This document shows positions 1 through 64,000 of a stretch of 64,000 bases of DNA, piece after piece. The position numbers and the translations under genes were made by a program. Origin of the DNA: an uncultured Gammaproteobacteria bacterium (lineage in GTDB: Bacteria; Patescibacteriota; Patescibacteriia; UBA2196; GWA2-42-15); the NCBI GenBank assembly GCA_964573135.1, contig CAZNIO010000005.1, positions 3,362 through 67,361 of the forward strand, given 5' to 3'. Within the stretch, counting starts at the first letter, position 1. The number at the start of each line of letters is the position of its first letter. Below the pieces are notes generated by a model, which saw only the letters and a list, made by a program, of their open reading frames with translations, was not told the DNA's origin and searched no databases.

Positions 1-258
1 GGCGCCGTGTGGAGTATTGGCATTAGGGTCATATATATAAATTACTAACTCCTGCTGTTCACCATCTCTTTCTTCTACGTCAATATTCCTTTCAGCTGGA
101 TACATGAACTCAAAACCGTATTTATCGTTTTGGTAAATTTTCCAGTTTAGGTTATTCTCTTGCTGATTATTGTCTTGAATTGTTGCTCTGGACCAAAATA
201 GAACAATTAATAATACAACAATAATTATTATGACGAATATTGTAATTATTTTTTTCAT
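1..258 (-). CDS. Partial hypothetical membrane-anchored protein (N-terminus in window, continues past window start)
   Basis: Reverse-strand ATG at 258..256 (MKKIITIFVIIIIVVLLIVLFW...), no stop before the window edge. Hydrophobic N-terminal anchor followed by a polar region. Missing from the ORF track because it is open-ended. Confidence 0.35.
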   Translation of the reverse strand, partial: MKKIITIFVIIIIVVLLIVLFWSRATIQDNNQQENNLNWKIYQNDKYGFEFMYPAERNIDVEERDGEQQELVIYIYDPNANTPHGA

Positions 259-279
259 AAATTTATAAATTATGGTAAG

Positions 280-354
280 TGGAGCGGGTAAGGGGAATCG
301 GACCCCTGTCATCAGGTTGGAAACCTGAGATAATAGCCATTATACGATACCCGC
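280..354 (-). tRNA. tRNA-Gly (anticodon UCC), 75 nt including CCA
   Basis: Reverse complement folds as a cloverleaf. Acceptor GCGGGUA/UACCCGC with G1:C72, C2:G71, G3:C70 and discriminator U73 (Gly identity set). Anticodon stem UCAGG/CCUGA, loop UUUCCAA. T-loop is slightly off-consensus (UCCGAUU) and the D-stem has one mismatch. Confidence 0.55.
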
Positions 355-386
355 TTAATTTAATAATATCCTATCAAAAAATTCTC

Positions 387-416
387 TTGCCGTAAAGACC
401 CCTCAAGTGATATAAT
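387..416 (+). promoter_or_regulatory. Candidate sigma70-type promoter (TTGCCG-18-TGaTATAAT) for the lipoprotein gene
   Basis: -35-like TTGCCG at 387-392, 18 bp spacer, extended -10 TGaTATAAT at 408-416, ATG at 441. Confidence 0.4.
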
Positions 417-440
417 CATAATATCAAATAATCACACAAT

Positions 441-1001
441 ATGAAAAAAATATTTATCCTTGCAACCCTCATTCTTGTCGCTCTTACTGGCTGTAAAAAT
501 CAACCTGCAGAAGAAATTCAAGATGTCCAAATTGCCAATCCCGCCTCTCAGCATTGTGAGGAAAAAGGCGGTAAAATTAAACTTCGTGATCAAACCGGCT
601 GGTGTATTTTCCCCGATAACTCAGAATGTGAAGAATGGGCTTTCTTCCGCGGTGAATGCCTGCCTCAAACTGTACACAAGCTAGAAGAAGGTCAACTACA
701 AAAATGCATTACTGGTTATGACCACTTTGGCAAAAGCCAATTTAAGTTAATTCCCGCGGGAGAGGCCTGCCCTCAAATCACAACTCAAAAAGAGTTGAAT
801 AATTTTTGTGGCAAAGATACCAATCAGGTTATCAAATGCGACAACCTCATTAAACTTATAAGCACAAACCCACAAGCTGGCAATATGTTTTTTCAAGGTA
901 ATAAAATTCTAAGCTGCCCCAACACCAATACTGAAAATACCAGTCAAGATTGCCAAAACGCCCTAAGTGCCTCATGCGATATGACCGTCAACTGCGACTA
1001 A
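441..1001 (+). CDS. Lipoprotein with DUF333 (putative hemolysin-like) Cys-rich domain
   Basis: Signal peptide plus lipobox (LVALTG|C). Motif CEEKGGKIKLRDQTGWCIFPDNSECEEWAFFRGEC matches the DUF333 pattern. Several further Cys pairs in the C-terminal half. Confidence 0.65.
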   Translation: MKKIFILATLILVALTGCKNQPAEEIQDVQIANPASQHCEEKGGKIKLRDQTGWCIFPDNSECEEWAFFRGECLPQTVHKLEEGQLQKCITGYDHFGKSQFKLIPAGEACPQITTQKELNNFCGKDTNQVIKCDNLIKLISTNPQAGNMFFQGNKILSCPNTNTENTSQDCQNALSASCDMTVNCD

Positions 1002-1629
1002 ATAATTTCTTTAAAAAACTTATCCTGCCCGACTTTCTGTCGGGCTTTTTGTTTAAAAAATCTAAAACAGCCTCTTCCACTTCTTTTGCCGCCTCGTCAA
1101 GCCTGCCTTCCTTATTAACTATGCGAACATCATATTTTTTTGATATTCCTATTTCCTTTTTAGCCGTCTCCATTCTCTTCCTAAGGGCATCTCGGTTCAT
1201 ATTCTGATTCCTCTTCTCTATTCGTTTAACCAATTGTTCCTGAGACTCGGGCAATATAAAAATCAAAAGAGTATTCTCCTTGCCCATCATTTGGCGTAAA
1301 TTTAATGCTCCTTTTACCTCAATCTCAAAAAAAGGAACTTTGCCCAAATCATCAATTCTCTTTAATTCAGATTTGGGAGCGCCGTAATAATTACCTGAAA
1401 AAAACTCATATTCAAGTAGCTCACCCCTCTCCATTCTCCTCTTAAATTCTTCTTCTGTTAAAAAATAATAATCCTCACCATCCTCTTCTCCCGGCCTAAT
1501 TTTTCTGATAGTACAAGTAACAACTTTTTCAAGCTCATCAACACTCTCAAGAACCTTTTTGCTCACAGCGTCTTTACCCACCCCAGAAGGCCCAGATATT
1601 ATAACAATTTTTCCTTTATTTTTATCCAT
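988..1629 (-). CDS. gmk: Guanylate kinase
   Basis: P-loop IVIISGPSGVGKDAV, GMP-binding region and overall length fit the guanylate kinase family. The C-terminal ~15 aa are encoded across the neighbour's terminator hairpin and may not be genuine. Confidence 0.88.
   Translation of the reverse strand: MDKNKGKIVIISGPSGVGKDAVSKKVLESVDELEKVVTCTIRKIRPGEEDGEDYYFLTEEEFKRRMERGELLEYEFFSGNYYGAPKSELKRIDDLGKVPFFEIEVKGALNLRQMMGKENTLLIFILPESQEQLVKRIEKRNQNMNRDALRKRMETAKKEIGISKKYDVRIVNKEGRLDEAAKEVEEAVLDFLNKKPDRKSGRISFLKKLFSRS
1027..1054 (+). terminator. Rho-independent terminator hairpin (GCCCGAC-TTTCT-GTCGGGC + T-tract)
   Basis: Perfect 7-bp GC-rich stem followed by TTTTTGTTT directly after the 441..1001 stop. 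It lies inside the 3' coding tail of the convergent gmk ORF. Confidence 0.55.
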
Positions 1630-1635
1630 CTTATC

Positions 1636-2574
1636 TTACTTAATTTCTTTCAAAAATTCTTTAAGCTCTTTAGGAACATCACACTCAAACTCTTGCCACT
1701 CACCGCTCAAATCACTAAAACTTAACTTAGATGCATATAGCCACACTCTGCCCAAATCAACAAATTTATCTTTCTTTTTAACGTCATGTGTTATATACAC
1801 CTTATCCCCCACAATTGGATGTCCAATTGATCTCATGTGTACCCTTATCTGATGTGTTCTACCCGTCAAAATATTAACTTTGATTAAAGTATAATGATTG
1901 AATTTTTCCAAAACTTCATATTCAGTCAAAGCTGATTTAGTTTTTGAAAAAACACTCAAAAAATCAGAAACTGCCACGAATATCCCCTTATTTTTAGAAC
2001 GTTTAATTGGCAAATTAACTTCACCCTCATCTTGCCTCATCACATTGTGCACCAACGCCACATATTCTTTACTAACTTTCCTACTGCTAAATTGACTCTT
2101 TAAATGTTCAAACATTTCCTCACTTAGTGCTATAACCATTAAACCAGAAACTTCCTTATCCAGACGATGTACAATACCTGGGCGTTCATCAACCCCTCCA
2201 ATCCCCTTAGCTTCAGGAAATTTCTTAACCAGCCAATCAACTAGAGTACCGTCTTTATGTATATCATCTCTGTGAGTTACCATACCTGCCGGCTTATTAA
2301 CCACCACATAATTATCACCCTTAAAAACAACATCAACCTTATAATCTTTCACCACGCTATCAATTTTTTCAGATATTTTTTCCTCTAAAACAATAGTTTC
2401 AATTGTATCCCCAGAGTGCAAGAAATAATGTGGGGATCTTTTCTTCCCCAAAACTAACACTCCTCCAGCCTTTATTCTCTTTTTCCACTGTGAACGACTC
2501 ACCTTACTATCAAATTCACTTAAGAATATGTCTAGCCTCTTTCCACTATTGTTTTCCTTAATTTTAATTTCCAT
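1636..2574 (-). CDS. rluD: RluA-family 23S rRNA pseudouridine synthase (RluD-like, S4 domain + catalytic domain)
   Basis: Catalytic-Asp motif HRLDKEVSGLMVIA. N-terminal S4-like region. Family-typical length. Confidence 0.8.
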   Translation of the reverse strand: MEIKIKENNSGKRLDIFLSEFDSKVSRSQWKKRIKAGGVLVLGKKRSPHYFLHSGDTIETIVLEEKISEKIDSVVKDYKVDVVFKGDNYVVVNKPAGMVTHRDDIHKDGTLVDWLVKKFPEAKGIGGVDERPGIVHRLDKEVSGLMVIALSEEMFEHLKSQFSSRKVSKEYVALVHNVMRQDEGEVNLPIKRSKNKGIFVAVSDFLSVFSKTKSALTEYEVLEKFNHYTLIKVNILTGRTHQIRVHMRSIGHPIVGDKVYITHDVKKKDKFVDLGRVWLYASKLSFSDLSGEWQEFECDVPKELKEFLKEIK

Positions 2575-4108
2575 TTTTCTTCTTTAGTTTTTTAATTTCT
2601 TCCTTAGCCTCCTCTTTTGTCCTAATCTTGCCCGCTAATTGCTTTTCACGTAAAGCCTCCATGATCATTCCTACTTTCTTGCCAGGCCTAATACCAAGTA
2701 TCTTCATTACATCTTTACCATTAATTAAAGAATCTGGTAATTTTTTATCCTTGCCCAATTTTTTTAACTCATTAATTCGATCAAACATCATTCCAAAATT
2801 TTCCAAGTCCCCTTCTCCAGTATCTTCACGCACTGATGAAAACATGTCGGCAAACCCAGTTTTAAGTAAGTCCTCACCAGAAAATTTTGAACTAAAAAAA
2901 TACTTTTCAATAGTGGAGTTTTTCATCTCTTTAATGGTTTTAGTATCAAAAAGATGATGTTTCGATATCAGCCAAACTGATTTATCAACATCAAAATCAA
3001 ATTCAGGCGCAGCTGATAGTTTTAATTTCTCAAAATTTACCTTAGCCATCTTAGCGCTTGTCACATCGTGATTATTAAACCTCAATCGATCAGTCCCGTC
3101 CTTTTCGGGTGTCATTATGGTATACGGCTTGCCAACATCATGCCACACCAACGCCATCACAAGATCAGCTCCAACTACTTTACCACTCTTTCCAGAGAAC
3201 ACAAGATTTTTCTTAAATCGATTTTGAAAACTGGTGGATTCTAAATTCTTTAAACACAACCTGGTATGTTCCCACACGTCTCCTTCTGAGTGCCAATTTG
3301 TCGGCTGTGGGCAATCCTTCATTTTCAAAAGCTCAGGCATTAACTGCTCAGTCGCTCCCGATTTGTCGTATAAATCAAAAGCATGTATTGGATTTAAAAC
3401 AAAAGATTTAAGTAATTCAGAAGCGATTACTTCATAAGGAACAATGCGATCCCCGTCTGTGGCCTCATCATTAATATGTGATATCAATTTTACTACTGCC
3501 TCCCAAGTAATTTCTTCAATTTTAAAATCAAGCTGGCAAGCAAATCTAATAGCACGGAGCATTCTTGAATAATCTTCTTCAAATCGACCATATGCATTGC
3601 CGACTGTTCTAATTATCTTATCTTTCAAATCTCTCACTCCATCAAATTCATCAACTAATTCTTTAGAAAATATATTGTATGCTAAAGCATTAATTGTAAA
3701 ATCACGTCTGCCTAAATCTTCTCGTATATCCAACTTCTCATTATATTGAACATCAAAATCCCTATAACCCCCAGTTGCTTTTGAAATTTCTGTACGCGGT
3801 AAAGCAATATCATAGGCCACTTCAATCTTTTTATCCCCTGGTAAAAATTTGTACACTCCAAAAGTCTTACCCACTAAATTAACTTTGCCCAATTTCTCAA
3901 GCTCTTTGCCCAGTTTATCCAAATTCATGCCCCTCACCACGAAATCATAGTCCTTAATATCTTTAATACCTAATAACGCATCGCGCACAGCGCCACCCAC
4001 CAGATACACCTCCACCTTACTATCAATATCACGCAATTTCTCTGCCCAATCCAAAAAACCGCCCTTCTCCATTTCTTCTATTATCTTTTCCAAATTCTTA
4101 TATTTCAT
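2564..4108 (-). CDS. cca: tRNA nucleotidyltransferase (CCA-adding enzyme) / poly(A) polymerase family with HD domain
   Basis: PolyA_pol head motif VYLVGGAVRDALLG...DYDF, RNA-binding and HD-like region (HD...H). 514 aa. Confidence 0.8.
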   Translation of the reverse strand: MKYKNLEKIIEEMEKGGFLDWAEKLRDIDSKVEVYLVGGAVRDALLGIKDIKDYDFVVRGMNLDKLGKELEKLGKVNLVGKTFGVYKFLPGDKKIEVAYDIALPRTEISKATGGYRDFDVQYNEKLDIREDLGRRDFTINALAYNIFSKELVDEFDGVRDLKDKIIRTVGNAYGRFEEDYSRMLRAIRFACQLDFKIEEITWEAVVKLISHINDEATDGDRIVPYEVIASELLKSFVLNPIHAFDLYDKSGATEQLMPELLKMKDCPQPTNWHSEGDVWEHTRLCLKNLESTSFQNRFKKNLVFSGKSGKVVGADLVMALVWHDVGKPYTIMTPEKDGTDRLRFNNHDVTSAKMAKVNFEKLKLSAAPEFDFDVDKSVWLISKHHLFDTKTIKEMKNSTIEKYFFSSKFSGEDLLKTGFADMFSSVREDTGEGDLENFGMMFDRINELKKLGKDKKLPDSLINGKDVMKILGIRPGKKVGMIMEALREKQLAGKIRTKEEAKEEIKKLKKKNGN

Positions 4109-4192
4109 AGCTTAATCCTACCTTTTTTAAAGGTTTTTTACAAGGTTGACCTTGATTTTGAAACATTTTTCTGTTAGTCTAAAAACTAATAT

Positions 4193-4279
4193 GCGGACGT
4201 GGTGAAATTGGTATACACGCAAGCTTGAGGGGCTTGTGGCCGCAAGGCTGTGAGGGTTCAACTCCCTCCGTCCGCACCA
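4193..4279 (+). tRNA. tRNA-Leu (anticodon GAG), type II with long variable arm
   Basis: Acceptor GCGGACG/CGUCCGC. Anticodon stem CAAGC/GCUUG with loop UUGAGGG. Long variable arm, T-arm GAGGG-UUCAACU-CCCUC, discriminator A plus CCA encoded. Confidence 0.8.
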
Positions 4280-4280
4280 C

Positions 4281-4313
4281 AAAAATCGCTTTATCAAAAG
4301 CGATTTTTGTTTA
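4281..4313 (+). terminator. Hairpin plus T-tract after tRNA-Leu
   Basis: AAAATCGCTTT-ATCAAA-AGCGATTTT followed by TGTTT. Confidence 0.45.
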
Positions 4314-4322
4314 TACAAAGAA

Positions 4323-4351
4323 TTGACAAAATACGTTATTTACGATATAAA
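4323..4351 (+). promoter_or_regulatory. Candidate promoter TTGACA-17-TATAAA
   Basis: Consensus -35 at 4323-4328, 17-bp spacer, -10 TATAAA at 4346-4351. Strong SD AAGGAGG at 4386-4392 precedes the ATG at 4396. Confidence 0.5.
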
Positions 4352-4395
4352 AATATAAACACAAAAAACATACACAATCTAATGAAGGAGGCAAA

Positions 4396-4992
4396 ATGTT
4401 ATACCAAATACTCAAAAGGTGGTACCAACTCCGCAACATCGATGTATCGCAATGTGACCTCGTTGTCCCTCTGGGATATGGGCTACTCACGCGGTCAAGT
4501 CTACCTGATGCGGAGTTAAAAGTACTAAAAATGGCAAAACAAATTGCTAAAAAACACCAGGTACCAATTGCCTGGGCCAGTTCCAATTACTTTTGGGATA
4601 ATTGCGAGGGACAAGAAAACCGGCTTAAAGCACATCTTTTAGGTGCTAAATTCAATCCCATAATAGGGGATGGTATCACCAACTCTATCACTGAGGCGTA
4701 CAGTATCCAGACAAAAATAATTGATAAAAAAATTAAATCGGATACAATCGTCCTGGTGGCAGATTGGGCACATGCCAGAAGCGCCAAAAATATCTGGTCT
4801 AAAATATGGCCAGAAGCAAAAATTACGGTGATTAGCATTGATGCAAACTGGCATCAATCATCACCAGTTTTTTTTCAACGTTCCAGGTCAAGATGGCTTG
4901 CCGTCAATTTAGTACGGCACATAGCCCTAAAAATACTTGGAATGAGAATAAAAAAAATTCGGCATCCACTAAAAAATACACATTCGCGCTAG
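4396..4992 (+). CDS. DUF218 / YdcF-ElyC-like protein (tentative)
   Basis: Pattern LVVPLGYG ... IVLVADWAHARSAKNIW resembles the DUF218 core (ivvLGgg ... vTsxyHmxRa). Good RBS. Confidence 0.45.
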   Translation: MLYQILKRWYQLRNIDVSQCDLVVPLGYGLLTRSSLPDAELKVLKMAKQIAKKHQVPIAWASSNYFWDNCEGQENRLKAHLLGAKFNPIIGDGITNSITEAYSIQTKIIDKKIKSDTIVLVADWAHARSAKNIWSKIWPEAKITVISIDANWHQSSPVFFQRSRSRWLAVNLVRHIALKILGMRIKKIRHPLKNTHSR

Positions 4993-5041
4993 TGATTGTG
5001 TATTTTTTGTATTAATCCCATCTTGAGGATATAATGAACAC

Positions 5042-6979
5042 ATGTACAAAGCACCCAATAAATTCCTTAACTTTCTAACAAAAAACAGCTCTTATCTGCT
5101 TTTCTCCTTTATTATCCTCTATATTATCTTCTTCTCTATAATCTGCCTACTCAAATACAACAATTTCCTCTATAATGCCCTTGATCTATCCATTATCAAT
5201 AACGTTTTCTATAATACCCTACACGGCAATGGTCTTTATTCCTCCATTCAAGGACATTCTTACTTGGGTGATCATTTCACACCCGTTATCTTCCTCCTAT
5301 TGCCCCTCTACGCCCTCTATCAGTCGCCAGTCACTCTTTTAGTCCTACAAACCATCTTTCTCGCTCTGGCCTCTTTACCTTTATATAAAATATGTCAAAT
5401 AATTTTAAAAAATAAAATACTACCACTCTTAATCTCTCTACTATGGCTACTAAGCCCCCTGGTCCACAACATCAATCTTTTCGAATTCCACTTTCTCTCC
5501 ATACTTCCCCTTTTCTTTTTCTCCTTTCTCTATTTTTATCTTAAAATTAAAGAAAACCCCCACAATAAGAAACTATTCGTATACTTTTTTATCTTCCTCG
5601 TCCTCTCACTTCTCATACGAGAAGATGTCTCCTTTATCTTCATGGCATTTGGCATAATCTTAATCTTTGATTTTTGGAAAAAAAGAAAAAGATATCAAAT
5701 ATTTATTATCGCCTACTGGCTAACAGCTATCAGCTATTTTATACTTGCAACAAAAACAATATCTCTCTATTCCCCTTCAAATTTCTCTCCATTTCTTTAT
5801 TACTACTCATGGCTAGGCGATACAAGTACTCAAATTATTAAAAATTTCTTTCTAAAATTTGATATGATTTTAAATCATATCTCAACCATAGGTAATTTCG
5901 AAATGGTTATAGGATTACTATTGCCATTCCTATTACTACCAATAATAAAACCAAAATATCTCCTCTTGTGTCTTCTTCCTTTTTCACAAATAATACTCAC
6001 ATCAGCTGGTGGCGGGGCACTCACCTGGCAAACTCATTATGCAGCTTTTTTCCTCCCAGGATTAACTATCTCCTTCGTTTTTGCTTTTAAAAAATTAAAC
6101 AAAATCACTAATCAACAACTCGGTTCTAAATACCTCCTCATCTCTCTTCTAATTATTGCTAATATATTTTTAATATTTTCCATCGGGCCATTAACAGGCA
6201 TAAATAACTTGTACGAAAAAGATAACTCTAAAATACAAAAAATACTCAAATCCATTCCAAAAAATACACCCATTGCCTCAGGCTACAACACCCTTCCTCA
6301 TTTATCCAGTCGTCAATATATCTACTCGCTAAACTACTTGTTTCTCGGACATGGACAATTTGCCACAACAAAATATATTACACAAAAAAATCCACAATAT
6401 ATTATCATCGACTCAAATGACTTAATTCATTATGATATTCAGCTGGCTCATCTTACTTGGAGCAAACCTCATTATGCACAAGGGTATGAACGATTAAGAA
6501 ATCTATTAACAGACTATGGAATCATAAGCTCAGCAGAAAATATAACGCTATTTAAAAAAAACCACCCCAGTAAAACCAAGCTCTATTCAGTACAAACACC
6601 CCCAACTGTCACACAGTCCAAATATAATTTTAATGCCCTTAAACTAATAGATTATAAAATCACAATCAACCCAACCACTGTCTCTTTGTCTTTTCAAATA
6701 GATGAACCAACAGACAATATCTATTATGCAAAAATAAAAACCAATAATCAATCAAAAATATTTCCCCTTGCCTACTTTTATCCAATCAAGGATTGGCACA
6801 ACGATGAAATCGTTACTGTTAATTATCCCCTAGATATAAAAATAGATCTCAATACTGAGATCTATCTGTCCCTTGTAGCCATACAAGGGGGCATTGAAAT
6901 TGATAACTTAAGAAATATTAAATTAGTGATTGATAAAGAAACAAATATCACCGATCAATCAATTAATCTTACTCATTAA
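5042..6979 (+). CDS. Polytopic membrane protein, about 12 TM, plus C-terminal soluble domain (possibly DUF2079-type)
   Basis: 645 aa. N-terminal 400 aa strongly hydrophobic with multiple TM segments (GDHFTPVIFLLLPLY...), C-terminal ~240 aa hydrophilic. Sits adjacent to the glycosylation cluster. Confidence 0.55.
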   Translation: MYKAPNKFLNFLTKNSSYLLFSFIILYIIFFSIICLLKYNNFLYNALDLSIINNVFYNTLHGNGLYSSIQGHSYLGDHFTPVIFLLLPLYALYQSPVTLLVLQTIFLALASLPLYKICQIILKNKILPLLISLLWLLSPLVHNINLFEFHFLSILPLFFFSFLYFYLKIKENPHNKKLFVYFFIFLVLSLLIREDVSFIFMAFGIILIFDFWKKRKRYQIFIIAYWLTAISYFILATKTISLYSPSNFSPFLYYYSWLGDTSTQIIKNFFLKFDMILNHISTIGNFEMVIGLLLPFLLLPIIKPKYLLLCLLPFSQIILTSAGGGALTWQTHYAAFFLPGLTISFVFAFKKLNKITNQQLGSKYLLISLLIIANIFLIFSIGPLTGINNLYEKDNSKIQKILKSIPKNTPIASGYNTLPHLSSRQYIYSLNYLFLGHGQFATTKYITQKNPQYIIIDSNDLIHYDIQLAHLTWSKPHYAQGYERLRNLLTDYGIISSAENITLFKKNHPSKTKLYSVQTPPTVTQSKYNFNALKLIDYKITINPTTVSLSFQIDEPTDNIYYAKIKTNNQSKIFPLAYFYPIKDWHNDEIVTVNYPLDIKIDLNTEIYLSLVAIQGGIEIDNLRNIKLVIDKETNITDQSINLTH

Positions 6980-8504
6980 TATTTACAGGAGGAGTTACTA
7001 CTATTAACTGAGGGCGAACAAAACCACCGAACTGCTCAACATCTTCCAGGCGCCAACCATTCTGCCAAAACCAATCCATAACAATACCCGCGTTGTGTAT
7101 ATTCGCCGCTACAACAGGATAAATAATTAACACGCGCTTGGCATCACCGACCACCTCTCCTACATCTCGCATATTTTCCTCCGTAATTACCGGATACCAA
7201 TTATATTTCACTGCCTTCAATAAAAAATTACTCTCAAGGCCATCTGGCTCATAGCCAATTACCTCTAAATCACCTCGATAATAATAATCAAAGGGCAATT
7301 TATACACAAACGCAGGCGACAATATAACATCGCCTTTTTTTTCTATACTCTCAACATATCGCGCAATTTTATCCCATTCATTTTGGCTGCGCTTGTCAAC
7401 CATCCATAAGTTATATGGAGCAAGGATAACAAAAATCAATATAAGTAAAAAAAATCGAAACTTCTTGCTAATATTTAAGTTATCAAGACCCATGGCAAGT
7501 AATAAATAAAAACCAATAGACCCCACTGTATAATACTTGGCTACCCATACTTGAGTAAAAAATCCAACAAAAAGAGGAAAAAGAAAAAGCATCAACATAA
7601 AAACCAATGCTCTACCCTCTCTCAATTTCATCTCAACCCTTTTTTCCTTTAGGAAAAAAGTAAATTTAAAAAGAGCCAATAAAAACAAACTCCCAACTAT
7701 AACCATGCCAGAAGCGTCAATCAAGTGAAGCTTCTCTCCCAAAAACATAAAAGAGCGGGGCAACTGCCAAAAAAAGAAACCACCACCCTCGGTGTTTAAA
7801 TACCATGCGCCACTATTCACACTGCTCACCGACCTCATCACAAACACCGACAACCATGGCAGAAAAAGAAAAAATACGACCAGCTGTGCCACAATCCATT
7901 CTAAAAGTAAAACACTTTTCTTTTTTAAAAAATAATAATCATACACAAAATATAAACTATGAACTATAAACAAAAACAATGCAGTAATATGTGTATATAT
8001 TGCTAAACACGAAAAAAGAAGATATAAAAACCAATTCAATCTATTCTTATTACCATCAAACAACTCCCAAAAAAAATAACAAGACAAAATACTAAAAAAT
8101 ACTAGCATAGGATACATACGCGCCTCCATAGCAAAAAACAACTGATAAGACGAAAAGGCAAAAAGAAACGCTGCCATCAACCCAATCCGTCGATTAGCCA
8201 ATCGTTTACCTAAAAAATATATAGCTATTATTCCAAAAATACTAAAAAGTACTGACGACAAACGCACTGCCTGCTCTGCTTCACCAAACATTTTAACCCA
8301 AAAATGCAAAAATATATAATGCGCTGGCGGATTATTTTCCCATTCCAGATACTGCCAACTTTCTATCACTCCTTTTTTGGCAATTTCTAAGCTAACTACC
8401 TCGTCAAACCAAAAACTTTTACTGTTTAAAACCGCGGGCATTCTAAAAGCCAGTGCCAAAAAAATAATTAGTATTAAAATTAAAATTGCCTTATTTAATT
8501 TCAT
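6969..8504 (-). CDS. GT-C fold glycosyltransferase, ArnT/PMT (GT39/GT83)-like polyprenol-phosphate-sugar dependent
   Basis: N-terminal TM followed by FWFDEVVS (the DE motif of ArnT/PMT-type GT-C enzymes). About 11 TM segments, C-terminal soluble domain. Confidence 0.75.
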   Translation of the reverse strand: MKLNKAILILILIIFLALAFRMPAVLNSKSFWFDEVVSLEIAKKGVIESWQYLEWENNPPAHYIFLHFWVKMFGEAEQAVRLSSVLFSIFGIIAIYFLGKRLANRRIGLMAAFLFAFSSYQLFFAMEARMYPMLVFFSILSCYFFWELFDGNKNRLNWFLYLLFSCLAIYTHITALFLFIVHSLYFVYDYYFLKKKSVLLLEWIVAQLVVFFLFLPWLSVFVMRSVSSVNSGAWYLNTEGGGFFFWQLPRSFMFLGEKLHLIDASGMVIVGSLFLLALFKFTFFLKEKRVEMKLREGRALVFMLMLFLFPLFVGFFTQVWVAKYYTVGSIGFYLLLAMGLDNLNISKKFRFFLLILIFVILAPYNLWMVDKRSQNEWDKIARYVESIEKKGDVILSPAFVYKLPFDYYYRGDLEVIGYEPDGLESNFLLKAVKYNWYPVITEENMRDVGEVVGDAKRVLIIYPVVAANIHNAGIVMDWFWQNGWRLEDVEQFGGFVRPQLIVVTPPVNINE

Positions 8505-8507
8505 ATA

Positions 8508-9218
8508 TTATTTAGAAAATCTCAACTTAATAACTGTTGTGAAAAATTCAAAAATATCCCCCGTACTCAATTTAGACTTGCCATGCTCTCTGTCAACGAA
8601 TACCACAGGAATCTCTTTTATTCTAAAATTTTTTTTCTCACACAAATAAATCAATTCTTCCTGAAAAGCATAGCCATTGCTTCCTATTTTATCAAGATTA
8701 ATCTTCTTTATGGCTTCAGTCCTAAAACATCTAAATCCAGCCGTTATATCCCTGGTCTTTAACCCAAGAATAAATCGGGCAAAAGCCATAGCACATTTGC
8801 TTTGAAAATTTCTCCTAAAGCCCCAGCCCTTAACCGAACCACCCTTAATGCGACGAGAACCAATTACTACATCATTCCCATTAATAATCTCCTCAATAAG
8901 TCGTGGGATATCTTTGGGATTATGAGAAAAATCAGCATCCATTTCAAAAACCAAATCTGCCCCTTCTAAAAATGCCTTCTTAAAACCTTCAATATATGCT
9001 GACCCTAATCCCAATTTACCTTTTCTATGTATCACTCCAAGACGATCATCGCCATATACTGAAATCAAATCATCAACTATCTTCCCAGTCCCGTCCAAAG
9101 AATTGTCATCCACTACCACAACATGTAAATCAACAATATTTAAATTAAAAATTGCTTCTAATATTTTAGATATATTCTCCTTCTCATTATACGTTGGTAA
9201 TATAATATATTTTTTCAT
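8508..9218 (-). CDS. GT2 polyprenol-phosphate glycosyltransferase (DPM1-like)
   Basis: ILPTYNEKENI ... VVVDDNSLDGTG ... DAD motifs. 236 aa soluble GT-A. Confidence 0.85.
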   Translation of the reverse strand: MKKYIILPTYNEKENISKILEAIFNLNIVDLHVVVVDDNSLDGTGKIVDDLISVYGDDRLGVIHRKGKLGLGSAYIEGFKKAFLEGADLVFEMDADFSHNPKDIPRLIEEIINGNDVVIGSRRIKGGSVKGWGFRRNFQSKCAMAFARFILGLKTRDITAGFRCFRTEAIKKINLDKIGSNGYAFQEELIYLCEKKNFRIKEIPVVFVDREHGKSKLSTGDIFEFFTTVIKLRFSK

Positions 9219-10855
9219 AAAACTTGAAAAACTTGAATTTCTACATTGTTATAAACCAAATTTAAATAATCTTTCTCCATTGGATTAAAATTACCAAAAT
9301 CTTTCTCTCCTAAACCATAAAATACGTAATCAATACCCTCTTTTCTTAAAAACTTCAACTTCATATTATCAGCACTATCACTTTTATAAAACCACTCCAT
9401 CTGATCAAGCTTGCTTTCATAAAATAATGTTTCAACCGCGTGACCAATAAAAACTTTTCTGCCAGATTGACCTGGGATAAAATTGCCATTATACAAATCA
9501 GAAATTATAACGTCATCTTGATCCATATTTTCAGAAAGCCACTCATAGGCCTCCACTTTTTCTTGGGATATATAATAATAAGGGTAAATATCTTTAAATA
9601 ACATTGTCTCCCGTGTCCAATTATACATATGAGACGGCGTAAACAAAAAAATAAACAAAAATAAAAGTAAATATTTATTTGAGGCCAACCAATACAATTT
9701 GCCACTCTGAAAAAAACGCCCATACAAATACCACACACCAGCCACTGCCAGCAAAGCTATCGGCATACTCAAGCCCTGTATCATTCTCCTCTGAAAATTA
9801 AAAGGAGAAAAAATTAATATACTTTGTACTATAAACCAAGTAATTAAAAAAACCTGCCTTTCTCCTGCTTCTTTCCTCTTCACTATATAATAAACTGCTA
9901 TAAATGCCAAGAATAAAACAAATCCATAACTGCCAATAGTCACCCACAGGGATGGAGTCAAACAAATGTTTTGCAATACTCTAATTTGTGTAACAAAATC
10001 ATATTTAATTAATATCACATAATATATCAACGATGGCAATGACAGGATAAATATAACAAAAAAATGCTTCAAATATCTATACAAAATTCTTCTTTTTAAA
10101 ATAGACTGAACCCCAATATATACTCCAAGTACACCAAAAATAGTTGGTACATGGAATGGATGAAATTGGAAAAGCACAAGAGACATTACCCCAGCCCATA
10201 TACTATACCTCCAGCTATTTTTTAAAAAAGCAAAATAAGAAAAAAGAAAAATTAAAACAATAAGTGTACTAGCCAAAATCAAATGAGGCGACTGGAACAT
10301 GGTCAATAGATTATTCGCTTCTGGCGCCCATAAATCAAGTGGCCAGTTATACCAACCCTTTACATAAACACTATTTGTAAGAAACAAAGAAATAGGCACT
10401 CCAAAGCCTGACGCAAAACACATAAAAATTAGGGATATTTTACGCCATTCTTCTTTTTTCCAAAATAAACTACTCAATAAATACAATACGAAAACAAACA
10501 AAGGAATAAATATAATACGTGTCAATTGAAAAACCATTAAATTGGAAAGTCCGGTATATTTACCAACTAGCCCTTGAGCCAGCCAAAAACTATTAACCAT
10601 TGACCGGGACTGACTCTCCCCCGTATATAAATCCTCAAAAACAAAATTTCCCTGCCGCGCCTGTTCCATGTACGAAAAATATACATGTATATCCCCAGGA
10701 GTTAAAGAATGCAAACCAGTATAGACATAGCCGTCTGGCGCTTGTTGCCATCCATATATATATGGCAAGGTTGTAATAATAATTATTAATAAAGAAATTG
10801 CGAACAAAAACCGCCATTCTTTTTTTGTAATTGCTTTTATTAATCCAATAATCAT
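9215..10855 (-). CDS. Polytopic membrane protein, GT-C-like candidate
   Basis: 546 aa, more than 10 predicted TM helices. Start overlaps the upstream methyltransferase stop, stop overlaps the GT2 start. Confidence 0.55.
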   Translation of the reverse strand: MIIGLIKAITKKEWRFLFAISLLIIIITTLPYIYGWQQAPDGYVYTGLHSLTPGDIHVYFSYMEQARQGNFVFEDLYTGESQSRSMVNSFWLAQGLVGKYTGLSNLMVFQLTRIIFIPLFVFVLYLLSSLFWKKEEWRKISLIFMCFASGFGVPISLFLTNSVYVKGWYNWPLDLWAPEANNLLTMFQSPHLILASTLIVLIFLFSYFAFLKNSWRYSIWAGVMSLVLFQFHPFHVPTIFGVLGVYIGVQSILKRRILYRYLKHFFVIFILSLPSLIYYVILIKYDFVTQIRVLQNICLTPSLWVTIGSYGFVLFLAFIAVYYIVKRKEAGERQVFLITWFIVQSILIFSPFNFQRRMIQGLSMPIALLAVAGVWYLYGRFFQSGKLYWLASNKYLLLFLFIFLFTPSHMYNWTRETMLFKDIYPYYYISQEKVEAYEWLSENMDQDDVIISDLYNGNFIPGQSGRKVFIGHAVETLFYESKLDQMEWFYKSDSADNMKLKFLRKEGIDYVFYGLGEKDFGNFNPMEKDYLNLVYNNVEIQVFQVL

Positions 10856-11475
10856 AGGCTCTCTTTCTTAACTTTAAACCAAATATTCATACCCATCTCA
10901 AAATACCCATACTGCATATTTTCAGTTAAAAACCCAGAGGAAGCGCCAAGTGTCACCAACTCATTAAAATTATAATAAGCTTTATGCTCATCTATCTCCT
11001 CCTTACTTACAAGCCCAACTCGAGCCATCACGCGCAATACTTTATCAGCCCTTAAAGCCGGGGTAGTTAAAAAACAAAAACCGCCGGGAGATAAAACTCT
11101 ATGAATTTCACTCACAAGCAATCTAGCGGACTCGGGCTCAAGATGCTCTATCACGGCCATCATTGTCACCATATCAAAATAGTTATCTTCAAAGGACAAC
11201 TTGCAATTTACTTCAAGGTCTTGAGATATTAATTCAACACCAGCCCGAGTAACTACTTCATCTTCCTTAATTCCTGATAATTTATCGATTCCCCATCTCT
11301 CATTAAAACCACTTTCCAATAACAATAAAGGATAATGACCCGAACCAATATCCAAAATACGCCCTGAAAAATTGCAAGAACTGTTCTTTTTTTTAAATAT
11401 CTTTATCCTTTTTTTAGCCAAAAAATTTTCAAGTAACCCTGCGCCACGAGTAACTTTTCTATCTATATTAGTCAT
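10852..11475 (-). CDS. Class I SAM-dependent methyltransferase
   Basis: Motif I ILDIGSGHYP, motif post-II, VLSPGGFCFLTTP. Confidence 0.8.
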   Translation of the reverse strand: MTNIDRKVTRGAGLLENFLAKKRIKIFKKKNSSCNFSGRILDIGSGHYPLLLLESGFNERWGIDKLSGIKEDEVVTRAGVELISQDLEVNCKLSFEDNYFDMVTMMAVIEHLEPESARLLVSEIHRVLSPGGFCFLTTPALRADKVLRVMARVGLVSKEEIDEHKAYYNFNELVTLGASSGFLTENMQYGYFEMGMNIWFKVKKESL

Positions 11476-13195
11476 AAATTACTTGATAAATATAATTATT
11501 GCCAAAATTAATAGCATAATCCAAATAACCGCTATCCTCTATCTCTTGAATAATTCTATCCTTGTCCTCATCTTTTTTTTCAAAATAATCAAAATGAAAA
11601 ACCATATAATTTGTCTTGTATTCTCGTATTGTGGAAATATCTCTATCTAAATTAAAATATTTGAACCTGGTTGCTAATTCAAAATATCCAGGTGAACAAT
11701 ACCCACTATAACCATTAACTATTTTTCTAAAATGCAAACGCGAATTAAACACATAGTTAATGTCATAATTAATAAATAAATCATAGGGTGACGCCATCGG
11801 TAATTCCCAAAACACCATCGTATTAGGCTGATCCTTTATCCATGAATACGTCGCTCTTTCCTGGGGAGTCAATCCAATCAGTCCATACGCTGGTGTTGGT
11901 ATAAAGGTAAGCTCAGTAAATAAAAATATAAACACCCAAAACACCGATAATAACTTAATGAATATACTCTTACCCTGCTTTAGCCACCATGCCATACCAT
12001 AGCCAATAACAACCGCCATACTAAGAAGCAAAAACACACTATAGCGTCCCGCCGCTCGAATACCGTTAAATCCGGGCAATAAATAATAAAGAAGGATATA
12101 AGGGCCAGGTATACCTGACTTATCTACAAAGGTCAATTGAATATAGTAACCAAAGGATATCAAAAAAGCTACGAGCCCAACAGCTCCGTAAATAACAAAA
12201 TTTCGTTTATTATTACCCTCCCTAAAAAATTCACTCCTGTAAAGCGCCATCATTGCCAAAATAAACAACAAAATAATCACTAATCCGGGACTAACAATCA
12301 TCTCAATATGCCCTCTCTCTTGAGAATAAACTTCATACCAGGGAGAAGGTATAAAATAATCCACCAAATCTGGAGAATGCGCCTCAACTTCACCGATAAG
12401 TCTCGTATTAACTCCATATTCATTCTTCACCTGATAATATGGTCGGATCAAAGGCAAAACGATCATCACTAATAATAACATCGCCAATAATATCTTAATT
12501 ATATTCCCCCGATTAAAAGAAAAAGCCCTAACTGAGATAAAAATCACGCCAAAAAAAACAATCACAATGGGCAAAAAAATAAAATAATGCATACTATTTA
12601 AAAATACCAATATCACAAAAAACAACAAAATTAGTACATTCTTCCAGCTCTGTTTCTTGAAAAATTTATGTAAATATAAAAAAACAAAAGGTAACCACAT
12701 GCCAACCAGGTGCAAATGCTCTGCGCTTTGTGCCACCTTAAATGGATTAAAAGCGTAAACCAAAGCAGCCAATAAACTTGCCCACTTATTTTTAGTTAAA
12801 TAATATACAAGCGCATACATGCCCATACCAGAAATTGCAAAAGATAAAAAAATTATCAAATTATATGTTAAAGCAATATTTCCAGTCGCCTTAAGAATTG
12901 GCCAAGCCATAAATGTCGTTCCTAAAAAAGTTTCAGAAAAAGCAAGCGTATTACTAAAAGGAGCATAAATATTTGCCTCAAACAAATTCAAGGGGTTATT
13001 TGCTAAAATCTCCATATTCCACGACCACACCCAAGATATATAGTAAGCGTCACGTTGTGGCATCTTATAATCAATCTCAGACCAAGGAATATCAAGACTC
13101 ATACTTGCAAGTTGCATAAAAACAACACAAATAAAAATATACTGCAATACATTCCCACGTTTTAATAATTTCCAAAATTTAACAATAAAATCCAT
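11468..13195 (-). CDS. Polytopic membrane protein, paralog B (GT-C-like candidate)
   Basis: 575 aa. N-terminal YISWVWSWNMEILANNPLNLFEANIYAPF closely parallels 13926..15617 (YIWSWEMEMLPNDPLNLFHANIFYPF). Further colinear motifs: GMWLPFVFLYL vs GMWLPYVFLWL, SPDLVDYFI in both, GYYIQLT in both. Confidence 0.65.
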   Translation of the reverse strand: MDFIVKFWKLLKRGNVLQYIFICVVFMQLASMSLDIPWSEIDYKMPQRDAYYISWVWSWNMEILANNPLNLFEANIYAPFSNTLAFSETFLGTTFMAWPILKATGNIALTYNLIIFLSFAISGMGMYALVYYLTKNKWASLLAALVYAFNPFKVAQSAEHLHLVGMWLPFVFLYLHKFFKKQSWKNVLILLFFVILVFLNSMHYFIFLPIVIVFFGVIFISVRAFSFNRGNIIKILLAMLLLVMIVLPLIRPYYQVKNEYGVNTRLIGEVEAHSPDLVDYFIPSPWYEVYSQERGHIEMIVSPGLVIILLFILAMMALYRSEFFREGNNKRNFVIYGAVGLVAFLISFGYYIQLTFVDKSGIPGPYILLYYLLPGFNGIRAAGRYSVFLLLSMAVVIGYGMAWWLKQGKSIFIKLLSVFWVFIFLFTELTFIPTPAYGLIGLTPQERATYSWIKDQPNTMVFWELPMASPYDLFINYDINYVFNSRLHFRKIVNGYSGYCSPGYFELATRFKYFNLDRDISTIREYKTNYMVFHFDYFEKKDEDKDRIIQEIEDSGYLDYAINFGNNYIYQVIYD

Positions 13196-13208
13196 TAAAA
13201 AAACTTAA

Positions 13209-13919
13209 TTAATCAAAAAATCTATATCTAATGATGCACCACAAAGCTCTTAGCCCTGTGGGCAAAGCTACTAATTTTTTACCGTCTTCATATGTTCTCC
13301 CGGCATAAGAAATGCCAACTTCATAAAACCTATACTTCGTGCGTGCAGCCTTCATAGTAAACTCATTTTCAAAACCAAATCCATTTTCCTTAATATCCAT
13401 ATTCTTCACTACTTGCGTAGTAAAAGCCTTATAACAAGTCTCAACATCAGTAAGGTTTAAATTAGAAAAAATATTAGAAACAAGCGTTATAAACTTGTTG
13501 CCAACATAATGCCAAAAATAAAGAACTCGATGAGGTTTATATCCAATCAAGCGTGAGCCATAAACTATGTCTGCCCGATTATCAAGTATGGGCCTAACTA
13601 ATTCTTTAATCTCATCAGGATCATACTCCAAATCTGCATCTTGTATAACAACAATGTCGCCACTTACTTTAGCAAGCGCAGTTCTAATCCCAGCTCCTTT
13701 GCCCATATTTTTTTCATGGTGCAATAGTATATACCCCATCTCTTGCGCTTCATCTAAAATCTCGCTCGTTCCGTCTGTCGAGCCATCATTAACGACAATA
13801 ATTTCTTTTTCTAATCCACAAATATCCGCTTTATATAATCGCTCAAGCAATTTTTTAATAAAAACATTTTCATTGTATACCGGGACTATAATAGAAATTT
13901 TCTCTATCTTGCCTGTCAT
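13209..13919 (-). CDS. GT2 glycosyltransferase (DPM1-like)
   Basis: SIIVPVYNENVFI ... VVNDGSTDGT ... QDADLEYDP. Confidence 0.85.
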   Translation of the reverse strand: MTGKIEKISIIVPVYNENVFIKKLLERLYKADICGLEKEIIVVNDGSTDGTSEILDEAQEMGYILLHHEKNMGKGAGIRTALAKVSGDIVVIQDADLEYDPDEIKELVRPILDNRADIVYGSRLIGYKPHRVLYFWHYVGNKFITLVSNIFSNLNLTDVETCYKAFTTQVVKNMDIKENGFGFENEFTMKAARTKYRFYEVGISYAGRTYEDGKKLVALPTGLRALWCIIRYRFFD

Positions 13920-13925
13920 AATATT

Positions 13926-15617
13926 TTAATTAATTTTATACACATAATCATTGTCTTCGATTTTTACTAGCTCAACATACTCATTTTTTTCAATCTCATT
14001 AATCAAATACTCCTTATAACTCTCGGCATAACAATCAAAATGAAATATGATATGCGTCACACCATAATTTAGAACAAAATCAACATCCTCACTGTTAAAT
14101 TTAAATAATTCTTTGTTAAGCTCTGTATAATCATCCGGTGCATACCCACTATACCCATTAACCGTTTTATGAAAAACTCCAATTGAACAATATTCATGCA
14201 AGGCATTATAATTCCTCCGCAGATGATCAATGCCCATCGGCATCTCTAAATAAACGTTATCATCATTTTGATCATTCACCCATTCATAAATAGCCGAACA
14301 GGGCTGACCGATGCTAGCATAATGCCTTGGATGAGCAAAACTAAACTCAAAAGCCAGTAGAGAAATTATAAACAAAGTTATTAATAACTTCTTCCAGTGT
14401 TTCTTAACTATTGAATCGAAAAATTCAGACAAACCATATGATATTATAATACACGATGCAATCAAAAAGAAAATACTAAAACGACCCAAAACCCTAATTC
14501 CATCGGCTCCTGGTACAAAATGATAAAAAAACGCCCACGGACCCATTAAGCCAAAGGTATCTGCCCGAGTCAGTTGTATATAATAACCAAAAGAGAACAA
14601 AACTGCCAAAATACCAATTATATAATAAATTATAGTACGGAAAACTAATTCTTGTCTTTTTTTAAAAATAAACCAACTTGAGAAAAAAAATAAAATTAAT
14701 ACAAACCAACCGGGTCCAATCGCCCATTCAGGAAAAAATACAGGATAAAAATATTTATACACAAAAGGACTTATAAAATAATCAACTAAATCAGGCGACA
14801 GGCCTTCAATTGAACCAATAGCTCTATTAAAATCAAATTCTTGCCCCATGGATATGTAACTCCATGCTATTGGTGCAACCAAAAATAAAAAAATTAAAAA
14901 ACAAAGACCCATTTTAAGCAGATTATTTCTCGATAATTTAAACTTGTTAAGTAAGTAATCACTAAAAAATATTAAAAAAATACACACACACAAAAAAATA
15001 AAATACTGCAGACCATTTAAAAAAGAAAGTGCCACAAAAAAAGTTAGTAATAATATATTTCTCCATGTATTTTCGTTCAAAAATTTTCTCAACCATAAAA
15101 ATACATATGGTAGCCACATCCCACCTAAATTAATATGTTCTAAATGATGGATCTTAAATGGAGCAAAGGCATAAATAAAAGCACCAATCACAGCAACATA
15201 TTTATTTTTCGTTAAATATTCAAGTAATAAATACATACCCAGTCCGCCAATTGCAAAAGACAATAAACTTACCAAATTGAAAGACATCATAATATTATTA
15301 AAAATCAAGAATAATGGCCAAGCCAAAACTAACGACCCGAGCATATGTTCAGTAAAGAGCAGGGTATACTTAAAAGGATAAAAAATATTAGCATGAAATA
15401 AATTCAATGGGTCATTCGGCAGCATTTCCATTTCCCACGACCAAATATAACTCACGAGCATGGGATCCCCATCAGTCGGCAAAACGCTACCAATATTCCC
15501 AAACGGTATTCTTGTAAAAAAAATTGCCAGAATAAAAAACAGAACAAAAACAATAAACGCCCAAGCTCTATTTTGTGAAAAAAACATATTAATCTTTTTT
15601 CCTCGGAAATTTATCAT
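13926..15617 (-). CDS. Polytopic membrane protein, paralog A (GT-C-like candidate)
   Basis: 563 aa. Colinear with 11468..13195 (see that entry). Confidence 0.65.
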   Translation of the reverse strand: MINFRGKKINMFFSQNRAWAFIVFVLFFILAIFFTRIPFGNIGSVLPTDGDPMLVSYIWSWEMEMLPNDPLNLFHANIFYPFKYTLLFTEHMLGSLVLAWPLFLIFNNIMMSFNLVSLLSFAIGGLGMYLLLEYLTKNKYVAVIGAFIYAFAPFKIHHLEHINLGGMWLPYVFLWLRKFLNENTWRNILLLTFFVALSFLNGLQYFIFLCVCIFLIFFSDYLLNKFKLSRNNLLKMGLCFLIFLFLVAPIAWSYISMGQEFDFNRAIGSIEGLSPDLVDYFISPFVYKYFYPVFFPEWAIGPGWFVLILFFFSSWFIFKKRQELVFRTIIYYIIGILAVLFSFGYYIQLTRADTFGLMGPWAFFYHFVPGADGIRVLGRFSIFFLIASCIIISYGLSEFFDSIVKKHWKKLLITLFIISLLAFEFSFAHPRHYASIGQPCSAIYEWVNDQNDDNVYLEMPMGIDHLRRNYNALHEYCSIGVFHKTVNGYSGYAPDDYTELNKELFKFNSEDVDFVLNYGVTHIIFHFDCYAESYKEYLINEIEKNEYVELVKIEDNDYVYKIN

Positions 15618-16927
15618 ACTCTAAAAAATATAGAAAAAAAACCTTCAAGCTTACCGAAAAGAGGAATAAACAATTCCTCACCAAAAAAACTATACGTACC
15701 TCCATACCAAAATGCGCCAAAGCCAATATAGGCAAACAAAAATGAACAAAACAAAATCACAAAAAAATAAAACAAAAATCTTTTATTTAAAAAATTATCC
15801 ATCAAGGTTGATATAAAAAAGAAAATACATGCATAGCAAATAATAAACCACCTAAAGCCATATTCCAAGCCACCGTAATTATTAGTAAACACTGTTAAAC
15901 TAAACAATATTAAGCCCGCAGTAAGGGCTATCCATAATGCTAAGTTATACAAAATATGTTTCCTATCAAATATCACTTTAGTTATACCCCATGCACCAAA
16001 AATTAAAATAGGTGAATACAAAAAAATACCATGCGAACCAATCAATATATTAAATAAATACAATAATTTATTATGCCTCAAAGCATCAATGCCTCTCGGT
16101 TCCAGCCAATAACTACCAGCATATTCATATAACCCACTATTTAAATAAGCCGGAAATATATTTCCTGTAACTTGTAAATTAAACAGTAGATATAATAATA
16201 TAACAGGCAGGGCTCCCCAAATATAATAAAGAGAATATTTTCTTGTCTCTTTGTTCATTAATAAGTATACAAAACAAGTCACAAAAAATATTGATCCCTG
16301 CACCACCTCCGTAGATACAGCCAAAGACATCGATAACCCACACAGCGCAACCAGCTTGTTAATTTTTATTACACCACCAAAATTAATTTTTAACAAACAA
16401 TAAAACGCCCAAAAAACAAATAATGCGGACAATATATGATTGCCAAAACTCGCAGAATAAGTAAATAAAAGCGTCCCAAACCCAAGCGACAAGGTAAATA
16501 GCATTTTATACTCTTCCTTGACCTTCACTAACCCTAAAGCTCTATAAAAAAACACCAACAAAAAAGAAAAGGGCAAAGCTACTGTTAAAACACACAAAAT
16601 ATAATAGACTAAAAATGAAAATTTTAAATCAAAAACATTATATAATATATAATATATGCCAGCCCCCAATATTGACGGAAGTGGCGCCTTAGTAGAATAA
16701 AAATGCCCATCACGATAAATCTTGTCAATTGTGTCCATGTCTGGCACTGACTCAATAGCCAAGGTTCCATGCTCCACTAAAGCACGCACAGTTAATATAC
16801 GAGAAGTAGTTAAGTCCCCCGCATAATGTGCAGTAAGCATAGATACAATAAAAAAACCAATAAAGAATATTAAAAACTGCTTTGATTTCAAAATATCATT
16901 TAATACTGTTAATATCTTCTTTCTCAT
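15614..16927 (-). CDS. Polytopic membrane protein (GT-C-like candidate)
   Basis: 437 aa, about 11 TM. Periplasmic-loop motif RDGHFYSTKAPLPS after TM1. Confidence 0.55.
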   Translation of the reverse strand: MRKKILTVLNDILKSKQFLIFFIGFFIVSMLTAHYAGDLTTSRILTVRALVEHGTLAIESVPDMDTIDKIYRDGHFYSTKAPLPSILGAGIYYILYNVFDLKFSFLVYYILCVLTVALPFSFLLVFFYRALGLVKVKEEYKMLFTLSLGFGTLLFTYSASFGNHILSALFVFWAFYCLLKINFGGVIKINKLVALCGLSMSLAVSTEVVQGSIFFVTCFVYLLMNKETRKYSLYYIWGALPVILLYLLFNLQVTGNIFPAYLNSGLYEYAGSYWLEPRGIDALRHNKLLYLFNILIGSHGIFLYSPILIFGAWGITKVIFDRKHILYNLALWIALTAGLILFSLTVFTNNYGGLEYGFRWFIICYACIFFFISTLMDNFLNKRFLFYFFVILFCSFLFAYIGFGAFWYGGTYSFFGEELFIPLFGKLEGFFSIFFRV

Positions 16928-17207
16928 TTATTTTAACTAAATATAAATTTCTAAAATAAATAACGGTGGACAATATTCCGCTAACAATAAAAACAGGATC
17001 CTTAATATGAAAAGAATAAATCAAAAGCATAATCGCTCCAATAATACTTAAATACCAATAAGTTACTGGAATGACACTTTTTTTAGCTTTCTCAGAAGAT
17101 ATCCACTGAACAAGAACGCGCATAAAAAAAATAAATTGTGCTAAAAAACCAAAAAATATCCAAAAATTAAAATATTGCCAAAAATTAAACATATTATTTT
17201 TTAGCAA
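16896..17207 (-). CDS. Small membrane protein with lipid-A-biosynthesis N-terminal (LAB_N, PF07578-like) domain
   Basis: FMRVLVQWISSEKAKKSVIPVTYWYLSIIGAIMLLIYSF resembles the LAB_N consensus (VQW..SE.aK.SV.P..FW.lS..G). 3 TM. Confidence 0.55.
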   Translation of the reverse strand: MLKNNMFNFWQYFNFWIFFGFLAQFIFFMRVLVQWISSEKAKKSVIPVTYWYLSIIGAIMLLIYSFHIKDPVFIVSGILSTVIYFRNLYLVKINEKEDINSIK

Positions 17208-19050
17208 CTACTAAATAGCAGTGGCTTAAATCTGAATTAATAAAAATCCTTTGTAAAAAATAAAATGGTAACAACACAAAATCATTAAACAGAAAAAAGA
17301 ATTTCCCAGCAATGCCCCTATCAATACCACTCTTGTTGGTATTGTGCTGTTTATCAGATGATGCTGACTCCCATTTCGCTATTCTTTTGCGTATAAACCT
17401 TAAAATATTAACTAACGGAAATCCATAACTGTATATTCTCTCAATTAAAAAACCAGCCGACTCCATCATCTGTTCTATCTCTCTCCTTTCATAACGCCTA
17501 AAATGCCCGGCCCCTTCATCAAGAATACTCCATTCTTTTTTATGAGCCGGCACAGAAAAAATAAAATAACCACCATTATTGATCAAAGAATGTATCTTCG
17601 CTATGGTTGACCTGTCATCTTTAATATGCTCTAGAACTTCAAAAGCAAAAATCATATCATATTTTGCATCTCCTGTTTTTTGCATAATATCTTGGTGCTG
17701 TATCAAAATTTGTTTTGAAAAATCTGCAGTCCTTAATCGAGCAATTGTTACAGCGTCCTCAGATACATCTATGCCTTGGCCAGAAAAACCCATCTTAACT
17801 AGGTCAAGACAAAAACTACCACCCCCAACACCAATTTCTAAAAAAGATTTTGTCAAAGGCATTTCGCTTATAACATCATCAAAAATAATTTTTTTTCTAA
17901 ATCGATAACTAGAGCTATCATGCCATGTTTTTCTTTTCACCAACTCATCAATAATATTTTTAAAATCTTCAGACGTTTTTTCAATAAGAAAATTATTTTT
18001 AAATAATTCTAACGCTCCACAACTAATTCTATCTCTCAACTTTTTATCTACCTTAAGCTTTAAAATAATATCAGCCAAAGCCTGACTGTCACCTACGGGG
18101 CACATCATTGCATTCTCTTTATCTACAAAACCGGCTGAACGCGAAGCCGAAGAATCAGCAACTATAACCGGCTTAGCCATCGCTATCATCTGAAATGTTT
18201 TATTGCTCACAACACGACAAGCTTTATCACTCTTACCAAAATGACCACCGAGACAAATATCTGCTTTAGCAATTTTTTGAGGTAATTTATAAAATTCAAC
18301 CCAGTCTAAAAAAGTAATTTTATGCTCAATATTAAGTTCTTTAGCTAATCCAATTATTTTACTGTGAACTTGACCAGTGCCAACAATTGTAAAATGGACA
18401 TCTTTATTTCTTAATATATTCACAGCCCTGATAATATACTTAATCCCATGAATAGGGGTAAATTTACCATAAAATAATACTTCAAATTTTTTATTATTAT
18501 TTACAGAATTAATTGGAGTAAAAATTTTATCATCTGCCCCAATATAAACAAAGCTTAACTTGCTTTCAGGCACCTTAAACTGTTTACAAAAATACTTAGC
18601 ATGTTCAGGAGTATCTAAAACAATCTTGTTGGCCAACAAGCAGCTGATCTTATCTAATGAATAAACAGCTTTTTTAATCAAATAATTATCACTTATCTTG
18701 CGATCATTAATCATCGTATCATAAAGTGATATCATTGGATTGAATATTATTTTTTTGGTTGGAAACAAAATCCTCGCCAATATCATATCTAATTGACCAG
18801 GGTAACCAACCACGACACAATCGACCTTGGACAGACTCAATCGTCTCCAAATTAGTTTAAAATAACAGAATATTAAATTAAAAAATATTTTTAATTTATT
18901 ACCGAAAGTAATGGAAAATTTATTTTCTATTCCGTCGAATAATGATTCGTGCAACTCGACAACCTGAACTCCTTTCAATCTCAGTCCCAAAATAACATTT
19001 TGGTTACGTGGATATTTGGCTTCATAGGTTCCAAAATAACAAAGTTTCAT
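17194..19050 (-). CDS. Fusion protein: N-terminal glycosyltransferase (GT4-like Rossmann) plus C-terminal class I SAM methyltransferase
   Basis: N-terminal ~380 aa with GT-B-like C-terminal half (GGHFGKS...VIVADS). C-terminal ~230 aa with LEIGVGGGSFCLDL and IFAFEVLEHIKDD methyltransferase motifs. Confidence 0.65.
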   Translation of the reverse strand: MKLCYFGTYEAKYPRNQNVILGLRLKGVQVVELHESLFDGIENKFSITFGNKLKIFFNLIFCYFKLIWRRLSLSKVDCVVVGYPGQLDMILARILFPTKKIIFNPMISLYDTMINDRKISDNYLIKKAVYSLDKISCLLANKIVLDTPEHAKYFCKQFKVPESKLSFVYIGADDKIFTPINSVNNNKKFEVLFYGKFTPIHGIKYIIRAVNILRNKDVHFTIVGTGQVHSKIIGLAKELNIEHKITFLDWVEFYKLPQKIAKADICLGGHFGKSDKACRVVSNKTFQMIAMAKPVIVADSSASRSAGFVDKENAMMCPVGDSQALADIILKLKVDKKLRDRISCGALELFKNNFLIEKTSEDFKNIIDELVKRKTWHDSSSYRFRKKIIFDDVISEMPLTKSFLEIGVGGGSFCLDLVKMGFSGQGIDVSEDAVTIARLRTADFSKQILIQHQDIMQKTGDAKYDMIFAFEVLEHIKDDRSTIAKIHSLINNGGYFIFSVPAHKKEWSILDEGAGHFRRYERREIEQMMESAGFLIERIYSYGFPLVNILRFIRKRIAKWESASSDKQHNTNKSGIDRGIAGKFFFLFNDFVLLPFYFLQRIFINSDLSHCYLVVAKK

Positions 19051-19063
19051 ATAAATAAAAATT

Positions 19064-20008
19064 TTAAATTATTTTCTTAATTGAATAATCTTTATCTCTT
19101 CTAGACATATTGGCAATCATTTCTCCAATTAAGCCGAACAGTACTAATTGAACTCCAATAATAATCAGCAAAACAGCAAAAATAAGTAATGGCCTACCTC
19201 CAATAGGCTGGCCTAATATAATTTTAATGTAAGTCAAGTATAGCCCAACCATGAACCCCGCCAAAAAGAATAAACTGCCCACTCCTCCAAAAAAATGAAG
19301 GGGTCTTTTTAAATAAAAAAATAAAAACCCAACCGTAATTAAATCAAAGAAACCACCAAATATCCTTGAAAAGCCATATTTACTCTTACCGAATTTTCTC
19401 TTCCTGTGGTTTACTTTAACCTCATCTACATTAAATCCCTTAAAATCAGCAAACACGGGAATATACCGGTAAAGACCAGCATATAAATCCAAATACGGAA
19501 TTATCTCGCGCCTCATGCATCTGTAGCCATTATCAAAATCGTGTAAACAAAGCCCCGTCATTCGCCTCAAAATAATATTAAAAAATCTAGACGCCATCAC
19601 TCGAGTCAATCGATCAGCCCTCTTATGCTTCCAGCCAATTACAATGTCATTGCCCTCTTCAAGCTTTGATATAAATTTTCTGATATCCCCCGGATCATCC
19701 TGTAAATCACCATCCATTGTAATAACCAACTCTCCTCGACATTCATTAAATCCCGCCTTATAAGCCGCCGCCTTACCAAAGTTGCGCCTCAACTCTATAA
19801 TTTTTAATCGACTTTCTTCTCGGTTCTTCATTTTTTCCAATATCTTTTGTGACCCGTCAGTTGATCCATCATCTACAAAAATAACCTCATATTTATCCGC
19901 CAATGCGCTTAAATTCTTTTTTAACTCATCATATAAAATTTCTAAATTTTCCTGTTCATTATAAACAGGAATCACCACCGATATTATATATTTATTACTT
20001 TCTATCAT
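19064..20008 (-). CDS. GT2 polyprenol-phosphate glycosyltransferase with C-terminal TM helices (ArnC/GtrB-like)
   Basis: SVVIPVYNEQENL ... FVDDGSTDGS ... MDGDLQDDP. Two C-terminal TM segments typical of GtrB/ArnC. Confidence 0.85.
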   Translation of the reverse strand: MIESNKYIISVVIPVYNEQENLEILYDELKKNLSALADKYEVIFVDDGSTDGSQKILEKMKNREESRLKIIELRRNFGKAAAYKAGFNECRGELVITMDGDLQDDPGDIRKFISKLEEGNDIVIGWKHKRADRLTRVMASRFFNIILRRMTGLCLHDFDNGYRCMRREIIPYLDLYAGLYRYIPVFADFKGFNVDEVKVNHRKRKFGKSKYGFSRIFGGFFDLITVGFLFFYLKRPLHFFGGVGSLFFLAGFMVGLYLTYIKIILGQPIGGRPLLIFAVLLIIIGVQLVLFGLIGEMIANMSRRDKDYSIKKII

Positions 20009-20699
20009 AAATTAAAAAAATATTCTTAATATAATCAAAAACGACTACGATAACCCCCACTTTACTTTTCCTTTCGTTAATAATTGTCTCCTGCCATTTA
20101 ACTGGTATCTCCTTAATTTTCATGTTTAATTTCTGAGATAATACTAACATTTCCGTATCAAAAAACCAAGCTTTATTCTCAACATTGGGTAAAATCTCAT
20201 CTATCACCCGCCTATTAACAGCCTTAAACCCACATGGCGCATCCTTGATTCTTAATCCTAAAAAAATTTTCAACAACAAGCGTAAAACATTAGAATAAAA
20301 TCTACGCAATAAGGATCTCTCGACTTTAGCCCCAGACATAAATCTTGATCCCACTACTATATCAAACCCATCATTCACTCCAGCTATTAATTCTGGCAAT
20401 GCTATCAAATCAGTCGATAAATCAATATCCATATAGACATAAATATTACCAGGAAAACCCTTCCATGCTTCCATTACTCCATAACCCTTACCTTTCTTAC
20501 TAAAACGAAAATATTCTATTTCTTCATACTTCTCAGCTAGATAGCAACCAATTTCTGCCGTTTTATCTGTCGATCCATTATCTGACAATATAATCTGCCA
20601 AACATCATCTAAGTTCTTTTTACAAAAAGAAAATACTCTCAGGGTATTCTCTTCCAAAACTAATTCTTCATTTAAAACAGGTAAAACTATTGTAATCAT
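19995..20699 (-). CDS. GT2 glycosyltransferase
   Basis: ITIVLPVLNEE ... LSDNGSTDKT ... MDIDLSTD. Confidence 0.8.
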   Translation of the reverse strand: MITIVLPVLNEELVLEENTLRVFSFCKKNLDDVWQIILSDNGSTDKTAEIGCYLAEKYEEIEYFRFSKKGKGYGVMEAWKGFPGNIYVYMDIDLSTDLIALPELIAGVNDGFDIVVGSRFMSGAKVERSLLRRFYSNVLRLLLKIFLGLRIKDAPCGFKAVNRRVIDEILPNVENKAWFFDTEMLVLSQKLNMKIKEIPVKWQETIINERKSKVGVIVVVFDYIKNIFLIYDRK

Positions 20700-20769
20700 A
20701 TAAAATAAATAAAAGGCTTATAAAAAGCCAGTGTATAACTTGTAAATTTTAATATAAAACTCATTGGTC

Positions 20770-21888
20770 CTATTTACCTAATCTCTCCTTAAAATAATCA
20801 ACCCAAGGGATAGGAGAAGGGTCAACACCATTCAATATGGCTAAATAAAAACTAACATATGATCCAATTAAAAGCATCTCAAAAGATTGCTCTAACTGAG
20901 TCATGCCTTCTAGCTCAACGCCTATATACCCAATCTTATTCTTCCTCACTACATCTTTAGTAATCTCAATTCTTTTTCTGTTCTTTTCATAATACAAAGA
21001 AGAATCAAAAAACACAAATTTTAAATTTTTACTATTAGTCCCAGGTTTTTTTAATCCCTCCATTAAATGATGATTCAACTCTGAAACAACATAGTAAAAA
21101 GAAAAATTCTTAGCATTCTCATTAATCTGATTGGTCATTACATGGGCATTGCCTGATAAAAAATCAGCCGTAATTATTACAGGAATTTTATCTTTCAAGT
21201 CCAACGCAATTTGCTTCGCTATATTTGCAGATGCCAATCTCCTTATATCAAATTTTTTCTTAACTTTTTTCAAAAATAATATAACACTTTTAATCTCATT
21301 ATCGCTCACATTAACTACCCCCGCCTGTCGCAGTAAACCCAAAAGTCCAGTTACCGAATAGCTTATCCCCATTCTAGGCTCTCCGCACGGATTATGACGC
21401 TCGTCAATTAAATAACCAGCCACCTCGCCATTCTTTATTAATTCTCCTAATCTACCACCAGTAGAAATTCCAAGAATCTGTGACCCCCTCTTCTTTGCCT
21501 CCTTACGTGAAAACAAAACCTCCTCAGTATTACCAGAATAACTCGATAAAATAAATAAAGTATTTTTATCCACCATCCCAGGAACTTGATAGCTGTGAAT
21601 ATTACCAACTGGCACTTTCAATTTTTTAAAAAAAACAGATTGGATAATATGAGCCCCCAGACCAGAACCGCCCATACCATTAATCACCACCTTATCTATC
21701 TTGTTAAAAGAACCGCCTAACTTCACTTTTTTCGTCTCGCTCCAGGCCTGTTCAATTTGCTTATAAAAAGAATCAATTGACCCAATCATATTTGATTGAT
21801 CCATCCTCTCAATCCTCTTTATATTATCCAATATATTCATAAATTTATTGATTATATAACCAACCTCTTGTCTATTTAATTCTATCAT
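20770..21888 (-). CDS. Bifunctional phosphoglucose/phosphomannose isomerase (SIS domain, archaeal-type PGI/PMI)
   Basis: Two SIS-like halves. VINGMGGSGLGAHI, SYSGNTEE. Confidence 0.65.
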   Translation of the reverse strand: MIELNRQEVGYIINKFMNILDNIKRIERMDQSNMIGSIDSFYKQIEQAWSETKKVKLGGSFNKIDKVVINGMGGSGLGAHIIQSVFFKKLKVPVGNIHSYQVPGMVDKNTLFILSSYSGNTEEVLFSRKEAKKRGSQILGISTGGRLGELIKNGEVAGYLIDERHNPCGEPRMGISYSVTGLLGLLRQAGVVNVSDNEIKSVILFLKKVKKKFDIRRLASANIAKQIALDLKDKIPVIITADFLSGNAHVMTNQINENAKNFSFYYVVSELNHHLMEGLKKPGTNSKNLKFVFFDSSLYYEKNRKRIEITKDVVRKNKIGYIGVELEGMTQLEQSFEMLLIGSYVSFYLAILNGVDPSPIPWVDYFKERLGK

Positions 21889-21912
21889 TTTTAACCCTTA
21901 CAAGCAAAAAAA

Positions 21913-22509
21913 TTAACCTCTATAATTACTAGCAATAATATATACTTCAAAACTCCTATCGCGACAAGCCTTAGGTTTAAATACACTCACTTTTTTAAAA
22001 GCTTGTTTCACTTTTCTCAAAAAATCGTCCATATCACTCCCCTGAAAAACCTTTATCACCAACGAACCCTTAAGTGCCAAAAGCTCACATGCTAATTCTA
22101 ATACCCTTTCACCAAGCTCAATCGAACGATAGTGATCAACTTCTTTAACCCCACTTGTTTTAGGCGCTAAATCAGATAAAATCACATCAAACCTCTTTGC
22201 ACATTTTTCTCTAATTACAGATTCTATTTTCTCATCAAAAATATTTATTTGTAAAGTAACAATGCTTTTGCCAATCCCCTGTATATCTGTAGTATCAACA
22301 CCCACCAATTTTGAATTATCCCCAACAACCTCGCGTACAAATTGCAACCAGCTCCCAGGAGCTGCCCCTAAATCCAAAACGTTCATGCCCTTTTTTAAAA
22401 TACGAAATTTTTCTTGAATTTCCTGTAACTTAAAAACACTCCGCGCTAAATAGCCCAGTTTCTTGGCTTTTTGAAAATATTTGTCTTGCACACTAAAACC
22501 TTTCGTCAT
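21913..22509 (-). CDS. rlmE: 23S rRNA 2'-O-ribose methyltransferase RlmE/FtsJ
   Basis: SVFKLQEI ... VLDLGAAPGSWLQ ... DVILSDLAPKTSG. Confidence 0.85.
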   Translation of the reverse strand: MTKGFSVQDKYFQKAKKLGYLARSVFKLQEIQEKFRILKKGMNVLDLGAAPGSWLQFVREVVGDNSKLVGVDTTDIQGIGKSIVTLQINIFDEKIESVIREKCAKRFDVILSDLAPKTSGVKEVDHYRSIELGERVLELACELLALKGSLVIKVFQGSDMDDFLRKVKQAFKKVSVFKPKACRDRSFEVYIIASNYRG

Positions 22510-22605
22510 AATTTAATCTTAGCTAAAAATTTGAAATCAAGCAAAAAATATCAACTTGCAATTTCGTAAAAATAGGAATAAACTACATGTTATACACAAA
22601 AAACT

Positions 22606-23649
22606 ATGGAACTAACCAACAAATTTAAAGATAAAAAAGCATGGGATCAATTTATCTGGCATAATACCAATCCAGCCAGTTTTTTGCAATCCTGGGATTG
22701 GGCTCAATTTAATCAAGAAATATTGGGCAACCAAGTCAAGCGCCTAGCTGTTCTTGAAAACAAAGAACTGGAAATGATTACCATGGCCATTAAAAAAATC
22801 TTACCAGGTAACCAATCTTTTTGGTATTGTCCCCGCGGACCCATTTGGAATAAAAATCACGTAGAGAAAAAAACCTCTAGCTATGGAGCAGTCATTAAAA
22901 GAATAGGTCAAGATTTTAAAAATTCTGTTTTTCTACGTACTTTACCGCCTTATGAAACAAGAGGCCACACCAGTGGTTTTATCCAAAGACTAGGTTTTAA
23001 AACACCAAAAATTTTGACTCACACTAAAGAACCCACCAGTACTATTATACTCGATCTACAAAAAACACAAGATGAATTACTCGCCAAAATGCATCCTAAA
23101 ACTAGATATAATATCCGCCTTGCAGCAAAAAAGGGAGTTACTATCCGAATCTCTAATCCTGACACTATTATCAAAGACACTGCTACTTTCTGCGATCTTA
23201 ATTTAAATACCGCCAAAAGAAACAAAATTCACACTTACCCTCAGGAGTATTACAAAAAACTCATTAACTTTTTTACAAGCAATCAAAAAGAAATTAAATT
23301 AAAACTTTATTTAGCGGAACATGATAATAAGCCCTTGGCCAGTATTATTGTCATCTATTACGGCAAAACCGCCACCTACCTCCACGGTGCTTCCTCTACC
23401 CAAGGCAGACAATTAATGGCGGGCTATCTCATCCAATGGCAGTCCATACAAGACGCCAAGCAAGCCGGCATGACAGTCTACGATTTGTGGGGTATAGATG
23501 AATCAAACACCAAATGGGCAGGCATTACCAAATTTAAAAAAGGATTTGGTGGAAAAACTATAAACTATGTAGGTGCTTGGGACTATATTCTGAACAAAAA
23601 ATGGTATAATATATTCCGAATTTCCCGCATAATTAAAAAAATATTTTAA
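22606..23649 (+). CDS. FemAB-family peptidoglycan interpeptide-bridge aminoacyltransferase
   Basis: 347 aa. GNAT-like duplicated fold signature in the C-terminal half (TATYLHGASSTQGRQLMAGYLIQWQSIQDAKQAGMTVYDLWGI). Confidence 0.65.
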   Translation: MELTNKFKDKKAWDQFIWHNTNPASFLQSWDWAQFNQEILGNQVKRLAVLENKELEMITMAIKKILPGNQSFWYCPRGPIWNKNHVEKKTSSYGAVIKRIGQDFKNSVFLRTLPPYETRGHTSGFIQRLGFKTPKILTHTKEPTSTIILDLQKTQDELLAKMHPKTRYNIRLAAKKGVTIRISNPDTIIKDTATFCDLNLNTAKRNKIHTYPQEYYKKLINFFTSNQKEIKLKLYLAEHDNKPLASIIVIYYGKTATYLHGASSTQGRQLMAGYLIQWQSIQDAKQAGMTVYDLWGIDESNTKWAGITKFKKGFGGKTINYVGAWDYILNKKWYNIFRISRIIKKIF

Positions 23650-23658
23650 CCAATAAAC

Positions 23659-23684
23659 AAAACAAGAAAAATCTTGTTTTTTTG
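23659..23684 (+). terminator. Hairpin AACAAG-aaaaat-CTTGTT plus T-tract
   Basis: Immediately after the FemAB-like stop. Confidence 0.45.
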
Positions 23685-23704
23685 CTAACTATAAATTAAA
23701 CCCT

Positions 23705-24442
23705 ATGACCAATAAAATAGTAGTACTAGCGGCTGGCAAAGGCACCCGTATGCTAGAATTATCCAAAGATAAACCAAAGCATCTAATCCATGTCAAAACC
23801 AAACCATTTATATATTATCTTTTAAAAAATATTAAACGTGCTGGTTTTAAAGAAATAATTCTAGTCATTGGCTATCAGAAAGAAAAAATGCAAGAATTTG
23901 CAGAAAAGTATAAACATAAATTTAATCTGACACTTGTAGACCAATTTGAAATTATAGGGACAAAACGATATGGCACAGCTTGCCCGGTAGAATGTGTAGA
24001 AAAAAATGTGCACAACGAAAACTTCATCGTTGTCAATGGCGATGACCTGTACTCAGCTGAAGACCTTAAAATAATGAGAGCTCTTAAAAATAAATATTGT
24101 TATGTAGCAGGATACCACCACCAAGAGCCTCAGCACTACGGATTACACAAAGTTGATCAACATGGATTTCTACAAAACATTACCGAAAAACCGAAACCAG
24201 GCATAGATTTTGATGACCAGCGACCCCTCGACTATTCAATTAATATTGGCATGTATAAATTCACGCCTGAAATCTTTGAAAGTATCAAAAAAATTAACGA
24301 GTCACCCAGAGGTGAATATGAAATCACTGACGCAATAACACTATTAGCTAAGAAAAAAAAGGTAAAAGTTGTACCAATCAAAGATGGTTGGAAAAGTTTT
24401 ACCAATCCAGATGATATTGATAAAATGGAAAAAGAAATTTAA
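23705..24442 (+). CDS. Sugar-phosphate nucleotidyltransferase (NTP_transferase fold)
   Basis: KIVVLAAGKGTRM N-terminal signature. 245 aa. Confidence 0.75.
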   Translation: MTNKIVVLAAGKGTRMLELSKDKPKHLIHVKTKPFIYYLLKNIKRAGFKEIILVIGYQKEKMQEFAEKYKHKFNLTLVDQFEIIGTKRYGTACPVECVEKNVHNENFIVVNGDDLYSAEDLKIMRALKNKYCYVAGYHHQEPQHYGLHKVDQHGFLQNITEKPKPGIDFDDQRPLDYSINIGMYKFTPEIFESIKKINESPRGEYEITDAITLLAKKKKVKVVPIKDGWKSFTNPDDIDKMEKEI

Positions 24443-24464
24443 TATATACATAACATATTACTTA

Positions 24465-24490
24465 AAAGGCGAGATTTAATCTCGCCTTTT
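24465..24490 (+). terminator. Hairpin AAAGGCGAGAT-tta-ATCTCGCCTTT plus T
   Basis: 11-bp perfect stem after the nucleotidyltransferase stop. Confidence 0.6.
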
Positions 24491-24543
24491 AAATACCTCT
24501 ATAAAATTTACAAATCCCCCCATTTAATATAAACTAAACCTAT

Positions 24544-25752
24544 ATGAAAACCCTCATCAAAAAACTAACTCCCAATTTTATTCTCTCATATTACCATCTA
24601 ATATTAGCTATTTTAGCCAAATTATTTTACAACAACCCATCAAAAAGAATGACAGTTATTGGGGTAACGGGAACCGCTGGTAAATCATCAACCTGCTATT
24701 TTATTGCCCAAGTTCTAGAGGCCTCTGGTTTTAATGTTGGCATGACAACAACCACTCTTTTTAAAATCAAAAACAAAGAGTGGCTAAACGATCAAAAAAT
24801 GACCATGCTTGGTAGATTCCAAACTCAGAAACTTCTAAAAAAAATGGTAAAACAAAATTGCAACATTGCTATCATCGAAACATCCTCTGAAGGCATTAAG
24901 CAATCTCGTCATGTTGGTATTAATTATGATATATTAGTTTTTACCAATATCTATCCTGAACACATCGAAAGTCATGGTAGTTTTGAAAAATATAAGCAAG
25001 CCAAAGGAAGGCTCTTCAAGCACTTAGAAAACTCTTATCACAAAAAAAATATTGAAAAGACAATCATAGTTAATAAAGATGATGAGAATGCAAACTATTT
25101 CTTAAATTTCAAGGCTGATAAAAAAATCACCTACACAAAATCAGATGCTCAAGGGTATAAAATAAATTTACTTGGAAAATATAACATATACAATGCTTTA
25201 GCAGCTGCAAATGTAGCCAGTGTCCTCAAGGTTGATCACCTAAAAATTAAACAAGCCATTACCAACCTCAAGCCATTACCCGGTAGACTCGAATTTATTA
25301 AAAATAATAAAGGGTTTAAAATAATGGTTGACTACAGTTTTGAGCCACAAGCTCTAGAAAAACTCTATCAAACACTAAGCGACGTTAAATACAACAAACT
25401 CATCCACGTCTTGGGCTCTTGTGGTGGTGGGCGCGACAAAGCCAGGCGACCAATACTTGGCAAAATGGCAGAAAAAAAAGCCAATACTATCATCGTCACC
25501 AACGAAGATCCATACGACGAAAATCCACAAACAATCATCGACCAAGTCATTTCTGGCATAAAAGACAAAAGTAAAACATTAAAAATACTAGATCGCCGAC
25601 AAGCCATCCACAAAGCCTTATCAATTGCAAAAGAAAACGATCTCGTCCTAATAACTGGCAAAGGAGCTGAACAAGCAATTTGCACAGCCCATAATAAAAA
25701 AATGCCGTGGGATGACCGACAAATAGTTAAAGAAGAACTAACTAAAATATAA
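24544..25752 (+). CDS. Mur ligase family protein (MurE-like central plus C-terminal domains, short N-terminus)
   Basis: P-loop VIGVTGTAGKSST at residue ~40, PGRLE motif, C-terminal VTNEDPYDENPQ resembling the MurE DNPR region. 402 aa, so it lacks the ~100-aa N-terminal domain of canonical MurE. Confidence 0.7.
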   Translation: MKTLIKKLTPNFILSYYHLILAILAKLFYNNPSKRMTVIGVTGTAGKSSTCYFIAQVLEASGFNVGMTTTTLFKIKNKEWLNDQKMTMLGRFQTQKLLKKMVKQNCNIAIIETSSEGIKQSRHVGINYDILVFTNIYPEHIESHGSFEKYKQAKGRLFKHLENSYHKKNIEKTIIVNKDDENANYFLNFKADKKITYTKSDAQGYKINLLGKYNIYNALAAANVASVLKVDHLKIKQAITNLKPLPGRLEFIKNNKGFKIMVDYSFEPQALEKLYQTLSDVKYNKLIHVLGSCGGGRDKARRPILGKMAEKKANTIIVTNEDPYDENPQTIIDQVISGIKDKSKTLKILDRRQAIHKALSIAKENDLVLITGKGAEQAICTAHNKKMPWDDRQIVKEELTKI

Positions 25753-25773
25753 ATAATACTTGACTAAAAATCT

Positions 25774-26763
25774 ATGTCTAAAAAATTCGATATAATTAGC
25801 ATTGGATCTGCTGTACGTGACATTTTTATCCAAAACAAAGACCTAAGTTGCCAAGGAAAAATATGTCATCCTTTTGATCCAAGCAATCTTGGCAATAAAA
25901 TCACTGTTAAAGAAATGTATTTTGACATTGGGGGTGGCGGATCAAATTCTGCCGCAACTTTCTCAAATATGGGTTTACAAACCGCACTCATAAGCCAAAT
26001 TGCCAATGATCTGCCTGGTAAAGAAATACTTAAAACAATGAAAAAATTTAAGGTAGATACTAGTTTAGTAAATATAAAAAAGAGAGAAGAAACTGGTTAC
26101 TCTGTAATATTTTTAAGCAATACTGGTGATCGCACCGCCCTTATCTTCCGTGGCGCAAGTGACTTTAAAAATTTTAAACTCAAAAAAACCAACATCCACT
26201 CCACCTGGCTTTTTGTAACATCCCTTAACGGCAACTTGCCTCTTCTTAAAAAACTGCTCCAAATTGCCAAAAAAAATAATATAAAAATTGCCTGGAATCC
26301 AGGCAACAAAGAACTACTTTCAAGTAAATCTCAGCTAAAGCCCATATTACAAAAGACTGACGTTCTTCTACTTAACATCAAGGAAGCTCAGGCATTGACC
26401 AACTCTAAAAGCAAAAACATTAAACCTATCGTCTCAAAGCTCTCAAAAATTGCACCAAATGCAATAATCTCTGTAACCGCCGGTAACCGAGGTGCTTTTG
26501 TCAAAGATAAATCCCAGCTCTTGTCTGCCAAAATTCTCGATAAAAAAGTAGTCAACGCCACTGGCGCTGGCGACGCCTTTGGCTCAGGTTTTGTTTCTGG
26601 CCTCCATCTATACAACTACGACATCAAAAAAGCACTCCAGCTAGCCATGCTAAATTCAAATAGTGTAGTCACTAAAATGGGTGCCAAGCACGGTTTACTC
26701 AATAAGCCACCCACTAAAAAAATGTTAGATAAAATCAAAATAAAAGTCACTCTAGCTACTTGA
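25774..26763 (+). CDS. PfkB-family carbohydrate kinase (ribokinase-like)
   Basis: DIGGGGSNSAATFSNMG and NATGAGDAFGSGF signature motifs. Confidence 0.8.
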   Translation: MSKKFDIISIGSAVRDIFIQNKDLSCQGKICHPFDPSNLGNKITVKEMYFDIGGGGSNSAATFSNMGLQTALISQIANDLPGKEILKTMKKFKVDTSLVNIKKREETGYSVIFLSNTGDRTALIFRGASDFKNFKLKKTNIHSTWLFVTSLNGNLPLLKKLLQIAKKNNIKIAWNPGNKELLSSKSQLKPILQKTDVLLLNIKEAQALTNSKSKNIKPIVSKLSKIAPNAIISVTAGNRGAFVKDKSQLLSAKILDKKVVNATGAGDAFGSGFVSGLHLYNYDIKKALQLAMLNSNSVVTKMGAKHGLLNKPPTKKMLDKIKIKVTLAT

Positions 26764-26810
26764 TTTAATCCCCAATCCCTGATACAATAACCTAAATTCA
26801 AAAACAATTC

Positions 26811-29282
26811 ATGACCACTCAAATTAATATCCTAAATAAACTTACTAAAAGCTACAAAAAAACCATAGTACATGCCTATGGGTTATCTTTAGCTAAAAAG
26901 AAAAAAAGTATAGAACCCATTGATCTATTGCAATCACTCGTCAATAATAAGGGGTCACTTGCAAGTGAAGTCCTGACCAAAGTAGGAATTAAACTCTCTG
27001 CTACAAAACAAGCCACAAGAACACGTCAAACAATAGAATTAGAAAAAATATTCTCTCCTGCTAACCAGCAAGCAATCCACGCGATTAAAAACATTATTAT
27101 TAAATCAGTAGAAGTCGCCGCCAAACATAATCATCAATATATTGGCACAGAACATCTTCTCCATAGTCTAGTGACCGCCAAAGACGAAAAAGTATTAAAA
27201 ACACTAACTAAATTTAAAACAAACCCAAAAGTGATCCTAAATCATCTCAAATCTATTCTTGGCTCAACTTCCAATTTTCCAAATATGACCCAAACCATTA
27301 ATGCCATTAAACAAAAAGTGGATAAACACCAAAAAGGACTGCACCAGAAAGAAGAAAGTTTACTTGATTTTTTTGGCCAATGCCTAACTGACCAAGCCGT
27401 TCAAAAGAAAATAGATCCAGTTATTGGGCGGGAGCAAGAGCTAAATCGCATTATTCAAATTCTCTCACGCAAAAACAAAAATAATCCAATTCTTCTCGGC
27501 GAACCAGGCGTAGGCAAAACTGCTATTATAGAGGGTTTGGCTAAAAAAATAATGCAAGGCAATGTACCCGACATATTACTCACTAAAAATATATATAGTC
27601 TTGATATTCCCCTACTCGTAGCTGGCACCAGCTATCGAGGAGAGTTTGAAGCCAGAATTAAACAAATAGTTGATGAGGTTAAAAAAAATCCTGATATAAT
27701 CCTATTTATTGATGAAATCCATAATATTATGGGTGCTGGCTCAGCTTCTGGTACAATGGATGCTGCCAATATTTTAAAACCAGCTCTAGCCAGAGGAGAA
27801 ATAAGATGCATTGGCGCTACAACATACAATGATTACAAAAAACACATTGAACCAGACACTGCTCTCTGCCGACGCTTTCAATCAGTTAAAGTTGATGAAC
27901 CAACTACGCAAGAAACAATCGATATTATTCACGGCATCAAAGAGTCATTTATCAAGCACCACGGCCTAGATATTACCGACGAAGCCATACTCCAAGCCGT
28001 CTATTTAAGTGACCGCTATATCACCGACCAATTCCAACCCGATAAATCAATTGACCTCATTGATGAAGCCCTAGCAAAAAAGAAACTATCACAGCCAGGT
28101 AACAAAAATTATCAACAGTTAATTAATTTAGAAAAAGAACTAGAAGATATTTTTGAACAAAAAAAAGATTTAATCCTCAAAGAAAAATACAAGGAAGCAC
28201 TTGAAATCAAAACCAAAGAGTTTGAGTTAATTAATCAAATATATAAATTAGAGGAAAAAAAGTTGCAAAACAACTTAATTTCAAAAAGTTTAGACAACCA
28301 TATCACTAAAAAAGACATTACCGCCATAGTGGCTGCATCAACTAAAATTGATATTCCAGACTCAAGCCAACCCAAAAAGAATTTAAAAAATCTGACAAAA
28401 AAACTCAAAACAAAAATCGTTGGCCAAGATAAAATATTAGAAGACCTAGTGATCGCCCTGCAAAGATCAGCCATAGGCTTATCTGGCCAAAAACGACCCC
28501 TGGGCTCATTTATCTTCACAGGACCATCTGGTGTGGGTAAAACATATATTGCAGAAACCCTAGCCCAAACAATCTTCCCCAGCAAACAAAACCTCATACG
28601 ATTAGATATGTCAGAATTTAATGAAAAATTCAATGCCAGTAAAATGCTAGGAGCTCCTGCCGGCTATGTTGGTTACACCGAAGGTGGTACTCTAACAGAA
28701 AAAGTTAAACGCAACCCACATTCAGTTGTTCTTTTTGATGAAATAGAAAAAGCTCACCCAGATATATTCAATATTCTACTTCAAATATTAGAAGATGGGC
28801 ATTTAACTGATGCCAAAGGAAAAACCATTAACTTTAAAAATACCATTATTATCATCACCACCAACATAGGCCTAAAAAAATCCAATGAAAATGACTCAAT
28901 TGGCTTTGATAATTCAAACCAAATCCAAAATAATAATTTTCTAGAAAGTCTACATGACTTATTACGCCCTGAATTAATAAATAGAATCGACCAACTACTC
29001 GTCTTCCAACCCCTATCCGCAAAAAGTATTAAAAAAATAATTGAACTTGAGCTACAAAATATTAACCACCAACTCAAGCACCAAAATCTTGTCATCAACT
29101 GGGATAAAAAGGTAATTGATCACTTAGTAAAAGATTATACACCTAAAGAAGGTGCACGCTATGTAAGAAAAATTCTACGCCATAAAATTGAAAATCCACT
29201 AACAACACAATTGATTGAAGGCAATCTCAAAAACAACACAGCTAGTATTAAAGTTCAAAATAATACAATAATCATTAATTAA
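26811..29282 (+). CDS. clpC: ClpC/ClpB-family AAA+ chaperone ATPase (two AAA modules, Clp_N repeats)
   Basis: Clp_N repeats. Walker A LLGEPGVGKTAI (D1) and FTGPSGVGKTYIAE (D2). Short middle domain, ClpC-like. Confidence 0.85.
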   Translation: MTTQINILNKLTKSYKKTIVHAYGLSLAKKKKSIEPIDLLQSLVNNKGSLASEVLTKVGIKLSATKQATRTRQTIELEKIFSPANQQAIHAIKNIIIKSVEVAAKHNHQYIGTEHLLHSLVTAKDEKVLKTLTKFKTNPKVILNHLKSILGSTSNFPNMTQTINAIKQKVDKHQKGLHQKEESLLDFFGQCLTDQAVQKKIDPVIGREQELNRIIQILSRKNKNNPILLGEPGVGKTAIIEGLAKKIMQGNVPDILLTKNIYSLDIPLLVAGTSYRGEFEARIKQIVDEVKKNPDIILFIDEIHNIMGAGSASGTMDAANILKPALARGEIRCIGATTYNDYKKHIEPDTALCRRFQSVKVDEPTTQETIDIIHGIKESFIKHHGLDITDEAILQAVYLSDRYITDQFQPDKSIDLIDEALAKKKLSQPGNKNYQQLINLEKELEDIFEQKKDLILKEKYKEALEIKTKEFELINQIYKLEEKKLQNNLISKSLDNHITKKDITAIVAASTKIDIPDSSQPKKNLKNLTKKLKTKIVGQDKILEDLVIALQRSAIGLSGQKRPLGSFIFTGPSGVGKTYIAETLAQTIFPSKQNLIRLDMSEFNEKFNASKMLGAPAGYVGYTEGGTLTEKVKRNPHSVVLFDEIEKAHPDIFNILLQILEDGHLTDAKGKTINFKNTIIIITTNIGLKKSNENDSIGFDNSNQIQNNNFLESLHDLLRPELINRIDQLLVFQPLSAKSIKKIIELELQNINHQLKHQNLVINWDKKVIDHLVKDYTPKEGARYVRKILRHKIENPLTTQLIEGNLKNNTASIKVQNNTIIIN

Positions 29283-29296
29283 AGTTCAAGGCAACT

Positions 29297-29328
29297 AAAA
29301 ACACCCTTAAAATCTAAGGGTGTTTTTA
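29297..29328. terminator. Bidirectional hairpin AAAACACCCTTA-aaatc-TAAGGGTGTTTT
   Basis: 12-bp stem flanked by A- and T-tracts, between clpC (+) and the tRNA-Ser genes (-). Confidence 0.6.
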
Positions 29329-29330
29329 GT

Positions 29331-29420
29331 TGGCGGTGAGGGTGGGATTCGAACCCACGGGACCCGTGAAGGCCCAATAGTTTTCAAGACTATCTCATTC
29401 GACCACTCTGACACCTCACC
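29331..29420 (-). tRNA. tRNA-Ser (anticodon UGA), type II
   Basis: Reverse complement: acceptor GGUGAGG/CCUCACC. Anticodon stem AUAGU/ACUAU with loop CUUGAAA. Long variable arm, T-arm GUGGG-UUCGAAU-CCCAC, CCA encoded. Confidence 0.8.
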
Positions 29421-29424
29421 TTAT

Positions 29425-29514
<90 letters not shown>

Positions 29515-29587
29515 AAAATAATCTTTTGAAGATGGCGAAACGATCCGTCATCTTCAAAATTTATCGTAACATTTTTAATTTAAAAAA

Positions 29588-30319
29588 TCAACCTCTGGCC
29601 AGAACCATCGCCCATACTCGATGTGCTCCTTTTTTCTTCAAAACTCGTGCACATTCCCCCAAGGTAGCACTCGTAGTTAAAATATCATCAATTAACAACA
29701 CATCACCACTGACGAATTCATCAACATCAAAAATATTTTGAATGCTCTTAACGCGTTTTTTCTTCTTAAGCCCAACCTGGGGTTTAGTATATTTTCTCCG
29801 TACAATCAAATCGGTTCTCACCTGCCAATCAAAAAAATTAGAAACACTACTTGCTAATAATTCTGCCTGATTAAAACCACGCCAGCGCAATCTCTTTTTA
29901 TGCAAAGGAACAGGTGCTACAACAAACCCCCCTGCAAGTAAAAACATATTCCCCTGTTGCTTGGATAATATTATCTTGTTAATAAAAACACGGGATAAAC
30001 CCACATGTAAATCTTGAATAAAATTATACTTAAACTTGCGTATCACATTCTGCAATAGTTTATCACCAGATTCACAGGCAATGATCACTCCATCCAGACT
30101 CGTTTCACTCCGACACTCATCATGCGTTTTGCCAAAATGTACTTTTTGCTTACACACAACACATCTATCTTCAACCCTATATTCAAATCCGTCTAAACAC
30201 TTACTACACAACCAATCATTCTCCTTGCCACACCCCAGACACTCCACAGGGAAAAGAATATTAAGTATAAAAAACTTAATATCTTTAAGAAAGTTAACAA
30301 AAACATTCTTTTCTGCCAT
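29588..30319 (-). CDS. comFC: ComF-family protein (double zinc ribbon plus phosphoribosyltransferase domain)
   Basis: N-terminal CxxC...CxxC...CxxC pairs. C-terminal PRTase motif VLLIDDILTTSATL. Confidence 0.75.
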   Translation of the reverse strand: MAEKNVFVNFLKDIKFFILNILFPVECLGCGKENDWLCSKCLDGFEYRVEDRCVVCKQKVHFGKTHDECRSETSLDGVIIACESGDKLLQNVIRKFKYNFIQDLHVGLSRVFINKIILSKQQGNMFLLAGGFVVAPVPLHKKRLRWRGFNQAELLASSVSNFFDWQVRTDLIVRRKYTKPQVGLKKKKRVKSIQNIFDVDEFVSGDVLLIDDILTTSATLGECARVLKKKGAHRVWAMVLARG

Positions 30320-30409
30320 ACTATCAATATATCAAAAAATACCATAAAATTCTATTGGTTTTTTTATCAATTAATGGTAGAATATAAGTAGAATTTTAAA
30401 TATAAATAT

Positions 30410-30898
30410 ATGGATAAACAACATAAATCTAAAGAAAAGCCAATCAAATGGTCATTCAAAGAATACGAAAAGTATGACCGTAATCGAGGCTGGTATCTAA
30501 TAACCGCAATTATTGGTGGATTAATACTAGTCTACTCTGTCTTGACAGCTAACTTTCTATTCGCTTTAATTACCATAATGATTGGTATTATCTTAGTCAT
30601 CAATCATCATCATGAACCAGCGCAAATTCAATTTGAAATAAACCATCAAGGCATAAAAATCGGCAAAAAAGAATACAAATATAGTGAGCTTGAAAATTTC
30701 TGGATTATCTATCAACCACCAGACGTAAAAAACTTATACCTTAATTTTAAATCTAATATAAGACCAAGGCTTACAGTTCCTCTAGGCGAAGAGGATCCAG
30801 TTCACATCAAAGCTCATCTAAGGCAATGTCTAGAAGAAGATTTAGAACAAGAAAACGAACCAGCTTCCGAAACCTTGGGCAGACTCTTCAAGCTCTAA
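30410..30898 (+). CDS. Hypothetical small membrane protein (2 TM)
   Basis: 162 aa. TM hairpin at residues ~25-65. Confidence 0.4.
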   Translation: MDKQHKSKEKPIKWSFKEYEKYDRNRGWYLITAIIGGLILVYSVLTANFLFALITIMIGIILVINHHHEPAQIQFEINHQGIKIGKKEYKYSELENFWIIYQPPDVKNLYLNFKSNIRPRLTVPLGEEDPVHIKAHLRQCLEEDLEQENEPASETLGRLFKL

Positions 30899-30922
30899 TA
30901 CGCGCTATTCACCTAACTAAAA

Positions 30923-30997
30923 GCCCTCGTAGTTCAACGGATAGAACATAAGCTTGCGGAGCTTACGATCTAGGTTCGATTCCTAGCGAGGGTACCA
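30923..30997 (+). tRNA. tRNA-Arg (anticodon GCG as read from loop UUGCGGA)
   Basis: Acceptor GCCCUCG/CGAGGGU (G1·U72 wobble). Anticodon stem UAAGC/GCUUA, T-arm CUAGG-UUCGAUU-CCUAG, CCA encoded. GCG is an unusual Arg anticodon, so the isoacceptor call is lower confidence than the tRNA call itself. Confidence 0.65.
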
Positions 30998-31013
30998 GTA
31001 CCATTTATTTATA

Positions 31014-31043
31014 AAACCACCTCAATAAAACGAGGTGGTTTTT
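31014..31043. terminator. Bidirectional hairpin AAACCACCTC-aataaaac-GAGGTGGTTT flanked by A/T tracts
   Basis: Between tRNA-Arg (+) and the TrmB-like gene (-). Confidence 0.6.
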
Positions 31044-31063
31044 AAATTATATAAATCATTATA

Positions 31064-31846
31064 CTAAAACTGTTCCAGATCGGCCCACATAAATTCAAAC
31101 CACATCTTAAATGATTTTACGATTGCCGAACTTTCAATAACAATTCCAGACGGATGATCAACCACATCAATAAAAACAATTTTATCTAACCAACATAAAA
31201 CATCAGTAGTAAAATCATCTTCTCCTTTCGGCCAAGCCTTGTAACAATGCTTATTTTGGCTCTTCTTCATTAAATCAACATATTGTCGACCAACCTCTGA
31301 TTCATAAATAATACCTCTTTTTGTCATCTCATGTGCAACATCAATATATTTCTTGCTTTTCATCCATCCTGGCAAAAGAGACTCTAGGCGAGCCGGAGAA
31401 AAAATAGTTAAAAGCTCAGAGCTAAATAACTGCTTTTTCAAATCACGACGAATTTCATCATATATATTTTCAATTCCTTCTTTGCCCTCAAAAAAACGAA
31501 TTTTAGTTCTTTGATTCTTTCCCACCTGAAGAGCGTCAAAGACGCTAGCAGCCTTAATGAAATCATTCTCTAAGAACTGAAGTTCTTTTTGCTGACGCGA
31601 TATATAAGCCAATAAATCTGCATAACCAATTGCCTCGTATTTACGAGTATTTTTCTCTTCAATTTTAGTCAAAAGTCCTTTTTTTTGTAAATCTTCAGCA
31701 ATGTCATAAACATGTGTTCGAGTAACGCCTGATTCATCAGCAATACTGCTCACGCTAGAAGACCCCAGCTTGGTTAAAGCTAAAAAAATCTTAACCTCTT
31801 TTTCACCTAATCCCAAACGTGATAATAATTGGCTAATATTAGTCAT
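31064..31846 (-). CDS. TrmB-family transcriptional regulator (N-terminal wHTH plus C-terminal sensor domain)
   Basis: N-terminal LLSRLGLGEKEVKIFLALTKLG...SIADESGVTRTHVYDIAEDLQKKGLL matches the TrmB HTH. Confidence 0.6.
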   Translation of the reverse strand: MTNISQLLSRLGLGEKEVKIFLALTKLGSSSVSSIADESGVTRTHVYDIAEDLQKKGLLTKIEEKNTRKYEAIGYADLLAYISRQQKELQFLENDFIKAASVFDALQVGKNQRTKIRFFEGKEGIENIYDEIRRDLKKQLFSSELLTIFSPARLESLLPGWMKSKKYIDVAHEMTKRGIIYESEVGRQYVDLMKKSQNKHCYKAWPKGEDDFTTDVLCWLDKIVFIDVVDHPSGIVIESSAIVKSFKMWFEFMWADLEQF

Positions 31847-31882
31847 ATGGTTTAATTGTTGTAAATAATTACCGACAACTTA

Positions 31883-31911
31883 AGTATACACTATCATTTT
31901 AGCCTTGTCAA
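31883..31911 (-). promoter_or_regulatory. Near-consensus promoter TTGACA-17-TATACT driving the TrmB-like gene
   Basis: Reverse strand: TTGACA (31911..31906), 17 bp spacer, TATACT (31888..31883). Confidence 0.6.
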
Positions 31912-31935
31912 TAGGAAAAAAGATGTAAATAATAC

Positions 31936-31964
31936 TTGACAAACTTATCAATATAGTGTATACT
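31936..31964 (+). promoter_or_regulatory. Near-consensus promoter TTGACA-17-TATACT driving the small ORF 32021..32170
   Basis: TTGACA 31936-31941, 17 bp spacer, TATACT 31959-31964. Back-to-back with the minus-strand promoter. Both share the motif ATAGTGTATACT. Confidence 0.6.
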
Positions 31965-32020
31965 ACTCTAATACACAAATAAATAAAATCGTTCATTTCC
32001 TTTAATAAAGAGGTACTATC

Positions 32021-32170
32021 ATGGTACTCCATTATTGGTTATTTATATCAGGATTAAGCATGTTCCTAGTAGGAATAACTCGCGTAATAAAAAATCGGGA
32101 TAAGTATCTCAGCATATTTTGGCTTATCCTTTCTATTGCGCAGTTAATAACTGCGTATGCACTAAAGTAA
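32021..32170 (+). CDS. Unannotated 49-aa small membrane protein (MVLHYWLFISGLSMFLVGITRVIKNRDKYLSIFWLILSIAQLITAYALK)
   Basis: SD AAAGAGG 8 nt upstream of the ATG. Two hydrophobic helices. Near-consensus promoter upstream and a strong hairpin terminator downstream. Below the ORF-track size cutoff. Confidence 0.5.
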   Translation: MVLHYWLFISGLSMFLVGITRVIKNRDKYLSIFWLILSIAQLITAYALK

Positions 32171-32174
32171 AAGT

Positions 32175-32216
32175 AGCTGGCTGTATACTACTCGTATGCA
32201 GCCAGCTCTTTATTTT
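32175..32216 (+). terminator. Hairpin AGCTGGCTG-(15 nt loop)-CAGCCAGCT plus CTTTATTTT
   Basis: 9-bp GC-rich stem immediately after the small ORF stop. Confidence 0.55.
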
Positions 32217-32249
32217 GCCCAAATCCACGCAACCTGTTAACATTAAAAC

Positions 32250-34340
32250 ATGATAAATTTAGATACAGAGGTAGAGGCTATATCCCCTATTGCAAAAAAA
32301 ATAACCCCTAAATTAAAAAAACTTGGCATCCATACTGCTGGGGATCTTTTACATTATTTACCCTTCAGATGGGAAGATTGGACAAAAATCAAACTCATAA
32401 AAGATATCGAGCCAAACACAAACGTAACTATAAAAGGACAAATTGAACTTATTCAAAACAAACGTTCTCAGTGGAAAAAAAGACTAATTACCGAAGCCAT
32501 TATAACTGACGAGACTGACCAAATCAAAGCAATCTGGTTCCATCAACCCTATCTAATTCAAAACCTCCACCCAGGAGATCAGCTTTATCTCTCAGGCAAA
32601 GTAGATCAAAAAGAAGACGGGCTGCAATTTGTCCATCCCAATTTCGAAAAAATTACTAAGTATAAAACAACCACCACTCATACTGCAAGAATAGTGCCCA
32701 TCTATCCTTTAACTAAAAACGTAACCACCAAACAACTCCGTTTCCTTATAAGTAGAATAATCCATTTATCTAATAAAATACCAGAGTGGCTACCTGATGA
32801 TATTATACTAGAAAATAAGTTAAACAAACTACCAATCGCACTAAAACAAATTCACTTCCCAGATAGCCAAAATCTACTCAACCAAGCAAAAGACAGACTA
32901 AAATTCAATGAGTTCTTTCTGCTTCAATTACGCACAAATCTAGCCAAACAAGAACTTAAAAAAAATAAAAGTCTACCCATAAAATTCCACGAAAAAGAAA
33001 CTAAAAAATTCGTGGATTCTCTTCCTTTTACGCTAACCTCAGCCCAAAAAATAGCTGCTTGGGAAATAATAAAAAACATGGGAAAAAATACTCCAATGAA
33101 CCGCTTACTCGAAGGCGATGTTGGGTCAGGTAAAACAATCGTAGCTTGCTTAGCGATTCTCAATAGCACACTGAATAATTGCCAAACAGCCTACATGGCT
33201 CCCACAGAAATTTTAGCTAGCCAACATTTCAATACCATTGCTCAACTATTTAAAGGCTTACCCATAAATATCGCCCTGTTAACTAGAACAGAAAAAAAAC
33301 TAATTAACTGCAAAACAAGCAAAACACAAAATCTCAAATCAGATATATATAAATCTATATCCTCTGGAAAAATTGATCTAGCTATTGGCACACATGCCCT
33401 CATACAAGATAAAGTTACCTTCAATAATTTAGGATTAATTATTATTGATGAACAACACCGCTTTGGCGTTCAGCAAAGAAAAAGCCTAAAACAAAAAAAT
33501 AAAAAGGGGGCTATACCGCACTTGTTATCAATGACGGCCACCCCCATTCCACGCTCACTTGCTCTAACAGCCTACGGAGATTTAGATCTCTCGATCATCA
33601 ATCAGATGCCTAAAGGACGTAAAAAAATAATAACTCAAGTAGTACCGTCTGAAAAACGTCCGGAAAAATATAAATTTATTCAAGAACAAATAAAACAAGG
33701 CAGGCAGGCATTTGTTATTTGTCCCCTAATTGACCCATCAGATAAATTGGGCGTTAAGGCAGTAAAAGATGAATACAAAAAACTAAATGAAAAAATATTT
33801 CCTAATCTCCATATTGGTCTAATGCATGGCAAACTTAAAACCAACGTTAAAGAAAAAGTCATGAATGACTTTTTAAATAATAAAACTCAAATCTTAGTTT
33901 CCACTCCTGTTATTGAAGTTGGTATTGACGTACCTAACGCCACTATTATGCTGATAGAATCAGCTGAGCGCTTTGGTTTGTCTCAATTGCATCAATTCCG
34001 TGGTCGAGTTGGGAGAAGCAACCACCAATCATATTGTTTTCTTCTTACGGAATCTGACTCCGAAGTCTCCATAAAGCGCATGCATGCGCTTATGGAATAT
34101 AATGATGGGTTTAAACTAGCTGAAAAAGACCTAGAATTTCGCGGCCCAGGAGAAGTATATGGCATTTCACAATCCGGCTATCAAGATGAATTAAAAATTG
34201 CTAAACTTACAGATTATCTCATCATAAAAAAATCAAAAAGTGCTGTTGAAAAAATCATCTCAAGAGATCCAAACCTCAAAAAAAACCCTTTAATCCGTCA
34301 AAAAATAGATGAATTTGAAAATAAAATTCATTTAGAATAA
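32250..34340 (+). CDS. recG: ATP-dependent DNA helicase RecG
   Basis: Wedge/OB N-terminus. Helicase motifs LEGDVGSGKTIVA, IIDEQHRFGV, QFRGRVGRS. 696 aa. Confidence 0.9.
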   Translation: MINLDTEVEAISPIAKKITPKLKKLGIHTAGDLLHYLPFRWEDWTKIKLIKDIEPNTNVTIKGQIELIQNKRSQWKKRLITEAIITDETDQIKAIWFHQPYLIQNLHPGDQLYLSGKVDQKEDGLQFVHPNFEKITKYKTTTTHTARIVPIYPLTKNVTTKQLRFLISRIIHLSNKIPEWLPDDIILENKLNKLPIALKQIHFPDSQNLLNQAKDRLKFNEFFLLQLRTNLAKQELKKNKSLPIKFHEKETKKFVDSLPFTLTSAQKIAAWEIIKNMGKNTPMNRLLEGDVGSGKTIVACLAILNSTLNNCQTAYMAPTEILASQHFNTIAQLFKGLPINIALLTRTEKKLINCKTSKTQNLKSDIYKSISSGKIDLAIGTHALIQDKVTFNNLGLIIIDEQHRFGVQQRKSLKQKNKKGAIPHLLSMTATPIPRSLALTAYGDLDLSIINQMPKGRKKIITQVVPSEKRPEKYKFIQEQIKQGRQAFVICPLIDPSDKLGVKAVKDEYKKLNEKIFPNLHIGLMHGKLKTNVKEKVMNDFLNNKTQILVSTPVIEVGIDVPNATIMLIESAERFGLSQLHQFRGRVGRSNHQSYCFLLTESDSEVSIKRMHALMEYNDGFKLAEKDLEFRGPGEVYGISQSGYQDELKIAKLTDYLIIKKSKSAVEKIISRDPNLKKNPLIRQKIDEFENKIHLE

Positions 34341-34360
34341 GCTAAATACAATAGGCCCAA

Positions 34361-34386
34361 AAAAGCACCTTCACAGGTGCTTTTTA
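34361..34386. terminator. Bidirectional hairpin AAAAGCACCT-tcac-AGGTGCTTTT
   Basis: Between convergent recG (+) and the DsbA-like gene (-). Confidence 0.6.
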
Positions 34387-34407
34387 ATTAATATTTTAAA
34401 ATATTTA

Positions 34408-35112
34408 TTAATTCTTAAGTTCTTTTCTGATTACTCCCTCAATTTCCTCTTGGCTAGCCGCAAAATCTATCACACTTTTACCAATAAATAAATATGGGGT
34501 AGCATCTACTCCTAACCTCTGTCCGTCTTCCAGGCCTTGACCAACTTTTTTAATATACTTTTGTGTCTCTAGACAACTATTAAATAATTGTAAATCTAAA
34601 TCCAATTCAAGAGCCAACTGATTATACAGTTCTCGTGACAATTGGTCTTGATTAACAAAAAGATAATCATGATACTGCCAAAATTTACCCTGCTCTTCTG
34701 CACACCTAGATGCCAATGCCGCCAACCTCGCTTGGGGATGTGATGGATTTGGAAAATCTTTCCAAACTAATCCAACTTTCCCATCAAATTTAGCTAATAT
34801 ATTTATTAAAGACTCTTGAATCTGTGAGCAATAAGGACACTCAAAATCTCCAAATTCTAAAATTAACAATTCAATCCCCTGATCACCACGTAATGGGTCG
34901 TCTTCCCCTACAAGCGCCAAATAAACATCTTCTGCAGAGGTGACTAAAGGGTCTATCTGCTGTTGATTATCCTGAACTTCCTCGCTAGACGGCTGTATTA
35001 TATTTATGTCCTCCCCGCCGTCCCAAAATGACATCATCATCCAAATAAAAAAAACACCTACCAGCAAAACAATTGAAACCGTTATAAATGTTACTACAGA
35101 GGATTTATTCAT
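34408..35112 (-). CDS. DsbA-like thiol:disulfide oxidoreductase, membrane-anchored
   Basis: N-terminal TM. Thioredoxin-fold active site FGDFECPYCSQ. Last gene of the long minus-strand array. Confidence 0.75.
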   Translation of the reverse strand: MNKSSVVTFITVSIVLLVGVFFIWMMMSFWDGGEDINIIQPSSEEVQDNQQQIDPLVTSAEDVYLALVGEDDPLRGDQGIELLILEFGDFECPYCSQIQESLINILAKFDGKVGLVWKDFPNPSHPQARLAALASRCAEEQGKFWQYHDYLFVNQDQLSRELYNQLALELDLDLQLFNSCLETQKYIKKVGQGLEDGQRLGVDATPYLFIGKSVIDFAASQEEIEGVIRKELKN

Positions 35113-35116
35113 ATAA

Positions 35117-36427
35117 CTATCTTAATCTTAAATAATATAATTTATTAGTAAAGGCGTCCCAGAAATAAAGTCGGCTGCTATCATCCGTTATAAATATTTT
35201 TTTAACTTGAAAACTATCAATACTCTCAGACAATACAGGATAAGCAACCAGCCGACTCAAGCCAGTTGATAAATCAATTTTATAAAAAACGTCAGCTGAA
35301 TCATTTAATAAATCTGGATAAAAACCAGCACCTTCGGGCAAACTTACCGGCACAGCGCAATACACTGTCTTATTGTCACGTGCAAATACGCATTTGTCCA
35401 CCCATGTTGATAGCCCTAAATTAAAATTATTTCCGCCTATGTTATCCCCTTGCGCATCTGCCACCCAGAGAATTGGATTATAATTATTATCATAATCTAT
35501 CACCTGATAAAGAATTCGATCCCCCTGAGGCGACCATATTCCTTTAAAATTTGACCCTTCAACCACCAATGATTTATTATTCTCATCATTCAAACCAATA
35601 AAAAACACTTCTTCCTTGTTCAATCCTACTGATTTATGATACAAAGCAACAACTTCGTTAGTTGGTGACCAACTAACCTGCACACTGTCTCCCTGATCGC
35701 CCAAATGCTCTACCGCCTCAGTTTTACCACCAGTATCATCTGCTATTAGCAACCAGTTGTCCTCATCATTATCACTTATATATTTATATGCAATCCCCTC
35801 AGAATTATTACGCCAGCTAGGATCAGTCATACCTTGAGGCAAACTTATCTGCTTACCTGAAGCTAAATCATATATGATATTAGCTCCATCTGGATATTCA
35901 AGAATGACTTTTCTATTATCAGGCGAAAAATATGCATCTTCAACATGCGGAAACTCTTTGTCAGACAAAAGCGTTTTACCAGAGCCATCAAGAGAAATGC
36001 GATAAAATTTATCATCTTCAATACTCAAATAGCTAAGGCTACCTTGACCTAAATTAACATCAGCTAACTCATCCTCCATTACTCCAGTGACCTGGGTTAA
36101 AGATCCGCTAGCCACGTTATCAACCTTGCCTTCCACCTCAAAATCAGTAATTAAACCATCTTCTTCTCCTTGACTACCTGGCTCTCCAGGTAGTTGACCG
36201 GGTGGGCTAATAAGTCCAATAACGCCACCAACCCCAGTGCCAGGCAACTCACCACCAACTCCTACAGCCACATCGCCTCCAGCAGGGGCGTCTTCCGCCG
36301 GTTGTCGAAAAAATACCAACCACAAAACACCAATTATCAAACCAACTCCAATAATCAAAATCAAACCCCCTAAAATTATTCTCTTATAATCCAAATTAGG
36401 CATGTATTTAATATTATTTCCACTCAA
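35117..36427 (-). CDS. Membrane-anchored extracytoplasmic protein with Gly/Pro-rich linker and PD40/TolB-like beta-propeller repeats (tentative)
   Basis: N-terminal TM. Linker GVGGELPGTGVGGVIGLISPPGQLPGEPG. Repeated S(W)SPD/SPQ-type blades (YFSPDNRKVILEY, SWSPTNEVVALYH, IWSPQGDRILYQ). Confidence 0.45.
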   Translation of the reverse strand: MSGNNIKYMPNLDYKRIILGGLILIIGVGLIIGVLWLVFFRQPAEDAPAGGDVAVGVGGELPGTGVGGVIGLISPPGQLPGEPGSQGEEDGLITDFEVEGKVDNVASGSLTQVTGVMEDELADVNLGQGSLSYLSIEDDKFYRISLDGSGKTLLSDKEFPHVEDAYFSPDNRKVILEYPDGANIIYDLASGKQISLPQGMTDPSWRNNSEGIAYKYISDNDEDNWLLIADDTGGKTEAVEHLGDQGDSVQVSWSPTNEVVALYHKSVGLNKEEVFFIGLNDENNKSLVVEGSNFKGIWSPQGDRILYQVIDYDNNYNPILWVADAQGDNIGGNNFNLGLSTWVDKCVFARDNKTVYCAVPVSLPEGAGFYPDLLNDSADVFYKIDLSTGLSRLVAYPVLSESIDSFQVKKIFITDDSSRLYFWDAFTNKLYYLRLR

Positions 36428-36998
36428 TACTATCCACTAGCCACTCATCTTGCGCCCTTGTCATGGACACAAGCGCATTCTGATTGTATAAAGTAGTTTT
36501 ACCTTGATCGACCCTCTCTCTTCTCGTATAAACCAAAATATTAATATTTGAACCACTACTATTTAAGGTTTCAAGCTTAAAAGCCTGAGTGGTTATTCTT
36601 TCTTGGCTATCTTTACCCGAATTTCTTTCAATAAAATCATCAGCCCAAACTTTCATGCGATATGTCATCATTCCCCTTAATTCAGTAATATTTAGAAAAC
36701 CAGATTCAGGAGAATAACTACCAAGCATCTCAACAAAAAACTTAGCCCTGTTCTTAGCTACCACCTCTCGCTTGTCAAAATCCGACAGTTCTTTTTCTTC
36801 TTCATTCTTTTGTTCCTCGTCTCTAGCCGGAGGCAGTAAGCTACCACCAGGCTGATCATTCAAATTGATATCATTCAGCTTCTTAATTGGATTCTCTTGA
36901 CTGCCCTCTCTGTTAATTAAAAAATATCCTCCCACTCCAAGGAGTATAATAACCACAACAACCACTAGCGCTATAATAAACAACTTTTTTTTATCCAT
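36414..36998 (-). CDS. Bitopic membrane protein (possible VirB8-like position, function unknown)
   Basis: 194 aa. Single N-terminal TM then ~160-aa extracytoplasmic domain, immediately downstream of the VirB4-like gene. Placement by position and topology only. Confidence 0.3.
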   Translation of the reverse strand: MDKKKLFIIALVVVVVIILLGVGGYFLINREGSQENPIKKLNDINLNDQPGGSLLPPARDEEQKNEEEKELSDFDKREVVAKNRAKFFVEMLGSYSPESGFLNITELRGMMTYRMKVWADDFIERNSGKDSQERITTQAFKLETLNSSGSNINILVYTRRERVDQGKTTLYNQNALVSMTRAQDEWLVDSIEWK

Positions 36999-37015
36999 AA
37001 ATTTCTAGTTTAAAA

Positions 37016-38908
37016 TTATTTCATCTTCCCTTCTCCTTCTTCTTTGTCAAACTCATCTTTAGCCTCCTCAATCTCAAGTAACTGCCGAGGATCTGAGGTT
37101 ATTATCTGGTCTTCGGTATATGATGCCACTACTTTAATTGCTACATGCTTAGACCCAGCAAAAAATATTCCCTCTCCCACACCTGATTCAAGTAATAAAT
37201 ATCTTTCACCCTGAGTTAACATAAACGTCTTAGAAACTACATCAATAGCAGCGGTTGATTGTCGCAATAACAACTGAATAGCCGAATTGGTTACAATCGC
37301 CTTTCCATATGGCGAATTTAAAAAATCGTTCACATCTTGAGTAATAGTAGTTAGTCCAAGATAATACTTACGGCACCTCTTAGCTAAAGCAAAAAGAAAT
37401 TTAGCACTATCTTCATACTGCATCAGCCACCAAGCTTCATCTACCACCAAAACTCTTTTCTTGAGTTCACTCCTTACAATATTCCATATATAATTAACAA
37501 TTGTATAAATAGCTATCGGTCGCAGCTCATCTTCCAAATCCCTCACAGAAAACACAACCAACTGATTAGCTACGTTAATATTGGTTTTATGATTCAATAA
37601 TCCAGAAAACGTACCTTGGGTATACTTACCCAATCTTTGAGCAACTGCATGCCCTCCCTCCATACCTTCGAGCACTTGTTCTAAATCAGACAAAATAGGA
37701 GGATCAACCTGTGATAAATCTGATCCAGGCGTAATATCATTTTTTGCATAAGTTTCAAGCAAAGCTTTATCAAGTAATGAATCTTCCTCATGGCTCAATT
37801 CGCCAACCATTAGCCGAACCAATCCTTTAACTGTAATAACAGCAGAACGTATAATATCCCCAGTTTTCTCCCCCTCCATCAAATTAGCCGGTAAATCAAA
37901 AGGATTAATTTTACTTTCAGAGCTTAAGGCAATATTAATATATGTTCCGCCAACCGCCTCGGATAAATACTGATATTCCCTTTCTGGATCAATAATAATT
38001 ACATCAGTGCCTTGCATCATTGAGCGCAACACCTCTAATTTGATAGCATAACTTTTACCAGCTCCAGACGTAGCAAAAACAACTGTATTGGCATTTTGTA
38101 AACTAAAACGATCAAACAAAATTAAACTATTATTATGTCGATTAATGCCATAAAGTATTCCATTATCTGAAGTTAGTTCTGATGACACAAAAGGGAAAGT
38201 CGAGGCAATCGGCGATGTATTCAAATTTGTATAGACCTGTAACTCATCACGGCCTAACGGCAACGTAGAATTAAACCCTCGCTCTGTTTGCCAAATAGCC
38301 CGTCTGGTATAAACTAGTTTCGAATTAATAGTTGATTCTATCCATTCCATGGCCTCTTCTAACTCTTTTTCAGAATCTGTATAAACAGTTAGATATAAGC
38401 CAAACTGGAAAAAATGTTCAACACCTTGAGTTAAGTCATCCCTTAATTTCTCAATGTCTTGATAAGCTGTCTCTTGCAAAGGATCTCTGGGCGCGCCTTT
38501 CTCTCGATCTGCCATAATTTGAGCGCCAACAGAACCAATTTTTTTCTTTAATTGCTTAAGCACGACCCCAGAAACTATAGGAAAAAAATACATAGATATA
38601 TCCATGGTAAAACTCGAATCAACCAACGAGTCAAACCAACCAACGGAGATATAACGAGGATAAGTGGTCACAAAAATAGTTGACACAAACTTACCATTGA
38701 GTTCCAAAAAGGTCGATTCAACCCGCATAGCCGCAGGCGCCATCAAGTCTTTTAATGTTACCACTCCTCGCTGATAAATTCGCTGGGCTTCTAAAATTTC
38801 TTTCTCTTGCTCAATTTGCACCTCTTCATTAACTGGGGCAACCTGGCTAGCCGGTACTTCTTCTTTTTTACCCGTCGTTTGTTTTTTTATTTCTGCCGGA
38901 TTAAACAT
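37016..38908 (-). CDS. VirB4/TrbE-family type IV secretion ATPase
   Basis: Walker A FATSGAGKSYAIK. IIDPEREY motif. Walker B LVVDEAWWLM. C-terminal RKYYLGLTTITQDVNDF. 630 aa. Confidence 0.85.
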   Translation of the reverse strand: MFNPAEIKKQTTGKKEEVPASQVAPVNEEVQIEQEKEILEAQRIYQRGVVTLKDLMAPAAMRVESTFLELNGKFVSTIFVTTYPRYISVGWFDSLVDSSFTMDISMYFFPIVSGVVLKQLKKKIGSVGAQIMADREKGAPRDPLQETAYQDIEKLRDDLTQGVEHFFQFGLYLTVYTDSEKELEEAMEWIESTINSKLVYTRRAIWQTERGFNSTLPLGRDELQVYTNLNTSPIASTFPFVSSELTSDNGILYGINRHNNSLILFDRFSLQNANTVVFATSGAGKSYAIKLEVLRSMMQGTDVIIIDPEREYQYLSEAVGGTYINIALSSESKINPFDLPANLMEGEKTGDIIRSAVITVKGLVRLMVGELSHEEDSLLDKALLETYAKNDITPGSDLSQVDPPILSDLEQVLEGMEGGHAVAQRLGKYTQGTFSGLLNHKTNINVANQLVVFSVRDLEDELRPIAIYTIVNYIWNIVRSELKKRVLVVDEAWWLMQYEDSAKFLFALAKRCRKYYLGLTTITQDVNDFLNSPYGKAIVTNSAIQLLLRQSTAAIDVVSKTFMLTQGERYLLLESGVGEGIFFAGSKHVAIKVVASYTEDQIITSDPRQLLEIEEAKDEFDKEEGEGKMK

Positions 38909-38984
38909 AAAATCACATTAATATTTTAATATCTAAACACAATACTTAAAATTCAATATTCTATAAACACATCAACACACTAAA

Positions 38985-39668
38985 TTATTCCACATTTAAT
39001 TTACCAACATCAGTCATCTTTTGTCTTTTTGCAACCTCTGGGTTGTAAGTATTATAATACAGCTCTATCAAGCCTTGTGTATCAAGAAGCTGACTATTGA
39101 TCATCATACTAGATAATCCTCCTTGAACAACATTAACCCTTCTATCAATCTCTTGTTTGTATTTTAAAAATTGTTCTTTTTTTAAACCAATTGTCTTAAC
39201 TGCCTTAAAAGAATTAAAAAGCTTGCCGACCTTGCCTTGTTTCTTTTCGCCCTCTTGCGGATTATATGGAATCACTACATAAAATCTCTTTGATACAATA
39301 TCCCCCATCTCAACAAGATCTGCCACATATTTTCGATATTCACGAATCTGTATCTTTAAAAGTTCATTTGTTTGTTCTTTTTCTTTAGATTTCATTTCTT
39401 CCAAATATTTAGAAATATCTAAAGTCCTTGACTGTATTAATATTTGTACAGGAAAACTAATTGAATTAATAAAGGACATGTAGCCCTGAATAATAGCATT
39501 TTGTTCCTCTTCTGATTTCAACGCAAAATTTATGGAAGACGCTAAAAGCACAACAACCAAAGTATTATCTTTCATCACAACTGTGCTATCATGAATTTCC
39601 GCAATATCAATATATTGCTGGGTGGAAACTCTAAAATCACTCTTTTTCTTTTTTGTTTTTTCTGCCAT
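38985..39668 (-). CDS. Hypothetical cytoplasmic protein between the PrgI-like gene and VirB4
   Basis: 227 aa, K/E-rich, no TM. Confidence 0.4.
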   Translation of the reverse strand: MAEKTKKKKSDFRVSTQQYIDIAEIHDSTVVMKDNTLVVVLLASSINFALKSEEEQNAIIQGYMSFINSISFPVQILIQSRTLDISKYLEEMKSKEKEQTNELLKIQIREYRKYVADLVEMGDIVSKRFYVVIPYNPQEGEKKQGKVGKLFNSFKAVKTIGLKKEQFLKYKQEIDRRVNVVQGGLSSMMINSQLLDTQGLIELYYNTYNPEVAKRQKMTDVGKLNVE

Positions 39669-39685
39669 AAATATTAATTAATTGA

Positions 39686-40114
39686 TCAACCCTCATACCG
39701 ACCACCAGTATCAACCATCAATGCCAACTCAGCCAATCGCTGAGAGCTAGTAACCTTCTTTTTTGGCCCAATATCAGATTTAATTTCTCGTACATTTTCT
39801 TCTTCCTGCAATTTAGCTAAATCAGCCTGAGTTACCTGCTTGTGCCATACACGCACCTTAGGTCTTTTAATTGCCTCAATCATGCTACTTACAAATTGAG
39901 AAAAATTACGACCATTAACTTTCACAAATCCAAATACAATAATAAAAACTACGACAATAAAAGTTATCAAAGCGAATGCGCCAGTATCCAATAATTTAAA
40001 TGAACCAAAACACACTATCCCCCCAATTACCATCATTATAAACTGTCTAGTGGTAATAGGGCCAATAATTCTATCCTCAACATTTATAAATTGTGGTGCT
40101 ACAAATCTATCCAT
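39686..40114 (-). CDS. PrgI/VirB3-like small membrane protein
   Basis: IIGPITTRQFIMMVIGGIVCFGSF followed by a second TM, resembling the PrgI-family signature (GLTLRQF + TM hairpin). Located just upstream of the VirB4-like gene. Confidence 0.5.
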   Translation of the reverse strand: MDRFVAPQFINVEDRIIGPITTRQFIMMVIGGIVCFGSFKLLDTGAFALITFIVVVFIIVFGFVKVNGRNFSQFVSSMIEAIKRPKVRVWHKQVTQADLAKLQEEENVREIKSDIGPKKKVTSSQRLAELALMVDTGGRYEG

Positions 40115-40119
40115 AAAAA

Positions 40120-41094
40120 TTAATATGCTAATTTTCTATTTAAATCCGCAATAACATCAAATTCTTCTTTAGTTAAATATGGCTTACCCTCCTCTTTATA
40201 CTTATCAATAACGTCACTCACTGTCTTCCCTTCTGCCATACTAGTGGCTCCAAGCGTCAAATATACCCTATAAGTACCTGATTTTTTCCAGGCTTCAATA
40301 CCTTCTGCTTTTTTAGATACCGACTCATCCTCGAGTAAATTAATTTTCTGCAAAATTCTATCTGTCGCTTCATCTGGATTTTTTCCCATTTTGCGAAAAT
40401 ATTCAAGGGTCAATCCTTGTATTTCTTCAACTGCCCCTGTACTTTGATGTGAAAAAATATCTCTCTCTTCTTTATATAAATTCCGATGTTCATCATGTAC
40501 TACACTTTTCTTCTCCACTTTAGCCGGCTCTGCCTTTACTGGCAAAACCTGTTTTTTATCTTCTTCCACCAAAAGACCCTTTCCTCCACTCAAGATAGCT
40601 TCTTCAACTTTCCTTCTCTCAATCTCAATCAAGCTTATCACCTTACTTTGTGCTTCCTGATCTAACCCAACCCCACCAAGTTCAACAGCCTTAATCAATG
40701 CTTCCCTGGTATCAGCCAACCCTCGTACATTTCTAAATCTAGAAATAATAATATTACGTAAATTACGCGTTCTCATCTCCTCTCCATCAACCCCAGATTG
40801 TTCAACTATTTGGACTGCCAATTTCTCAATAAATTGAGAAATTGCCCGATTACCATCAACCACAGGTGCCTCAGTAATTTTCTTTACTTCTTCCTCGTCA
40901 TCAATCGAAAAATAAAAACCAGCTTGAGTGCTCCCAGGTTTAGTTATTTCCACTGGTGTATGAGGGATAATATCATCTTGGCGCACTATTACATCGTCTT
41001 CTTTTAAATCAATCAAATGATTATCCTTTAACAATTTAAAATCACCCTCACGGGTCTTAACTACAATTCCATTTTGTAAATCTTCTTTGAGCAT
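40120..41094 (-). CDS. Hypothetical acidic cytoplasmic protein
   Basis: 324 aa, no TM, E/K-rich. Confidence 0.4.
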   Translation of the reverse strand: MLKEDLQNGIVVKTREGDFKLLKDNHLIDLKEDDVIVRQDDIIPHTPVEITKPGSTQAGFYFSIDDEEEVKKITEAPVVDGNRAISQFIEKLAVQIVEQSGVDGEEMRTRNLRNIIISRFRNVRGLADTREALIKAVELGGVGLDQEAQSKVISLIEIERRKVEEAILSGGKGLLVEEDKKQVLPVKAEPAKVEKKSVVHDEHRNLYKEERDIFSHQSTGAVEEIQGLTLEYFRKMGKNPDEATDRILQKINLLEDESVSKKAEGIEAWKKSGTYRVYLTLGATSMAEGKTVSDVIDKYKEEGKPYLTKEEFDVIADLNRKLAY

Positions 41095-41153
41095 AAATTA
41101 GCTAAATTAATTATACCAAATATCAACAATTCCGCCTAAATTCACCTGCTTTT

Positions 41154-42533
41154 CTATCCCAAAATTTCCCAATAACCACCTTTGGTTGGGCCAGTTCTTC
41201 TTAAAATGCCTTTTTGCTTGAGTTTTGAAATATTATTTTTAGTGTTTCTAAGATTGATATTAAGCAAACAAGACAACTTTTCCGCAGTGATTTGAGGATC
41301 TTTTTTCATCTCTTTTAATGCTACCCTTTCGTTTTTAGACAATAATTTTATGGTGTCTTTTATGGTGTCTTTTATGGTGTCTTTTATGGTGTCTTTTCCA
41401 AATTTTTTCAAATATGTTTTGTCAGATAAAGTTACATAAAAAGAATGTTCATAAAATTCAAAATTCGGCTTTGGTAATTTTGCCAAATCCATCGCATCGT
41501 TTATTCTTTTAATGCCAGTTCCTAATTTCTCAACAAATATCGTTTTAGATAAAAGCGAAGCAATAATAGGGTTTCTGGTCTTGCTTACTTTTCCGAATTC
41601 ATCAGCTTTCAACCACTTAACCAGTCCTCCTGGATTAAACGCAACCAATTTATTCTTATACACCTCCACCAGAATATCAGAAGATTTATCAAAATAATCT
41701 CTATGCATAATCGCATTAACAATCGCTTCTCTGTATGCTTGTTCTGGATACTGAGATATTTCTTTTCTTCGAGCTGTTTTTATTTCAAATTCCACTTTTA
41801 CTCTTCTCTTTACAAAATTGATTGCCTGCTTTATATTTTCCAGCAAGCCATCATCATATATCTTCCTATCAAGAATATTCACTTTTTCATTTGTCTGATA
41901 TTCAGCGCAAACAACTTTTGAAGTTAAAAAAAATTTAGACGGGTTTTTCGCAAAAAAAAGAATGCCGGTATTATTAAATTTTAATGCGCCATCTATTTTT
42001 TGGGCAACGCCTAAATTAATAAGTATTGACCTCCTATCAAGATTTTTTGTTATTCCTGCTTCTTTTAAATAAATATTTAATTTTTCTGCGTCAAAATCTT
42101 CAGGATACCTAAAATCATTATTAATCTGTTCATCAAACCTTATTTTTCCTTCGCCAATTGCAAAATCCAATATTTCATCCCTGGTCATTTTCTGTGAATT
42201 TGCGACCTGCCTTAAATAAAATCCAGACGAACATTTGTATGGCTTATCTTTTCCTTCATCAACTTTAATAATCAAAATATTTTCAAATTCTTCTAAAGCT
42301 ATTTTTATTGACGGGTCGCAATTTCTCGCGATGTCTTGAATTTGTGATCTCAACTTGTTGGCGACATTAACACCTTTTACTTTTCCTTTATCATCCACTC
42401 CCAAAAATATACTACCACCGTTAGAATTGGCAAAAGCAATAATTTCTTTATCAATACTGCCAGCGCTTTCCTTAAACTCTAATTTCAATCCTTCGCCTTG
42501 CTGTAAAATAAATTGTAGTTCTTTTTTTGTCAT
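41154..42533 (-). CDS. Schlafen/AlbA_2 (divergent AAA, PF04326) domain protein with C-terminal HATPase_c_4-like region and wHTH; contains a (KDTI)n repeat
   Basis: N-terminal ELQFILQQGEGLKLEFKES is the hallmark AlbA_2 start. C-terminal HTH (ALKEMKKDPQITAEKLSCLLNINLRNTKNNISKLKQKGILRR). Internal KDTIKDTIKDTIKDTIK repeat. Confidence 0.7.
   Translation of the reverse strand: MTKKELQFILQQGEGLKLEFKESAGSIDKEIIAFANSNGGSIFLGVDDKGKVKGVNVANKLRSQIQDIARNCDPSIKIALEEFENILIIKVDEGKDKPYKCSSGFYLRQVANSQKMTRDEILDFAIGEGKIRFDEQINNDFRYPEDFDAEKLNIYLKEAGITKNLDRRSILINLGVAQKIDGALKFNNTGILFFAKNPSKFFLTSKVVCAEYQTNEKVNILDRKIYDDGLLENIKQAINFVKRRVKVEFEIKTARRKEISQYPEQAYREAIVNAIMHRDYFDKSSDILVEVYKNKLVAFNPGGLVKWLKADEFGKVSKTRNPIIASLLSKTIFVEKLGTGIKRINDAMDLAKLPKPNFEFYEHSFYVTLSDKTYLKKFGKDTIKDTIKDTIKDTIKLLSKNERVALKEMKKDPQITAEKLSCLLNINLRNTKNNISKLKQKGILRRTGPTKGGYWEILG
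41348..41397. repeat. Perfect tandem repeat, 12-bp unit (TTATGGTGTCTT), about 4 copies, in frame within the AlbA_2 gene
   Basis: Read directly from the sequence at 41347-41398. It encodes the KDTI tetrapeptide repeat on the minus strand. Confidence 0.9.
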
Positions 42534-42661
42534 ATATACTTTAAGACGGTTACAAAAATCTGTTTTCTACTACGAAACTGTCACCAAATACTATTATGAC
42601 TATAATTCCAAAAATTCAATCAAATTTTTCATCCCGTGGCCACAGGATCTACAAAAATTAT

Positions 42662-44065
42662 TTAATAATTCCACTTAAACCTCCCTGTCTCTAAATCACC
42701 ATAAGCCAAACTCTCATATTCCATCTCTCCTGCCTTTCTAGCTAAATTAGCCATTGATACTCCCACAAGAACTGCATCTTCTTTCGTCATATTTAAACGT
42801 TTTTCTAAAATATACTGTAAAAACATAGCCACATATTTAACCGCGGCCACATCCTTTATAAATTCCTCTGCGTTTAAACCTTGTTTTTTTAAATATTCAC
42901 TCCAAAACTTCTTAAATCTATCATCTCTCTCAAAAACTTCTCTGATTTGCCTATTTTCTGCCAGAATAAACAAAGCGCCTAAAACTGCCTCTATTTGTCC
43001 CTCATTAATTGCATGATAAAATACATTTTTCAAATTCCCCACATCTCCTTTAGTATCTTTATTAATTGATTCTCCTTGAGTAAAAGCTCTAACAACCATT
43101 GGATTTACCAAAAACCCGCTAAAAGCGCTTTGCAACCTGGCTTGCGAAGAGATAGCTTGTGGTTTTTCTTTAATTAATTCCTCGTTTTGGCTAACAGGGC
43201 TCAAAACGTCTTTTTTTGTTACAGGCATTTTCTGATCAACTCCAATCGATGACTTTTTTCTGGGAACTAAAGTTTCTGGGATATCATCGATTAATCCTTT
43301 CTCTTTCATTTTCTTCAACGCATCTATAATTCTTGGATCAATAAAATCAAAGTGACCCTGTCTTAAAATAGCCAGCTTACCATTCACTGTCGTTATAACG
43401 GGATCCTCAAGCCCCGCTGGTTCAAAAGATGATAATTTAAGCCTTTCATATATTTTTACAAGATAGCCAATCTTTTTACGATCATTAATATTAAGAAGCT
43501 TAATATTAATGCCATTAATTAAATATTCCTCACTTTTAAGCTTATCAACCCTTCCTGTTCCCAAGGTTCGGTTATAATCCTGTAACCAATTACCAACTGT
43601 TCCTTTATATTTCTTACTACCAACTTCCAAATCAATTTCAGTAATCCTCTGCGTATTATCAAGCAGTGCTTTGCGTAATGCTGCTTTCAACTTATCTCTT
43701 TCTTCAAAAATAAGGATACTTTGTAATTTTGCAAATACCTTATCCATTATATCTATGTTCTCAGGTAACTCATAAACATATACAAAATTTTCCTTAAACA
43801 AATTAACAATATCTTCATGTGAACGCAGGGGCAAAGATATTAATTTATTCAATTTAATTAACTTTTCATATCTCTTATAACCGTCAGCCCCTAAAACACC
43901 AATCAACTCCACCCTATTTCGATAAATAACCGCACCAATTTTTTTAACAAACCAATCAGCATCCTCAGCGTTATCAAAAAACGCCACATTTTCTTTAAAA
44001 TGCTTTTCATATAACTCAAGTAGTTTCACATTCTTCAAATCTTCTAATGTAGTTTCACTTGCCAT
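42662..44065 (-). CDS. Hypothetical cytoplasmic protein
   Basis: 467 aa, no recognisable motifs. Confidence 0.4.
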   Translation of the reverse strand: MASETTLEDLKNVKLLELYEKHFKENVAFFDNAEDADWFVKKIGAVIYRNRVELIGVLGADGYKRYEKLIKLNKLISLPLRSHEDIVNLFKENFVYVYELPENIDIMDKVFAKLQSILIFEERDKLKAALRKALLDNTQRITEIDLEVGSKKYKGTVGNWLQDYNRTLGTGRVDKLKSEEYLINGINIKLLNINDRKKIGYLVKIYERLKLSSFEPAGLEDPVITTVNGKLAILRQGHFDFIDPRIIDALKKMKEKGLIDDIPETLVPRKKSSIGVDQKMPVTKKDVLSPVSQNEELIKEKPQAISSQARLQSAFSGFLVNPMVVRAFTQGESINKDTKGDVGNLKNVFYHAINEGQIEAVLGALFILAENRQIREVFERDDRFKKFWSEYLKKQGLNAEEFIKDVAAVKYVAMFLQYILEKRLNMTKEDAVLVGVSMANLARKAGEMEYESLAYGDLETGRFKWNY

Positions 44066-44078
44066 AATTTATCTTAAA

Positions 44079-47000
44079 TTATATATGTTTCATAAACTCA
44101 GCCTTATCTTTCAAGGACGAATAATTAGCATAAACGCCTCTTTGTCTGAACCCTTTTGCCATAGACCCTAAAATTTCTGACATTTTCATACCTTGATATT
44201 TAGATCCAACCCCACGCGCAGTAATCAACCCTTGCTCTTCAAGTTTTTTTATCTCTCCCAACTGCTCCATAGCAATTTTTTGAAAAGCACTGCCATTAAA
44301 CTCACCCCTCTCAAAACGGTTCATCAAATCGTCTTGCGTGCCTATTAACATCAATTTTCCTGATAATGCCAACTCATAATCACCGCCAGCTGTCTCTCCG
44401 CCGTACCCCAATCTATTAGTATTTTGCAAAAATGCACGAGAAGGTTGTTTTAATACCTCATTAGCCACTGCAGCCGCATGTTCTTCTTCCTTCATCCACT
44501 TTGGCATACCTTTTTCAAAAGTTATTAACCGACTTGTCTCAGTATGACCCCTCGATTCATTAATATAGGCAATTTCATTCATTAACCCCAAAGCCTGATT
44601 CTTCGTCATGCCGGCTTTGCCCTCAAGTATTTCGTTAGAAAAACTTTGCATGCCTTTAGCATTACTGGTATATCCACTATGATTTAAAAATTCATTATCA
44701 TTATAATCTTGAGCTGCTTTTTTCAACAAAACTGCCAATCTTGGCCTATCCCTATTTTTGACAGCATCGTCAATCAGTGAATTCAACTCTTCTGCTTCCA
44801 TAGAATCCTTAGGTAAATTCTGCAACTCCTCACTCTCAAGCAAACGATAGGCGTTATCAGCCTGCAAGGTTCGAGGAATATTGGATACTTCGGCTAAAAT
44901 AGACTTTTTAATCCCCGTCAATTTCTTAGATTCTTCTTTGACGTCATCTTTTGTTTTTATGTCTTGGCCACCGATTCCTTTCATGTTCCCGTTAGCAAAA
45001 ACAACGGCTCCCTGCATTTCCCAAATATTTTTCTGCATCTTCCTAGCTTCCCCTGATATTTTTCCCTCCTCGTTTTTAACTGATTTTTTATTTACCTTAA
45101 GCTCTTCCTTAGACAACTTAGCAATCCACTCTCCCTTGCTATCTTTACGCGCCATTTTTTTCTGTTCTTTCAATTTTTCAGCAAGCTCATATCCAACGTT
45201 CTCCCTTTCTCCCTCTTTTCCTTCTTTTCTCAACTTTTTCATCTCTTGTTTCAGCGCGCCCATCTCCTCTTCCAATTCAGTTGCTCTACCTATTTTAACT
45301 TCCTTTTGATTAGCCGTTAATCCCCCTTTTTCAACTTCTTCTAATTCTTTCTTCTTTTCACTAACCTTCTCATTTAAACTATCAATACCCCTTTTTTTCA
45401 ATTCACTTTCATCTTTTTGATTTATACGAGCCTTTTGTCTTTCTTGCCAATCTTCATCTCTATCAACCTGCATCTTTGCAATATCCTTCTTAACTATGCT
45501 ATTAAAATCCCTTATCTCAGTAATTGGTTTACCATCATCACCTGTTGTTGTAATTAGCGCAATACCATTTTTTTTATTAGCATAATCATCAGCTATTTTA
45601 TCGCGAACCATATCTTTCTTTTTCTGTTTATCTTCCGTACTATCTCCCAATGCCGCATATTGAACAGTGTTTTCCAATTCCTTTGCATATGCCGATCTTA
45701 ATCTACTATAAGCTGGGTCATCTTCATCCATGTCTCCCTGCACGATATCGCCCTTTTCGTCAATCAAAATTACTCGCCCCTGTCCTCCCGTAATCTGCCG
45801 CTCATTATAGTTGGTCCTGTTCTCTTTTTCTTGTTTAAAAAGCGCATCCTTGCCTTCTTCAACCGCATCTATATGCTTTGCCCCAGCTTGATAATTCAAA
45901 AGCTCATCCATTCCCATATCCTCAAGCTTCTCATCAGCTTTATCCTGCGCCTTTGTTCCATATTTTTCAGCTCCAGACCAAGTTCTCATCATCTTTAATT
46001 TACCTCTAAGCCCACCATAGTATTTATCATAATCGTCTTGATCTCCTTGTCGCATATACGTCATTCCTAACCTGCCCCAACCCTCTCTGTAAAGTGCTTG
46101 ACTCACATCTCCTGCTTTTTTCTGTCCCTCAATCTCATCCATTGCTTTATTTTTTTCTTTAATAGCTTTTCTCTTGCGATGTTTCCTCATTGGATTAAGC
46201 GCACTAAAACCAGTTGTTTTATACAGTTTTCGTTCCCCATAAGCTGCCAACTGAAATGGTTTTTTAGCTGTCCATTTGGCGGCAGACACAAGTCCTCTCT
46301 GCGCCACATCTTTAACCTTGGTTACTGCGTTCATGCCAATATTTCCACCCATCACCCCCATTTGTTGAGTGATTAATAACGAGGCTATAAGAAGAGCAAT
46401 CGTTGTCATATAGTCAAACATCCTCTGAGGACTCGAAATTTTCGATGCCAAATACTCAACATATTTAGCCCTGTCAACATGACCTTCCGGTTTTTGCCGA
46501 TATAGCTCTATAACATGACTTTTATCTTCCTCTCCAATCTGCTGCAATATTCCAAAAGAAAGCCACAGGAAAAAAGCCAGAATAGGGCCAACTATTATAT
46601 ATTTTGTTAAATACGACCAATACTGACCAAACATTCCAATTTTGTCCAAAGGCCCATTTGGCATGGCTGAAGCAATGAAAACAATAGGGGAGAAAATAAG
46701 TAAAATCCATAACATTATAATCCTAGCCAAAAGAACAGCAATCATCGTCAAAATAACCAAAGCCGCAATCAAAAGCATAATAAATGCCAATATAACAGAG
46801 CCAGCAATAGCATAATGATCTATCTCCTGATCAGTTTTACCTATAACATCACGAAGCTGTAACATTTGTTCTACCCCAAGGGCATTAAGAAATCCTCCAG
46901 CTGCCCCATCGGCCCAGGCATTTACAAAGGTCATCATAACCGTTTGACCCAAATCAATGAATAACCCAACAATCATCTTAGAAAAATTGACCAAAACAGC

Positions 47001-47453
47001 CGCTATTATAAGCTTAGGTAAAAGTTTTTTATACTGATAAGTCTCAATATTAAATAAAGTCCCAAAGGCAATTAAAAGAATTATTACTATAAAAAACATA
47101 TTAGCAAGATCTCGCACCATCACCCAACCCAAAGCCACAGCCCGTGAATCAACAAAATTATTAAACTCAAGCACTCCAATCACCACGCTAATAAAAAGAG
47201 TTAACAGTTTACCAACTACGCTTATAAAAAAAGCAAACAAATCTGCCAAAAGCTTAGCCAGTCTCTGCCCCGGCAAATTGCCACCTTGCGGCTCCGTCAT
47301 GGTAGCTGTACCTCCGGTAGCTGTACCTTGCCCTAAAGCAGTATCAGCAAAAACGCCAAAAACAACCATTATGACTAATAATAGCAAGCCAGTGACAATA
47401 AATAGTTTTCTTTTTTGATTAATTTTTCTAAACATAATTATAAATCGGAACAA
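44079..47453 (-). CDS. VirB6/TrbL-like polytopic membrane protein with ~700-aa C-terminal charged coiled-coil extension
   Basis: The first ~400 aa contain 6-8 TM helices with a Gly/Thr-rich periplasmic loop after the signal anchor, as in TrbL/VirB6. The remainder is K/E-rich with heptad-like periodicity. Confidence 0.55.
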   Translation of the reverse strand: MFRFIIMFRKINQKRKLFIVTGLLLLVIMVVFGVFADTALGQGTATGGTATMTEPQGGNLPGQRLAKLLADLFAFFISVVGKLLTLFISVVIGVLEFNNFVDSRAVALGWVMVRDLANMFFIVIILLIAFGTLFNIETYQYKKLLPKLIIAAVLVNFSKMIVGLFIDLGQTVMMTFVNAWADGAAGGFLNALGVEQMLQLRDVIGKTDQEIDHYAIAGSVILAFIMLLIAALVILTMIAVLLARIIMLWILLIFSPIVFIASAMPNGPLDKIGMFGQYWSYLTKYIIVGPILAFFLWLSFGILQQIGEEDKSHVIELYRQKPEGHVDRAKYVEYLASKISSPQRMFDYMTTIALLIASLLITQQMGVMGGNIGMNAVTKVKDVAQRGLVSAAKWTAKKPFQLAAYGERKLYKTTGFSALNPMRKHRKRKAIKEKNKAMDEIEGQKKAGDVSQALYREGWGRLGMTYMRQGDQDDYDKYYGGLRGKLKMMRTWSGAEKYGTKAQDKADEKLEDMGMDELLNYQAGAKHIDAVEEGKDALFKQEKENRTNYNERQITGGQGRVILIDEKGDIVQGDMDEDDPAYSRLRSAYAKELENTVQYAALGDSTEDKQKKKDMVRDKIADDYANKKNGIALITTTGDDGKPITEIRDFNSIVKKDIAKMQVDRDEDWQERQKARINQKDESELKKRGIDSLNEKVSEKKKELEEVEKGGLTANQKEVKIGRATELEEEMGALKQEMKKLRKEGKEGERENVGYELAEKLKEQKKMARKDSKGEWIAKLSKEELKVNKKSVKNEEGKISGEARKMQKNIWEMQGAVVFANGNMKGIGGQDIKTKDDVKEESKKLTGIKKSILAEVSNIPRTLQADNAYRLLESEELQNLPKDSMEAEELNSLIDDAVKNRDRPRLAVLLKKAAQDYNDNEFLNHSGYTSNAKGMQSFSNEILEGKAGMTKNQALGLMNEIAYINESRGHTETSRLITFEKGMPKWMKEEEHAAAVANEVLKQPSRAFLQNTNRLGYGGETAGGDYELALSGKLMLIGTQDDLMNRFERGEFNGSAFQKIAMEQLGEIKKLEEQGLITARGVGSKYQGMKMSEILGSMAKGFRQRGVYANYSSLKDKAEFMKHI

Positions 47454-47767
47454 ATACTTAATGGTCCATCTCCCCCAAAAAGAGAGTAAACAGAGCTAAT
47501 AGCCTGGACTGATGGAAGATAGCATGCTCCATAGGCAAGAAATACAATAAAAGCAACTAAAACCCCCACACCAAATAATACCAAAGCATAAGCTAATATT
47601 AAAACCAATCCCTTATTTTCTTTCCCTAATTTAGCCCAAGAAAAAATATTAGTTCCACCAGATAAAGCAATCCCAGCAACCGCCTTAGCTGTCTCTTTCT
47701 TTTTTTTTATACTAGCATTTTTTTTCTTATTTTGATTATCATTTTTCGGCATAAAATTATTACTCAT
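47438..47767 (-). CDS. Small K-rich membrane protein (one long TM), possible pilin/VirB2-like candidate
   Basis: 109 aa. Lys-rich N-terminus, 28-aa hydrophobic span, short C-terminal tail with Cys. Overlaps neighbours on both sides. Confidence 0.35.
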   Translation of the reverse strand: MSNNFMPKNDNQNKKKNASIKKKKETAKAVAGIALSGGTNIFSWAKLGKENKGLVLILAYALVLFGVGVLVAFIVFLAYGACYLPSVQAISSVYSLFGGDGPLSICSDL

Positions 47768-48848
47768 ATTCTTTACATTTATTCATTAATTGACCAACAA
47801 GTATCAGCTTACTAGCAGCAGCCTTCCAGCCAGAGGTTGCTTCGTTGGCTGTCATAAACCAATTAATTCTCAGCTCATTACTTTCATCCACAGATATAGT
47901 ACAATGCTCATCTTTACCACAAAGGTTGCCTAAATAATAATTCCATTTAAGTGGAAAACTCAAAAATTTAGACTGAACATATAAAAAACCACATCCTTTC
48001 ATATTAGTATTACTATAATCAATAGACCAAGTATTTGTACCAAATCCAAATCCAACATTATCCTTAAAGGTTAATTCAGATACCTTTTGGACTGACTCTG
48101 GGTCATCTTTAGTCATATAGCAAATATCTTTTGAAACACCAAGCCCCATACAAAACTGATCTTCTTTCTTCGGCTCTGTTTGTTCTAACAACATATATAA
48201 ATTGCCACACTCAGGGACTTCACCTTCGTCTAAATCTGGAATTAATTTTTGACTTTTTTTACAAATTCCAATAACATTTTTATTATCCTTAAGCGTAATA
48301 CTAGCTGGCTGCAACTTCAATTCAGTCAAAGCCGGATTAATCCATGATAATATACTATACGATCCAAGTGCTAATACTAATCCCATTATAGCTGATATTA
48401 TAGTAGTTTTAGCTCCTGCTATCTTTTGAGCGTTACCAGCTGCAAGCAACCATTTAAAACCTCCCAGCATTATCATAACTACTGCTAACAATCCGACAAC
48501 ACCGATAAACAAATTATATATACCTCTTATGTATTGAGGGAAGCCTGCTACGCAATGACGGGTACCAGTCTTATTTTGCTCAAGAGTATGTTTATCTAAA
48601 TTATACACCGAATATGTATATGTACAATCATGTGTTGCTCCAGGTATGCCAATCTGTAGTTCAATAGGAAAAGTCTCAGGGCACTTGTCCTGACATGTTC
48701 GCGCCATTACATCCATCCCGACAATAAACACTCCCACTAAAACAATATTTAAAATCAATAATTTATAAAAAATTAATTTCATATTTTTATGTCTTCGACC
48801 CAGGCAATAACTCCTCATTCCGACTAATTTTAATAATATAAATTTCAT
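47760..48848 (-). CDS. Modular membrane protein, paralog 1: variable Cys-containing N- and C-terminal ectodomains around a conserved two-helix hydrophobic core (TrbC/VirB2-like hairpin, tentative)
   Basis: Core HCVAGFPQYIRGIYNLFIGVVGLLAVVMIMLGGFKWLLAAGNAQKIAGAKTTIISAIMGLVLALGSYSILSWINPALTELKLQPASITL is identical to paralog 2. The flanking domains differ. Confidence 0.55.
   Translation of the reverse strand: MKFILLKLVGMRSYCLGRRHKNMKLIFYKLLILNIVLVGVFIVGMDVMARTCQDKCPETFPIELQIGIPGATHDCTYTYSVYNLDKHTLEQNKTGTRHCVAGFPQYIRGIYNLFIGVVGLLAVVMIMLGGFKWLLAAGNAQKIAGAKTTIISAIMGLVLALGSYSILSWINPALTELKLQPASITLKDNKNVIGICKKSQKLIPDLDEGEVPECGNLYMLLEQTEPKKEDQFCMGLGVSKDICYMTKDDPESVQKVSELTFKDNVGFGFGTNTWSIDYSNTNMKGCGFLYVQSKFLSFPLKWNYYLGNLCGKDEHCTISVDESNELRINWFMTANEATSGWKAAASKLILVGQLMNKCKEYE
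48150..48559. repeat. Direct repeat copy A (~410 bp, near-identical to 49241..49649; last ~270 bp perfectly identical)
   Basis: Read directly: ...ACTAGCTGGCTGCAACTTCAATTCAGTCAAAGCCGGATTAATCCATGATAATATACTATACGATCCAAGTGC...GCTACGCAATGA occurs in both genes. Confidence 0.9.
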
Positions 48849-48862
48849 TAGCTAACTTCGTC

Positions 48863-49921
48863 TTATTGACAGTCCTCTGCTCCACTAAACATAGCAACAT
48901 TAACCCACCCCCTTAACTCGCTCGGCCAATTACTCCTGCCATAATGCCAATGAATCTTATGTTTTGACATATCAACAGCACAATACTTGCCCGTCGGACA
49001 CCTCTCACTAATTGCTGATCCAGTTCTCTCGCCATCGTCATTAATAAAAAAATACATATCCCCACATTTAGAATCTGGAATTGGATCCGTGCCTCCCAAC
49101 TCTCTGGCTATAACACTGTAAGGAACAGCGAGCCCACCAATAGCAGCAATATTGAGTGTCCGTACGGGGGTAACAGTACCGTTTTTATCACGAAAACATA
49201 TATAGGGTGACATTGAATTAAACGGCGGTTTATATCCCTCACAAAACTGATCTTCTTTCTTAGGCTCTGTTTGTTCTAATAACATATATAACTTGCCACA
49301 CTCAGGGACTTCACCTTCGTCTAAATCTGGAATTAATTTTTGATTTTTTTTACAAAAACCAATAACATTTTGACTGCCCGTAAGCGTAATACTAGCTGGC
49401 TGCAACTTCAATTCAGTCAAAGCCGGATTAATCCATGATAATATACTATACGATCCAAGTGCTAATACTAATCCCATTATAGCTGATATTATAGTAGTTT
49501 TAGCTCCTGCTATCTTTTGAGCGTTACCAGCTGCAAGCAACCATTTAAAACCTCCCAGCATTATCATAACTACTGCTAACAATCCGACAACACCGATAAA
49601 CAAATTATATATACCTCTTATGTATTGAGGGAAGCCTGCTACGCAATGAGTCGTAACCGTCTTAACATCCATACCAGCCTTAGGCTTTTTATCAAAATTA
49701 TAATAATCAGCCAAACAACTGTAAGATGTAGATACTCCGGGTATACCAATTTGTAATTTTATCGGAGTAGGATCAAGGCAAGCTTTTGGCTTATTATTTA
49801 CACATTTACTCACTGCCAAAGCGTTATTTACCGAAAACGCACCAAAACCGACAAATACAATAATAGTTAAAAATAATGCCAATAGAATACGCACACTTAC
49901 TCTTTTCTTAACAATCTTCAT
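48863..49921 (-). CDS. Modular membrane protein, paralog 2 (same conserved core, different termini)
   Basis: See paralog 1. N-terminal signal anchor, Cys-rich N-terminal domain, identical core, distinct C-terminal Cys-containing domain. Confidence 0.55.
   Translation of the reverse strand: MKIVKKRVSVRILLALFLTIIVFVGFGAFSVNNALAVSKCVNNKPKACLDPTPIKLQIGIPGVSTSYSCLADYYNFDKKPKAGMDVKTVTTHCVAGFPQYIRGIYNLFIGVVGLLAVVMIMLGGFKWLLAAGNAQKIAGAKTTIISAIMGLVLALGSYSILSWINPALTELKLQPASITLTGSQNVIGFCKKNQKLIPDLDEGEVPECGKLYMLLEQTEPKKEDQFCEGYKPPFNSMSPYICFRDKNGTVTPVRTLNIAAIGGLAVPYSVIARELGGTDPIPDSKCGDMYFFINDDGERTGSAISERCPTGKYCAVDMSKHKIHWHYGRSNWPSELRGWVNVAMFSGAEDCQ
49241..49649. repeat. Direct repeat copy B
   Basis: See copy A. 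A few substitutions and a 1-bp indel in the first ~140 bp, then perfect identity. Confidence 0.9.
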
Positions 49922-50007
49922 GAATATATAATAATTCGTTGATAATAAAATTTATTTATCCTACCTCTTGCCAAAGCCGATAAGGCCATTCAAATAATCC
50001 CTCTGTT

Positions 50008-53000
50008 TTACCTCACAACAATCTCTATCTCATCACTAGTAAGTTCATTACCCCCGTGGTCAGTAATAGTTAATGACGCGAAATAAATACCAGCCAATGG
50101 ATAACTATGTGTTCTCAAAATATGACTATCAATATCATCAGCAATAGTAGTTTCATAAGAATCATTATCACCAAAATCCAAAAAAACAAGCATTGGATAT
50201 TCACCCACTGAAACAAACACATCTGCGTCAAAATTAACAGTTAAAGGCGCTACTCCAAGTATAGGACTAGCAACAAAATCCTGAATAACCAATCCATTAT
50301 CAGGTATAACTGGTAGTATAACGGGTGGTTGATTTGCAGCCCTTATAACCAAAGTTACAGGTATTGTTGCAGTTCCTCCATTACTTAAAATCCGTAATTC
50401 ACCAGAATGATTACCAACAGACATTCCCGATATTCCTGCAACTGTTACTACTATTGGTTCGTCGTCTTTCCCGCCCATCGGATCAATCGTCATCCACGCC
50501 ACATCTTCTCTAACAGACCAGACCAAGACTCCTTCGCCATTGTTGGATATATTAATTATCTGATCGTTATCATCTACAGCCCCATCATTGATGGCTGTAA
50601 AAACCAACTCACTTTGGTCAAGGCTTAAAATAGGAGGGTTCTCAATGGCCCTTTTTTCCTTATAAACCACAACTCTCATCAGTGGCTCATGCCACTCATC
50701 CCTGCCCTGCCCCCAATTATCTTCAAGCTGAATTCTTATATTAAACTCACATTTACCAAGAGTATCATCACAAGCCGGATCACTCGCATCATATTTATAA
50801 TGATGCACTAAAATATGAGGATTACTCATATCGCGCCCAGCAATTCTAAGCCCAGCCTCTGTAGATTTTTCATCGTCTCCCCAATCAACTGTATATCGTA
50901 CCAAAGGAATTTGATTAGGATTAACAAATGAATCAAATTTGAGCACTGCAGTACCCTCAATAAATATGGTTCTATCTAAAAAATTACTATTATTAATTAA
51001 AATATTTTTAACCTGGGGCGGACTGCCATAATAGTCAGTTAAGTCATAATTATCCCTATTATTCATCTTCACATACCGATATCTGTGTATACCACTGGTG
51101 TTATCAAATTTCCACTCCCAAACATCAAATGATTTAGCAAATATCTTACTCAAATTATATTCACCCTTAGATAAATTCATCGGTCTTAACACGAGATCAG
51201 TATTAATTAAATCATTGCCACCCTGCCCCACGACCAAACTATTTAGCTTGTCAAATTCGTCATCCTCAGAAATATCATTAAAATACACTTGGGAAGCACT
51301 AATACCAACACATAATCCATACTTGCCAGTCACTATGTCCAGCTCGCAATCTTCTCTTCCATTTCGACAAGGCTGTCCAATTTTTGATCCTGAAACACAA
51401 GTAGCTGGACCAAAAAACTCAGGTGGTGGATTAGATAAGCTATATTTTTCACAAACGCTTGTAACACAATTACCCCTTATTAAACCATAAGCCCCACCTG
51501 CTCGTGGCTGATAAGGGCTCACTTCCCCCATTGTCTTATCAGCTGGCTCTACATAAATAGCGCTTGTCCATATTGACGGATCCTCAACAGGATCTGGCGG
51601 AATAATTGAACCAAATAGCATATAGTCATCACCTTTGGTATAACCCACCCATGATGGATCGTCAACATTCCCAGAATTCAATCTCTTCAGCCACGCCGCA
51701 TTAAAACCATCTAAATCAACCACTTGAGCAATTTTTAAACAAGGCTCGCTTAAATAAAAAGTTAAACTTAAGGTAGCTTTATCTGTCCCGTCACCTGAAT
51801 CTGATGGATCATCACACTCTTTAAAATAAATTTCATATAAATCCCCGGTATCTTCATAAAAACTTAATTTCATTCCCAAAAAATTACCTATCTTGCCATC
51901 ATTATCATTACCGCAATCCAGATAAGTATCACTAAATATATCTTCACCCTCTCTCTCTCCTTCATTATATTGAAAAACCCAAGTGTTACCCTCCCAAAAA
52001 TAACCTGTATACCCCATTTTATTTGATTCGCCACCTCTTGGAGCAGTTTCATTCATGCCTAAAGGCCCATCACTCTTGGCGTTCAACAAGCTCCCGCTCA
52101 AATTCCATTGGCTACCACTGCCATTAGTATGTAACCTAACTCCCAATATTTCACTCCGGTTCAACCTAGACCCATCAAAATTCCAAAATATATAGCTAGC
52201 TTCTCCAACATTACGATCCATAATTGTAACGGGATACTCATAAGTCACCCTATACTCTCCAGATTCATAAGGAGAAATATATGACTGTCTATCTTCTGTC
52301 TCCAAAATATTATTATCACTTTCTCTTCTACTTACCCACTCACACCCAGACTTAGTGTTACACACCTCTCGGGTTTTATTTCCCCCACACGTCATCTGTG
52401 GCGAACACGCCCCTAAGTCAACATTCTCCCTCTTGTAATTCCCAGCTGCTTCGAGACAATAGTATAATGGTTTTCTACCTGTATACCCAGCTACATCATC
52501 CACTCCAAAAACATTAGATTCACCTCGTACCACATCTACCGGCCACCACTGTAAACACATTGGCTGACTGGTATATTGTCTATCTGTCCATCCTGGATCA
52601 GGCTCCACGCAATAACCTTTCCACCCTTTATAATCTTTACCCTCATCTTCATCATAATAGTCGCATGCCGGTGCATTTTCACGCGGATAAAGACGACAAG
52701 AACGGGAAATAAAATTTAAATCATCTCCAATTTGTAAAGCACCTTTCATCGATACATTATCAAGATAAAAGGTATCCATATTTGCCTTAATATCACCACT
52801 TACAAAAGCAACGTTTAATTTATTCAAATTACTGCTCCCGCCATAGTCCACAGGTCCGTTCACTCGCATAATAAATTCCTGCCAATATGGCTCCAGCCTC
52901 ACCTTTTTCTTTACTGGGCTTACCAACGGATCTATTTCATTAAAATCATAATAAGTAAAAGGTATATAACCACCTGTTCCACCATCTCTATCCGGTGCCA

Positions 53001-55905
53001 ATTCTACTATAATATCCTGCCCATCCCAATTATCAGTTCGTGCCCTAAAACTAATAATATAATCCTTGCCAGCCTTAACCTCTTTAGCCAAACCCGTGAG
53101 CACAACACCTGGAAATGGCTGATCCTTATCAAGATCAACTTGCAATACTCGATTAGAAGTATTTCTTTCATCAATCACATTTAAAATATACTTATCAATA
53201 TTATTATAAGCTGACCATGGTCTAGTAGTACCATCTTCAAAATTAAAATTAGCAATATTAACTGGTACACCAGCTTCTGTCATACTACTATATGGATAAT
53301 TCCCCCGTATTTTAGCTTCAACACACTGGCCTTCGCCACACACGCTCTTGACTGATTGGCACGTCTCTAAACGGCAATCTCGATTAGAGGTACACGCTCC
53401 ATGACTGATGACACCCCCGCAATAACCACAAATTGATCCAGTATTACTACATCGATATCCCCAATCTAACCCCGCCTTAGAATAACCAGATAAATTAGCG
53501 ATGGATTCTGCATCGCCAGGATGCTGACGGGTTAGCTCGTTAGTTGATGAGTCAACACTATGTGCACAACCACCAGCCTCATCTAGTTCATCACACAATC
53601 CAACAGAAAAACACACTTCTTCATTACCTGGCTTTTGTCCCACTTGAAAAATTTCTGTATTCTGTCTTGGCACTTCAACATAAGCATTACAATATAGCCA
53701 CGTGTCACACGTCCTATCAGGATCAACCCGTAAAATAATATTAGAGTCCGGCGAAGATAACTCATCATCAGTTGTAAAAGTTAATACCTTAAAATCACAA
53801 GTAGCAGAAGAGGAGCATCCACCGCCAGCAGTCCGGTTTAGAGTCTCTTTTGTGGTATGCGAACTTATAACAACCCTATAATCTGTATCATCTAAAAGAC
53901 CTGTTAGTTTTACCTCGTGTCCTGATACTAACTCTGCCTTTTTTATCTCCGCATATTCTCCACCTGAAGGCCTATAATAAACAACAGTATTTGATAATCC
54001 ATTTTTGTTTATACCCTTTCTTGTCCACCATGAAACCACCGCACTATTAGCCTTAATTTTACTTTTAGGAACAATATGATCATAAATCTCCAACTTATCA
54101 ATTTGTACCGCTGTAAATTCACCACTCACAGGCGGAGTCAAGGATGTGAGCCCAGAACCACTAGCTCCATTACATATAATAGTATAATTATAAGCCTGAC
54201 CGGACGTTAACCCAATTACCTTATAACTATGAACTGTACTTGCGCTACTATCAATTGAAGGCGCTACCTGTCCACCCACCACATTCAATCTACAAATAGC
54301 ATCTAAGTTCGTCGAAAAACCGGCAGTGGCTGCTGTCTCACTTACTGTTATGTTTACCTGTCCATCTATAACTATCTCTTTTTTAATAATTTTATATATT
54401 CCTTCACCTTTACTAGAAATCAGCACTACATCATTACCGCTCTTTATTTGCGTACCATTCTCAAAAGTTATTTTAGTTGAATCAATTTCCACAAATTTCG
54501 CTCCAAAATCCATATCAGCCAATTTAACTTCCCCTGTTCCCCCTGTATATCCTCGTAATTTAATAGTTACTTTTCCACTACCAGCACTTTCCTCCGCAAC
54601 GCTATTAGCAATACTACTATTTACATCTAATCTATTATCACTCATGCTCCAGTGGCTATTAGTATAATCTAAAACCACATCAATATCTGTTACATTTGAA
54701 TTATTATTATTCAAAATTAATTCAATAGGTAAAGTTGTCCCAGCATTTACCGTCACCCGCGAAGGTGAAAGTAAAAGTGCTGCCGTACCAGGTGGCGGAG
54801 TAAAACAGTCTCGCGTACAACATCTATGAATTTCACTTAACCACATACTGCCAGGACACATCTCGTCTTGACTACAAATTTTTTCAGATGCACAAGTTAA
54901 ACACGCTTCCTCACAACACTCATTTATCTCATCCATCCAATTATTCTCAGGGCACAATTCATTCTGATCACATATATTATCTACAGAACATACAAAACAC
55001 GTCTGTCCACAACACCTAGTTGCTTCATCTAACCAAGTATTTACAGGGCACAATTCATTTTGCGCACAAACGTCTCCTGTGCAAACCACAGGTGGCTCAC
55101 AAGCCACCGCGCAACACCTCGTAGTCTCGTCCTCCCAATTATTACAAGTCTCCACCGAATTACACAACTCTCCGGAACAACCCTCCTCGCCTCCACCGCC
55201 GCCTCCCCCATCACAACTCAAGGTGATATCATAATTACCACCGCTACCGTCCACGGAATAATCCACACCTAATACAATCCCAGTCTCTTCCATGCCGAAA
55301 CCAGATGTCTGCTCCGACGCATCCCCTGATTGATTACCAAAAAACCTCATTTGAGTACTGCCACTCGCGCTTGGAGCCACTGTCACATTTAAAATTGCTA
55401 ACAACCTATTATCCTCATTCAGAGGTGACGAGGAAGCGCGTACTACCTGAATCAATCCCGCACCATCATCCACGAATTCAAGCGCATCTCCTCCTATACC
55501 ATAATGAGACAAACTACTATCAATAGATATATTACTAAATTTAGATGAGTCGTATGATATAAAAGAACCAGCAGTTATCACACCAAAACCATTCTGATTT
55601 GAATGATTAGCCGGATTAACATCTGTCATAATCCTAATAGAATAAGTTTGCCCACACTTCATCGTTCTATCCTCAATCTCCTGCCCCATCCCATCAGTTA
55701 ACCTCATCACTGGATCGCCAGATACAGCCAAAGCAAAAATTAATCCTAAAGCAAGCACTATTACCAACAAGGGCAACATAAAATATATCACCTTCTTTTT
55801 AGGAGACATCCATTTTATTTTCTGTTTCAACCTAAACCACCTTGAAGTCTTATATACCTCAAGGCTCTCAGGTGTTTGGCTATTCACATCGTTAACCTCT
55901 GGCAT
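50008..55905 (-). CDS. Giant (1965 aa) membrane-anchored surface protein: cohesin-like N-terminal domain, four tandem Cys-rich ~33-aa modules, Ig-like/beta-rich regions, C-terminal PKD-like domain
   Basis: N-terminal TM anchor. Poly-Gly then modules CxxxxCxxxELCPxNxWxDExxxCCxxxC repeated four times (aa ~265-370; DNA ~54798-55113). C-terminal ...FGDNDSYETT...THSYPLAGIYFASLTITDHGGNELTSDEIEIVV resembles PKD. Confidence 0.7.
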   Translation of the reverse strand: MPEVNDVNSQTPESLEVYKTSRWFRLKQKIKWMSPKKKVIYFMLPLLVIVLALGLIFALAVSGDPVMRLTDGMGQEIEDRTMKCGQTYSIRIMTDVNPANHSNQNGFGVITAGSFISYDSSKFSNISIDSSLSHYGIGGDALEFVDDGAGLIQVVRASSSPLNEDNRLLAILNVTVAPSASGSTQMRFFGNQSGDASEQTSGFGMEETGIVLGVDYSVDGSGGNYDITLSCDGGGGGGGEEGCSGELCNSVETCNNWEDETTRCCAVACEPPVVCTGDVCAQNELCPVNTWLDEATRCCGQTCFVCSVDNICDQNELCPENNWMDEINECCEEACLTCASEKICSQDEMCPGSMWLSEIHRCCTRDCFTPPPGTAALLLSPSRVTVNAGTTLPIELILNNNNSNVTDIDVVLDYTNSHWSMSDNRLDVNSSIANSVAEESAGSGKVTIKLRGYTGGTGEVKLADMDFGAKFVEIDSTKITFENGTQIKSGNDVVLISSKGEGIYKIIKKEIVIDGQVNITVSETAATAGFSTNLDAICRLNVVGGQVAPSIDSSASTVHSYKVIGLTSGQAYNYTIICNGASGSGLTSLTPPVSGEFTAVQIDKLEIYDHIVPKSKIKANSAVVSWWTRKGINKNGLSNTVVYYRPSGGEYAEIKKAELVSGHEVKLTGLLDDTDYRVVISSHTTKETLNRTAGGGCSSSATCDFKVLTFTTDDELSSPDSNIILRVDPDRTCDTWLYCNAYVEVPRQNTEIFQVGQKPGNEEVCFSVGLCDELDEAGGCAHSVDSSTNELTRQHPGDAESIANLSGYSKAGLDWGYRCSNTGSICGYCGGVISHGACTSNRDCRLETCQSVKSVCGEGQCVEAKIRGNYPYSSMTEAGVPVNIANFNFEDGTTRPWSAYNNIDKYILNVIDERNTSNRVLQVDLDKDQPFPGVVLTGLAKEVKAGKDYIISFRARTDNWDGQDIIVELAPDRDGGTGGYIPFTYYDFNEIDPLVSPVKKKVRLEPYWQEFIMRVNGPVDYGGSSNLNKLNVAFVSGDIKANMDTFYLDNVSMKGALQIGDDLNFISRSCRLYPRENAPACDYYDEDEGKDYKGWKGYCVEPDPGWTDRQYTSQPMCLQWWPVDVVRGESNVFGVDDVAGYTGRKPLYYCLEAAGNYKRENVDLGACSPQMTCGGNKTREVCNTKSGCEWVSRRESDNNILETEDRQSYISPYESGEYRVTYEYPVTIMDRNVGEASYIFWNFDGSRLNRSEILGVRLHTNGSGSQWNLSGSLLNAKSDGPLGMNETAPRGGESNKMGYTGYFWEGNTWVFQYNEGEREGEDIFSDTYLDCGNDNDGKIGNFLGMKLSFYEDTGDLYEIYFKECDDPSDSGDGTDKATLSLTFYLSEPCLKIAQVVDLDGFNAAWLKRLNSGNVDDPSWVGYTKGDDYMLFGSIIPPDPVEDPSIWTSAIYVEPADKTMGEVSPYQPRAGGAYGLIRGNCVTSVCEKYSLSNPPPEFFGPATCVSGSKIGQPCRNGREDCELDIVTGKYGLCVGISASQVYFNDISEDDEFDKLNSLVVGQGGNDLINTDLVLRPMNLSKGEYNLSKIFAKSFDVWEWKFDNTSGIHRYRYVKMNNRDNYDLTDYYGSPPQVKNILINNSNFLDRTIFIEGTAVLKFDSFVNPNQIPLVRYTVDWGDDEKSTEAGLRIAGRDMSNPHILVHHYKYDASDPACDDTLGKCEFNIRIQLEDNWGQGRDEWHEPLMRVVVYKEKRAIENPPILSLDQSELVFTAINDGAVDDNDQIINISNNGEGVLVWSVREDVAWMTIDPMGGKDDEPIVVTVAGISGMSVGNHSGELRILSNGGTATIPVTLVIRAANQPPVILPVIPDNGLVIQDFVASPILGVAPLTVNFDADVFVSVGEYPMLVFLDFGDNDSYETTIADDIDSHILRTHSYPLAGIYFASLTITDHGGNELTSDEIEIVVR

Positions 55906-55911
55906 AGTTGC

Positions 55912-56544
55912 CTAATTAATTAAAAAATTTAAATCCATTAAGTCAAGATTCATCAAAGTTGCCTGCCCATCATCAACTGCCACTTGAGTCTCCTGATTAT
56001 CAAGCCAGACTCTTGCCTCACCAGATTCTAGAGCGCGTAAAACAACGCTACTCAAAATACCATCACTCCCAGTATATCCGTCATCACTATCATCCACGTT
56101 ATTATCCCCTGGCTCACCTCTCACAATCTCCACATACCCATCTTCTTTGTTCTCAATGGCTCCAATAGATAAAACTGAATTTTCACTGTCCACTTCAACT
56201 ACCTCCCATTTACTCTTATCGTAATTTAATCTAATATTAACCGCTACTATATTTGTACCCAAAGTATCAAGCAAAACATTAGCTACTATCTCATCCCCAA
56301 CCTTCACTTCATTAACCATCGACTCTAAGTACATTTTACCCGCATAATCGCCAACTGGCTCTTGCTTATCATCAACTACAACTACCTCTACCTCTTCTTG
56401 CGGTTTATTAAAAATTAATATACCACCGATAACAATCAGGATAATAAGGACAATCAAACCAGGAATCCATACCTTTTTATTCTTCAACATGCCACAGCAC
56501 TTCTTCTCCTCCACTTCCCCCTCTTTTTTTTCTAAATTTTCCAT
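55912..56544 (-). CDS. Membrane-anchored cohesin-like domain protein (tentative)
   Basis: N-terminal TM. Beta-rich domain VKVGDEIVANVLLDTLGTNIVAVNIRLNYDKSKWEVVEVD resembling cohesin type folds. Confidence 0.4.
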   Translation of the reverse strand: MENLEKKEGEVEEKKCCGMLKNKKVWIPGLIVLIILIVIGGILIFNKPQEEVEVVVVDDKQEPVGDYAGKMYLESMVNEVKVGDEIVANVLLDTLGTNIVAVNIRLNYDKSKWEVVEVDSENSVLSIGAIENKEDGYVEIVRGEPGDNNVDDSDDGYTGSDGILSSVVLRALESGEARVWLDNQETQVAVDDGQATLMNLDLMDLNFLIN

Positions 56545-56566
56545 ATAATTATATATTAATTAAAAA

Positions 56567-59500
56567 TTAATTTGCTATCGGCATTGGCACGTTATAGCTG
56601 CAAATACCACTCAATTGACGATTAAATACCTTACAATCATTAATTGTCCGACAAGTCCTCCCCCATATATTACTACAAGTATTTGTCTTTGAATTGCAAC
56701 TACCAGTCTCGCCAGAAGCCACACAGTCACTATCCATCTCACACGGCTGATAAGGCGAAATAAAATTAGAACAATGCTTAGTACTAAAATATTTAAAATC
56801 TCCTCCGCCAACTTCATTAAATGGCAAACATCCTTTGCTTGGATCAACAGTGGTACAAGTATCCAGCGTATTGCTTAGATAATAATAATAATCGCAATAA
56901 GGATCCACGCCATATTCTCCATAAACAGATAATTTATCACATCCCTTAGGTCTTGAACGATCTTGAAATTCAGTACACGTATCCTGACCTACAGGGCAAG
57001 TGGCCGTCCAGCCACTGCATAATCCAGGAGAAGTTCCACGCGCATAATCTGCACACTCATCATTGCTTGAACACACATTCTCATTTACTCCCCCCAAATT
57101 ATTATTTGGCATACTTCTACCGCCCATGCAGTACCCTTCTTCACCGCCAAATACAAAGGGACAAAATTCAAGAGTTCCTATCTTATACCATGCATAACTA
57201 TTGTTATCATCTTTCTTGTACTCACACTCTTTACCATGAGGGTCTTCAAAATATTCCAATGCTCCAGAACTATCCATAAATTCATCACACCACATCTTAT
57301 CTGATGTGCATAAAGGACTTCCAGGAGTAGAAAAATCGTCTGGATCAACTATCATATATTTTGTTTCATAACTTATATAGCCGCTCAAACCAGAAACATC
57401 TGGCCACATCATACCAAGGGACATGCACCCATTGGTCGTACATTTCTTGCTTTCATCATAAACAATATATTCCAAAGAATCAGCTAAAACTGTAACTAAA
57501 CCATATGTTTCCCCTTCATGATTACTAGAATTTTTTGTATCAATCATTGGCTCACATCCGACCACCTCATCTCTGCATAATCCATCAAATGATTTTAGAT
57601 AAACTTCTCTATTTCTCATATCCTTATATTTCTCACAACCCACCATAGATCCTTCTGCTGGCTCATCACACGAGTCAGGCGTAACCCACGAATCACGAAT
57701 TAAATACAGGCTATCTTGAGTTTCAGTTAAGACAATGTTGTCGATATAAAATCCACTACCAGAATCAAGCATAATAGATAAAAGTTCTTTGCCCATCAAG
57801 TCTCTATCCAAGCTCTTTATATCAAACATATAGAATCCCCAATCTTCAGTTAAACTCACATCAGTTGACCCTTCAAATTCAGGATTACCAGTAAAAGAAA
57901 CTTCGCTAATTACTGCCGCTGTCTCAGCTCGTGCCCAAAATGATATTCTGTATGCTCGTCCCTGCTCTATAGCTCCAGTCACGTCTTTGGCAATACCATA
58001 AGTTGAAAACAAAGAATGACCACCCACTATTAAAGAGGTATTATCAGGCGTTCCGCCCTCCCAGTCTTGCTTAGTACCGTCTTCAAAATCATCATACAAT
58101 AAATTCGTCGTATTATTGCTCTTACTTCCCTTGTATTCTCGACAACCAACCGATCTAGCACCACACGTATCGCTTTGAGATAAAATAGCAGCATAATATG
58201 TCTGATCCTCTGTTCTGCGTAACAAAGTACAATCCTTAGAAGCAAAAACCACTTTTGACTGCTCAATCTTATACTTACTACCGCTTAAATCAGTAAACTC
58301 AATGCATTCTGGACTATAATCAATATCACCCACATTAGTTGAACAGCTATCAATACTTGTATCAGCACAAGTCACCTCGCCATTTGCCGTCGTTATTGGA
58401 TTTGTACATGGAGCATCACCCAAATTAGATTTAAGCAAAGACCAACTACGTAATCTATTTCCTCCCACTTTTTCCGTTGACTCCCAAGTATAATAGACGC
58501 TCACTCCAGATTCACCTGGACCCACACATGCTCGCAAATATGAATAATTTTCTATTCGTTCTCCCTCAATTCCCTCTGATAAATTAGTAAATTCTTCACA
58601 CCCCACATCAGCTGCCGGACAAGTCGAAGCCGTTGTATCAATTAAATTAACAAATTCATCAGTTGCCTCTGGTGGATCAAAAAATGTAGTTTTCTCAACA
58701 TATGTCTTATACCCAACACATTCACCGGGACACTTGTCGTCTTCTACCACAACTCCAGGCACGTCTGGACCCAAATATGATATTGGTTTATAAAACTCAC
58801 AATTAGCATCGCTTGAATTACAATACAAAGCATAACTTGCACACTCAAGAACCCCACTCTCCACACATGCCTGTATATCCTCACGCCACAAATAACCTGC
58901 CATCTGACAACCCTCTTCATCCTGCGCAACACCCTCAGCAACATCAGTAAATCCCTGGCAACTCAAATAGCTAGGAGCTTTACGCAAATTAATAGGATAA
59001 ACGGACTCATAAACTTCAATAGCACTAAATGTACCGGCCACTACTGCATCTAGATCAGCTTGTGACCCTATCCTATAAAATAAGCTACATCCTTCTTCCT
59101 CGGGAGAGCACTCCTTATCACTTGCATTTCGATTTAAATACTTTCTTTCGTTGTTTGGATCATCGCAACCCCACCCTCCATTATCCACATCAAAATAAGC
59201 ACAATATTCACGACACCCGGCATTAGAAGCATCACACGCCCCATCACTTCTACCCCGCAGAGTATTTGTTAAATAATTAACCTGTCCCCCAGCTCTTGTA
59301 GTAAATGATTTACATGTGTTATAAACCGCTGAACATTCTGTACCGTGTATATCCCAAACTGATTTTTCCTCAACACAATAACCATAGAAATCACATCGAG
59401 AACCATCTGCACTTTCCTTAATACAAGCCCTCTCATCAGCACAATACTCAGAGTTCCTATACACTACCATTTTGTCCTCATCGCGAGGATCGACATGAGT

Positions 59501-61060
59501 AGATACAACATGTTCGCCAGACCCTTCTCTGCGACACACAGTTTCCGGCACTTTAACTACCCAGCTTGGATCAACTAATTTATAATATGGCGACTGTGGA
59601 TTGTTATAATCATTAATTAATTTACTTAAAGTTAAAGGCCCCCCTGAATTATCAAATTGCCTAAAATATTCTGCAGCCAACTCCCAACCAACTGGTATTA
59701 TCCTATATTTGCGCATAATAACTAAGGAACGATACGAATATATCCGTTCACCAGCATCCTCTATCCCGCCTGTCTTGTCAGCCCGATAACCAAAATCCCA
59801 GTTACCATGTAAAAAATCTTCGTCCAATGCCTGACGAACAGTTAAAGGTGGCTCTTGCAAAAGAGCCGTCTCAAGCGATTGATCAACAGTACACGCATAC
59901 TGGCTTACTTCATTATTACAACTCAAACTATTAACTACATCATAGGGGCCACTAAAAACATAATCTGGCCTACCTAGATCAGCATATATCTCCTCAGCTG
60001 CTGCTCGTCCACTAGCTTTTAACAAGCTCAACCCTGACAAGCCAGGAATATTTGAAATATTTTTTCCATTTCCATCAGGATTAAACCCACGTTTAAAAAT
60101 ATTACTTATTACCCTGCTGGTCAAAGTATTAGTAAATATACCGATAGCGTCAGCTGCAGCCTCCCCTGTATATATCCCATAAGGAATAAGTGACTGATCA
60201 ATCCAAGAAACAGCTCGTGAGCTATACATTTGTGCTACAGTTATTGTATTACCACTCACTTTACTAGTTTTAGACTTAAACTCACCCTCAGCAGTTTTCT
60301 TCAATTTAAGAACCTCCAAAACATCAAACTTTTTCTGATGAGCCCCCGATATAATGGTTAAAGTTTGCCCCAATTCATTGCCAGAAGGGTTAAAAAAAGA
60401 AGAAAATTCAACTAGCTGACTGATATTTAAATGCTCAAGGTCTTTAATATTTTTCAAAATAGTTTTCCAACTACACCTAGGTGGCCCAGGCGCCCACACT
60501 CTTCTAGCCGTTGTCTCAACACGCACCTTAGCCAAAGGGTTTAAGGGCTTGCATAAATCTTTACCCCACATTCTACCGATTGTATTATTTAAATAGTCAC
60601 CCACTGCCCCTTGCCATTCATCATCAATAAGTTTTTTCCAGTTAGTCTCAATCGCTGGTTTTTGACCGTTTATATCAGTAGCAAGATCAATGGCTCCCTG
60701 ATAAGCAATACGAGATAACATCCTTTGTAAAGCATTCTTATATGCTATAGCGCCCACCTTCTTAAAAGCATCTTTAAATTTCTGCCACAAACTTGTTTTA
60801 ATTTTATCCACATAAGTTATTCCCATCTCCTGCATTTTTAACTGCGTTAACGGAATATCCATAACAGGAGTAAAAGGAAGAAATTGAGCATTGGCAACCG
60901 ATCTAAGCTCAACACGATCTCCGCCCTCTTCTTTCATCAATACACTAGGCGACACAAAAAACACTCCCAAACTAGAAAACACAAAAATCAAAAAAAACCA
61001 AACAGCCAAAGCTCTTTTTATATTTCTGGTCTTTTTTAATTTTTTAATATAGTCCAGCAT
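56567..61060 (-). CDS. Giant (1497 aa) Cys-rich secreted/membrane-anchored surface protein
   Basis: N-terminal signal anchor. More than 90 Cys spread across the ectodomain, no catalytic motifs recognised. Confidence 0.65.
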   Translation of the reverse strand: MLDYIKKLKKTRNIKRALAVWFFLIFVFSSLGVFFVSPSVLMKEEGGDRVELRSVANAQFLPFTPVMDIPLTQLKMQEMGITYVDKIKTSLWQKFKDAFKKVGAIAYKNALQRMLSRIAYQGAIDLATDINGQKPAIETNWKKLIDDEWQGAVGDYLNNTIGRMWGKDLCKPLNPLAKVRVETTARRVWAPGPPRCSWKTILKNIKDLEHLNISQLVEFSSFFNPSGNELGQTLTIISGAHQKKFDVLEVLKLKKTAEGEFKSKTSKVSGNTITVAQMYSSRAVSWIDQSLIPYGIYTGEAAADAIGIFTNTLTSRVISNIFKRGFNPDGNGKNISNIPGLSGLSLLKASGRAAAEEIYADLGRPDYVFSGPYDVVNSLSCNNEVSQYACTVDQSLETALLQEPPLTVRQALDEDFLHGNWDFGYRADKTGGIEDAGERIYSYRSLVIMRKYRIIPVGWELAAEYFRQFDNSGGPLTLSKLINDYNNPQSPYYKLVDPSWVVKVPETVCRREGSGEHVVSTHVDPRDEDKMVVYRNSEYCADERACIKESADGSRCDFYGYCVEEKSVWDIHGTECSAVYNTCKSFTTRAGGQVNYLTNTLRGRSDGACDASNAGCREYCAYFDVDNGGWGCDDPNNERKYLNRNASDKECSPEEEGCSLFYRIGSQADLDAVVAGTFSAIEVYESVYPINLRKAPSYLSCQGFTDVAEGVAQDEEGCQMAGYLWREDIQACVESGVLECASYALYCNSSDANCEFYKPISYLGPDVPGVVVEDDKCPGECVGYKTYVEKTTFFDPPEATDEFVNLIDTTASTCPAADVGCEEFTNLSEGIEGERIENYSYLRACVGPGESGVSVYYTWESTEKVGGNRLRSWSLLKSNLGDAPCTNPITTANGEVTCADTSIDSCSTNVGDIDYSPECIEFTDLSGSKYKIEQSKVVFASKDCTLLRRTEDQTYYAAILSQSDTCGARSVGCREYKGSKSNNTTNLLYDDFEDGTKQDWEGGTPDNTSLIVGGHSLFSTYGIAKDVTGAIEQGRAYRISFWARAETAAVISEVSFTGNPEFEGSTDVSLTEDWGFYMFDIKSLDRDLMGKELLSIMLDSGSGFYIDNIVLTETQDSLYLIRDSWVTPDSCDEPAEGSMVGCEKYKDMRNREVYLKSFDGLCRDEVVGCEPMIDTKNSSNHEGETYGLVTVLADSLEYIVYDESKKCTTNGCMSLGMMWPDVSGLSGYISYETKYMIVDPDDFSTPGSPLCTSDKMWCDEFMDSSGALEYFEDPHGKECEYKKDDNNSYAWYKIGTLEFCPFVFGGEEGYCMGGRSMPNNNLGGVNENVCSSNDECADYARGTSPGLCSGWTATCPVGQDTCTEFQDRSRPKGCDKLSVYGEYGVDPYCDYYYYLSNTLDTCTTVDPSKGCLPFNEVGGGDFKYFSTKHCSNFISPYQPCEMDSDCVASGETGSCNSKTNTCSNIWGRTCRTINDCKVFNRQLSGICSYNVPMPIAN

Positions 61061-61092
61061 CTAAGTATATTAAAAATAAATTTTAACTTCTC

Positions 61093-61698
61093 CTATTGAC
61101 TCTGCAATGTCTCTAAATAAAAAGCCATCAAAGTTTCATCATCTATCTGACTCAAATCCTCCTCAGTAACTCCTCCACTCTCAAGTAAAAGTTGTCGCAC
61201 ATCTTCAGCTGTTAAATCTTTTAATTGATCCTTAAGCTCTGGCGTTAATTCCGCCCCTTCCCCTGTATTCTCATCCTCGTATTGGTAATCCTCTACATAG
61301 CCCCCGCTATCATCCACTCTCTGCTCACGACAATTCACGCCTTTGGGACAATTTGGATCATAACCATCATCAACTTCATCTTTGTCTAAATATCCATCAG
61401 AGTCTGTATCCTCCAAATACATCGATGTTTTATAAATATATAATTCTTCAAAATCAGATAAACCATCACCATCTGTATCTGCCACCTGTAATTCCTCCAC
61501 GCTCCTTGCGTCTGTTTCTAAACTGTCGCCATAATCAATCTCATCTCCACTCGGAGCATAATTACCACCCGCTAAATTAATAGTTTTACTCACTTGCAAA
61601 ATACCAAGAACAATAGCCGAAATACCAAAAAAACACAAAGCAATAAACATCACTTTAGTCCATGTATTTTTTGGTGTTTTATTTAAATCATCTGTCAT
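61093..61698 (-). CDS. Membrane-anchored acidic protein with thrombospondin type-3-like calcium-binding repeats
   Basis: TM anchor. DTDGDGLSDFEE and DTDSDGYLDKDEVDDGYDPNCP (DxDxDGxxDxxE). Very acidic C-terminus. Confidence 0.6.
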   Translation of the reverse strand: MTDDLNKTPKNTWTKVMFIALCFFGISAIVLGILQVSKTINLAGGNYAPSGDEIDYGDSLETDARSVEELQVADTDGDGLSDFEELYIYKTSMYLEDTDSDGYLDKDEVDDGYDPNCPKGVNCREQRVDDSGGYVEDYQYEDENTGEGAELTPELKDQLKDLTAEDVRQLLLESGGVTEEDLSQIDDETLMAFYLETLQSQ

Positions 61699-61774
61699 TT
61701 ATAAGGCAGATTACTTCCTATTTATTATACAATATTTTTACTCGATTAGCTAATTAAATGCACTGTGCATAACA

Positions 61775-62572
61775 CTAATCAATTTTTTTTAATTTTTCTG
61801 CTAATCTTATCCAATCTTCCACCCCTAAATCCTCTGCTCGTACCTTTAAATTAAGTCCCAAATCAATTATTAATTTTTCACTTTCTTCCTTGCCATATAC
61901 TGATGCGAAATTATTCTTTAACATCTTCCTTTTTGAAGAAAATCCAATACGCACCACTCGAAAAAAAACATCATTACGTTCTCTTTGATTAACTTCAATG
62001 AAAACAACAGCGCTATCAACTTTCGGCACTGGCCAAAAACTATTCTTGCCAACTTCTCGTACAATTTTCAAACTCCCATAATACTGACACATCACAGACA
62101 GTACTGACATATCTCCATTTTTGGCACACATTCGATCAGCTACCTCTTTTTGCACCATTACTAATATAGATTTAGGCCTATTTTCAGACTCGAGTAACAC
62201 CCTTAAAACCCTTGATGTTATACTATATGGTAAATTAGCCACAACCCTGTAATCTGCAAAACCCTTAAACCAAACAAGAAAATCTCCCTCAATCAAATCC
62301 AAATGGTCTTCCCCATTAAATCTGTCCTTTAAATACTCATAAAGTCGATTATCTTTTTCAATTGCAATCACCTTACCCGCTCTTTTAACCAATTCCTCGG
62401 TTAATGCCCCAAAACCAGGTCCAATCTCTAAAACCGTGTCCTCTTTTCTCAAATCAGCTACCTTAATAATATCCCCTAAAACAGTCTCATCAACTAAAAA
62501 ATTCTGACCCAATCCTTTAAAAGGGGAAATATCTAATTCTTTACATAATCTTTGTATATCTAATTCTGTCAT
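61775..62572 (-). CDS. rsmA: 16S rRNA (adenine1518/1519-N6)-dimethyltransferase RsmA/KsgA
   Basis: LGQNFLVD ... VLEIGPGFGALT ... VVANLPYSI. Confidence 0.9.
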   Translation of the reverse strand: MTELDIQRLCKELDISPFKGLGQNFLVDETVLGDIIKVADLRKEDTVLEIGPGFGALTEELVKRAGKVIAIEKDNRLYEYLKDRFNGEDHLDLIEGDFLVWFKGFADYRVVANLPYSITSRVLRVLLESENRPKSILVMVQKEVADRMCAKNGDMSVLSVMCQYYGSLKIVREVGKNSFWPVPKVDSAVVFIEVNQRERNDVFFRVVRIGFSSKRKMLKNNFASVYGKEESEKLIIDLGLNLKVRAEDLGVEDWIRLAEKLKKID

Positions 62573-62732
62573 TAAATTTATTCTAAATACCTCATAAAAA
62601 TATAATCATACTACAAGTATAGCTCAACAACGCGTGACTAACAACTATACTCAAAAACCCTAATTTAGAAAAAACTGCCATTTTTAGTCAAAAATAAGTC
62701 CCAATAAACTCATATCTAATGATATAATAAAC

Positions 62733-62760
62733 TTGACTTTAACTTTATCTATGATATAAT
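62733..62760 (+). promoter_or_regulatory. Promoter TTGACT-16-TGaTATAAT (extended -10)
   Basis: -35 at 62733-62738. TG at 62752-62753 and TATAAT at 62755-62760. ATG at 62794. Confidence 0.55.
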
Positions 62761-62793
62761 TAAAATAGACTTTAACAATATCATACTTAATAT

Positions 62794-64000
62794 ATGTACA
62801 ATCTACTAAAATTACAAAATGAACACTGGGAAAAGGCCAATATTAGCCAATCAGGTATAAAACGTACTCTAATGGGCCCCCTATTCCAGGAAAAAGACAA
62901 AAACAATATCACAGTCTTAAAAGGAGCCAGACAAACCGGCAAGTCTTTTCTATTTAAAATGATTATCTCCAAATTAATTAAAAACGGCGTTAACCCGCAC
63001 CATATATATTATATTAATTTTGATGATACCAGCCTAAGAGATAAAACCAACGAAAATTTAGATGTTTTCAAAAATTTTATTTTAAACGAAATAAAACAAC
63101 ACCAAGGCAGTAAACTATATTTTTTTATAGATGAATTTCAAAAAGTCAAAAATATTACTGATTTAATCAAAATTCTTTTTGAAAGCACTAATCATGTAAA
63201 ATTCTATTTATCCGGTTCATCATCTTTGGTTATTTCAGAAAAAATAAGTGAGAGCCTACTCGGTCGGACTTCTGAATATATCTTAAATACTCTCTCCTTC
63301 AAAGAACTAATAGACTGCAAATATCAACTACCAACTATTAATCTAGAACAATTATTAAATGATCCACAAAGAATTATTAAAAAATTTAATCTGTACAAAG
63401 AAGATATAATTCATGAATTCAAGCAGTTTATGCTATACGGAGGATACCCGAAGCTAACCGAAACAAACAATAGGTTAGAAAAAATAAAAATCCTTAAAGA
63501 CAATATTGATAATTATATTAATAAAGATATTTTAGGAGAGTTAAAAATAGAAAGAATAAATGAGTATAAAAAATTAATGCAGTACCTAAGCTCTACAACT
63601 GGTAGCCTGTTAAACATGAACAACATGGGCAATGATTTGGGATTGTCTTTTGTAACCACCAAAAAATATCTTAATATTTTAAGTAATACATATATCACGA
63701 ATCTACTCTCTCCTTATTCATCAAATGTTATAAACACTATCAAAAAGGCCAACAAAAACTATTTCCTAGACAGCGGGCTTCGCAATGTATTAGCCGAAGA
63801 ATATGAACAAGAAAGCTTAAGCATGGGCCAAGTATTAGAAAATTTGCTATGGCTAAAGCTATACCAATATAATAATTATTCCAAACTTTTTTTGGGCAAT
63901 ATTTTTTACTTGCGCACTAGCAATAATTCAGAAATAGATTTTGTATATAAATATCAAAAAAAACTCTATTTATTTGAAAGCAAAATCAAATTTGGAATTA
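62794..64000 (+). CDS. AAA+ ATPase of the AAA_14/DUF4143 family (partial, continues past window end)
   Basis: Translation MYNLLKLQNEHW...LKGARQTGKSFLFK (Walker A) ... YFFIDEFQKV (Walker B) ... LSGSSSL...ESLLGRTSEY, typical of DUF4143 ATPases. No stop before 64000. Confidence 0.75.
   Translation, partial: MYNLLKLQNEHWEKANISQSGIKRTLMGPLFQEKDKNNITVLKGARQTGKSFLFKMIISKLIKNGVNPHHIYYINFDDTSLRDKTNENLDVFKNFILNEIKQHQGSKLYFFIDEFQKVKNITDLIKILFESTNHVKFYLSGSSSLVISEKISESLLGRTSEYILNTLSFKELIDCKYQLPTINLEQLLNDPQRIIKKFNLYKEDIIHEFKQFMLYGGYPKLTETNNRLEKIKILKDNIDNYINKDILGELKIERINEYKKLMQYLSSTTGSLLNMNNMGNDLGLSFVTTKKYLNILSNTYITNLLSPYSSNVINTIKKANKNYFLDSGLRNVLAEEYEQESLSMGQVLENLLWLKLYQYNNYSKLFLGNIFYLRTSNNSEIDFVYKYQKKLYLFESKIKFGI

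Follow-up and report, generated by a model that had tools for sequence, protein, structure and literature searches.

A probable expanded transmembrane glycosylation cluster in a Patescibacterium related to Candidatus Kuenenbacteria

Related systems

In mycobacteria, the synthesis of PIM, LM and LAM proceeds through PimA/PimB and then through PimE, MptA and MptB, and polyprenyl-phosphate mannose is provided by Ppm1. Also described is an architecture in which a GT-A glycosyltransferase is combined with a small membrane protein or flippase and with a GT-C enzyme, often in several pairs per genome; in Lactococcus lactis three independent GT-A/GT-C pairs are found, and there is precedent for several pairs sharing one flippase (PMC8035078).

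The cluster described here lies in a window of 64,000 nucleotides, the whole stretch of DNA that was analysed. With a probability of about 80%, it is an operon on the chromosome of a Patescibacterium, a relative of Candidatus Kuenenbacteria, and codes for an expanded, multi-component transmembrane glycosylation system. This kind of cell-surface decorating machine is already known; what is unusual is the presence of two unclassified transferase families and of an unexpected small membrane accessory protein, in a candidate-phylum bacterium of tiny genome that appears to concentrate four lipid-carrier sugar loaders and six membrane-embedded sugar transferases in a single cluster.

Gene content and conservation of the cluster

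The locus contains the following genes, which are referred to below by their first coordinate.

20770..21888, minus strand: isomerase with SIS domain, from the family of bifunctional phosphoglucose/phosphomannose isomerases (PGI/PMI) (Pfam bact-PGI_C, E 3e-37, and SIS)
19995..20699, minus strand: GT2 without TM helices, DPMS/ArnC-like, putative polyprenyl-phosphate sugar synthase, conserved core
19064..20008, minus strand: ArnC/GtrB-type GT2 of full length, TM helices at the C-terminus, putative undecaprenyl-phosphate sugar synthase
17194..19050, minus strand: GT4-type (GT-B) glycosyltransferase fused to a SAM-dependent methyltransferase, cytoplasmic (Pfam)
16896..17192, minus strand: LAB_N small membrane protein, about 3 TM helices (Pfam LAB_N, E 1.3e-28)
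15614..16927, minus strand: GT-C-fold transferase of a rare family
13926..15617, minus strand: GT-C-like polytopic transferase, YfhO/PTPS_related/DUF6311-like family, conserved core
13209..13919, minus strand: GT2 without TM helices, AglJ/DPMS-like, putative polyprenyl-phosphate hexose synthase
11468..13195, minus strand: GT-C-like transferase, paralog of 13926
10852..11475, minus strand: stand-alone cytoplasmic SAM-dependent methyltransferase (Methyltransf_11, E 1.7e-11)
9215..10855, minus strand: GT-C-fold transferase, conserved core
8508..9218, minus strand: TM-less GT2 catalytic domain of DPM1/DPMS type, putative synthase of polyprenyl-phosphate mannose or hexose
6969..8504, minus strand: GT-C transferase of PMT_2 type (PMT/ArnT-like), last gene of the operon
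5042..6979, plus strand: polytopic DUF2079 membrane protein, convergent, probable sixth GT-C-like enzyme

The original prediction of a co-directional run at 6969-21888 was borne out: 13 minus-strand genes were found there, with the expected 4-nt overlaps at 15614-15617, 10852-10855 and 9215-9218. Pfam and PDB matches agree on the four GT2 enzymes at 8508, 13209, 19064 and 19995, and Pfam also recovered the two methyltransferase modules, the LAB_N-like protein and the PGI/PMI-family gene. From the GT2 gene at 19995 (ending at 20699) down to the PMT_2 gene at 6969, intergenic spacing is -32 to +13 nt throughout; the isomerase gene lies upstream, separated from the 19995 gene by 70 nt, a gap with a weak terminator-like hairpin, although the terminator scan, like the promoter scan, was uninformative.

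With protein identities of about 40-65%, the core order recurs in seven related contigs with full flanks and partly on L004, a short contig, so the arrangement is not due to chance. The kept core consists of PGI, a GT2, two GT-Cs, a GT2, PMT_2 and DUF2079, while the inserts vary. Orthologs of the 19995 enzyme are found in all related loci (48-60% identity), the PGI gene adjoins the cluster in seven related contigs, and DUF2079 occupies the same convergent position in six (L002, L005, L006, L007, L010 and L011).

Putative sugar-loading GT2 enzymes

All four GT2 proteins match Glycos_transf_2 in Pfam (E from 1.6e-18 to 1.5e-35), and a PDB sequence search gave as their closest solved relatives the dolichol-phosphate mannose synthase DPMS (5mlz), ArnC (9bhc/8vxh/9hwj) and GtrB (5ekp). 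Their top NCBIfam matches are polyprenyl-phosphate transferases, although no cluster protein reached an NCBIfam equivalog cut-off.

The 19064 protein aligns with ArnC 9bhc over residues 9-301 (E 5.5e-53) and with GtrB 5ekp (8e-36), its match to PRK10714 (2.5e-61) staying under the cut-off; residues 216-301 form a hydrophobic block. For the 19995 enzyme (Glycos_transf_2, E 1.6e-18), DPMS 5mlz and ArnC were matched at 1.1e-17 and 2.2e-16, and for the 13209 enzyme (Glycos_transf_2, E 3.9e-34) at 1e-16 and 1.3e-15, the top NCBIfam match of the latter being AglJ (5.7e-36, under cut-off). Finally, residues 1-232 of the 8508 enzyme, which contains the sequence MDADFSH, align to residues 23-246 of 5mlz with an E-value of 7.4e-37.

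Membrane-embedded transferases

The five polytopic proteins of the operon had been proposed to be GT-C enzymes, and this assignment is supported for 6969 by HMM matches, for 9215 and 15614 by fold, and for 13926 and 11468 by family links. A common pattern is found, in which a Lys/Arg-rich N-terminus is followed by TM1 and then by a conserved Asp (D34-E35, D55, D51, D68).

The 6969 protein matches PMT_2 (E 6.2e-13) and PMT (E 6.4e-6), both over the gathering cut-offs, and has the D34-E35 pair immediately after TM1. The 9215 protein matched nothing in Pfam or NCBIfam. Its AlphaFold model (pLDDT 94.2) gave 27 Foldseek matches at E <=1e-3, all of them OST/STT3 complexes, DPY19, AglB, PglB, AftA, AftD or ArnT (best 1.9e-10). 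Among named matches, the family is confined to Patescibacteria; D55 is invariant in 45/45 sequences. The fold is nearest to STT3/AglB/PglB and DPY19, yet the oligosaccharyltransferase motif, WWDxG, is absent from all 45. The 15614 family, which is covered by no Pfam or NCBIfam model, keeps D68 after TM1 in 33/33 sequences, and its model (pLDDT 92.8) matches Pmt4, ALG9, ArnT, AftB and ALG12 as top PDB structures in Foldseek (E 5.6e-4 to 5e-3, TM-score 0.5-0.57); a few distant relatives match GT87, PMT_2 or Glyco_transf_22.

The 13926 protein has no direct Pfam match. Within its family (n=46), members match PTPS_related (9), YfhO (8), DUF2079 (4) and PMT_2 (3), and D51 after TM1 is kept in 43/46; orthologs are present in the related loci, and the family is linked to that of 9215 by hhalign (probability 97.9%, E 4.5e-13). 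The 11468 protein is 39% identical to 13926 (E 1e-117), passes PTPS_related marginally (26.6 bits vs a cut-off of 26.4) and also matches DUF2079 (E 4e-5).

Of the five, 9215, 13926 and 15614 lack a direct Pfam match, which might suggest that these membrane proteins serve in transport or are unrelated to GT-Cs, in an ordinary cytoplasmic polysaccharide locus; the original prediction had itself named the finding of transporters as what would refute it. Such an explanation is very improbable, as in Foldseek the confident models of 9215 and 15614 match GT-C structures at probability 1.00, and transporters appeared only at <=0.10 (E >0.28); the conserved loop aspartates and the family links to YfhO and PMT_2 also contradict it.

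The convergent DUF2079 gene, which the original prediction had not included, is found in synteny with the cluster in the relatives as well. Its product matches DUF2079 with E 1.4e-60 and the LA_3751/LA_3752 putative glycosyltransferase model with E 4e-7, under the cut-off, and a single-sequence hhalign comparison was weak (15%). From the naming of the family and what we take to be its Pfam clan, it is probably a sixth GT-C-like enzyme.

Sugar supply and protein targets

The isomerase scored 278 and 255 bits against the NCBIfam PGI/PMI models, missing cut-offs of 471 and 295. Thus, of the mannose supply by PGI/PMI proposed at the operon head, the upstream family gene stands, but its match to the bifunctional models under their cut-offs does not establish mannose. 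The protein is possibly a sugar-phosphate supply gene; it may also be simply the glycolytic PGI of the cell.

This gene is relevant to the idea that the main role of the cluster is Ppm1-Pmt-like protein O-mannosylation of secreted and surface proteins, among them the pilins and giant proteins encoded farther on in the window. In its favour, a gene of the PGI/PMI family lies next to the cluster, the DPMS-like 8508 enzyme (5mlz, 7.4e-37) is directly upstream of a PMT_2/PMT-positive GT-C with a DE pair after TM1, and the fold of 9215 is OST-like. However, PMT_2 is a generic GT-C model whose range includes ArnT-like transferases for lipids and glycans, the top NCBIfam mannosyltransferase match reaches 33.6 bits vs a cut-off of 900, and WWDxG is missing throughout the 9215 family. 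Moreover, the surface proteins, which had been suggested as the targets, are at least 22 kb away, past housekeeping genes and in a separate T4SS-like locus, and the large ones are not enriched in Ser/Thr (0.09-0.15, vs 0.10-0.12 in cytosolic proteins). O-mannosylation, which would account for no more than two of the six GT-Cs, is rather unlikely as the main role.

Methyltransferases and proposed pathway

The 17194 protein carries Glyco_trans_1_4 (E 3e-16) and Glycos_transf_1 matches at residues 182-343, and Methyltransf_23 (E 1.7e-19) at residues 398-535; no TM segments were found in it or in the 10852 methyltransferase. Its GT4 domain had been overlooked in the original prediction.

The central idea, supported by the GT2 and GT-C assignments, is that polyprenyl-phosphate sugars are made at the cytoplasmic face and used outside. 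The four GT2s, of which the ArnC/GtrB-type enzyme has TM helices of its own and the three DPMS-like enzymes have none, would load sugars from nucleotide-sugars onto polyprenyl phosphate; the lipid-linked monosaccharides would be flipped to the outer face, for which the LAB_N protein is the best in-cluster candidate as GtrA-like accessory or flippase; and the five operon GT-Cs, with the convergent DUF2079 protein, would pass them to extracytoplasmic acceptors. Most likely these would be glycopolymers or glycolipids anchored in the wall or membrane, possibly with proteins as well, through the PMT_2 enzyme. Since SAM and nucleotide-sugars are cytoplasmic, both the GT4-methyltransferase fusion and the stand-alone methyltransferase would do their work ahead of flipping, building or methylating a lipid-linked primer or donor, and methylated sugars are a plausible product. 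The analyses show the enzyme classes, the folds, the conserved aspartates of the catalytic loop, the compact operon and the synteny; carrier lipid, sugars, acceptors, the order in which the enzymes act and the role of LAB_N are inferred.

How these activities are combined is read from gene order and from the relatives. A 'GT2 then GT-C' unit, claimed to occur several times, is seen at 13209/11468 and 8508/6969; the other GT2s are not directly followed by a GT-C. These neighbours, the gain and loss of modules among relatives and the precedent of a shared flippase (PMC8035078) agree with each pair placing one sugar type on a different surface polymer or protein, in a manner likened to CsdAB, CsdCD and CsdEF of L. 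lactis and to enterobacterial GtrABC. We hold this view tentatively, at somewhat less than even odds, as the tally is uneven (4 GT2s vs 5-6 GT-Cs) and in the core of the relatives the orthologs of 13926 and 9215, both GT-Cs, come after one GT2.

The same excess of GT-Cs over GT2s, the inclusion of every gene in a single tight operon, the GT4 domain and the matches of distant 15614 relatives to GT87 and Alg9-like models are instead consistent with stepwise synthesis, the main view of the original prediction. It would resemble PIM/LM/LAM synthesis: the GT4-methyltransferase would make and methylate a cytoplasmic lipid-linked primer that is flipped and extended by the GT-Cs into one lipoglycan or wall glycan. 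This is possible, though doubtful: the cluster contains no priming phosphoglycosyltransferase, polymerase, ligase or exporter, and in relatives the GT4 domain is missing and modules are freely exchanged between the 19995 GT2 and the 13926 ortholog, which speaks more for add-on decorations than for an obligatory pathway.

The LAB_N protein

In metagenome loci, a GT2 is the immediate neighbour of LAB_N in 51/71 cases, and after dereplication 26/46 loci have an ArnC-like GT2 without TM helices immediately upstream of it, often with a protein of at least 7 TM next. Fusions to PMT_2 or GT87 were found in 8/10 long homologs. This adjacency and these fusions to GT-C enzymes suggest that LAB_N replaces GtrA as an equivalent accessory or flippase. 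In the window, however, the GT4-methyltransferase gene separates LAB_N from the ArnC-like GT2, which has its own TM helices, so the logic of a TM-less GT2 plus LAB_N is not directly applicable.

LAB_N is also fused to LpxB, in two of the long homologs scanned, and so may be a module that simply anchors to the membrane or binds lipid. These fusions, with the LAB_N name and with ArnC as closest solved relative of the 19064 enzyme, could also point to a lipid A or LPS modification system of the ArnC/ArnT type. This can hardly be credited: the window contains no lpx or outer-membrane genes, the neighbouring peptidoglycan genes are of Gram-positive type (FemX-like, MurE), Patescibacteria to our knowledge lack LPS, and among the fusions those with PMT_2/GT87 prevail over those with LpxB (8 vs 2). 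As for a GtrA-like role of LAB_N, the corresponding slot in the relative L010 is taken by a protein of 75 aa, for which the best match, sub-threshold, is GtrA_DPMS_TM (E 2.3e-4).

Organization of the glycosylation cluster

Thirteen consecutive ORFs, all on the minus strand between positions 6969 and 21888, encode a predicted machinery for extracytoplasmic glycosylation, which is followed by a convergent gene for a membrane protein. In order of position, these genes are:

5042-6979 (+): convergent DUF2079 membrane protein
6969-8504 (-): polytopic membrane protein, PMT/PMT_2 match
8508-9218 (-): GT2 glycosyltransferase
9215-10855 (-): polytopic membrane protein
10852-11475 (-): free methyltransferase
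11468-13195 (-): polytopic membrane protein
13209-13919 (-): GT2 glycosyltransferase
13926-15617 (-): polytopic membrane protein
15614-16927 (-): polytopic membrane protein
16896-17192 (-): LAB_N protein
17194-19050 (-): GT4-methyltransferase fusion
19064-20008 (-): ArnC-like GT2 glycosyltransferase
19995-20699 (-): GT2 glycosyltransferase
ending at 21888 (-): PGI/PMI-family isomerase

Strand and boundaries of the cluster are as given in the original prediction, and the overlaps quoted there, at 15614-15617, 10852-10855 and 9215-9218, are 4-nt overlaps of the ATGA type. Between the GT2 gene at 19995 and the last gene, neighbouring ORFs overlap by up to 32 nt or are separated by at most 13 nt. 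The PGI-family gene is separated from the next gene downstream by 70 nt, within which a weak hairpin is found, and has an rlmE-like gene 24 nt upstream; promoter and terminator scans of the cluster gave no difference from shuffled sequence. The G+C content of the window is 35%, and the lowest value in the cluster is that of the LAB_N gene (0.246 vs 0.31-0.37 in its neighbours).

Patescibacteria, whose genomes are very small, live attached to other cells. The cluster stands out by the many GT-C genes that it packs into a reduced genome, by two GT-C families that lack a model and by the lead provided by LAB_N. The devotion of about 17 kb, organized as a conserved core and swappable modules, to extracytoplasmic glycosylation suggests a surface glycan of importance for the envelope or for host contact, which diversifies between lineages. 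The earlier interpretation, the building of an extracytoplasmic glycan with GT2 and GT-C enzymes, is right in kind, its specifics remaining at the level of proposals.

Predicted donor synthases and cytoplasmic enzymes

All four GT2 proteins match Pfam Glycos_transf_2, acidic DxD-type motifs (DAD, DGD or DID) are present in their sequences and, when all PDB sequences were searched, the top matches of each were the dolichol-phosphate mannose synthase (DPMS) 5mlz or ArnC. The 8508-9218 product matches 5mlz, from Pyrococcus, over the whole catalytic domain (7.4e-37); the 19064-20008 product matches ArnC (5.5e-53) and GtrB (8e-36) over its full length, including the C-terminal membrane helices; for the 19995-20699 and 13209-13919 products, the E-values to DPMS and ArnC are about 1e-15 to 1e-17. 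The assignment of four DPM1/ArnC-type enzymes is thus borne out by Pfam and by the closest PDB relatives, and these proteins are predicted polyprenyl-phosphate sugar synthases of the DPM1/DPMS, ArnC and GtrB type. None of the four reaches an NCBIfam equivalog cut-off, all being far below (PRK10714, 207 bits vs 529; AglJ, 124 vs 325), so their sugars cannot be named.

The first gene, for a putative bifunctional PGI/PMI (archaeal-type SIS isomerase), scores above the cut-off of Pfam bact-PGI_C (128 bits vs 24.5) and below those of all NCBIfam PGI/PMI models (278 vs 471, 255 vs 295). Both of the expected methyltransferase modules were found: the free enzyme is as described, with its Pfam match, whereas the second (residues 398-535 of the 618-aa protein of 17194-19050) is fused to a GT4-type glycosyltransferase (residues 182-343) that had gone unmentioned. 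The two methyltransferases and the GT4 domain would act before flipping, because they have no membrane segments and need cytoplasmic substrates.

GT-C candidates

All five membrane candidates, named here by their lower coordinates, are polytopic, as are GT-C enzymes (about 8-13 TM helices), and their description as GT-C-like is supported by structure models for 9215 and 15614, by HMM matches for 6969 and, for 13926 and 11468, by their family relationships. An aspartate shortly after TM1 is conserved in the families of 9215 (D55, 45/45), 15614 (D68, 33/33) and 13926 (D51, 43/46), the same position as the catalytic acidic residue of GT-C enzymes, and a D34-E35 pair (loop-1 DE motif) stands immediately after the first helix of 6969. 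The acidic residue expected in the first extracytoplasmic loop is therefore seen, and Lys/Arg-rich N-termini suggest that this loop is outside.

The 6969-8504 product combines the DE pair with matches to PMT_2 (49.7 bits, cut-off 26.1) and PMT (26.3 bits, cut-off 22.7). The PMT_2 model also covers ArnT-like enzymes, and the best NCBIfam mannosyltransferase match reaches 33.6 bits vs a cut-off of 900; 6969 is at most a putative protein O-mannosyltransferase (GT39) that would transfer mannose to Ser/Thr of proteins. The surface proteins encoded downstream had been suggested as targets of O-glycosylation. This suggestion gained no support: the Ser/Thr content of the large surface proteins of the window, which belong to a separate and distant T4SS-like locus, is not raised and points to no target regions for O-glycosylation.

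The 11468-13195 and 13926-15617 products are paralogs with 39% identity; the former touches the PTPS_related cut-off, and neither directly matches the YfhO model (PF09586), that of the LTA/WTA-glycosylating GT-Cs. Among 46 aligned relatives, matches are to PTPS_related (9), YfhO (8), DUF2079 (4) and PMT_2 (3), and one relative carries the NCBI name 'YfhO family protein'. The convergent DUF2079 protein (E 1.4e-60), whose position is kept in relatives, had been overlooked. Single sequences aligned to the family profiles with hhalign gave weak results for this protein (15%) and for 6969 (42%), and PDB searches with the single sequences of 6969, 9215 and 13926 and with alignments A1-A3 returned only nanobody noise and one weak match to an AglB C-terminal domain.

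No Pfam or NCBIfam family exists for 9215-10855 or 15614-16927, and the two proteins were modelled from alignments of their homologs (pLDDT 94.2 and 92.8, respectively). All 27 matches of the 9215 model in the PDB at Foldseek E <=1e-3 are GT-C enzymes or complexes containing them, namely STT3-containing oligosaccharyltransferase (OST) complexes, DPY19, AglB, PglB, AftA, AftD and ArnT (best 1.9e-10). The top 17 for 15614 comprise Pmt4, ALG9, ArnT, AftB, ALG12, Pmt1/2, AftA, AftD, EmbB, STT3 and one GPI-transamidase chain. On the basis of these models, both are predicted to be GT-C-fold transferases and, having no family model, are targets for structural and biochemical work. That the GT-C candidates could instead be transporters, with no GT-C HMM behind them, was also considered and is not what was found; for 9215 and 15614 this reading was rejected, transporters appearing only at Foldseek probability <=0.10. 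Distant homologs of 15614, Planctomycetes-like and others, showed no glycosylation neighbours in their genomic context.

The 9215 family shares with STT3/AglB/PglB (GT66) an Asp that is invariant in the first external loop and an extracytoplasmic alpha/beta domain at the C-terminus. These enzymes are also its best structural matches (Foldseek E 1.9e-10 to 4e-6, TM-score 0.5-0.6), with DPY19, AftA and ArnT nearly as good. However, STT3/AglB/PglB are defined by a WWDxG motif in the C-terminal domain (PMC3703281). All 45 members of the 9215 family lack both WWD and W[WYF]D[YFW]G, so that a canonical oligosaccharyltransferase identity was rejected despite the OST-like fold and 9215 should not be filed under that name. 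A further difference from GT66 is the profile relationship of this family to the YfhO-like 13926 family, in which the C-terminal soluble domain is included (hhalign 97.9%, E 4.5e-13). In PDB searches the 9215 family had no sequence-level match to a full-length OST chain, the only OST-related one being a weak profile match of its C-terminal domain (E 0.0048) to 3vu0, presumably AfAglB-S2, which is no more than a lead. Papers dealing with the C-terminal domains of AglB cite this entry.

The LAB_N protein

The product of 16896-17192 matches Pfam LAB_N (PF07578) with 99.3 bits vs a cut-off of 26.7, in agreement with its earlier description, and is the sole small membrane protein of the cluster, among whose genes Pfam found none of the GtrA family. 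In Pfam, LAB_N presumably belongs with the SWEET/PQ-loop families. In a related contig, L010, the place of LAB_N, after the methyltransferase and before the ortholog of 15614, is taken by a 75-aa two-helix protein whose best Pfam match (E 2.3e-4, below cut-off) covers the C-terminal half of GtrA_DPMS_TM.

Among 1.84 billion representative proteins searched, 1983 were relatives of LAB_N. Of the best 150, 46 have the single-domain size (<170 aa), 88 are of 170-299 aa, most of these with two LAB_N stretches, 4 are of 300-499 aa and 12 of >=500 aa. Ten long relatives were scanned, and fusions were found to PMT_2/PMT (4), GT87 (4) and LpxB (2); in those with PMT_2 or GT87 GT-C enzymes, LAB_N is N-terminal. 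Invariant polar residues of the family are Q19, R25, Q29, W30, E34, R81 and N82.

A metagenome scan with the single LAB_N protein as query retrieved zero loci; 80 were obtained with a LAB_N alignment, 71 of which have a recognisable LAB_N ORF. In 51 of these 71 a GT2 gene is the immediate neighbour, and the window protein that it matches best is in every case the ArnC-like enzyme. With loci dereplicated at 80% identity, a same-strand GT2 lies directly upstream of LAB_N in 26 of 46 loci, all 26 enzymes having <=300 aa and no TM segments, and 13 of the 30 loci that extend far enough downstream encode a protein with >=7 TM helices there.

From neighbourhoods and fusions, LAB_N is proposed to be an accessory of the lipid-linked sugar step, as a flippase or as a partner of the synthase or transferase, and is a concrete candidate for moving or handing over polyprenyl-phosphate sugars, a step that is poorly assigned in many organisms. 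The name 'lipid A biosynthesis' is probably misleading for most members of the family, and the proposed role, if true, would correct this annotation; a reading of the cluster as a lipid A modification system was rejected. No literature was found linking LAB_N to glycosyltransferases. A broader view, which we consider speculative and rather unlikely, is that LAB_N, with about 3 TM helices and often tandem-duplicated, would be a widespread but unrecognised partner of polyprenyl-phosphate-sugar glycosylation, acting between GT2 and GT-C as flippase or donor-delivery subunit and thus functionally equivalent to GtrA, that the patescibacterial cluster would be a hot spot combining such modules with the two unmodelled GT-C families, and that 9215, with its OST-like fold lacking the OST motif, would represent a new acceptor chemistry.

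A conserved core with exchangeable modules

A public assembly contains an identical stretch of DNA. The nearest named relatives belong to Candidatus Kuenenbacteria (Parcubacteria group, Patescibacteria). Seven related contigs with full flanks have a common gene order: PGI; a 505-537-aa polytopic protein; the ortholog of the GT2 at 19995; a variable insert; a 13926/11468 ortholog; a 9215 ortholog; a GT2; a PMT_2 or other polytopic protein; and, in 6/7 contigs, the convergent DUF2079 gene. The 505-537-aa protein has 8-9 TM helices, belongs to no Pfam family and is present in L002, L003, L005, L007 and L008; the window has no such gene and its PGI-GT2 gap is only 70 nt. Here the variable part consists of the ArnC-like GT2, the GT4-methyltransferase, LAB_N and 15614, and an extra set comprises the GT2 at 13209, 11468 and a methyltransferase. 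One relative, in L010 (4593-21317) and also L011, has a still larger form of the cluster, in which seven polytopic genes in a row are accompanied by the convergent DUF2079 gene and four GT2 genes.

The shared order and the differing inserts show the locus to be a conserved core combined with modules that are exchangeable, as is typical of surface-glycan loci. No literature was found on glycosylation clusters in Patescibacteria.

The PGI gene of L010 and L011 is flanked by genes for a TrmB regulator and a TM1266-like small protein; the TrmB gene of the window lies off the cluster, at 31064-31846.

Comparison with known systems and proposed assembly

In multi-component (three-component) transmembrane glycosylation systems, a C55-P-sugar is made by a GT-A enzyme and used on the outside by a GT-C transferase; a small membrane protein acts in between, as flippase or helper, and several GT-A/GT-C pairs may occur per genome (PMC8035078). 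The parts of the cluster fit such systems, and the same scheme is proposed here, in which four GT2s would make the donors for up to six GT-C transferases. These may assemble one chain step by step, as for LM/LAM, or may each decorate different polymers; proteins as acceptors and the identity of the sugars are likewise conjectural.

As in GtrA/GtrB/GtrC of enterobacteria and phages, CsbB/GtcA/YfhO and GtlA/GtcA/GtlB of Bacillus and Listeria, and CsdAB/CD/EF with CflA of Lactococcus, GT2 synthase, small membrane protein and GT-C are encoded together; several GT2/GT-C pairs per organism are a shared feature, and the 13926/11468 family has YfhO-positive relatives. Unlike those systems, the cluster has LAB_N instead of a GtrA-family protein, six GT-C-like and four GT2 genes at one locus, a GT4-methyltransferase fusion with a second methyltransferase, and the 9215 and 15614 families without model; moreover, the host is a Patescibacterium.

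Elsewhere, LAB_N typically lies between a TM-less ArnC-like GT2 and a large polytopic protein, a resemblance to GacI/GacJ/GacL of Streptococcus pyogenes, which are a TM-less GT-A, a small 3-TM activator and a GT-C (PMC8035078). Differently from that system, the ArnC-like GT2 of the window has its own TM helices. GacJ presumably represents another family than LAB_N. Fusion to the GT-C partner, as seen for LAB_N, is not described for GacJ in the review PMC8035078.

Similarities exist also with Actinobacteria: a DPMS-like GT2 adjoins a PMT-type GT-C as in Ppm1/Pmt; a cytoplasmic GT4 occurs alongside many extracytoplasmic GT-Cs as in the PIM/LM/LAM pathway (PimA/B GT4; PimE GT87; MptA/B/C; Emb/Aft); and the fold matches of the window GT-Cs include AftA, AftB, AftD, Emb and Pmt4. 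However, none of these enzymes is matched at equivalog level, genes for inositol lipids were not seen, and the genes of the window form one operon, whereas the actinobacterial ones are scattered.

Other features of the window

Outside the cluster, the following features were observed:

22606-26763 (+), directly upstream and divergent: FemX-like protein (FemAB), sugar-1-phosphate nucleotidylyltransferase, MurE and PfkB-family kinase
34408-61698 (-): T4SS-like or conjugation-like locus
34408-35112 (-): DsbA-like protein
37016-38908 (-): VirB4/TraG-type ATPase
39686-40114 (-): PrgI
41154-42533, inside the T4SS-like locus: Schlafen AlbA_2 + HATPase_c_4 protein
47760-49921 (-): two T4SS_pilin proteins
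55912-56544 (-): cohesin-domain protein
61093-61698 (-): TSP3-repeat protein

The FemX-like, MurE and nucleotidylyltransferase neighbours indicate that the cluster adjoins peptidoglycan genes and a possible gene for nucleotide-sugar supply. The T4SS-like locus also encodes giant proteins of 1124, 1965 and 1497 aa with BACON_2, CBM_4_9 and PKD matches, and the Schlafen AlbA_2 + HATPase_c_4 protein is possibly the product of a regulatory or defence-type gene. In every 2-kb bin of the window the GC skew is negative (-0.13 to -0.42); it stays so at 22.6-34 kb, a stretch with plus-strand genes, and is unusually strong for a bacterial chromosome segment. Two tandem tRNA-Ser genes (anticodons TGA and GCT), 4 nt apart, are found at 29331-29514.

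Follow-up and report, generated by a model that had tools for sequence, protein, structure and literature searches.

A TrmB-type regulator gene and a divergent promoter with a conserved control region, facing a small ORF of uncertain coding status

On the minus strand of the window, by which we mean the whole 64-kb stretch of DNA analysed here (35% GC, with long ORFs covering 92%), a monocistronic gene of the TrmB family (31064..31846) encodes a TrmBL2-like regulator of 260 aa and has a closing hairpin at 31015-31045. Residues 8-73 of the protein match Pfam PF01978 with 55.8 bits against a cut-off of 25.6 (E 4e-15), and a profile of 18 orthologs matches both TrmB (3qph; E 2e-8) and TrmBL2. We built an AlphaFold2 model from the same 18 orthologs (pLDDT 87.6) and compared it with known structures using Foldseek. 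The best PDB matches were to TrmBL2 (5box, 5bqt, and 5bpd), over the full length and at E values of about 1e-13, while the C-domain alone resembled the PLD-type nuclease NucT. TM-scores against TrmBL2 were low (0.35-0.38), indicating that the domains are oriented differently, and sequence identity to TrmBL2 is about 18%. As modeled, the regulator has the TrmBL2 architecture: a winged helix, a long coiled-coil helix, and a single PLD-like C-domain within about 260 aa. The preliminary description of this locus had proposed a TrmB-like regulator; the PF01978 match and the full-length TrmBL2 fold match bear this out.

The regulator scores 33-36 bits against the NCBIfam equivalogs for TrmB and TrmBL1, below their cut-offs of 600-650, and Pfam detects no C-terminal TrmB sugar-binding effector domain in its 260 residues. 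Within the recognition-helix motif TRTHVYD, residues R43, T44, and Y47 are invariant in the 18 orthologs. In TrmB of P. furiosus, the recognition-helix residue that contacts DNA is Tyr50 (PMC4158304). Y47 probably corresponds to it, judging from its position in the helix-turn-helix rather than from an alignment or superposition. The orthologs came from profile-based scans of genome contigs (a scan with the single protein gave no matches) and belong to Candidatus Peregrinibacteria, Doudnabacteria, Magasanikbacteria, Paceibacterota, and related metagenome bins. Identity to the nearest of them is 57%, and its neighbour gene is a different one.

Upstream of the regulator gene, two predicted promoters stand back to back. 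The regulator promoter, P(-), occupies 31883..31911 on the minus strand (-35 TTGACA at 31911-31906, a 17-bp spacer, and -10 TATACT at 31888-31883). Its plus-strand counterpart, P(+), occupies 31936..31964 (-35 TTGACA at 31936-31941, a 17-bp spacer, and -10 TATACT at 31959-31964), and 24 bp separate the two -35 hexamers. All the elements of the two consensus-like, oppositely oriented promoters reported earlier are therefore present. Both have the -35 and -10 spacing of sigma-70 promoters (17 +/- 1 bp) and match the consensus at 11/12 positions. Sites scoring at least 11/12 against TTGACA/TATAAT number three in the 64 kb, P(-) and P(+) being two of them, and no other sequence in the window matches TTGACA-N17-TATACT with at most one mismatch. 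Transcription from P(+) would start near 31971.

An 18-bp palindrome, TGTAAATAAT-N4-GACA, occurs in two exact copies in the window, against 1.3 expected by chance at up to two mismatches. We refer to these copies as putative operators A and B. Operator A (TGTAAATAATTACCGACA; 31860..31877) spans about positions +1 to +17 of the predicted regulator transcript, and the right half of operator B (TGTAAATAATACTTGACA; 31924..31941) is the -35 hexamer of P(+). Both lie on one face of the DNA, given a start-to-start spacing of 64 bp, or about six helical turns. At 25748, immediately ahead of a pfkB-type kinase gene, we considered one further candidate, TATAAATAATACTTGACT, and left it uncounted; its two mismatches fall on conserved TGT/ACA bases.

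The preliminary description had also pointed to an extended motif common to the two promoters. A 12-mer, ATAGTGTATACT, is indeed exact in both and has no other exact copy in the window. As a conserved element, however, it was rejected: it is absent from the orthologous loci and specific to this genome. The conserved signal consists instead of the operator palindromes.

We took the upstream regions of 34 orthologous loci, which gave 27 distinct sequences, 25 of them alignable; the regions of L007 and L027 are different and GC-rich and were left out. In the 25-locus alignment, the operators, both sets of -35 and -10 elements, and the spacing between them align almost without gaps. Reading outward from the regulator start codon, the order is palindrome, P(-) -10, P(-) -35, second palindrome, which supplies the P(+) -35 hexamer TTGACA with its right half, and P(+) -10. 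Operator A takes the form TGTAAATwATTTyCGACA, or CGTAAG-N7-CTGACA in the Doudnabacteria group, and the -35 element of the regulator promoter reads TTGTCAAT or TTGTAAAT on the top strand. Nearly all loci have TTGACA with a -10 element 17 bp further on for P(+). Where a pattern search found both operators, they were 64 bp (N6 type) or 66 bp (N7 type) apart in 14 of 15 loci, and operator A lies 76-79 bp from the -35 element of P(+) in 22 of 23. The regulators of these loci are only 40-57% identical to that of the window. Because the layout has been kept over such divergence, the non-coding arrangement is under strong purifying selection. The back-to-back promoters look real and are phylogenetically conserved.

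We propose that the two palindromes are operators of the adjoining regulator and that it binds both. Binding at operator A would repress the regulator's own gene. At operator B, the regulator would occlude the -35 element of P(+) or might activate transcription through it. Since the operator spacing is fixed at about six helical turns, binding to A and B is probably cooperative.

The predicted P(+) transcript is about 245 nt long (roughly 31971-32215), and its single ORF is a 49-codon reading frame at 32021..32170 on the plus strand. The ORF has a Shine-Dalgarno (SD)-like sequence, AAAGAGGT, at 32007..32014, of which GAGG (32010-32013) lies 7 nt before the ATG. It is followed by an intrinsic terminator (32175..32216, plus strand) formed by a 14-bp stem with 7 GC pairs (32175-32207), a 5-nt loop, and CTTTATTTT, in which the U-tract is CUUUAUUUU. 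With a predicted stability of -25.6 kcal/mol, this is the GC-rich hairpin terminator that had been noted directly after the ORF. It begins 4 nt beyond the ORF stop, and 34 nt separate its end from recG. Promoter, SD, ORF, and terminator have thus all been located in order, as expected of the compact, insulated unit that had been described.

Two further features of this transcript were observed. Bases 32004-32012, in the SD region, could pair without a mismatch with 32206-32214, in the U-tract of the terminator. Separately, a 19-nt direct repeat has one plus-strand copy across the P(+) -10 element and start region (TGTATACTACTCTAATACA; 31957..31975) and another within the terminator, in its loop and 3' arm (TGTATACTACTCGTATGCA; 32182..32200). 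The copies match at 16 of 19 positions, 12 of them consecutive; by a rough estimate, an exact 12-mer repeat within 500 bp of such composition has a chance probability of about 0.02. Both copies are palindromes of the form TGTAT...ATACA, and in L010, L015, L026, and L035 operator B also has TGTATA as its left half. The repeats may serve as additional operators or as a promoter for recG that consists of a -10 element only, or may be a product of chance.

Is the 49-codon ORF translated? A two-helix hydrophobic peptide had been claimed here, and the hydropathy scan does find two hydrophobic segments, a pattern shared by 4 of the 171 window ORFs of 40-80 aa (2.3%). Single-sequence AlphaFold2 predicts helices at residues 2-24 and 26-48 (pLDDT 87.9). 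The ORF fits tightly between P(+) and the terminator, with a leader of about 50 nt. The SD, part of the original case for translation, is present at a suitable distance, but it is a weaker and odder argument than it seemed: SD-like motifs are rare in the window, occurring upstream of 4 of 44 long ORFs. At the orthologous loci, however, as in the window, the first gene after P(+) mostly has a strong SD 5-8 nt before its ATG.

Other properties of the ORF are less gene-like. Ranked among 49-codon segments of real genes, its codon score of -0.02 per codon falls at the 5th percentile, and 40% of the window ORFs of 40-80 aa score at least as high; reading frames of 40-60 aa arise readily by chance in sequence of this base composition. 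The database search recommended for the peptide produced neither a homolog nor a family match. A word-indexed search of 5.8 billion clusters returned no homologs, an exhaustive phmmer search of 1.84 billion representative proteins matched only the peptide itself, and Pfam, NCBIfam, PADLOC, and PHROGs gave nothing below E 0.07. We compared nine public contigs in which the regulator or the peptide is present in exact form. Over the promoter-ORF region each shows 100% identity to the window, and they therefore hold no substitution pattern from which selection on the ORF could be read. On some public contigs the ORF is called as a gene (P0001), so it is not entirely unannotated, as had been supposed.

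The P(+) transcript also folds well. Measured against shuffled sequences, its z value was -5.9 when the terminator was included and -2.5 for 31971-32172, which leaves the terminator out; the opposite strand gave -1.4, and discrete hairpins of -9 to -11 kcal/mol are predicted inside the ORF. Such stable hairpins would fit a role at the RNA level as well as a coding role.

Weighing these data, we favour translation on account of the tight promoter-terminator fit, the SD spacing, the two-helix pattern, the structural model, and positional analogues in two other lineages; we doubt it on account of the missing homologs, the non-gene-like codons, the stable hairpins, and the ease with which ORFs of this size arise. 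On balance, we lean slightly toward a translated, lineage-specific membrane peptide that forms a helical hairpin.

The positional analogues emerged from comparing what lies behind P(+) elsewhere, where the first gene varies between lineages. It encodes a solute-binding protein of the SBP_bac_3 family in L010 and of the NMT1 family in L026, a protein of about 325 aa without a Pfam match in L016, L018, and L031, zinc-ribbon proteins in L021, L022, L036, and L038, or secreted or membrane proteins. Small two-helix membrane ORFs occupy the position in L008/L009 (74 aa) and in L037 (68 aa, followed by a terminator). Three lineages, counting the window, therefore carry such ORFs behind P(+). They are mutually unrelated, with no homology detectable among those of the window, L008, and L037, and the L008 ORF is itself an orphan. 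In L042, an IS4-type transposase gene interrupts the 74-aa ORF. Only regulators with at least 76% identity share the partner gene of P(+), which differs even at 70-77%. We found no common functional theme among the P(+)-driven genes, which include two solute-binding proteins, the rest being without a Pfam match. Of the unit whose recurrence in related genomes had been suggested as a check, the promoter pair is conserved, whereas the 49-aa ORF has no homolog. We also considered that the ORF region might be the remnant of a lost gene and rejected this: tblastn and blastp comparisons of 20 proteins from the divergent slot with 31900-32300 and with the peptide gave nothing better than E 0.3.

The gene beyond the terminator, recG (32250..34340, plus strand), complicates the picture of an insulated unit. 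It matches the NCBIfam RecG equivalog with 839 bits, aligned from residue 2-3, and full-length alignment to RecG models confirms its start. A consensus scan found no plus-strand promoter of at least 9/12 between 31965 and 32250, so none is recognisable for recG. At its 3' end, recG is closed by a terminator of its own, and the gene beyond is convergent with it; given this arrangement, it requires an upstream promoter. A promoterless recG behind a very strong terminator is awkward for a simple insulated unit. Residual read-through of the terminator may supply recG.

Taken as a whole, our preferred explanation is that a TrmBL2-like regulator controls P(-) and P(+) through the two operators, and that the P(+) transcript, with its ORF, ends at the terminator. 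We would accept this account in full about as readily as we would doubt it. The locus is a putatively autoregulated TrmB-type regulator divergent from a target promoter, an arrangement that is known, in a lineage where it is new. The status of the small ORF as an orphan membrane peptide is plausible and unproven.

Perhaps the P(+) transcript acts as RNA, as a non-coding, regulator-controlled sRNA of about 245 nt whose hairpins base-pair or bind protein and whose ORF is fortuitous? The orphan status of the ORF, its codon usage (indistinguishable from that of other small window ORFs), and the ready emergence by chance of ORFs of 40-60 aa at 35% GC would all be expected of such an RNA. So would the folding surplus over shuffles, the hairpins within the ORF, and the 9-nt complementarity between the SD region and the U-tract. 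Against it, the GAGG spacing, the ATG, the two-helix pattern (about 2%), and a stop so near the terminator are jointly unlikely by chance, and in the orthologous loci P(+) always drives protein genes, mostly with an SD. A conserved ncRNA structure had been named beforehand as the alternative that would speak against the small protein, yet no known or evidently conserved ncRNA was found at the locus: Rfam 15 identified only tRNAs across the whole window at gathering score, and even at E<=10, the matches over 31700-32400 were spurious and confined to the terminator hairpin. We regard an sRNA as unlikely.

The position of recG suggests a second alternative, in which P(+) is the recG promoter and the ORF with its hairpin forms a leader and attenuator. 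A ribosome at the end of the ORF would sit on part of the terminator's 5' arm, so that transcription could read through, as in pyrBI, and recG would depend on both the regulator and the coupling of transcription to translation. This idea accommodates the well-supported recG start 34 nt after the U-tract and the need of recG for a promoter upstream. It is also geometrically possible, since the ORF stop, 4 nt from the stem, is within the ribosome footprint of the hairpin. However, the predicted folds contain no alternative (antiterminator) pairing to the 5' arm, the hairpin is very stable, and the ORF has no runs of regulatory codons. Furthermore, the link to recG is lineage-specific, there being no recognisable recG-like first gene behind P(+) in the orthologous loci compared. 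Lastly, recG could be served by a weak 8/12 promoter that we noticed by eye (TTGCCC-17-TAACAT) or by a -10-only promoter in the hairpin loop. We consider both attenuation at the ORF end and the resulting dual dependence of recG to be improbable.

It is also conceivable that the transcript has no function at all. P(+) would then be retained because its -35 element is half of operator B, with leftover or new sequence downstream and a terminator that protects recG. The turnover of the gene behind P(+), even between regulators that are 70-77% identical, the interruption of the equivalent small ORF in L042 by an IS element, and the orphan ORF with codon usage unlike that of real genes are in keeping with this. 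We nevertheless find it hard to credit: in a genome this compact, 250 bp of junk with a perfect promoter, SD, and terminator would be unusual, and the region has no similarity to the divergent genes of other loci.

The preliminary description had likened the unit to a type I toxin, which would make the peptide a membrane toxin held in check by antisense RNA; a small hydrophobic peptide behind a strong promoter does recall one, but this reading is very improbable, since the consensus scan for an antisense RNA across 32021-32170 gives a sole minus-strand promoter candidate (32240-32212) that at 9/12 is chance-level (16 such sites against 7.5 expected in 2 kb), neither the ORF nor the intergenic region contains a terminator on the minus strand, the peptide, with a pair of helices where such toxins usually have one, finds no match in PADLOC, Pfam, NCBIfam, or PHROGs, and a unit under a protein regulator's operator does not follow type I logic.

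Returning to the preferred reading of a regulator that acts through two operators, we can extend it across lineages, with correspondingly less confidence. The regulator and its two-operator bidirectional promoter might form a cassette, kept in several candidate-phyla lineages, in which P(+) is a regulated slot that repeatedly captures or bears lineage-specific genes; at present we rate this as rather unlikely. We are just as hesitant to count the orphan small membrane peptides of the window, L008, and L037 as examples of such a slot. It is similarly doubtful that the 49-aa ORF encodes a small membrane protein, either born de novo or evolving very fast, that responds to the regulator's signal and possibly gates recG.

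To our knowledge, almost nothing is known about transcriptional control in these uncultivated, host-dependent bacteria. A literature search found no paper naming both TrmB and Patescibacteria, and a broader search had no TrmB among its top hits. If the proposed control is correct, the operator TGTAAA-N6/7-TyGACA, the fixed phasing of 64 or 66 bp, and autoregulation together make up a testable cis-regulatory code for a regulator that spans several phyla of such bacteria. The regulator and promoter part of the locus is richer than first described, owing to the two-operator control region conserved over several candidate phyla. A genomic position with recurring orphan small membrane ORFs is of modest value to those who search for small proteins or study how genes are born.

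How does the locus compare with known systems? The TrmB family of Archaea comprises TrmB, TrmBL1/Tgr, and TrmBL2 (reviewed in PMC4158304; TrmBL2 structures 5box and 5bpd). TrmBL1/Tgr represses from a palindromic operator placed over the transcription start and is autoregulated (PMC4158304), an arrangement resembled here by the palindrome over the predicted transcription start and the putative autoregulation. The regulator shares with the family the N-terminal PF01978 winged helix and the recognition-helix tyrosine, and its modeled coiled-coil helix and PLD/NucT-like C-domain are reminiscent of TrmBL2. It differs from TrmB sensu stricto and TrmBL1, which have about 340 aa and a sugar-binding domain, and from the archaeal family as a whole in that it occurs in a bacterium, where promoters are of the sigma-70 type. 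The operator, too, is unlike TGM (TATCAC-N5-GTGATA) or TACT-N7-8-GAGTA. TrmBL2 coats DNA non-specifically, whereas the regulator has two conserved, specific putative sites, and these palindromes argue for site-specific binding over chromatin-like DNA coating.

Among leader-peptide attenuators coupled to translation, pyrBI offers the nearest parallel: there, as here, an ORF of 40-50 codons ends at a strong terminator upstream of a gene without its own promoter. The ORF described here, however, stops 4 nt before the hairpin instead of crossing it, no antiterminator or pause signals were identified, and a hydrophobic two-helix composition is atypical of leader peptides. Hok, TisB, Fst, and TxpA are type I toxins, and MgrB, AcrZ, and KdpF are small regulatory membrane proteins. 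The putative peptide resembles all of these in having fewer than 60 aa, in being very hydrophobic, and in being encoded alone, between a promoter and a terminator of its own; it is set apart by its second helix, by the absence of an antisense promoter beyond chance, and by the lack of any family relation.

The overall layout, an autoregulated regulator opposite its target gene, is textbook. TetR-tetA and MarR-type loci are divergent regulator/target pairs with two in-phase operators, and they share with this locus the back-to-back promoters, one operator per promoter, and autoregulation, which here is proposed. The regulator of the window belongs to a different family, and, unlike in those systems, its target changes by lineage while the control region stays fixed.

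Around P(+), the promoter that points outward from the TrmB-family regulator gene, and along its transcript, we observed two sequence relationships. A 19-nt direct repeat (16/19 identical, with 12 exact in a row) places one copy at 31957-31975, over the -10/start region of P(+), and the other at 32182-32200, in the terminator loop. In addition, the 9 nt of the Shine-Dalgarno (SD) region AATAAAGAG (32004-32012) form the exact complement of the terminator's U-tract, CTCTTTATT (32206-32214), and the two are base-paired in the predicted MFE fold of the full transcript.

The genome from which the window derives is Shine-Dalgarno-poor: across the whole window, only 4 of the 44 long ORFs carry a GGAG/GAGG/AGGA-type motif 3-17 nt 5' of the start codon. 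A third near-consensus promoter lies on the plus strand at 62733-62760 (TTGACT-16-TATAAT, 11/12); the remaining promoters in the window are of the ordinary TTGnnn-17-TAnnnT form, frequently with an extended -10 TGn. Two hairpins look like bidirectional terminators: the one at 31015-31045 separates tRNA-Arg from the regulator gene, the one at 34360-34395 recG from a convergent DsbA-like gene.

We also compared orthologous loci of the regulator from other candidate-phyla bacteria. Most of them keep a GTT(T/A)AA motif about 5 nt 3' of the P(+) -10, near the inferred transcription start; at P(+) of the window, however, this motif is missing. Loci L006, L008, L010, L020-L023 and L035 carry GC-rich palindromic inserts, for example GTCATTCTGAGCCCGAATGCATCTGAGGGCGAAGAATCTC, between the start codon of the regulator gene and operator A, the predicted regulator site nearer that gene. 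These inserts look like MITEs; although they lengthen the 5' leader of the regulator, the block of operators and promoters is undisturbed. At 280-1884 of L042, a variant of the L008 lineage, the small membrane ORF (74 aa) that is first after P(+) diverges past about residue 40 and is directly followed by an IS4-type DDE transposase gene, an arrangement consistent with IS insertion into the ORF.

Might the regulator have a further site in the window? A sequence resembling operator B, the predicted site that overlaps P(+), occurs at 25748-25765 (TATAAATAATACTTGACT; 16/18 identity, counting the unspecified spacer). Because its two mismatches strike conserved TGT and ACA bases, it is probably non-functional as an operator. 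A pfkB-family carbohydrate kinase gene (25774-26763) begins 8 nt after it, and for a TrmB-family regulator a carbohydrate kinase adjoining an operator-like site is suggestive.

Follow-up and report, generated by a model that had tools for sequence, protein, structure and literature searches.

The window is the whole 64,000-nucleotide stretch of DNA that we analyzed. It contains 17 minus-strand ORFs in an unbroken run from 61698 down to 34408, with intergenic gaps of -16 to +128 nt. This confirmed the single-strand array with tiny or overlapping junctions described in the original prediction, which was made from the sequence alone. In transcription order, the array and the features at its edges are as follows.

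61775-62572, minus strand: ksgA, the upstream gene, in the same direction as the array
61093-61698, minus strand: TSP3 protein, 201 aa, membrane-anchored, Ca-binding, first gene past ksgA
56567-61060, minus strand: giant 1, 1497 aa, 63 Cys, N-terminal signal or anchor
55912-56544, minus strand: cohesin-domain protein, 210 aa, membrane-anchored, between giants 1 and 2
50008-55905, minus strand: giant 2, 1965 aa, 63 Cys, N-terminal anchor
48863-49921, minus strand: pilin A, extended VirB2-like, 352 aa, signal peptide, ~190-aa Cys-rich C-terminal extension
47760-48848, minus strand: pilin B, extended VirB2-like, 362 aa
48145-48558 and 49236-49649: near-identical direct repeat of ~415 nt over the pilin core of both paralogs
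47438-47767, minus strand: Lys-rich small membrane protein, 109 aa, immediately upstream of VirB6
44079-47453, minus strand: extended VirB6-like channel protein, 1124 aa, 0 Cys
42662-44065, minus strand: h467, conserved cytoplasmic protein, 467 aa, 0 Cys, invariably after VirB6
41154-42533, minus strand: SLFN_AlbA_2 + HATPase_c_4 + wHTH protein (Pfam)
40120-41094, minus strand: h324, conserved cytoplasmic protein, 324 aa, 0 Cys, invariably before PrgI
39686-40114, minus strand: PrgI/VirB3-like protein, two TM helices
38985-39668, minus strand: TrsD-like protein, 227 aa, separately encoded VirB4 N-terminal domain
37016-38908, minus strand: VirB4 ATPase, 630 aa, N-domain absent
36414-36998, minus strand: b194, 194 aa, bitopic, N-terminal TM helix and ~115-aa conserved C-terminal domain
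35117-36427, minus strand: probable beta-propeller, 436 aa, membrane-anchored, lineage-specific tail gene
34408-35112, minus strand: DsbA-like thiol-disulfide oxidoreductase, membrane-anchored, last array gene
34360-34385: terminator-like hairpin between recG and dsbA, 11 pairs, A and T runs on both sides

The hairpin is likely a bidirectional terminator that closes the array; no other long-stem site of terminator type occurred in 34000-64000. Directly downstream lies recG, convergent with dsbA, and the window also has a ComFC-like gene 4 kb away. Promoter- and terminator-like sites across the array occurred at background frequency. Co-orientation is weak evidence on its own because the window holds a second co-directional minus-strand run (14 genes, 6969-22509).

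The domain calls that held up in Pfam were TSP3_bac, Cohesin, BACON_2/CBM_4_9/PKD_4, PrgI, SLFN_AlbA_2, and Thioredoxin_4/DSBA. The VirB4 call of the original prediction was borne out by an HMM check, in which the protein matched NCBIfam conju_CD1110 (1e-105; 354.6 bits, cutoff 325) over profile positions 175-734 of 752. VirB4 also matched Pfam P-loop_TraG and AAA_10 and PDB 4ag5 (6e-45), and its best plasmid matches were from monoderm plasmids (Bacillota and Actinomycetota; 29-36% identity). The TrsD-like ORF had been omitted from the predicted gene list. In NCBIfam it matched Mbov_0397 VirB4 positions 92-269 (9e-9), TrsD (5.8e-6), and CD1110 positions 1-121 (3e-4), and VirB4 and TrsD are split likewise in 44 related loci. 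The PrgI/VirB3-like protein matched Pfam PrgI (2.5e-11, 44.4 bits against a cutoff of 27) and has a homologue in 44 related loci.

In the 1124-aa protein, ~7 TM helices fall within aa 1-390, and the ~730 aa after them form a cytoplasmic part that is charged and helical; within it, aa 860-1010 make up a domain with confident folding. The protein had been called VirB6/TrbL-like. Profile searches of Pfam and NCBIfam gave no direct HMM match to TrbL or VirB6, but Pfam TrbL (PF04610) was matched by 10 of 41 homologues. Furthermore, an AF2 model had a TM domain pLDDT of 80-95, and its top four Foldseek matches were TrwI/VirB6 of R388 (prob 0.92-0.98, with weak E values of 0.07-0.11). This transitive and fold evidence suggests an extended VirB6-like protein. 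Extended VirB6 proteins, such as those of Rickettsiales, have at least five hydrophobic helices and a large hydrophilic C-terminal region (PMC12857230), which the 1124-aa protein fits. Unlike in the others, its C-terminal 730 aa had no detectable relative outside Patescibacteria. Together, VirB4, VirB3/PrgI, and VirB6 support the predicted assignment of the core to an MPF-FATA-related, Gram-positive-type T4SS.

However, the core is not minimal, as had been proposed, since VirB2-type pilins are present. The two "core-sharing paralogs" of the original prediction do have an identical core, but their pilin nature had been overlooked. Both carry T4SS_pilin PF18895 in Pfam (pilin A, 2.5e-9, with a two-helix core at aa 99-163; pilin B, 2.7e-9), so the system is neither pilus-less nor "minimal." Pilin B also matched the NCBIfam Mbov_0395 pilin-like family (1e-4). 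The N terminus and the distal C-terminal Cys-rich domain diverge in an alignment, and each extended pilin has 12-13 Cys. The ~415-nt repeat over the cores, with a 269-nt exact block and blocks of 51 and 21 nt (repeat family D1, 96-100% identity), is, as read from these blocks, a gene-conversion tract. Seven small pilins (T4SS_pilin) lie 8.6 kb upstream of the array, adjoining a Peptidase_M23 gene, in the 13.9 kb beyond the window.

Several conserved proteins accompany this core. Homologues of h467 and h324 are present in 61 and 46 of 80 related loci, respectively. There was no match for h467 in Pfam, NCBIfam, PADLOC, or PDB or for h324 in family and PDB searches, and comparing the two revealed no relationship. 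The bitopic protein b194, found in 27 related loci, does occupy the VirB8/PrgL position, as predicted, and is a candidate VirB8 at most: there was no VirB8, TcpC, or PDB match, and NTF2_YvbJ (0.034) appeared in only 2 of 25 family members. Family searches with the 109-aa Lys-rich protein gave no match, and relatives have an unrelated ~200-aa ORF at its position.

The original prediction considered the locus poorly characterized as a whole. In fact, relaxase-less chromosomal T4SSs with VirB2 pilin arrays and TrsD have been described and are essential in a Saccharibacterium (PMC10633639, PMC12102498, PMC12857230). The Patescibacteria-clade T4SS has TrsD, PrgI, VirB6, and VirB2 arrays, has no relaxase, and in ABY1 adjoins comF/recG/radA (Quinonero-Coronel et al. 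2025, PMC12102498). The T4SS of Ca. Southlakia epibionticum (SEML1_0006-0019) is essential and has no coupling protein or relaxase (Wang et al. 2023, PMC10633639). Our locus is likewise chromosomal, with an MPF-FATA-related VirB4, a separate TrsD-like protein, PrgI/VirB3, VirB6, PF18895 pilin arrays, a peptidase close to pilins, and no relaxase or T4CP nearby. Its ksgA, recG, and comF neighborhood is that of ABY1 loci, and it is in an ABY1 genome rather than in Saccharimonadia like that of Southlakia. Therefore, from its match to the Patescibacteria-clade T4SS published in 2023-2025, the core is not novel, and the locus is the chromosomal relaxase-free T4SS already known from ultrasmall Patescibacteria, in its ABY1-class arrangement. 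What differs from the published systems is that giant Cys-rich CBM proteins, unmentioned in PMC12102498 and PMC10633639, lead the operon, with the giant split by a cohesin gene. The two ~190-aa Cys-rich pilin extensions, a Schlafen-type insertion, and a DsbA and propeller tail are also different.

The core also resembles MPF-FATA monoderm T4SSs (CTn2 CD1110 type, pCF10 prg, pGO1 trs, and the Mycoplasma ICE). CD1110 was the top-scoring VirB4 family, there were matches to TrsD (pGO1-type), PrgI, Mbov_0395, and Mbov_0397, and an outer-membrane core is absent. Unlike Gram-positive T4SSs, our locus has VirB2-type pilins, and its giants are where a PrgB-type LPXTG adhesin would be. An integrated conjugative element, whole or in decay, is a further reading. 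In its favor, the ancestry of VirB4, PrgI, TrsD, and VirB6 lies in the conjugation machinery of monoderms (PMC12102498), and the GC content of the array (0.36-0.41) is slightly above that of its flanks (0.30-0.36). However, unlike conjugative MPF-FATA systems, this one is chromosomally fixed and has no oriT. There was no relaxase, T4CP (VirD4 coupling ATPase), or integrase in the 64-kb window, as the original prediction had stated, or in the 13.9 kb past its right end, and we found no flanking tRNA or att-like repeat. The order ksgA, TSP3-giant-...-VirB6-h467-...-h324-PrgI-TrsD-VirB4-b194, radA is shared by dozens of genomes, and many have the identical chromosomal site (ksgA to radA/recG). 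Every core gene is intact and conserved. The split VirB4 is conserved too and is no pseudogene. Because housekeeping genes bound the locus and related genomes have it at the same position, it is no ordinary ICE, in agreement with the original prediction, and we consider an ICE or ICE remnant very improbable. A T4CP gene may still lie elsewhere in this genome; most Patescibacteria T4CP homologues are far from virB4 (PMC12102498).

The 27 kb did not prove to be one conserved unit. The Schlafen gene had no homologue in 80 related loci, relatives have other cargo at the same spot, and the gaps that flank it, 59 and 128 nt, are the largest two in the array. Its product resembles a pAgo-N/Aga-like module in PADLOC. 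By these sequence comparisons, the gene was inserted in this lineage at a site whose content varies, and it is no part of the T4SS. At the other end, the 436-aa protein is probably a beta-propeller, as predicted, with weak matches below cutoffs (TolB propeller, 1e-4; DPPIV_N, 3e-3), and a homologue was present in 1 of 80 loci, the closest relative (L005). The DsbA-like protein matched Thioredoxin_4 (8e-22) and DSBA (3.5e-10), with a CPYC active site at aa 92-95, and is a neighbor in 5 of 80 loci, after b194 or the propeller. Therefore, DsbA and the propeller are occasional neighbors rather than conserved parts.

The giants were called Cys-rich, correctly, at 63 Cys each. Relatives have a single giant of 2200-3100 aa, and giant 1 is the counterpart of its N-terminal ~60%. 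Giant 1 combines disulfide-rich modules with a conserved alpha/beta domain (aa ~365-525) and beta-sandwich domains of CBM22/CBM4-like type (aa ~700-1130). Giant 2, which aligns weakly with the C-terminal part of the single giant, carries fn3/CBM_4_9/BACON_2/PKD_4 domains as well as four tandem ~32-aa 6-Cys repeats (aa 231-367). Homologous giants share about 35 invariant Cys. Domains found in 15 of these were CBM_4_9 (9/15), Dockerin_1 (3/15), and VWA (1/15).

The original prediction placed the giants with the T4SS. Alternatively, the T4SS unit might be just ~11-13 kb (pilins to b194, 49921-36414), with the giants, TSP3 protein, cohesin, propeller, and DsbA as chance surface-protein neighbors. 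The core does occur without a giant upstream in 8 of 52 loci, and the neighbors DsbA, propeller, and cohesin are rare. Furthermore, some relatives have housekeeping SAM-cycle genes inserted within the operon, so adjacency is no guarantee of shared function, and small, stable genomes can retain a gene order by descent rather than for function. However, in 44 of 52 loci, which span several order-level groups, VirB6 is immediately preceded by a co-oriented gene for a homologous giant, with short gaps. A TSP3 homologue accompanies the giant at the same position in 26 related loci, and the junctions on this side of our array are short (86, 6, 22, and 32 nt). We consider the shorter unit unlikely, and this synteny supports the giants belonging with the T4SS. 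In the T4SS literature that we searched, we found no mention of a giant Cys-rich CBM22/CBM4-like protein upstream of VirB6 or of one divided into two genes with a cohesin gene between them. The 2025 Patescibacteria T4SS paper reported that adhesins were not detected (PMC12102498). The giant Cys-rich sugar-binding leaders are possibly one new feature of the locus, and they may be the host-attachment parts so far missing from the Patescibacteria T4SS.

The cohesin-domain protein (Pfam Cohesin, 8.7e-8; 32.9 bits, cutoff 24.1; TM at 20-50) has a homologue in only 2 of 80 related loci, including L020, which has the same split-giant layout. The TSP3 protein (Pfam TSP3_bac, 3e-6; TM at 12-40) contains a pair of TSP3/EF-hand-like loops (DTDGDGLSDFEE and DTDSDGYLDKDE) whose separation of 23 aa is dockerin-like. 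With CBM22/CBM4-like modules and Dockerin_1 in some homologous giants, this recalls cellulosome cohesin-dockerin assemblies. Unlike in cellulosomes, we detected no domain of a glycoside hydrolase, the match of the Ca-loop protein is to TSP3_bac rather than Dockerin_1, and the cohesin gene is rare.

We favor a host-contact pilus and adhesin apparatus as the most likely function, with moderate confidence. VirB4, with TrsD, PrgI, and VirB6, would build a VirB2-type pilus or channel across the monoderm envelope. The giants and the Cys-rich extensions of the two pilin fusions would bind host-envelope glycans, keeping the epibiont on its host, and the cohesin protein and dockerin-like TSP3 protein would perhaps tether the assembly. 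We lean toward a role that needs no T4CP: contact through the pilus, perhaps combined with the taking up of host macromolecules.

Helicobacter pylori ComB, a diderm VirB2-4/6-10 system for DNA uptake, operates without a relaxase or coupling protein. Our core is similarly free of both, and it is linked to recG and a comF-like gene (radA in relatives), but the likeness is drawn at the VirB4 level only and to a diderm system, and import here is hypothetical. An inward T4SS, like ComB or archaeal Ced, might import host DNA or RNA as nucleotides or for recombination, with the giants serving for contact only. The ComB parallel is cited in PMC11665869, and the comF/recG/radA linkage in ABY1 was remarked on in PMC12102498. 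Also, the Southlakia T4CP homologue is non-essential and the remaining T4SS genes are essential, a 2026 preprint proposes host RNA as food for these bacteria and reports possible T4SS pili at the interface, and VirB4 had a weak NCBIfam match to CedB (8e-13), far below its CD1110 score. Against this, the recG/radA linkage may be merely a conserved chromosomal neighborhood. Profile searches detected no DNA-binding or nuclease component in the array, no ComEC-like channel is linked, and sequence cannot reveal transport direction. Nucleic-acid uptake as the main function is possible but somewhat unlikely.

In another scenario, the T4SS injects proteins, or the giants act on the host, so that the host leaks and feeds the epibiont, as with effector-translocating T4SSs. 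This has been speculated for Saccharibacteria (PMC10633639, PMC11665869), the M23 peptidase adjoins the pilin array, and some fold matches of the giant are to the domains with which toxins (Cry, Vip3, and CDTb/Ib) bind receptors. However, those matches are to generic CBM-like beta-sandwich domains and not to pore-forming or enzymatic parts. No T4CP or recognizable effector was found, and because of their N-terminal signal or anchor sequences, the giants are probably Sec rather than T4SS substrates. We consider effector export unlikely, and host contact is still the reading that we prefer.

F-plasmid TraF/TrbB and Actinomyces MdbA are thiol-disulfide oxidoreductases with roles in building pili or T4SSs. 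Our locus similarly has a membrane-anchored CxxC DsbA/thioredoxin-fold enzyme beside Cys-rich exported pilus and surface genes. Unlike in those systems, the linkage is infrequent, no DsbB or VKOR partner was found within the window, and the substrates are inferred. DsbA might oxidize the Cys-rich exported parts, as the original prediction had reasonably suggested, but its rarity in related loci argues against a conserved design. Within the array, the exported proteins have 63, 63, 12, and 13 Cys, whereas each cytoplasmic or membrane core protein has 0-1.

The original prediction described the array as an unbroken minus-strand block, and this held: 17 consecutive minus-strand ORFs run from 61698 to 34408, with junctions of -16 to +128 nt. 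Upstream lies ksgA (61775-62572), in the same direction as the array, and the other end is closed by a hairpin with an 11-bp stem (34360-34385), common to the array and the convergent recG. Co-orientation by itself is unremarkable, because GC skew is negative over the entire window and a further minus-strand run of 14 genes occurs at 6969-22509. Therefore, it is the gene content that counts. Promoter and terminator scans revealed no enrichment within the array.

We scanned one genome per GTDB species for relatives of the VirB6-like gene. This yielded 288, and the best 80 of these 288 loci were analyzed ORF by ORF with phmmer. All 80 are in Patescibacteria metagenome-assembled genomes, and the names given are Falkowbacteria, Kerfeldbacteria, and Komeilibacteria (class ABY1). 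Three of the related loci (L005, L012, and L017) and some others come from records titled "uncultured Gammaproteobacteria bacterium," yet they have Patescibacteria-like gene content and homologues. Those titles are probably wrong.

Array genes and their homologues in the best 80 related loci (counts are lower bounds, because many loci are truncated)
44079-47453, minus strand, VirB6-like protein, 1124 aa: 80/80
42662-44065, minus strand, 467-aa protein: 61/80
40120-41094, minus strand, 324-aa protein: 46/80
39686-40114, minus strand, PrgI: 44/80
38985-39668, minus strand, TrsD-like protein, 227 aa: 44/80
56567-61060, minus strand, giant 1, 1497 aa: 44/80
37016-38908, minus strand, VirB4: 40/80
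36414-36998, minus strand, 194-aa protein: 27/80
61093-61698, minus strand, TSP3 protein: 26/80
34408-35112, minus strand, DsbA: 5/80
47760-48848 and 48863-49921, minus strand, pilin fusions: 5/80
55912-56544, minus strand, cohesin: 2/80
35117-36427, minus strand, putative propeller protein, 436 aa: 1/80
41154-42533, minus strand, Schlafen protein: 0/80

The conserved order is ksgA, the TSP3 protein, a giant (2200-3100 aa, 3.3-4.4% Cys), an ORF of about 200 aa, VirB6-like, and the 467-aa protein, followed by a variable spot and then the 324-aa protein, PrgI, TrsD, VirB4, the 194-aa protein, and radA. Fifty-two loci extend 8 kb or more beyond VirB6 on its upstream side, and in 44 of these (85%) the gene directly upstream, on the same strand, encodes a giant homologous to those of the window. 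The Schlafen gene, which had been listed among the components, encodes SLFN_AlbA_2, HATPase_c_4, and wHTH domains and matches the N-terminal module of a PADLOC pAgo model (4e-25). We reject it as a part of the machine, because it was found in none of the 80 loci and relatives carry other cargo in the variable spot. The closest relative with a split giant, L020, has a 23S-rRNA-IVP protein there (L020:14214-14585), and many Falkowbacteria have PfkB-AdoHcyase-MetK-cytidylyltransferase (L063:13613-17453). [quoted passage not shown] By the same comparison, the DsbA and propeller genes are lineage-specific tail genes. In four other loci DsbA again follows the 194-aa gene, and in L005 it follows the propeller. 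Therefore, the 27 kb is not the single unit that had been proposed: conservation does not extend to the Schlafen, propeller, and DsbA genes.

Most of the predicted domains stood up to Pfam and NCBIfam searches. VirB4 matched NCBIfam conju_CD1110 with 354.6 bits against a cutoff of 325, covering profile positions 175-734 of 752. The runner-up NCBIfam models were Mycoplasma ICE VirB4, F-type TraC, and generic VirB4. VirB4 also matched the structure of the VirB4 C-terminal domain (PDB 4ag5, 6e-45), and its best plasmid matches were to monoderm plasmids. The TrsD-like ORF was missing from the original gene list. It matched TrsD (5.8e-6), positions 92-269 of the Mycoplasma ICE VirB4 Mbov_0397 (9e-9), and positions 1-121 of CD1110, all below curated cutoffs. 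Going by these sequence matches, it is the missing N-domain of VirB4 encoded as a separate TrsD-like gene, and the VirB4/TrsD split is kept in 44 related loci. PrgI was confirmed (PF12666, 2.5e-11, 44.4 bits against a cutoff of 27) and has two transmembrane helices.

The assignment of the 1124-aa protein to VirB6/TrbL received nothing from direct HMM, PDB-sequence, and family-profile searches, which returned no match or only coiled-coil noise. It was supported indirectly. PF04610 (TrbL/VirB6) was matched by 10 of 41 homologues (best, 2.4e-6), and an AlphaFold model, in which the transmembrane domain had a pLDDT of 80-95, had TrwI/VirB6 of plasmid R388 as its top four Foldseek PDB hits (probability 0.92-0.98, with weak E values of 0.07-0.11). 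The protein has approximately seven transmembrane helices followed by a charged helical region of 730 aa, and we accept it as a predicted "extended VirB6," as PMC12857230 defines the term. Within its cytoplasmic tail, window positions 44424-44874 (aa ~860-1010) encode a helical domain with two small hairpins (pLDDT ~90) that is conserved in close relatives. The 194-aa protein is bitopic and occupies the VirB8 position. Comparison of its family profile with the PDB found no match, a Pfam scan of 25 members found neither VirB8 nor TcpC, and NTF2_YvbJ was matched marginally (0.034) in 2 of the 25. The 467-aa and 324-aa proteins had no credible match in Pfam, NCBIfam, PADLOC, or profile-against-PDB searches. 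Kinship between these two was ruled out (hhalign probability, 1%).

The array had been predicted to lack conjugation machinery, with an ordinary ICE as the reading that would overturn this. We ran Pfam on every window ORF of 90 aa or longer and inspected gene tables for 13.9 kb past the right end. The latter came from L087, a contig of the same genome that has no mismatches to the window over 9 kb and reaches window-equivalent 77854. There was no relaxase (MOB), coupling protein (T4CP), integrase, or att site within window 1-64000 or window-equivalent 64001-77854. Therefore, the prediction stands for the surveyed DNA, and we reject the ICE reading.

Judged by these comparisons, the T4SS of the array is the MPF-FATA-derived chromosomal T4SS of the Patescibacteria clade, which has already been published. 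A 2025 survey placed Patescibacteria VirB4 in a clade allied to MPF-FATA and found TrsD to be its commonest partner (Quinonero-Coronel et al. 2025, PMC12102498). In the same survey, PrgI and VirB6 were common, as were arrays of 2-11 VirB2 pilins; relaxases were seldom found, and the T4CP genes were located elsewhere. The T4SS often has ksgA close by and, in ABY1, also comF, recG, and radA (PMC12102498). The window shares the CD1110/MPF-FATA VirB4, the separate TrsD, PrgI/VirB3, VirB6, and PF18895 pilins. It also shares virB4 surroundings without a relaxase or T4CP, and ksgA, recG, and a ComFC-like gene, with radA present in relatives. Its VirB4 would be expected to fall inside the monophyletic Patescibacteria clade of the VirB4 tree, for which the close homologous loci, all of them in Patescibacteria metagenome-assembled genomes, give indirect support. 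A VirB8/PrgL-like bitopic protein with an NTF2 fold is reported mainly from ABY1. Because the window matches these survey traits, its T4SS core is not novel, and the original description of the locus as poorly characterized, although good in other respects, overrated its novelty (PMC10633639, PMC12102498). A 2025 review counts the Patescibacteria systems as a recognized T4SS type (PMC12857230). In Southlakia epibionticum, the T4SS resembles Gram-positive conjugation systems, has no recognizable coupling protein or relaxase, and is essential, as are its pilins (Wang et al. 2023, PMC10633639). A requirement for epibiotic growth is known only for this species (PMC10633639), in which the T4CP is dispensable but the T4SS is not (PMC12102498). 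What the Patescibacteria T4SS does has been described as "completely unknown," and the roles suggested for it are delivery of effectors or uptake of nucleic acids (PMC11665869). A 2026 preprint describes possible T4SS pili at a parasite-host interface. The 2025 survey states that adhesins were not detected (PMC12102498). In the open-access text that we searched, we found no mention of giant or Cys-rich proteins, or of DsbA, tied to Patescibacteria T4SS loci. Three features of the locus therefore offer useful leads: the giant CBM/Cys-rich partner, which is conserved; the cohesin gene with a giant split around it; and the pilin fusions, which probably undergo gene conversion.

The 1965-aa giant (50008-55905) has Pfam BACON_2, CBM_4_9, and PKD_4 domains, and it had no match among PDB sequences. 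CBM4/9/22-type modules in the giants showed both the beta-sandwich CBM fold and sequence-profile similarity; in the 1497-aa giant, the CBM-like region covers aa ~700-1130. The 1497-aa giant aligns with residues ~30-1540 of a single Falkowbacteria giant, and the 1965-aa giant aligns weakly with its C-terminal part. Therefore, in the window, as in L020, the giant has been split and expanded, with the cohesin gene between the halves. The best-conserved segment is aa 365-525 of the 1497-aa giant (window 59486-59968), which is confidently modeled as a small alpha/beta domain with invariant R453, P456, W459, E460, D497, and W500. At least 1003 cluster representatives contain this segment; most of these proteins are 2300-3660 aa long, and in nearly all of them it lies at residues ~330-660. 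It may have a catalytic role, for example in wall hydrolysis. Among 15 sampled family members, CBM_4_9 was found in nine, Dockerin_1 in three, and VWA in one; named members come from the Patescibacteria group, Kerfeldbacteria, and Buchananbacteria. Separately, aa 231-367 of the 1965-aa giant (window 54805-55215) comprise four tandem repeats of ~32 aa, C-x5-C-x6-C-x12-CC-x3-C, with six Cys each and no Pfam match.

The cohesin was confirmed by Pfam above cutoff, and the TSP3 protein was confirmed as TSP3_bac. The latter matches TSP3_bac/EF-hand rather than Dockerin_1, but its two Ca-binding loops are 23 aa apart, a dockerin-like spacing that makes a cohesin-dockerin-type tether conceivable.

DsbA was also upheld (Thioredoxin_4, 78.6 bits; DSBA, 40.4 bits; both above cutoffs). 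It has an N-terminal transmembrane helix and CPYC at aa 92-95. Its neighbor is a less certain case, because the predicted beta-propeller gave only sub-threshold matches to propeller families. Cysteines are strongly partitioned. The exported giants and pilin fusions have 63, 63, 12, and 13 (3-4% Cys in the exported proteins), compared to 0-1 in VirB6, VirB4, TrsD, PrgI, and the conserved cytoplasmic proteins, with none in the 1124-, 467-, 324-, 227-, and 194-aa proteins. This partition is consistent with the anchored CPYC DsbA carrying out oxidative folding extracellularly.

The two genes originally described only as core-sharing paralogs encode VirB2-like pilins. Both have a PF18895 T4SS_pilin domain at about aa 100-170, followed by a Cys-rich extension of ~190 aa. 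Their pilin cores are identical. In the DNA, this appears as a near-identical direct repeat of ~415 nt (48145-48558 and 49236-49649) with a 269-nt exact block, which spans the pilin core of both genes, whereas the gene ends differ. The repeat may be a collapsed or chimeric assembly; it is the sole long direct repeat of the array region. A near-identical tract with differing ends suggests recent gene conversion or a cassette-like exchange of variable tips, and we favor gene conversion. Seven tandem small VirB2-like pilins (122-180 aa, PF18895) are encoded 8.6 kb upstream of the array, on the minus strand (L087:4239-7514, window-equivalent ~70341-73616), beside a minus-strand Peptidase_M23 gene (L087:8183-9439, window-equivalent ~68416-69672). 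Between ksgA and these genes lie two AAA_14/DUF4143 ATPases, TruB, S20, and HolA. After the pilins come a solute-binding protein, a nucleotidyltransferase, and an NfeD-type protease. The 180-aa small pilin ends in a short Cys-rich tail.

We propose that VirB4 with TrsD, PrgI/VirB3, and VirB6 would form a membrane machine that builds VirB2-type pili. The small pilins are probably the shaft. The two extended pilins probably expose their variable Cys-rich domains on the outside of the pilus, as F-type pilins do with C-terminal additions. The CBM-like domains of the giants would attach to glycans of the host envelope, and DsbA would oxidize the exported Cys-rich proteins. We lean toward a T4CP-independent role in contact, possibly plus uptake, because there is no linked T4CP, the T4CP is dispensable in Southlakia, and recombination and competence genes flank ABY1 loci. 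A bolder reading, which we consider rather unlikely, is that the ABY1 T4SS is physically coupled to an undescribed host-recognition module that is the missing adhesin and sets host range, with the T4CP-less channel importing host macromolecules. Such a module might comprise giant disulfide-stabilized CBM-like proteins, a dockerin-like or cohesin tether, and VirB2 pilins with variable Cys-rich tips that are diversified by gene conversion around an identical core. The machine itself is of a known kind, but the locus offers testable host-contact candidates for a large uncultivated class: the giant CBM-bearing Cys-rich family and the pilins with variable Cys-rich extensions. If the giants or extended pilins do bind host envelope glycans, this could aid host-range prediction and ABY1 cultivation.

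Outside the array, the window has housekeeping content: Gmk, an RluD-like protein, CCA-adding enzyme, FtsJ, FemAB, a Mur ligase, a glycosyltransferase cluster, and ClpB/C-like, ComFC-like, TrmB, and RecG proteins, together with five tRNAs. Paralogous AAA_14 + DUF4143 ATPase genes (window 62794-64000 and L087:9888-11078) bracket the housekeeping block between the T4SS and pilin arrays. The glycosyltransferase cluster (5042-20699) is long and mainly on the minus strand, with four GT2 proteins, a GT1-methyltransferase fusion, PMT_2/DUF2079/PTPS-related membrane proteins, a LAB_N protein, and several large unannotated membrane ORFs. The cluster probably serves the synthesis of cell-surface glycans or the glycosylation of proteins. 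Tandem tRNA-Ser genes (anticodons TGA and GCT; 29331-29514), spaced by 4 nt, lie beside the ComFC-like gene (29588-30319).
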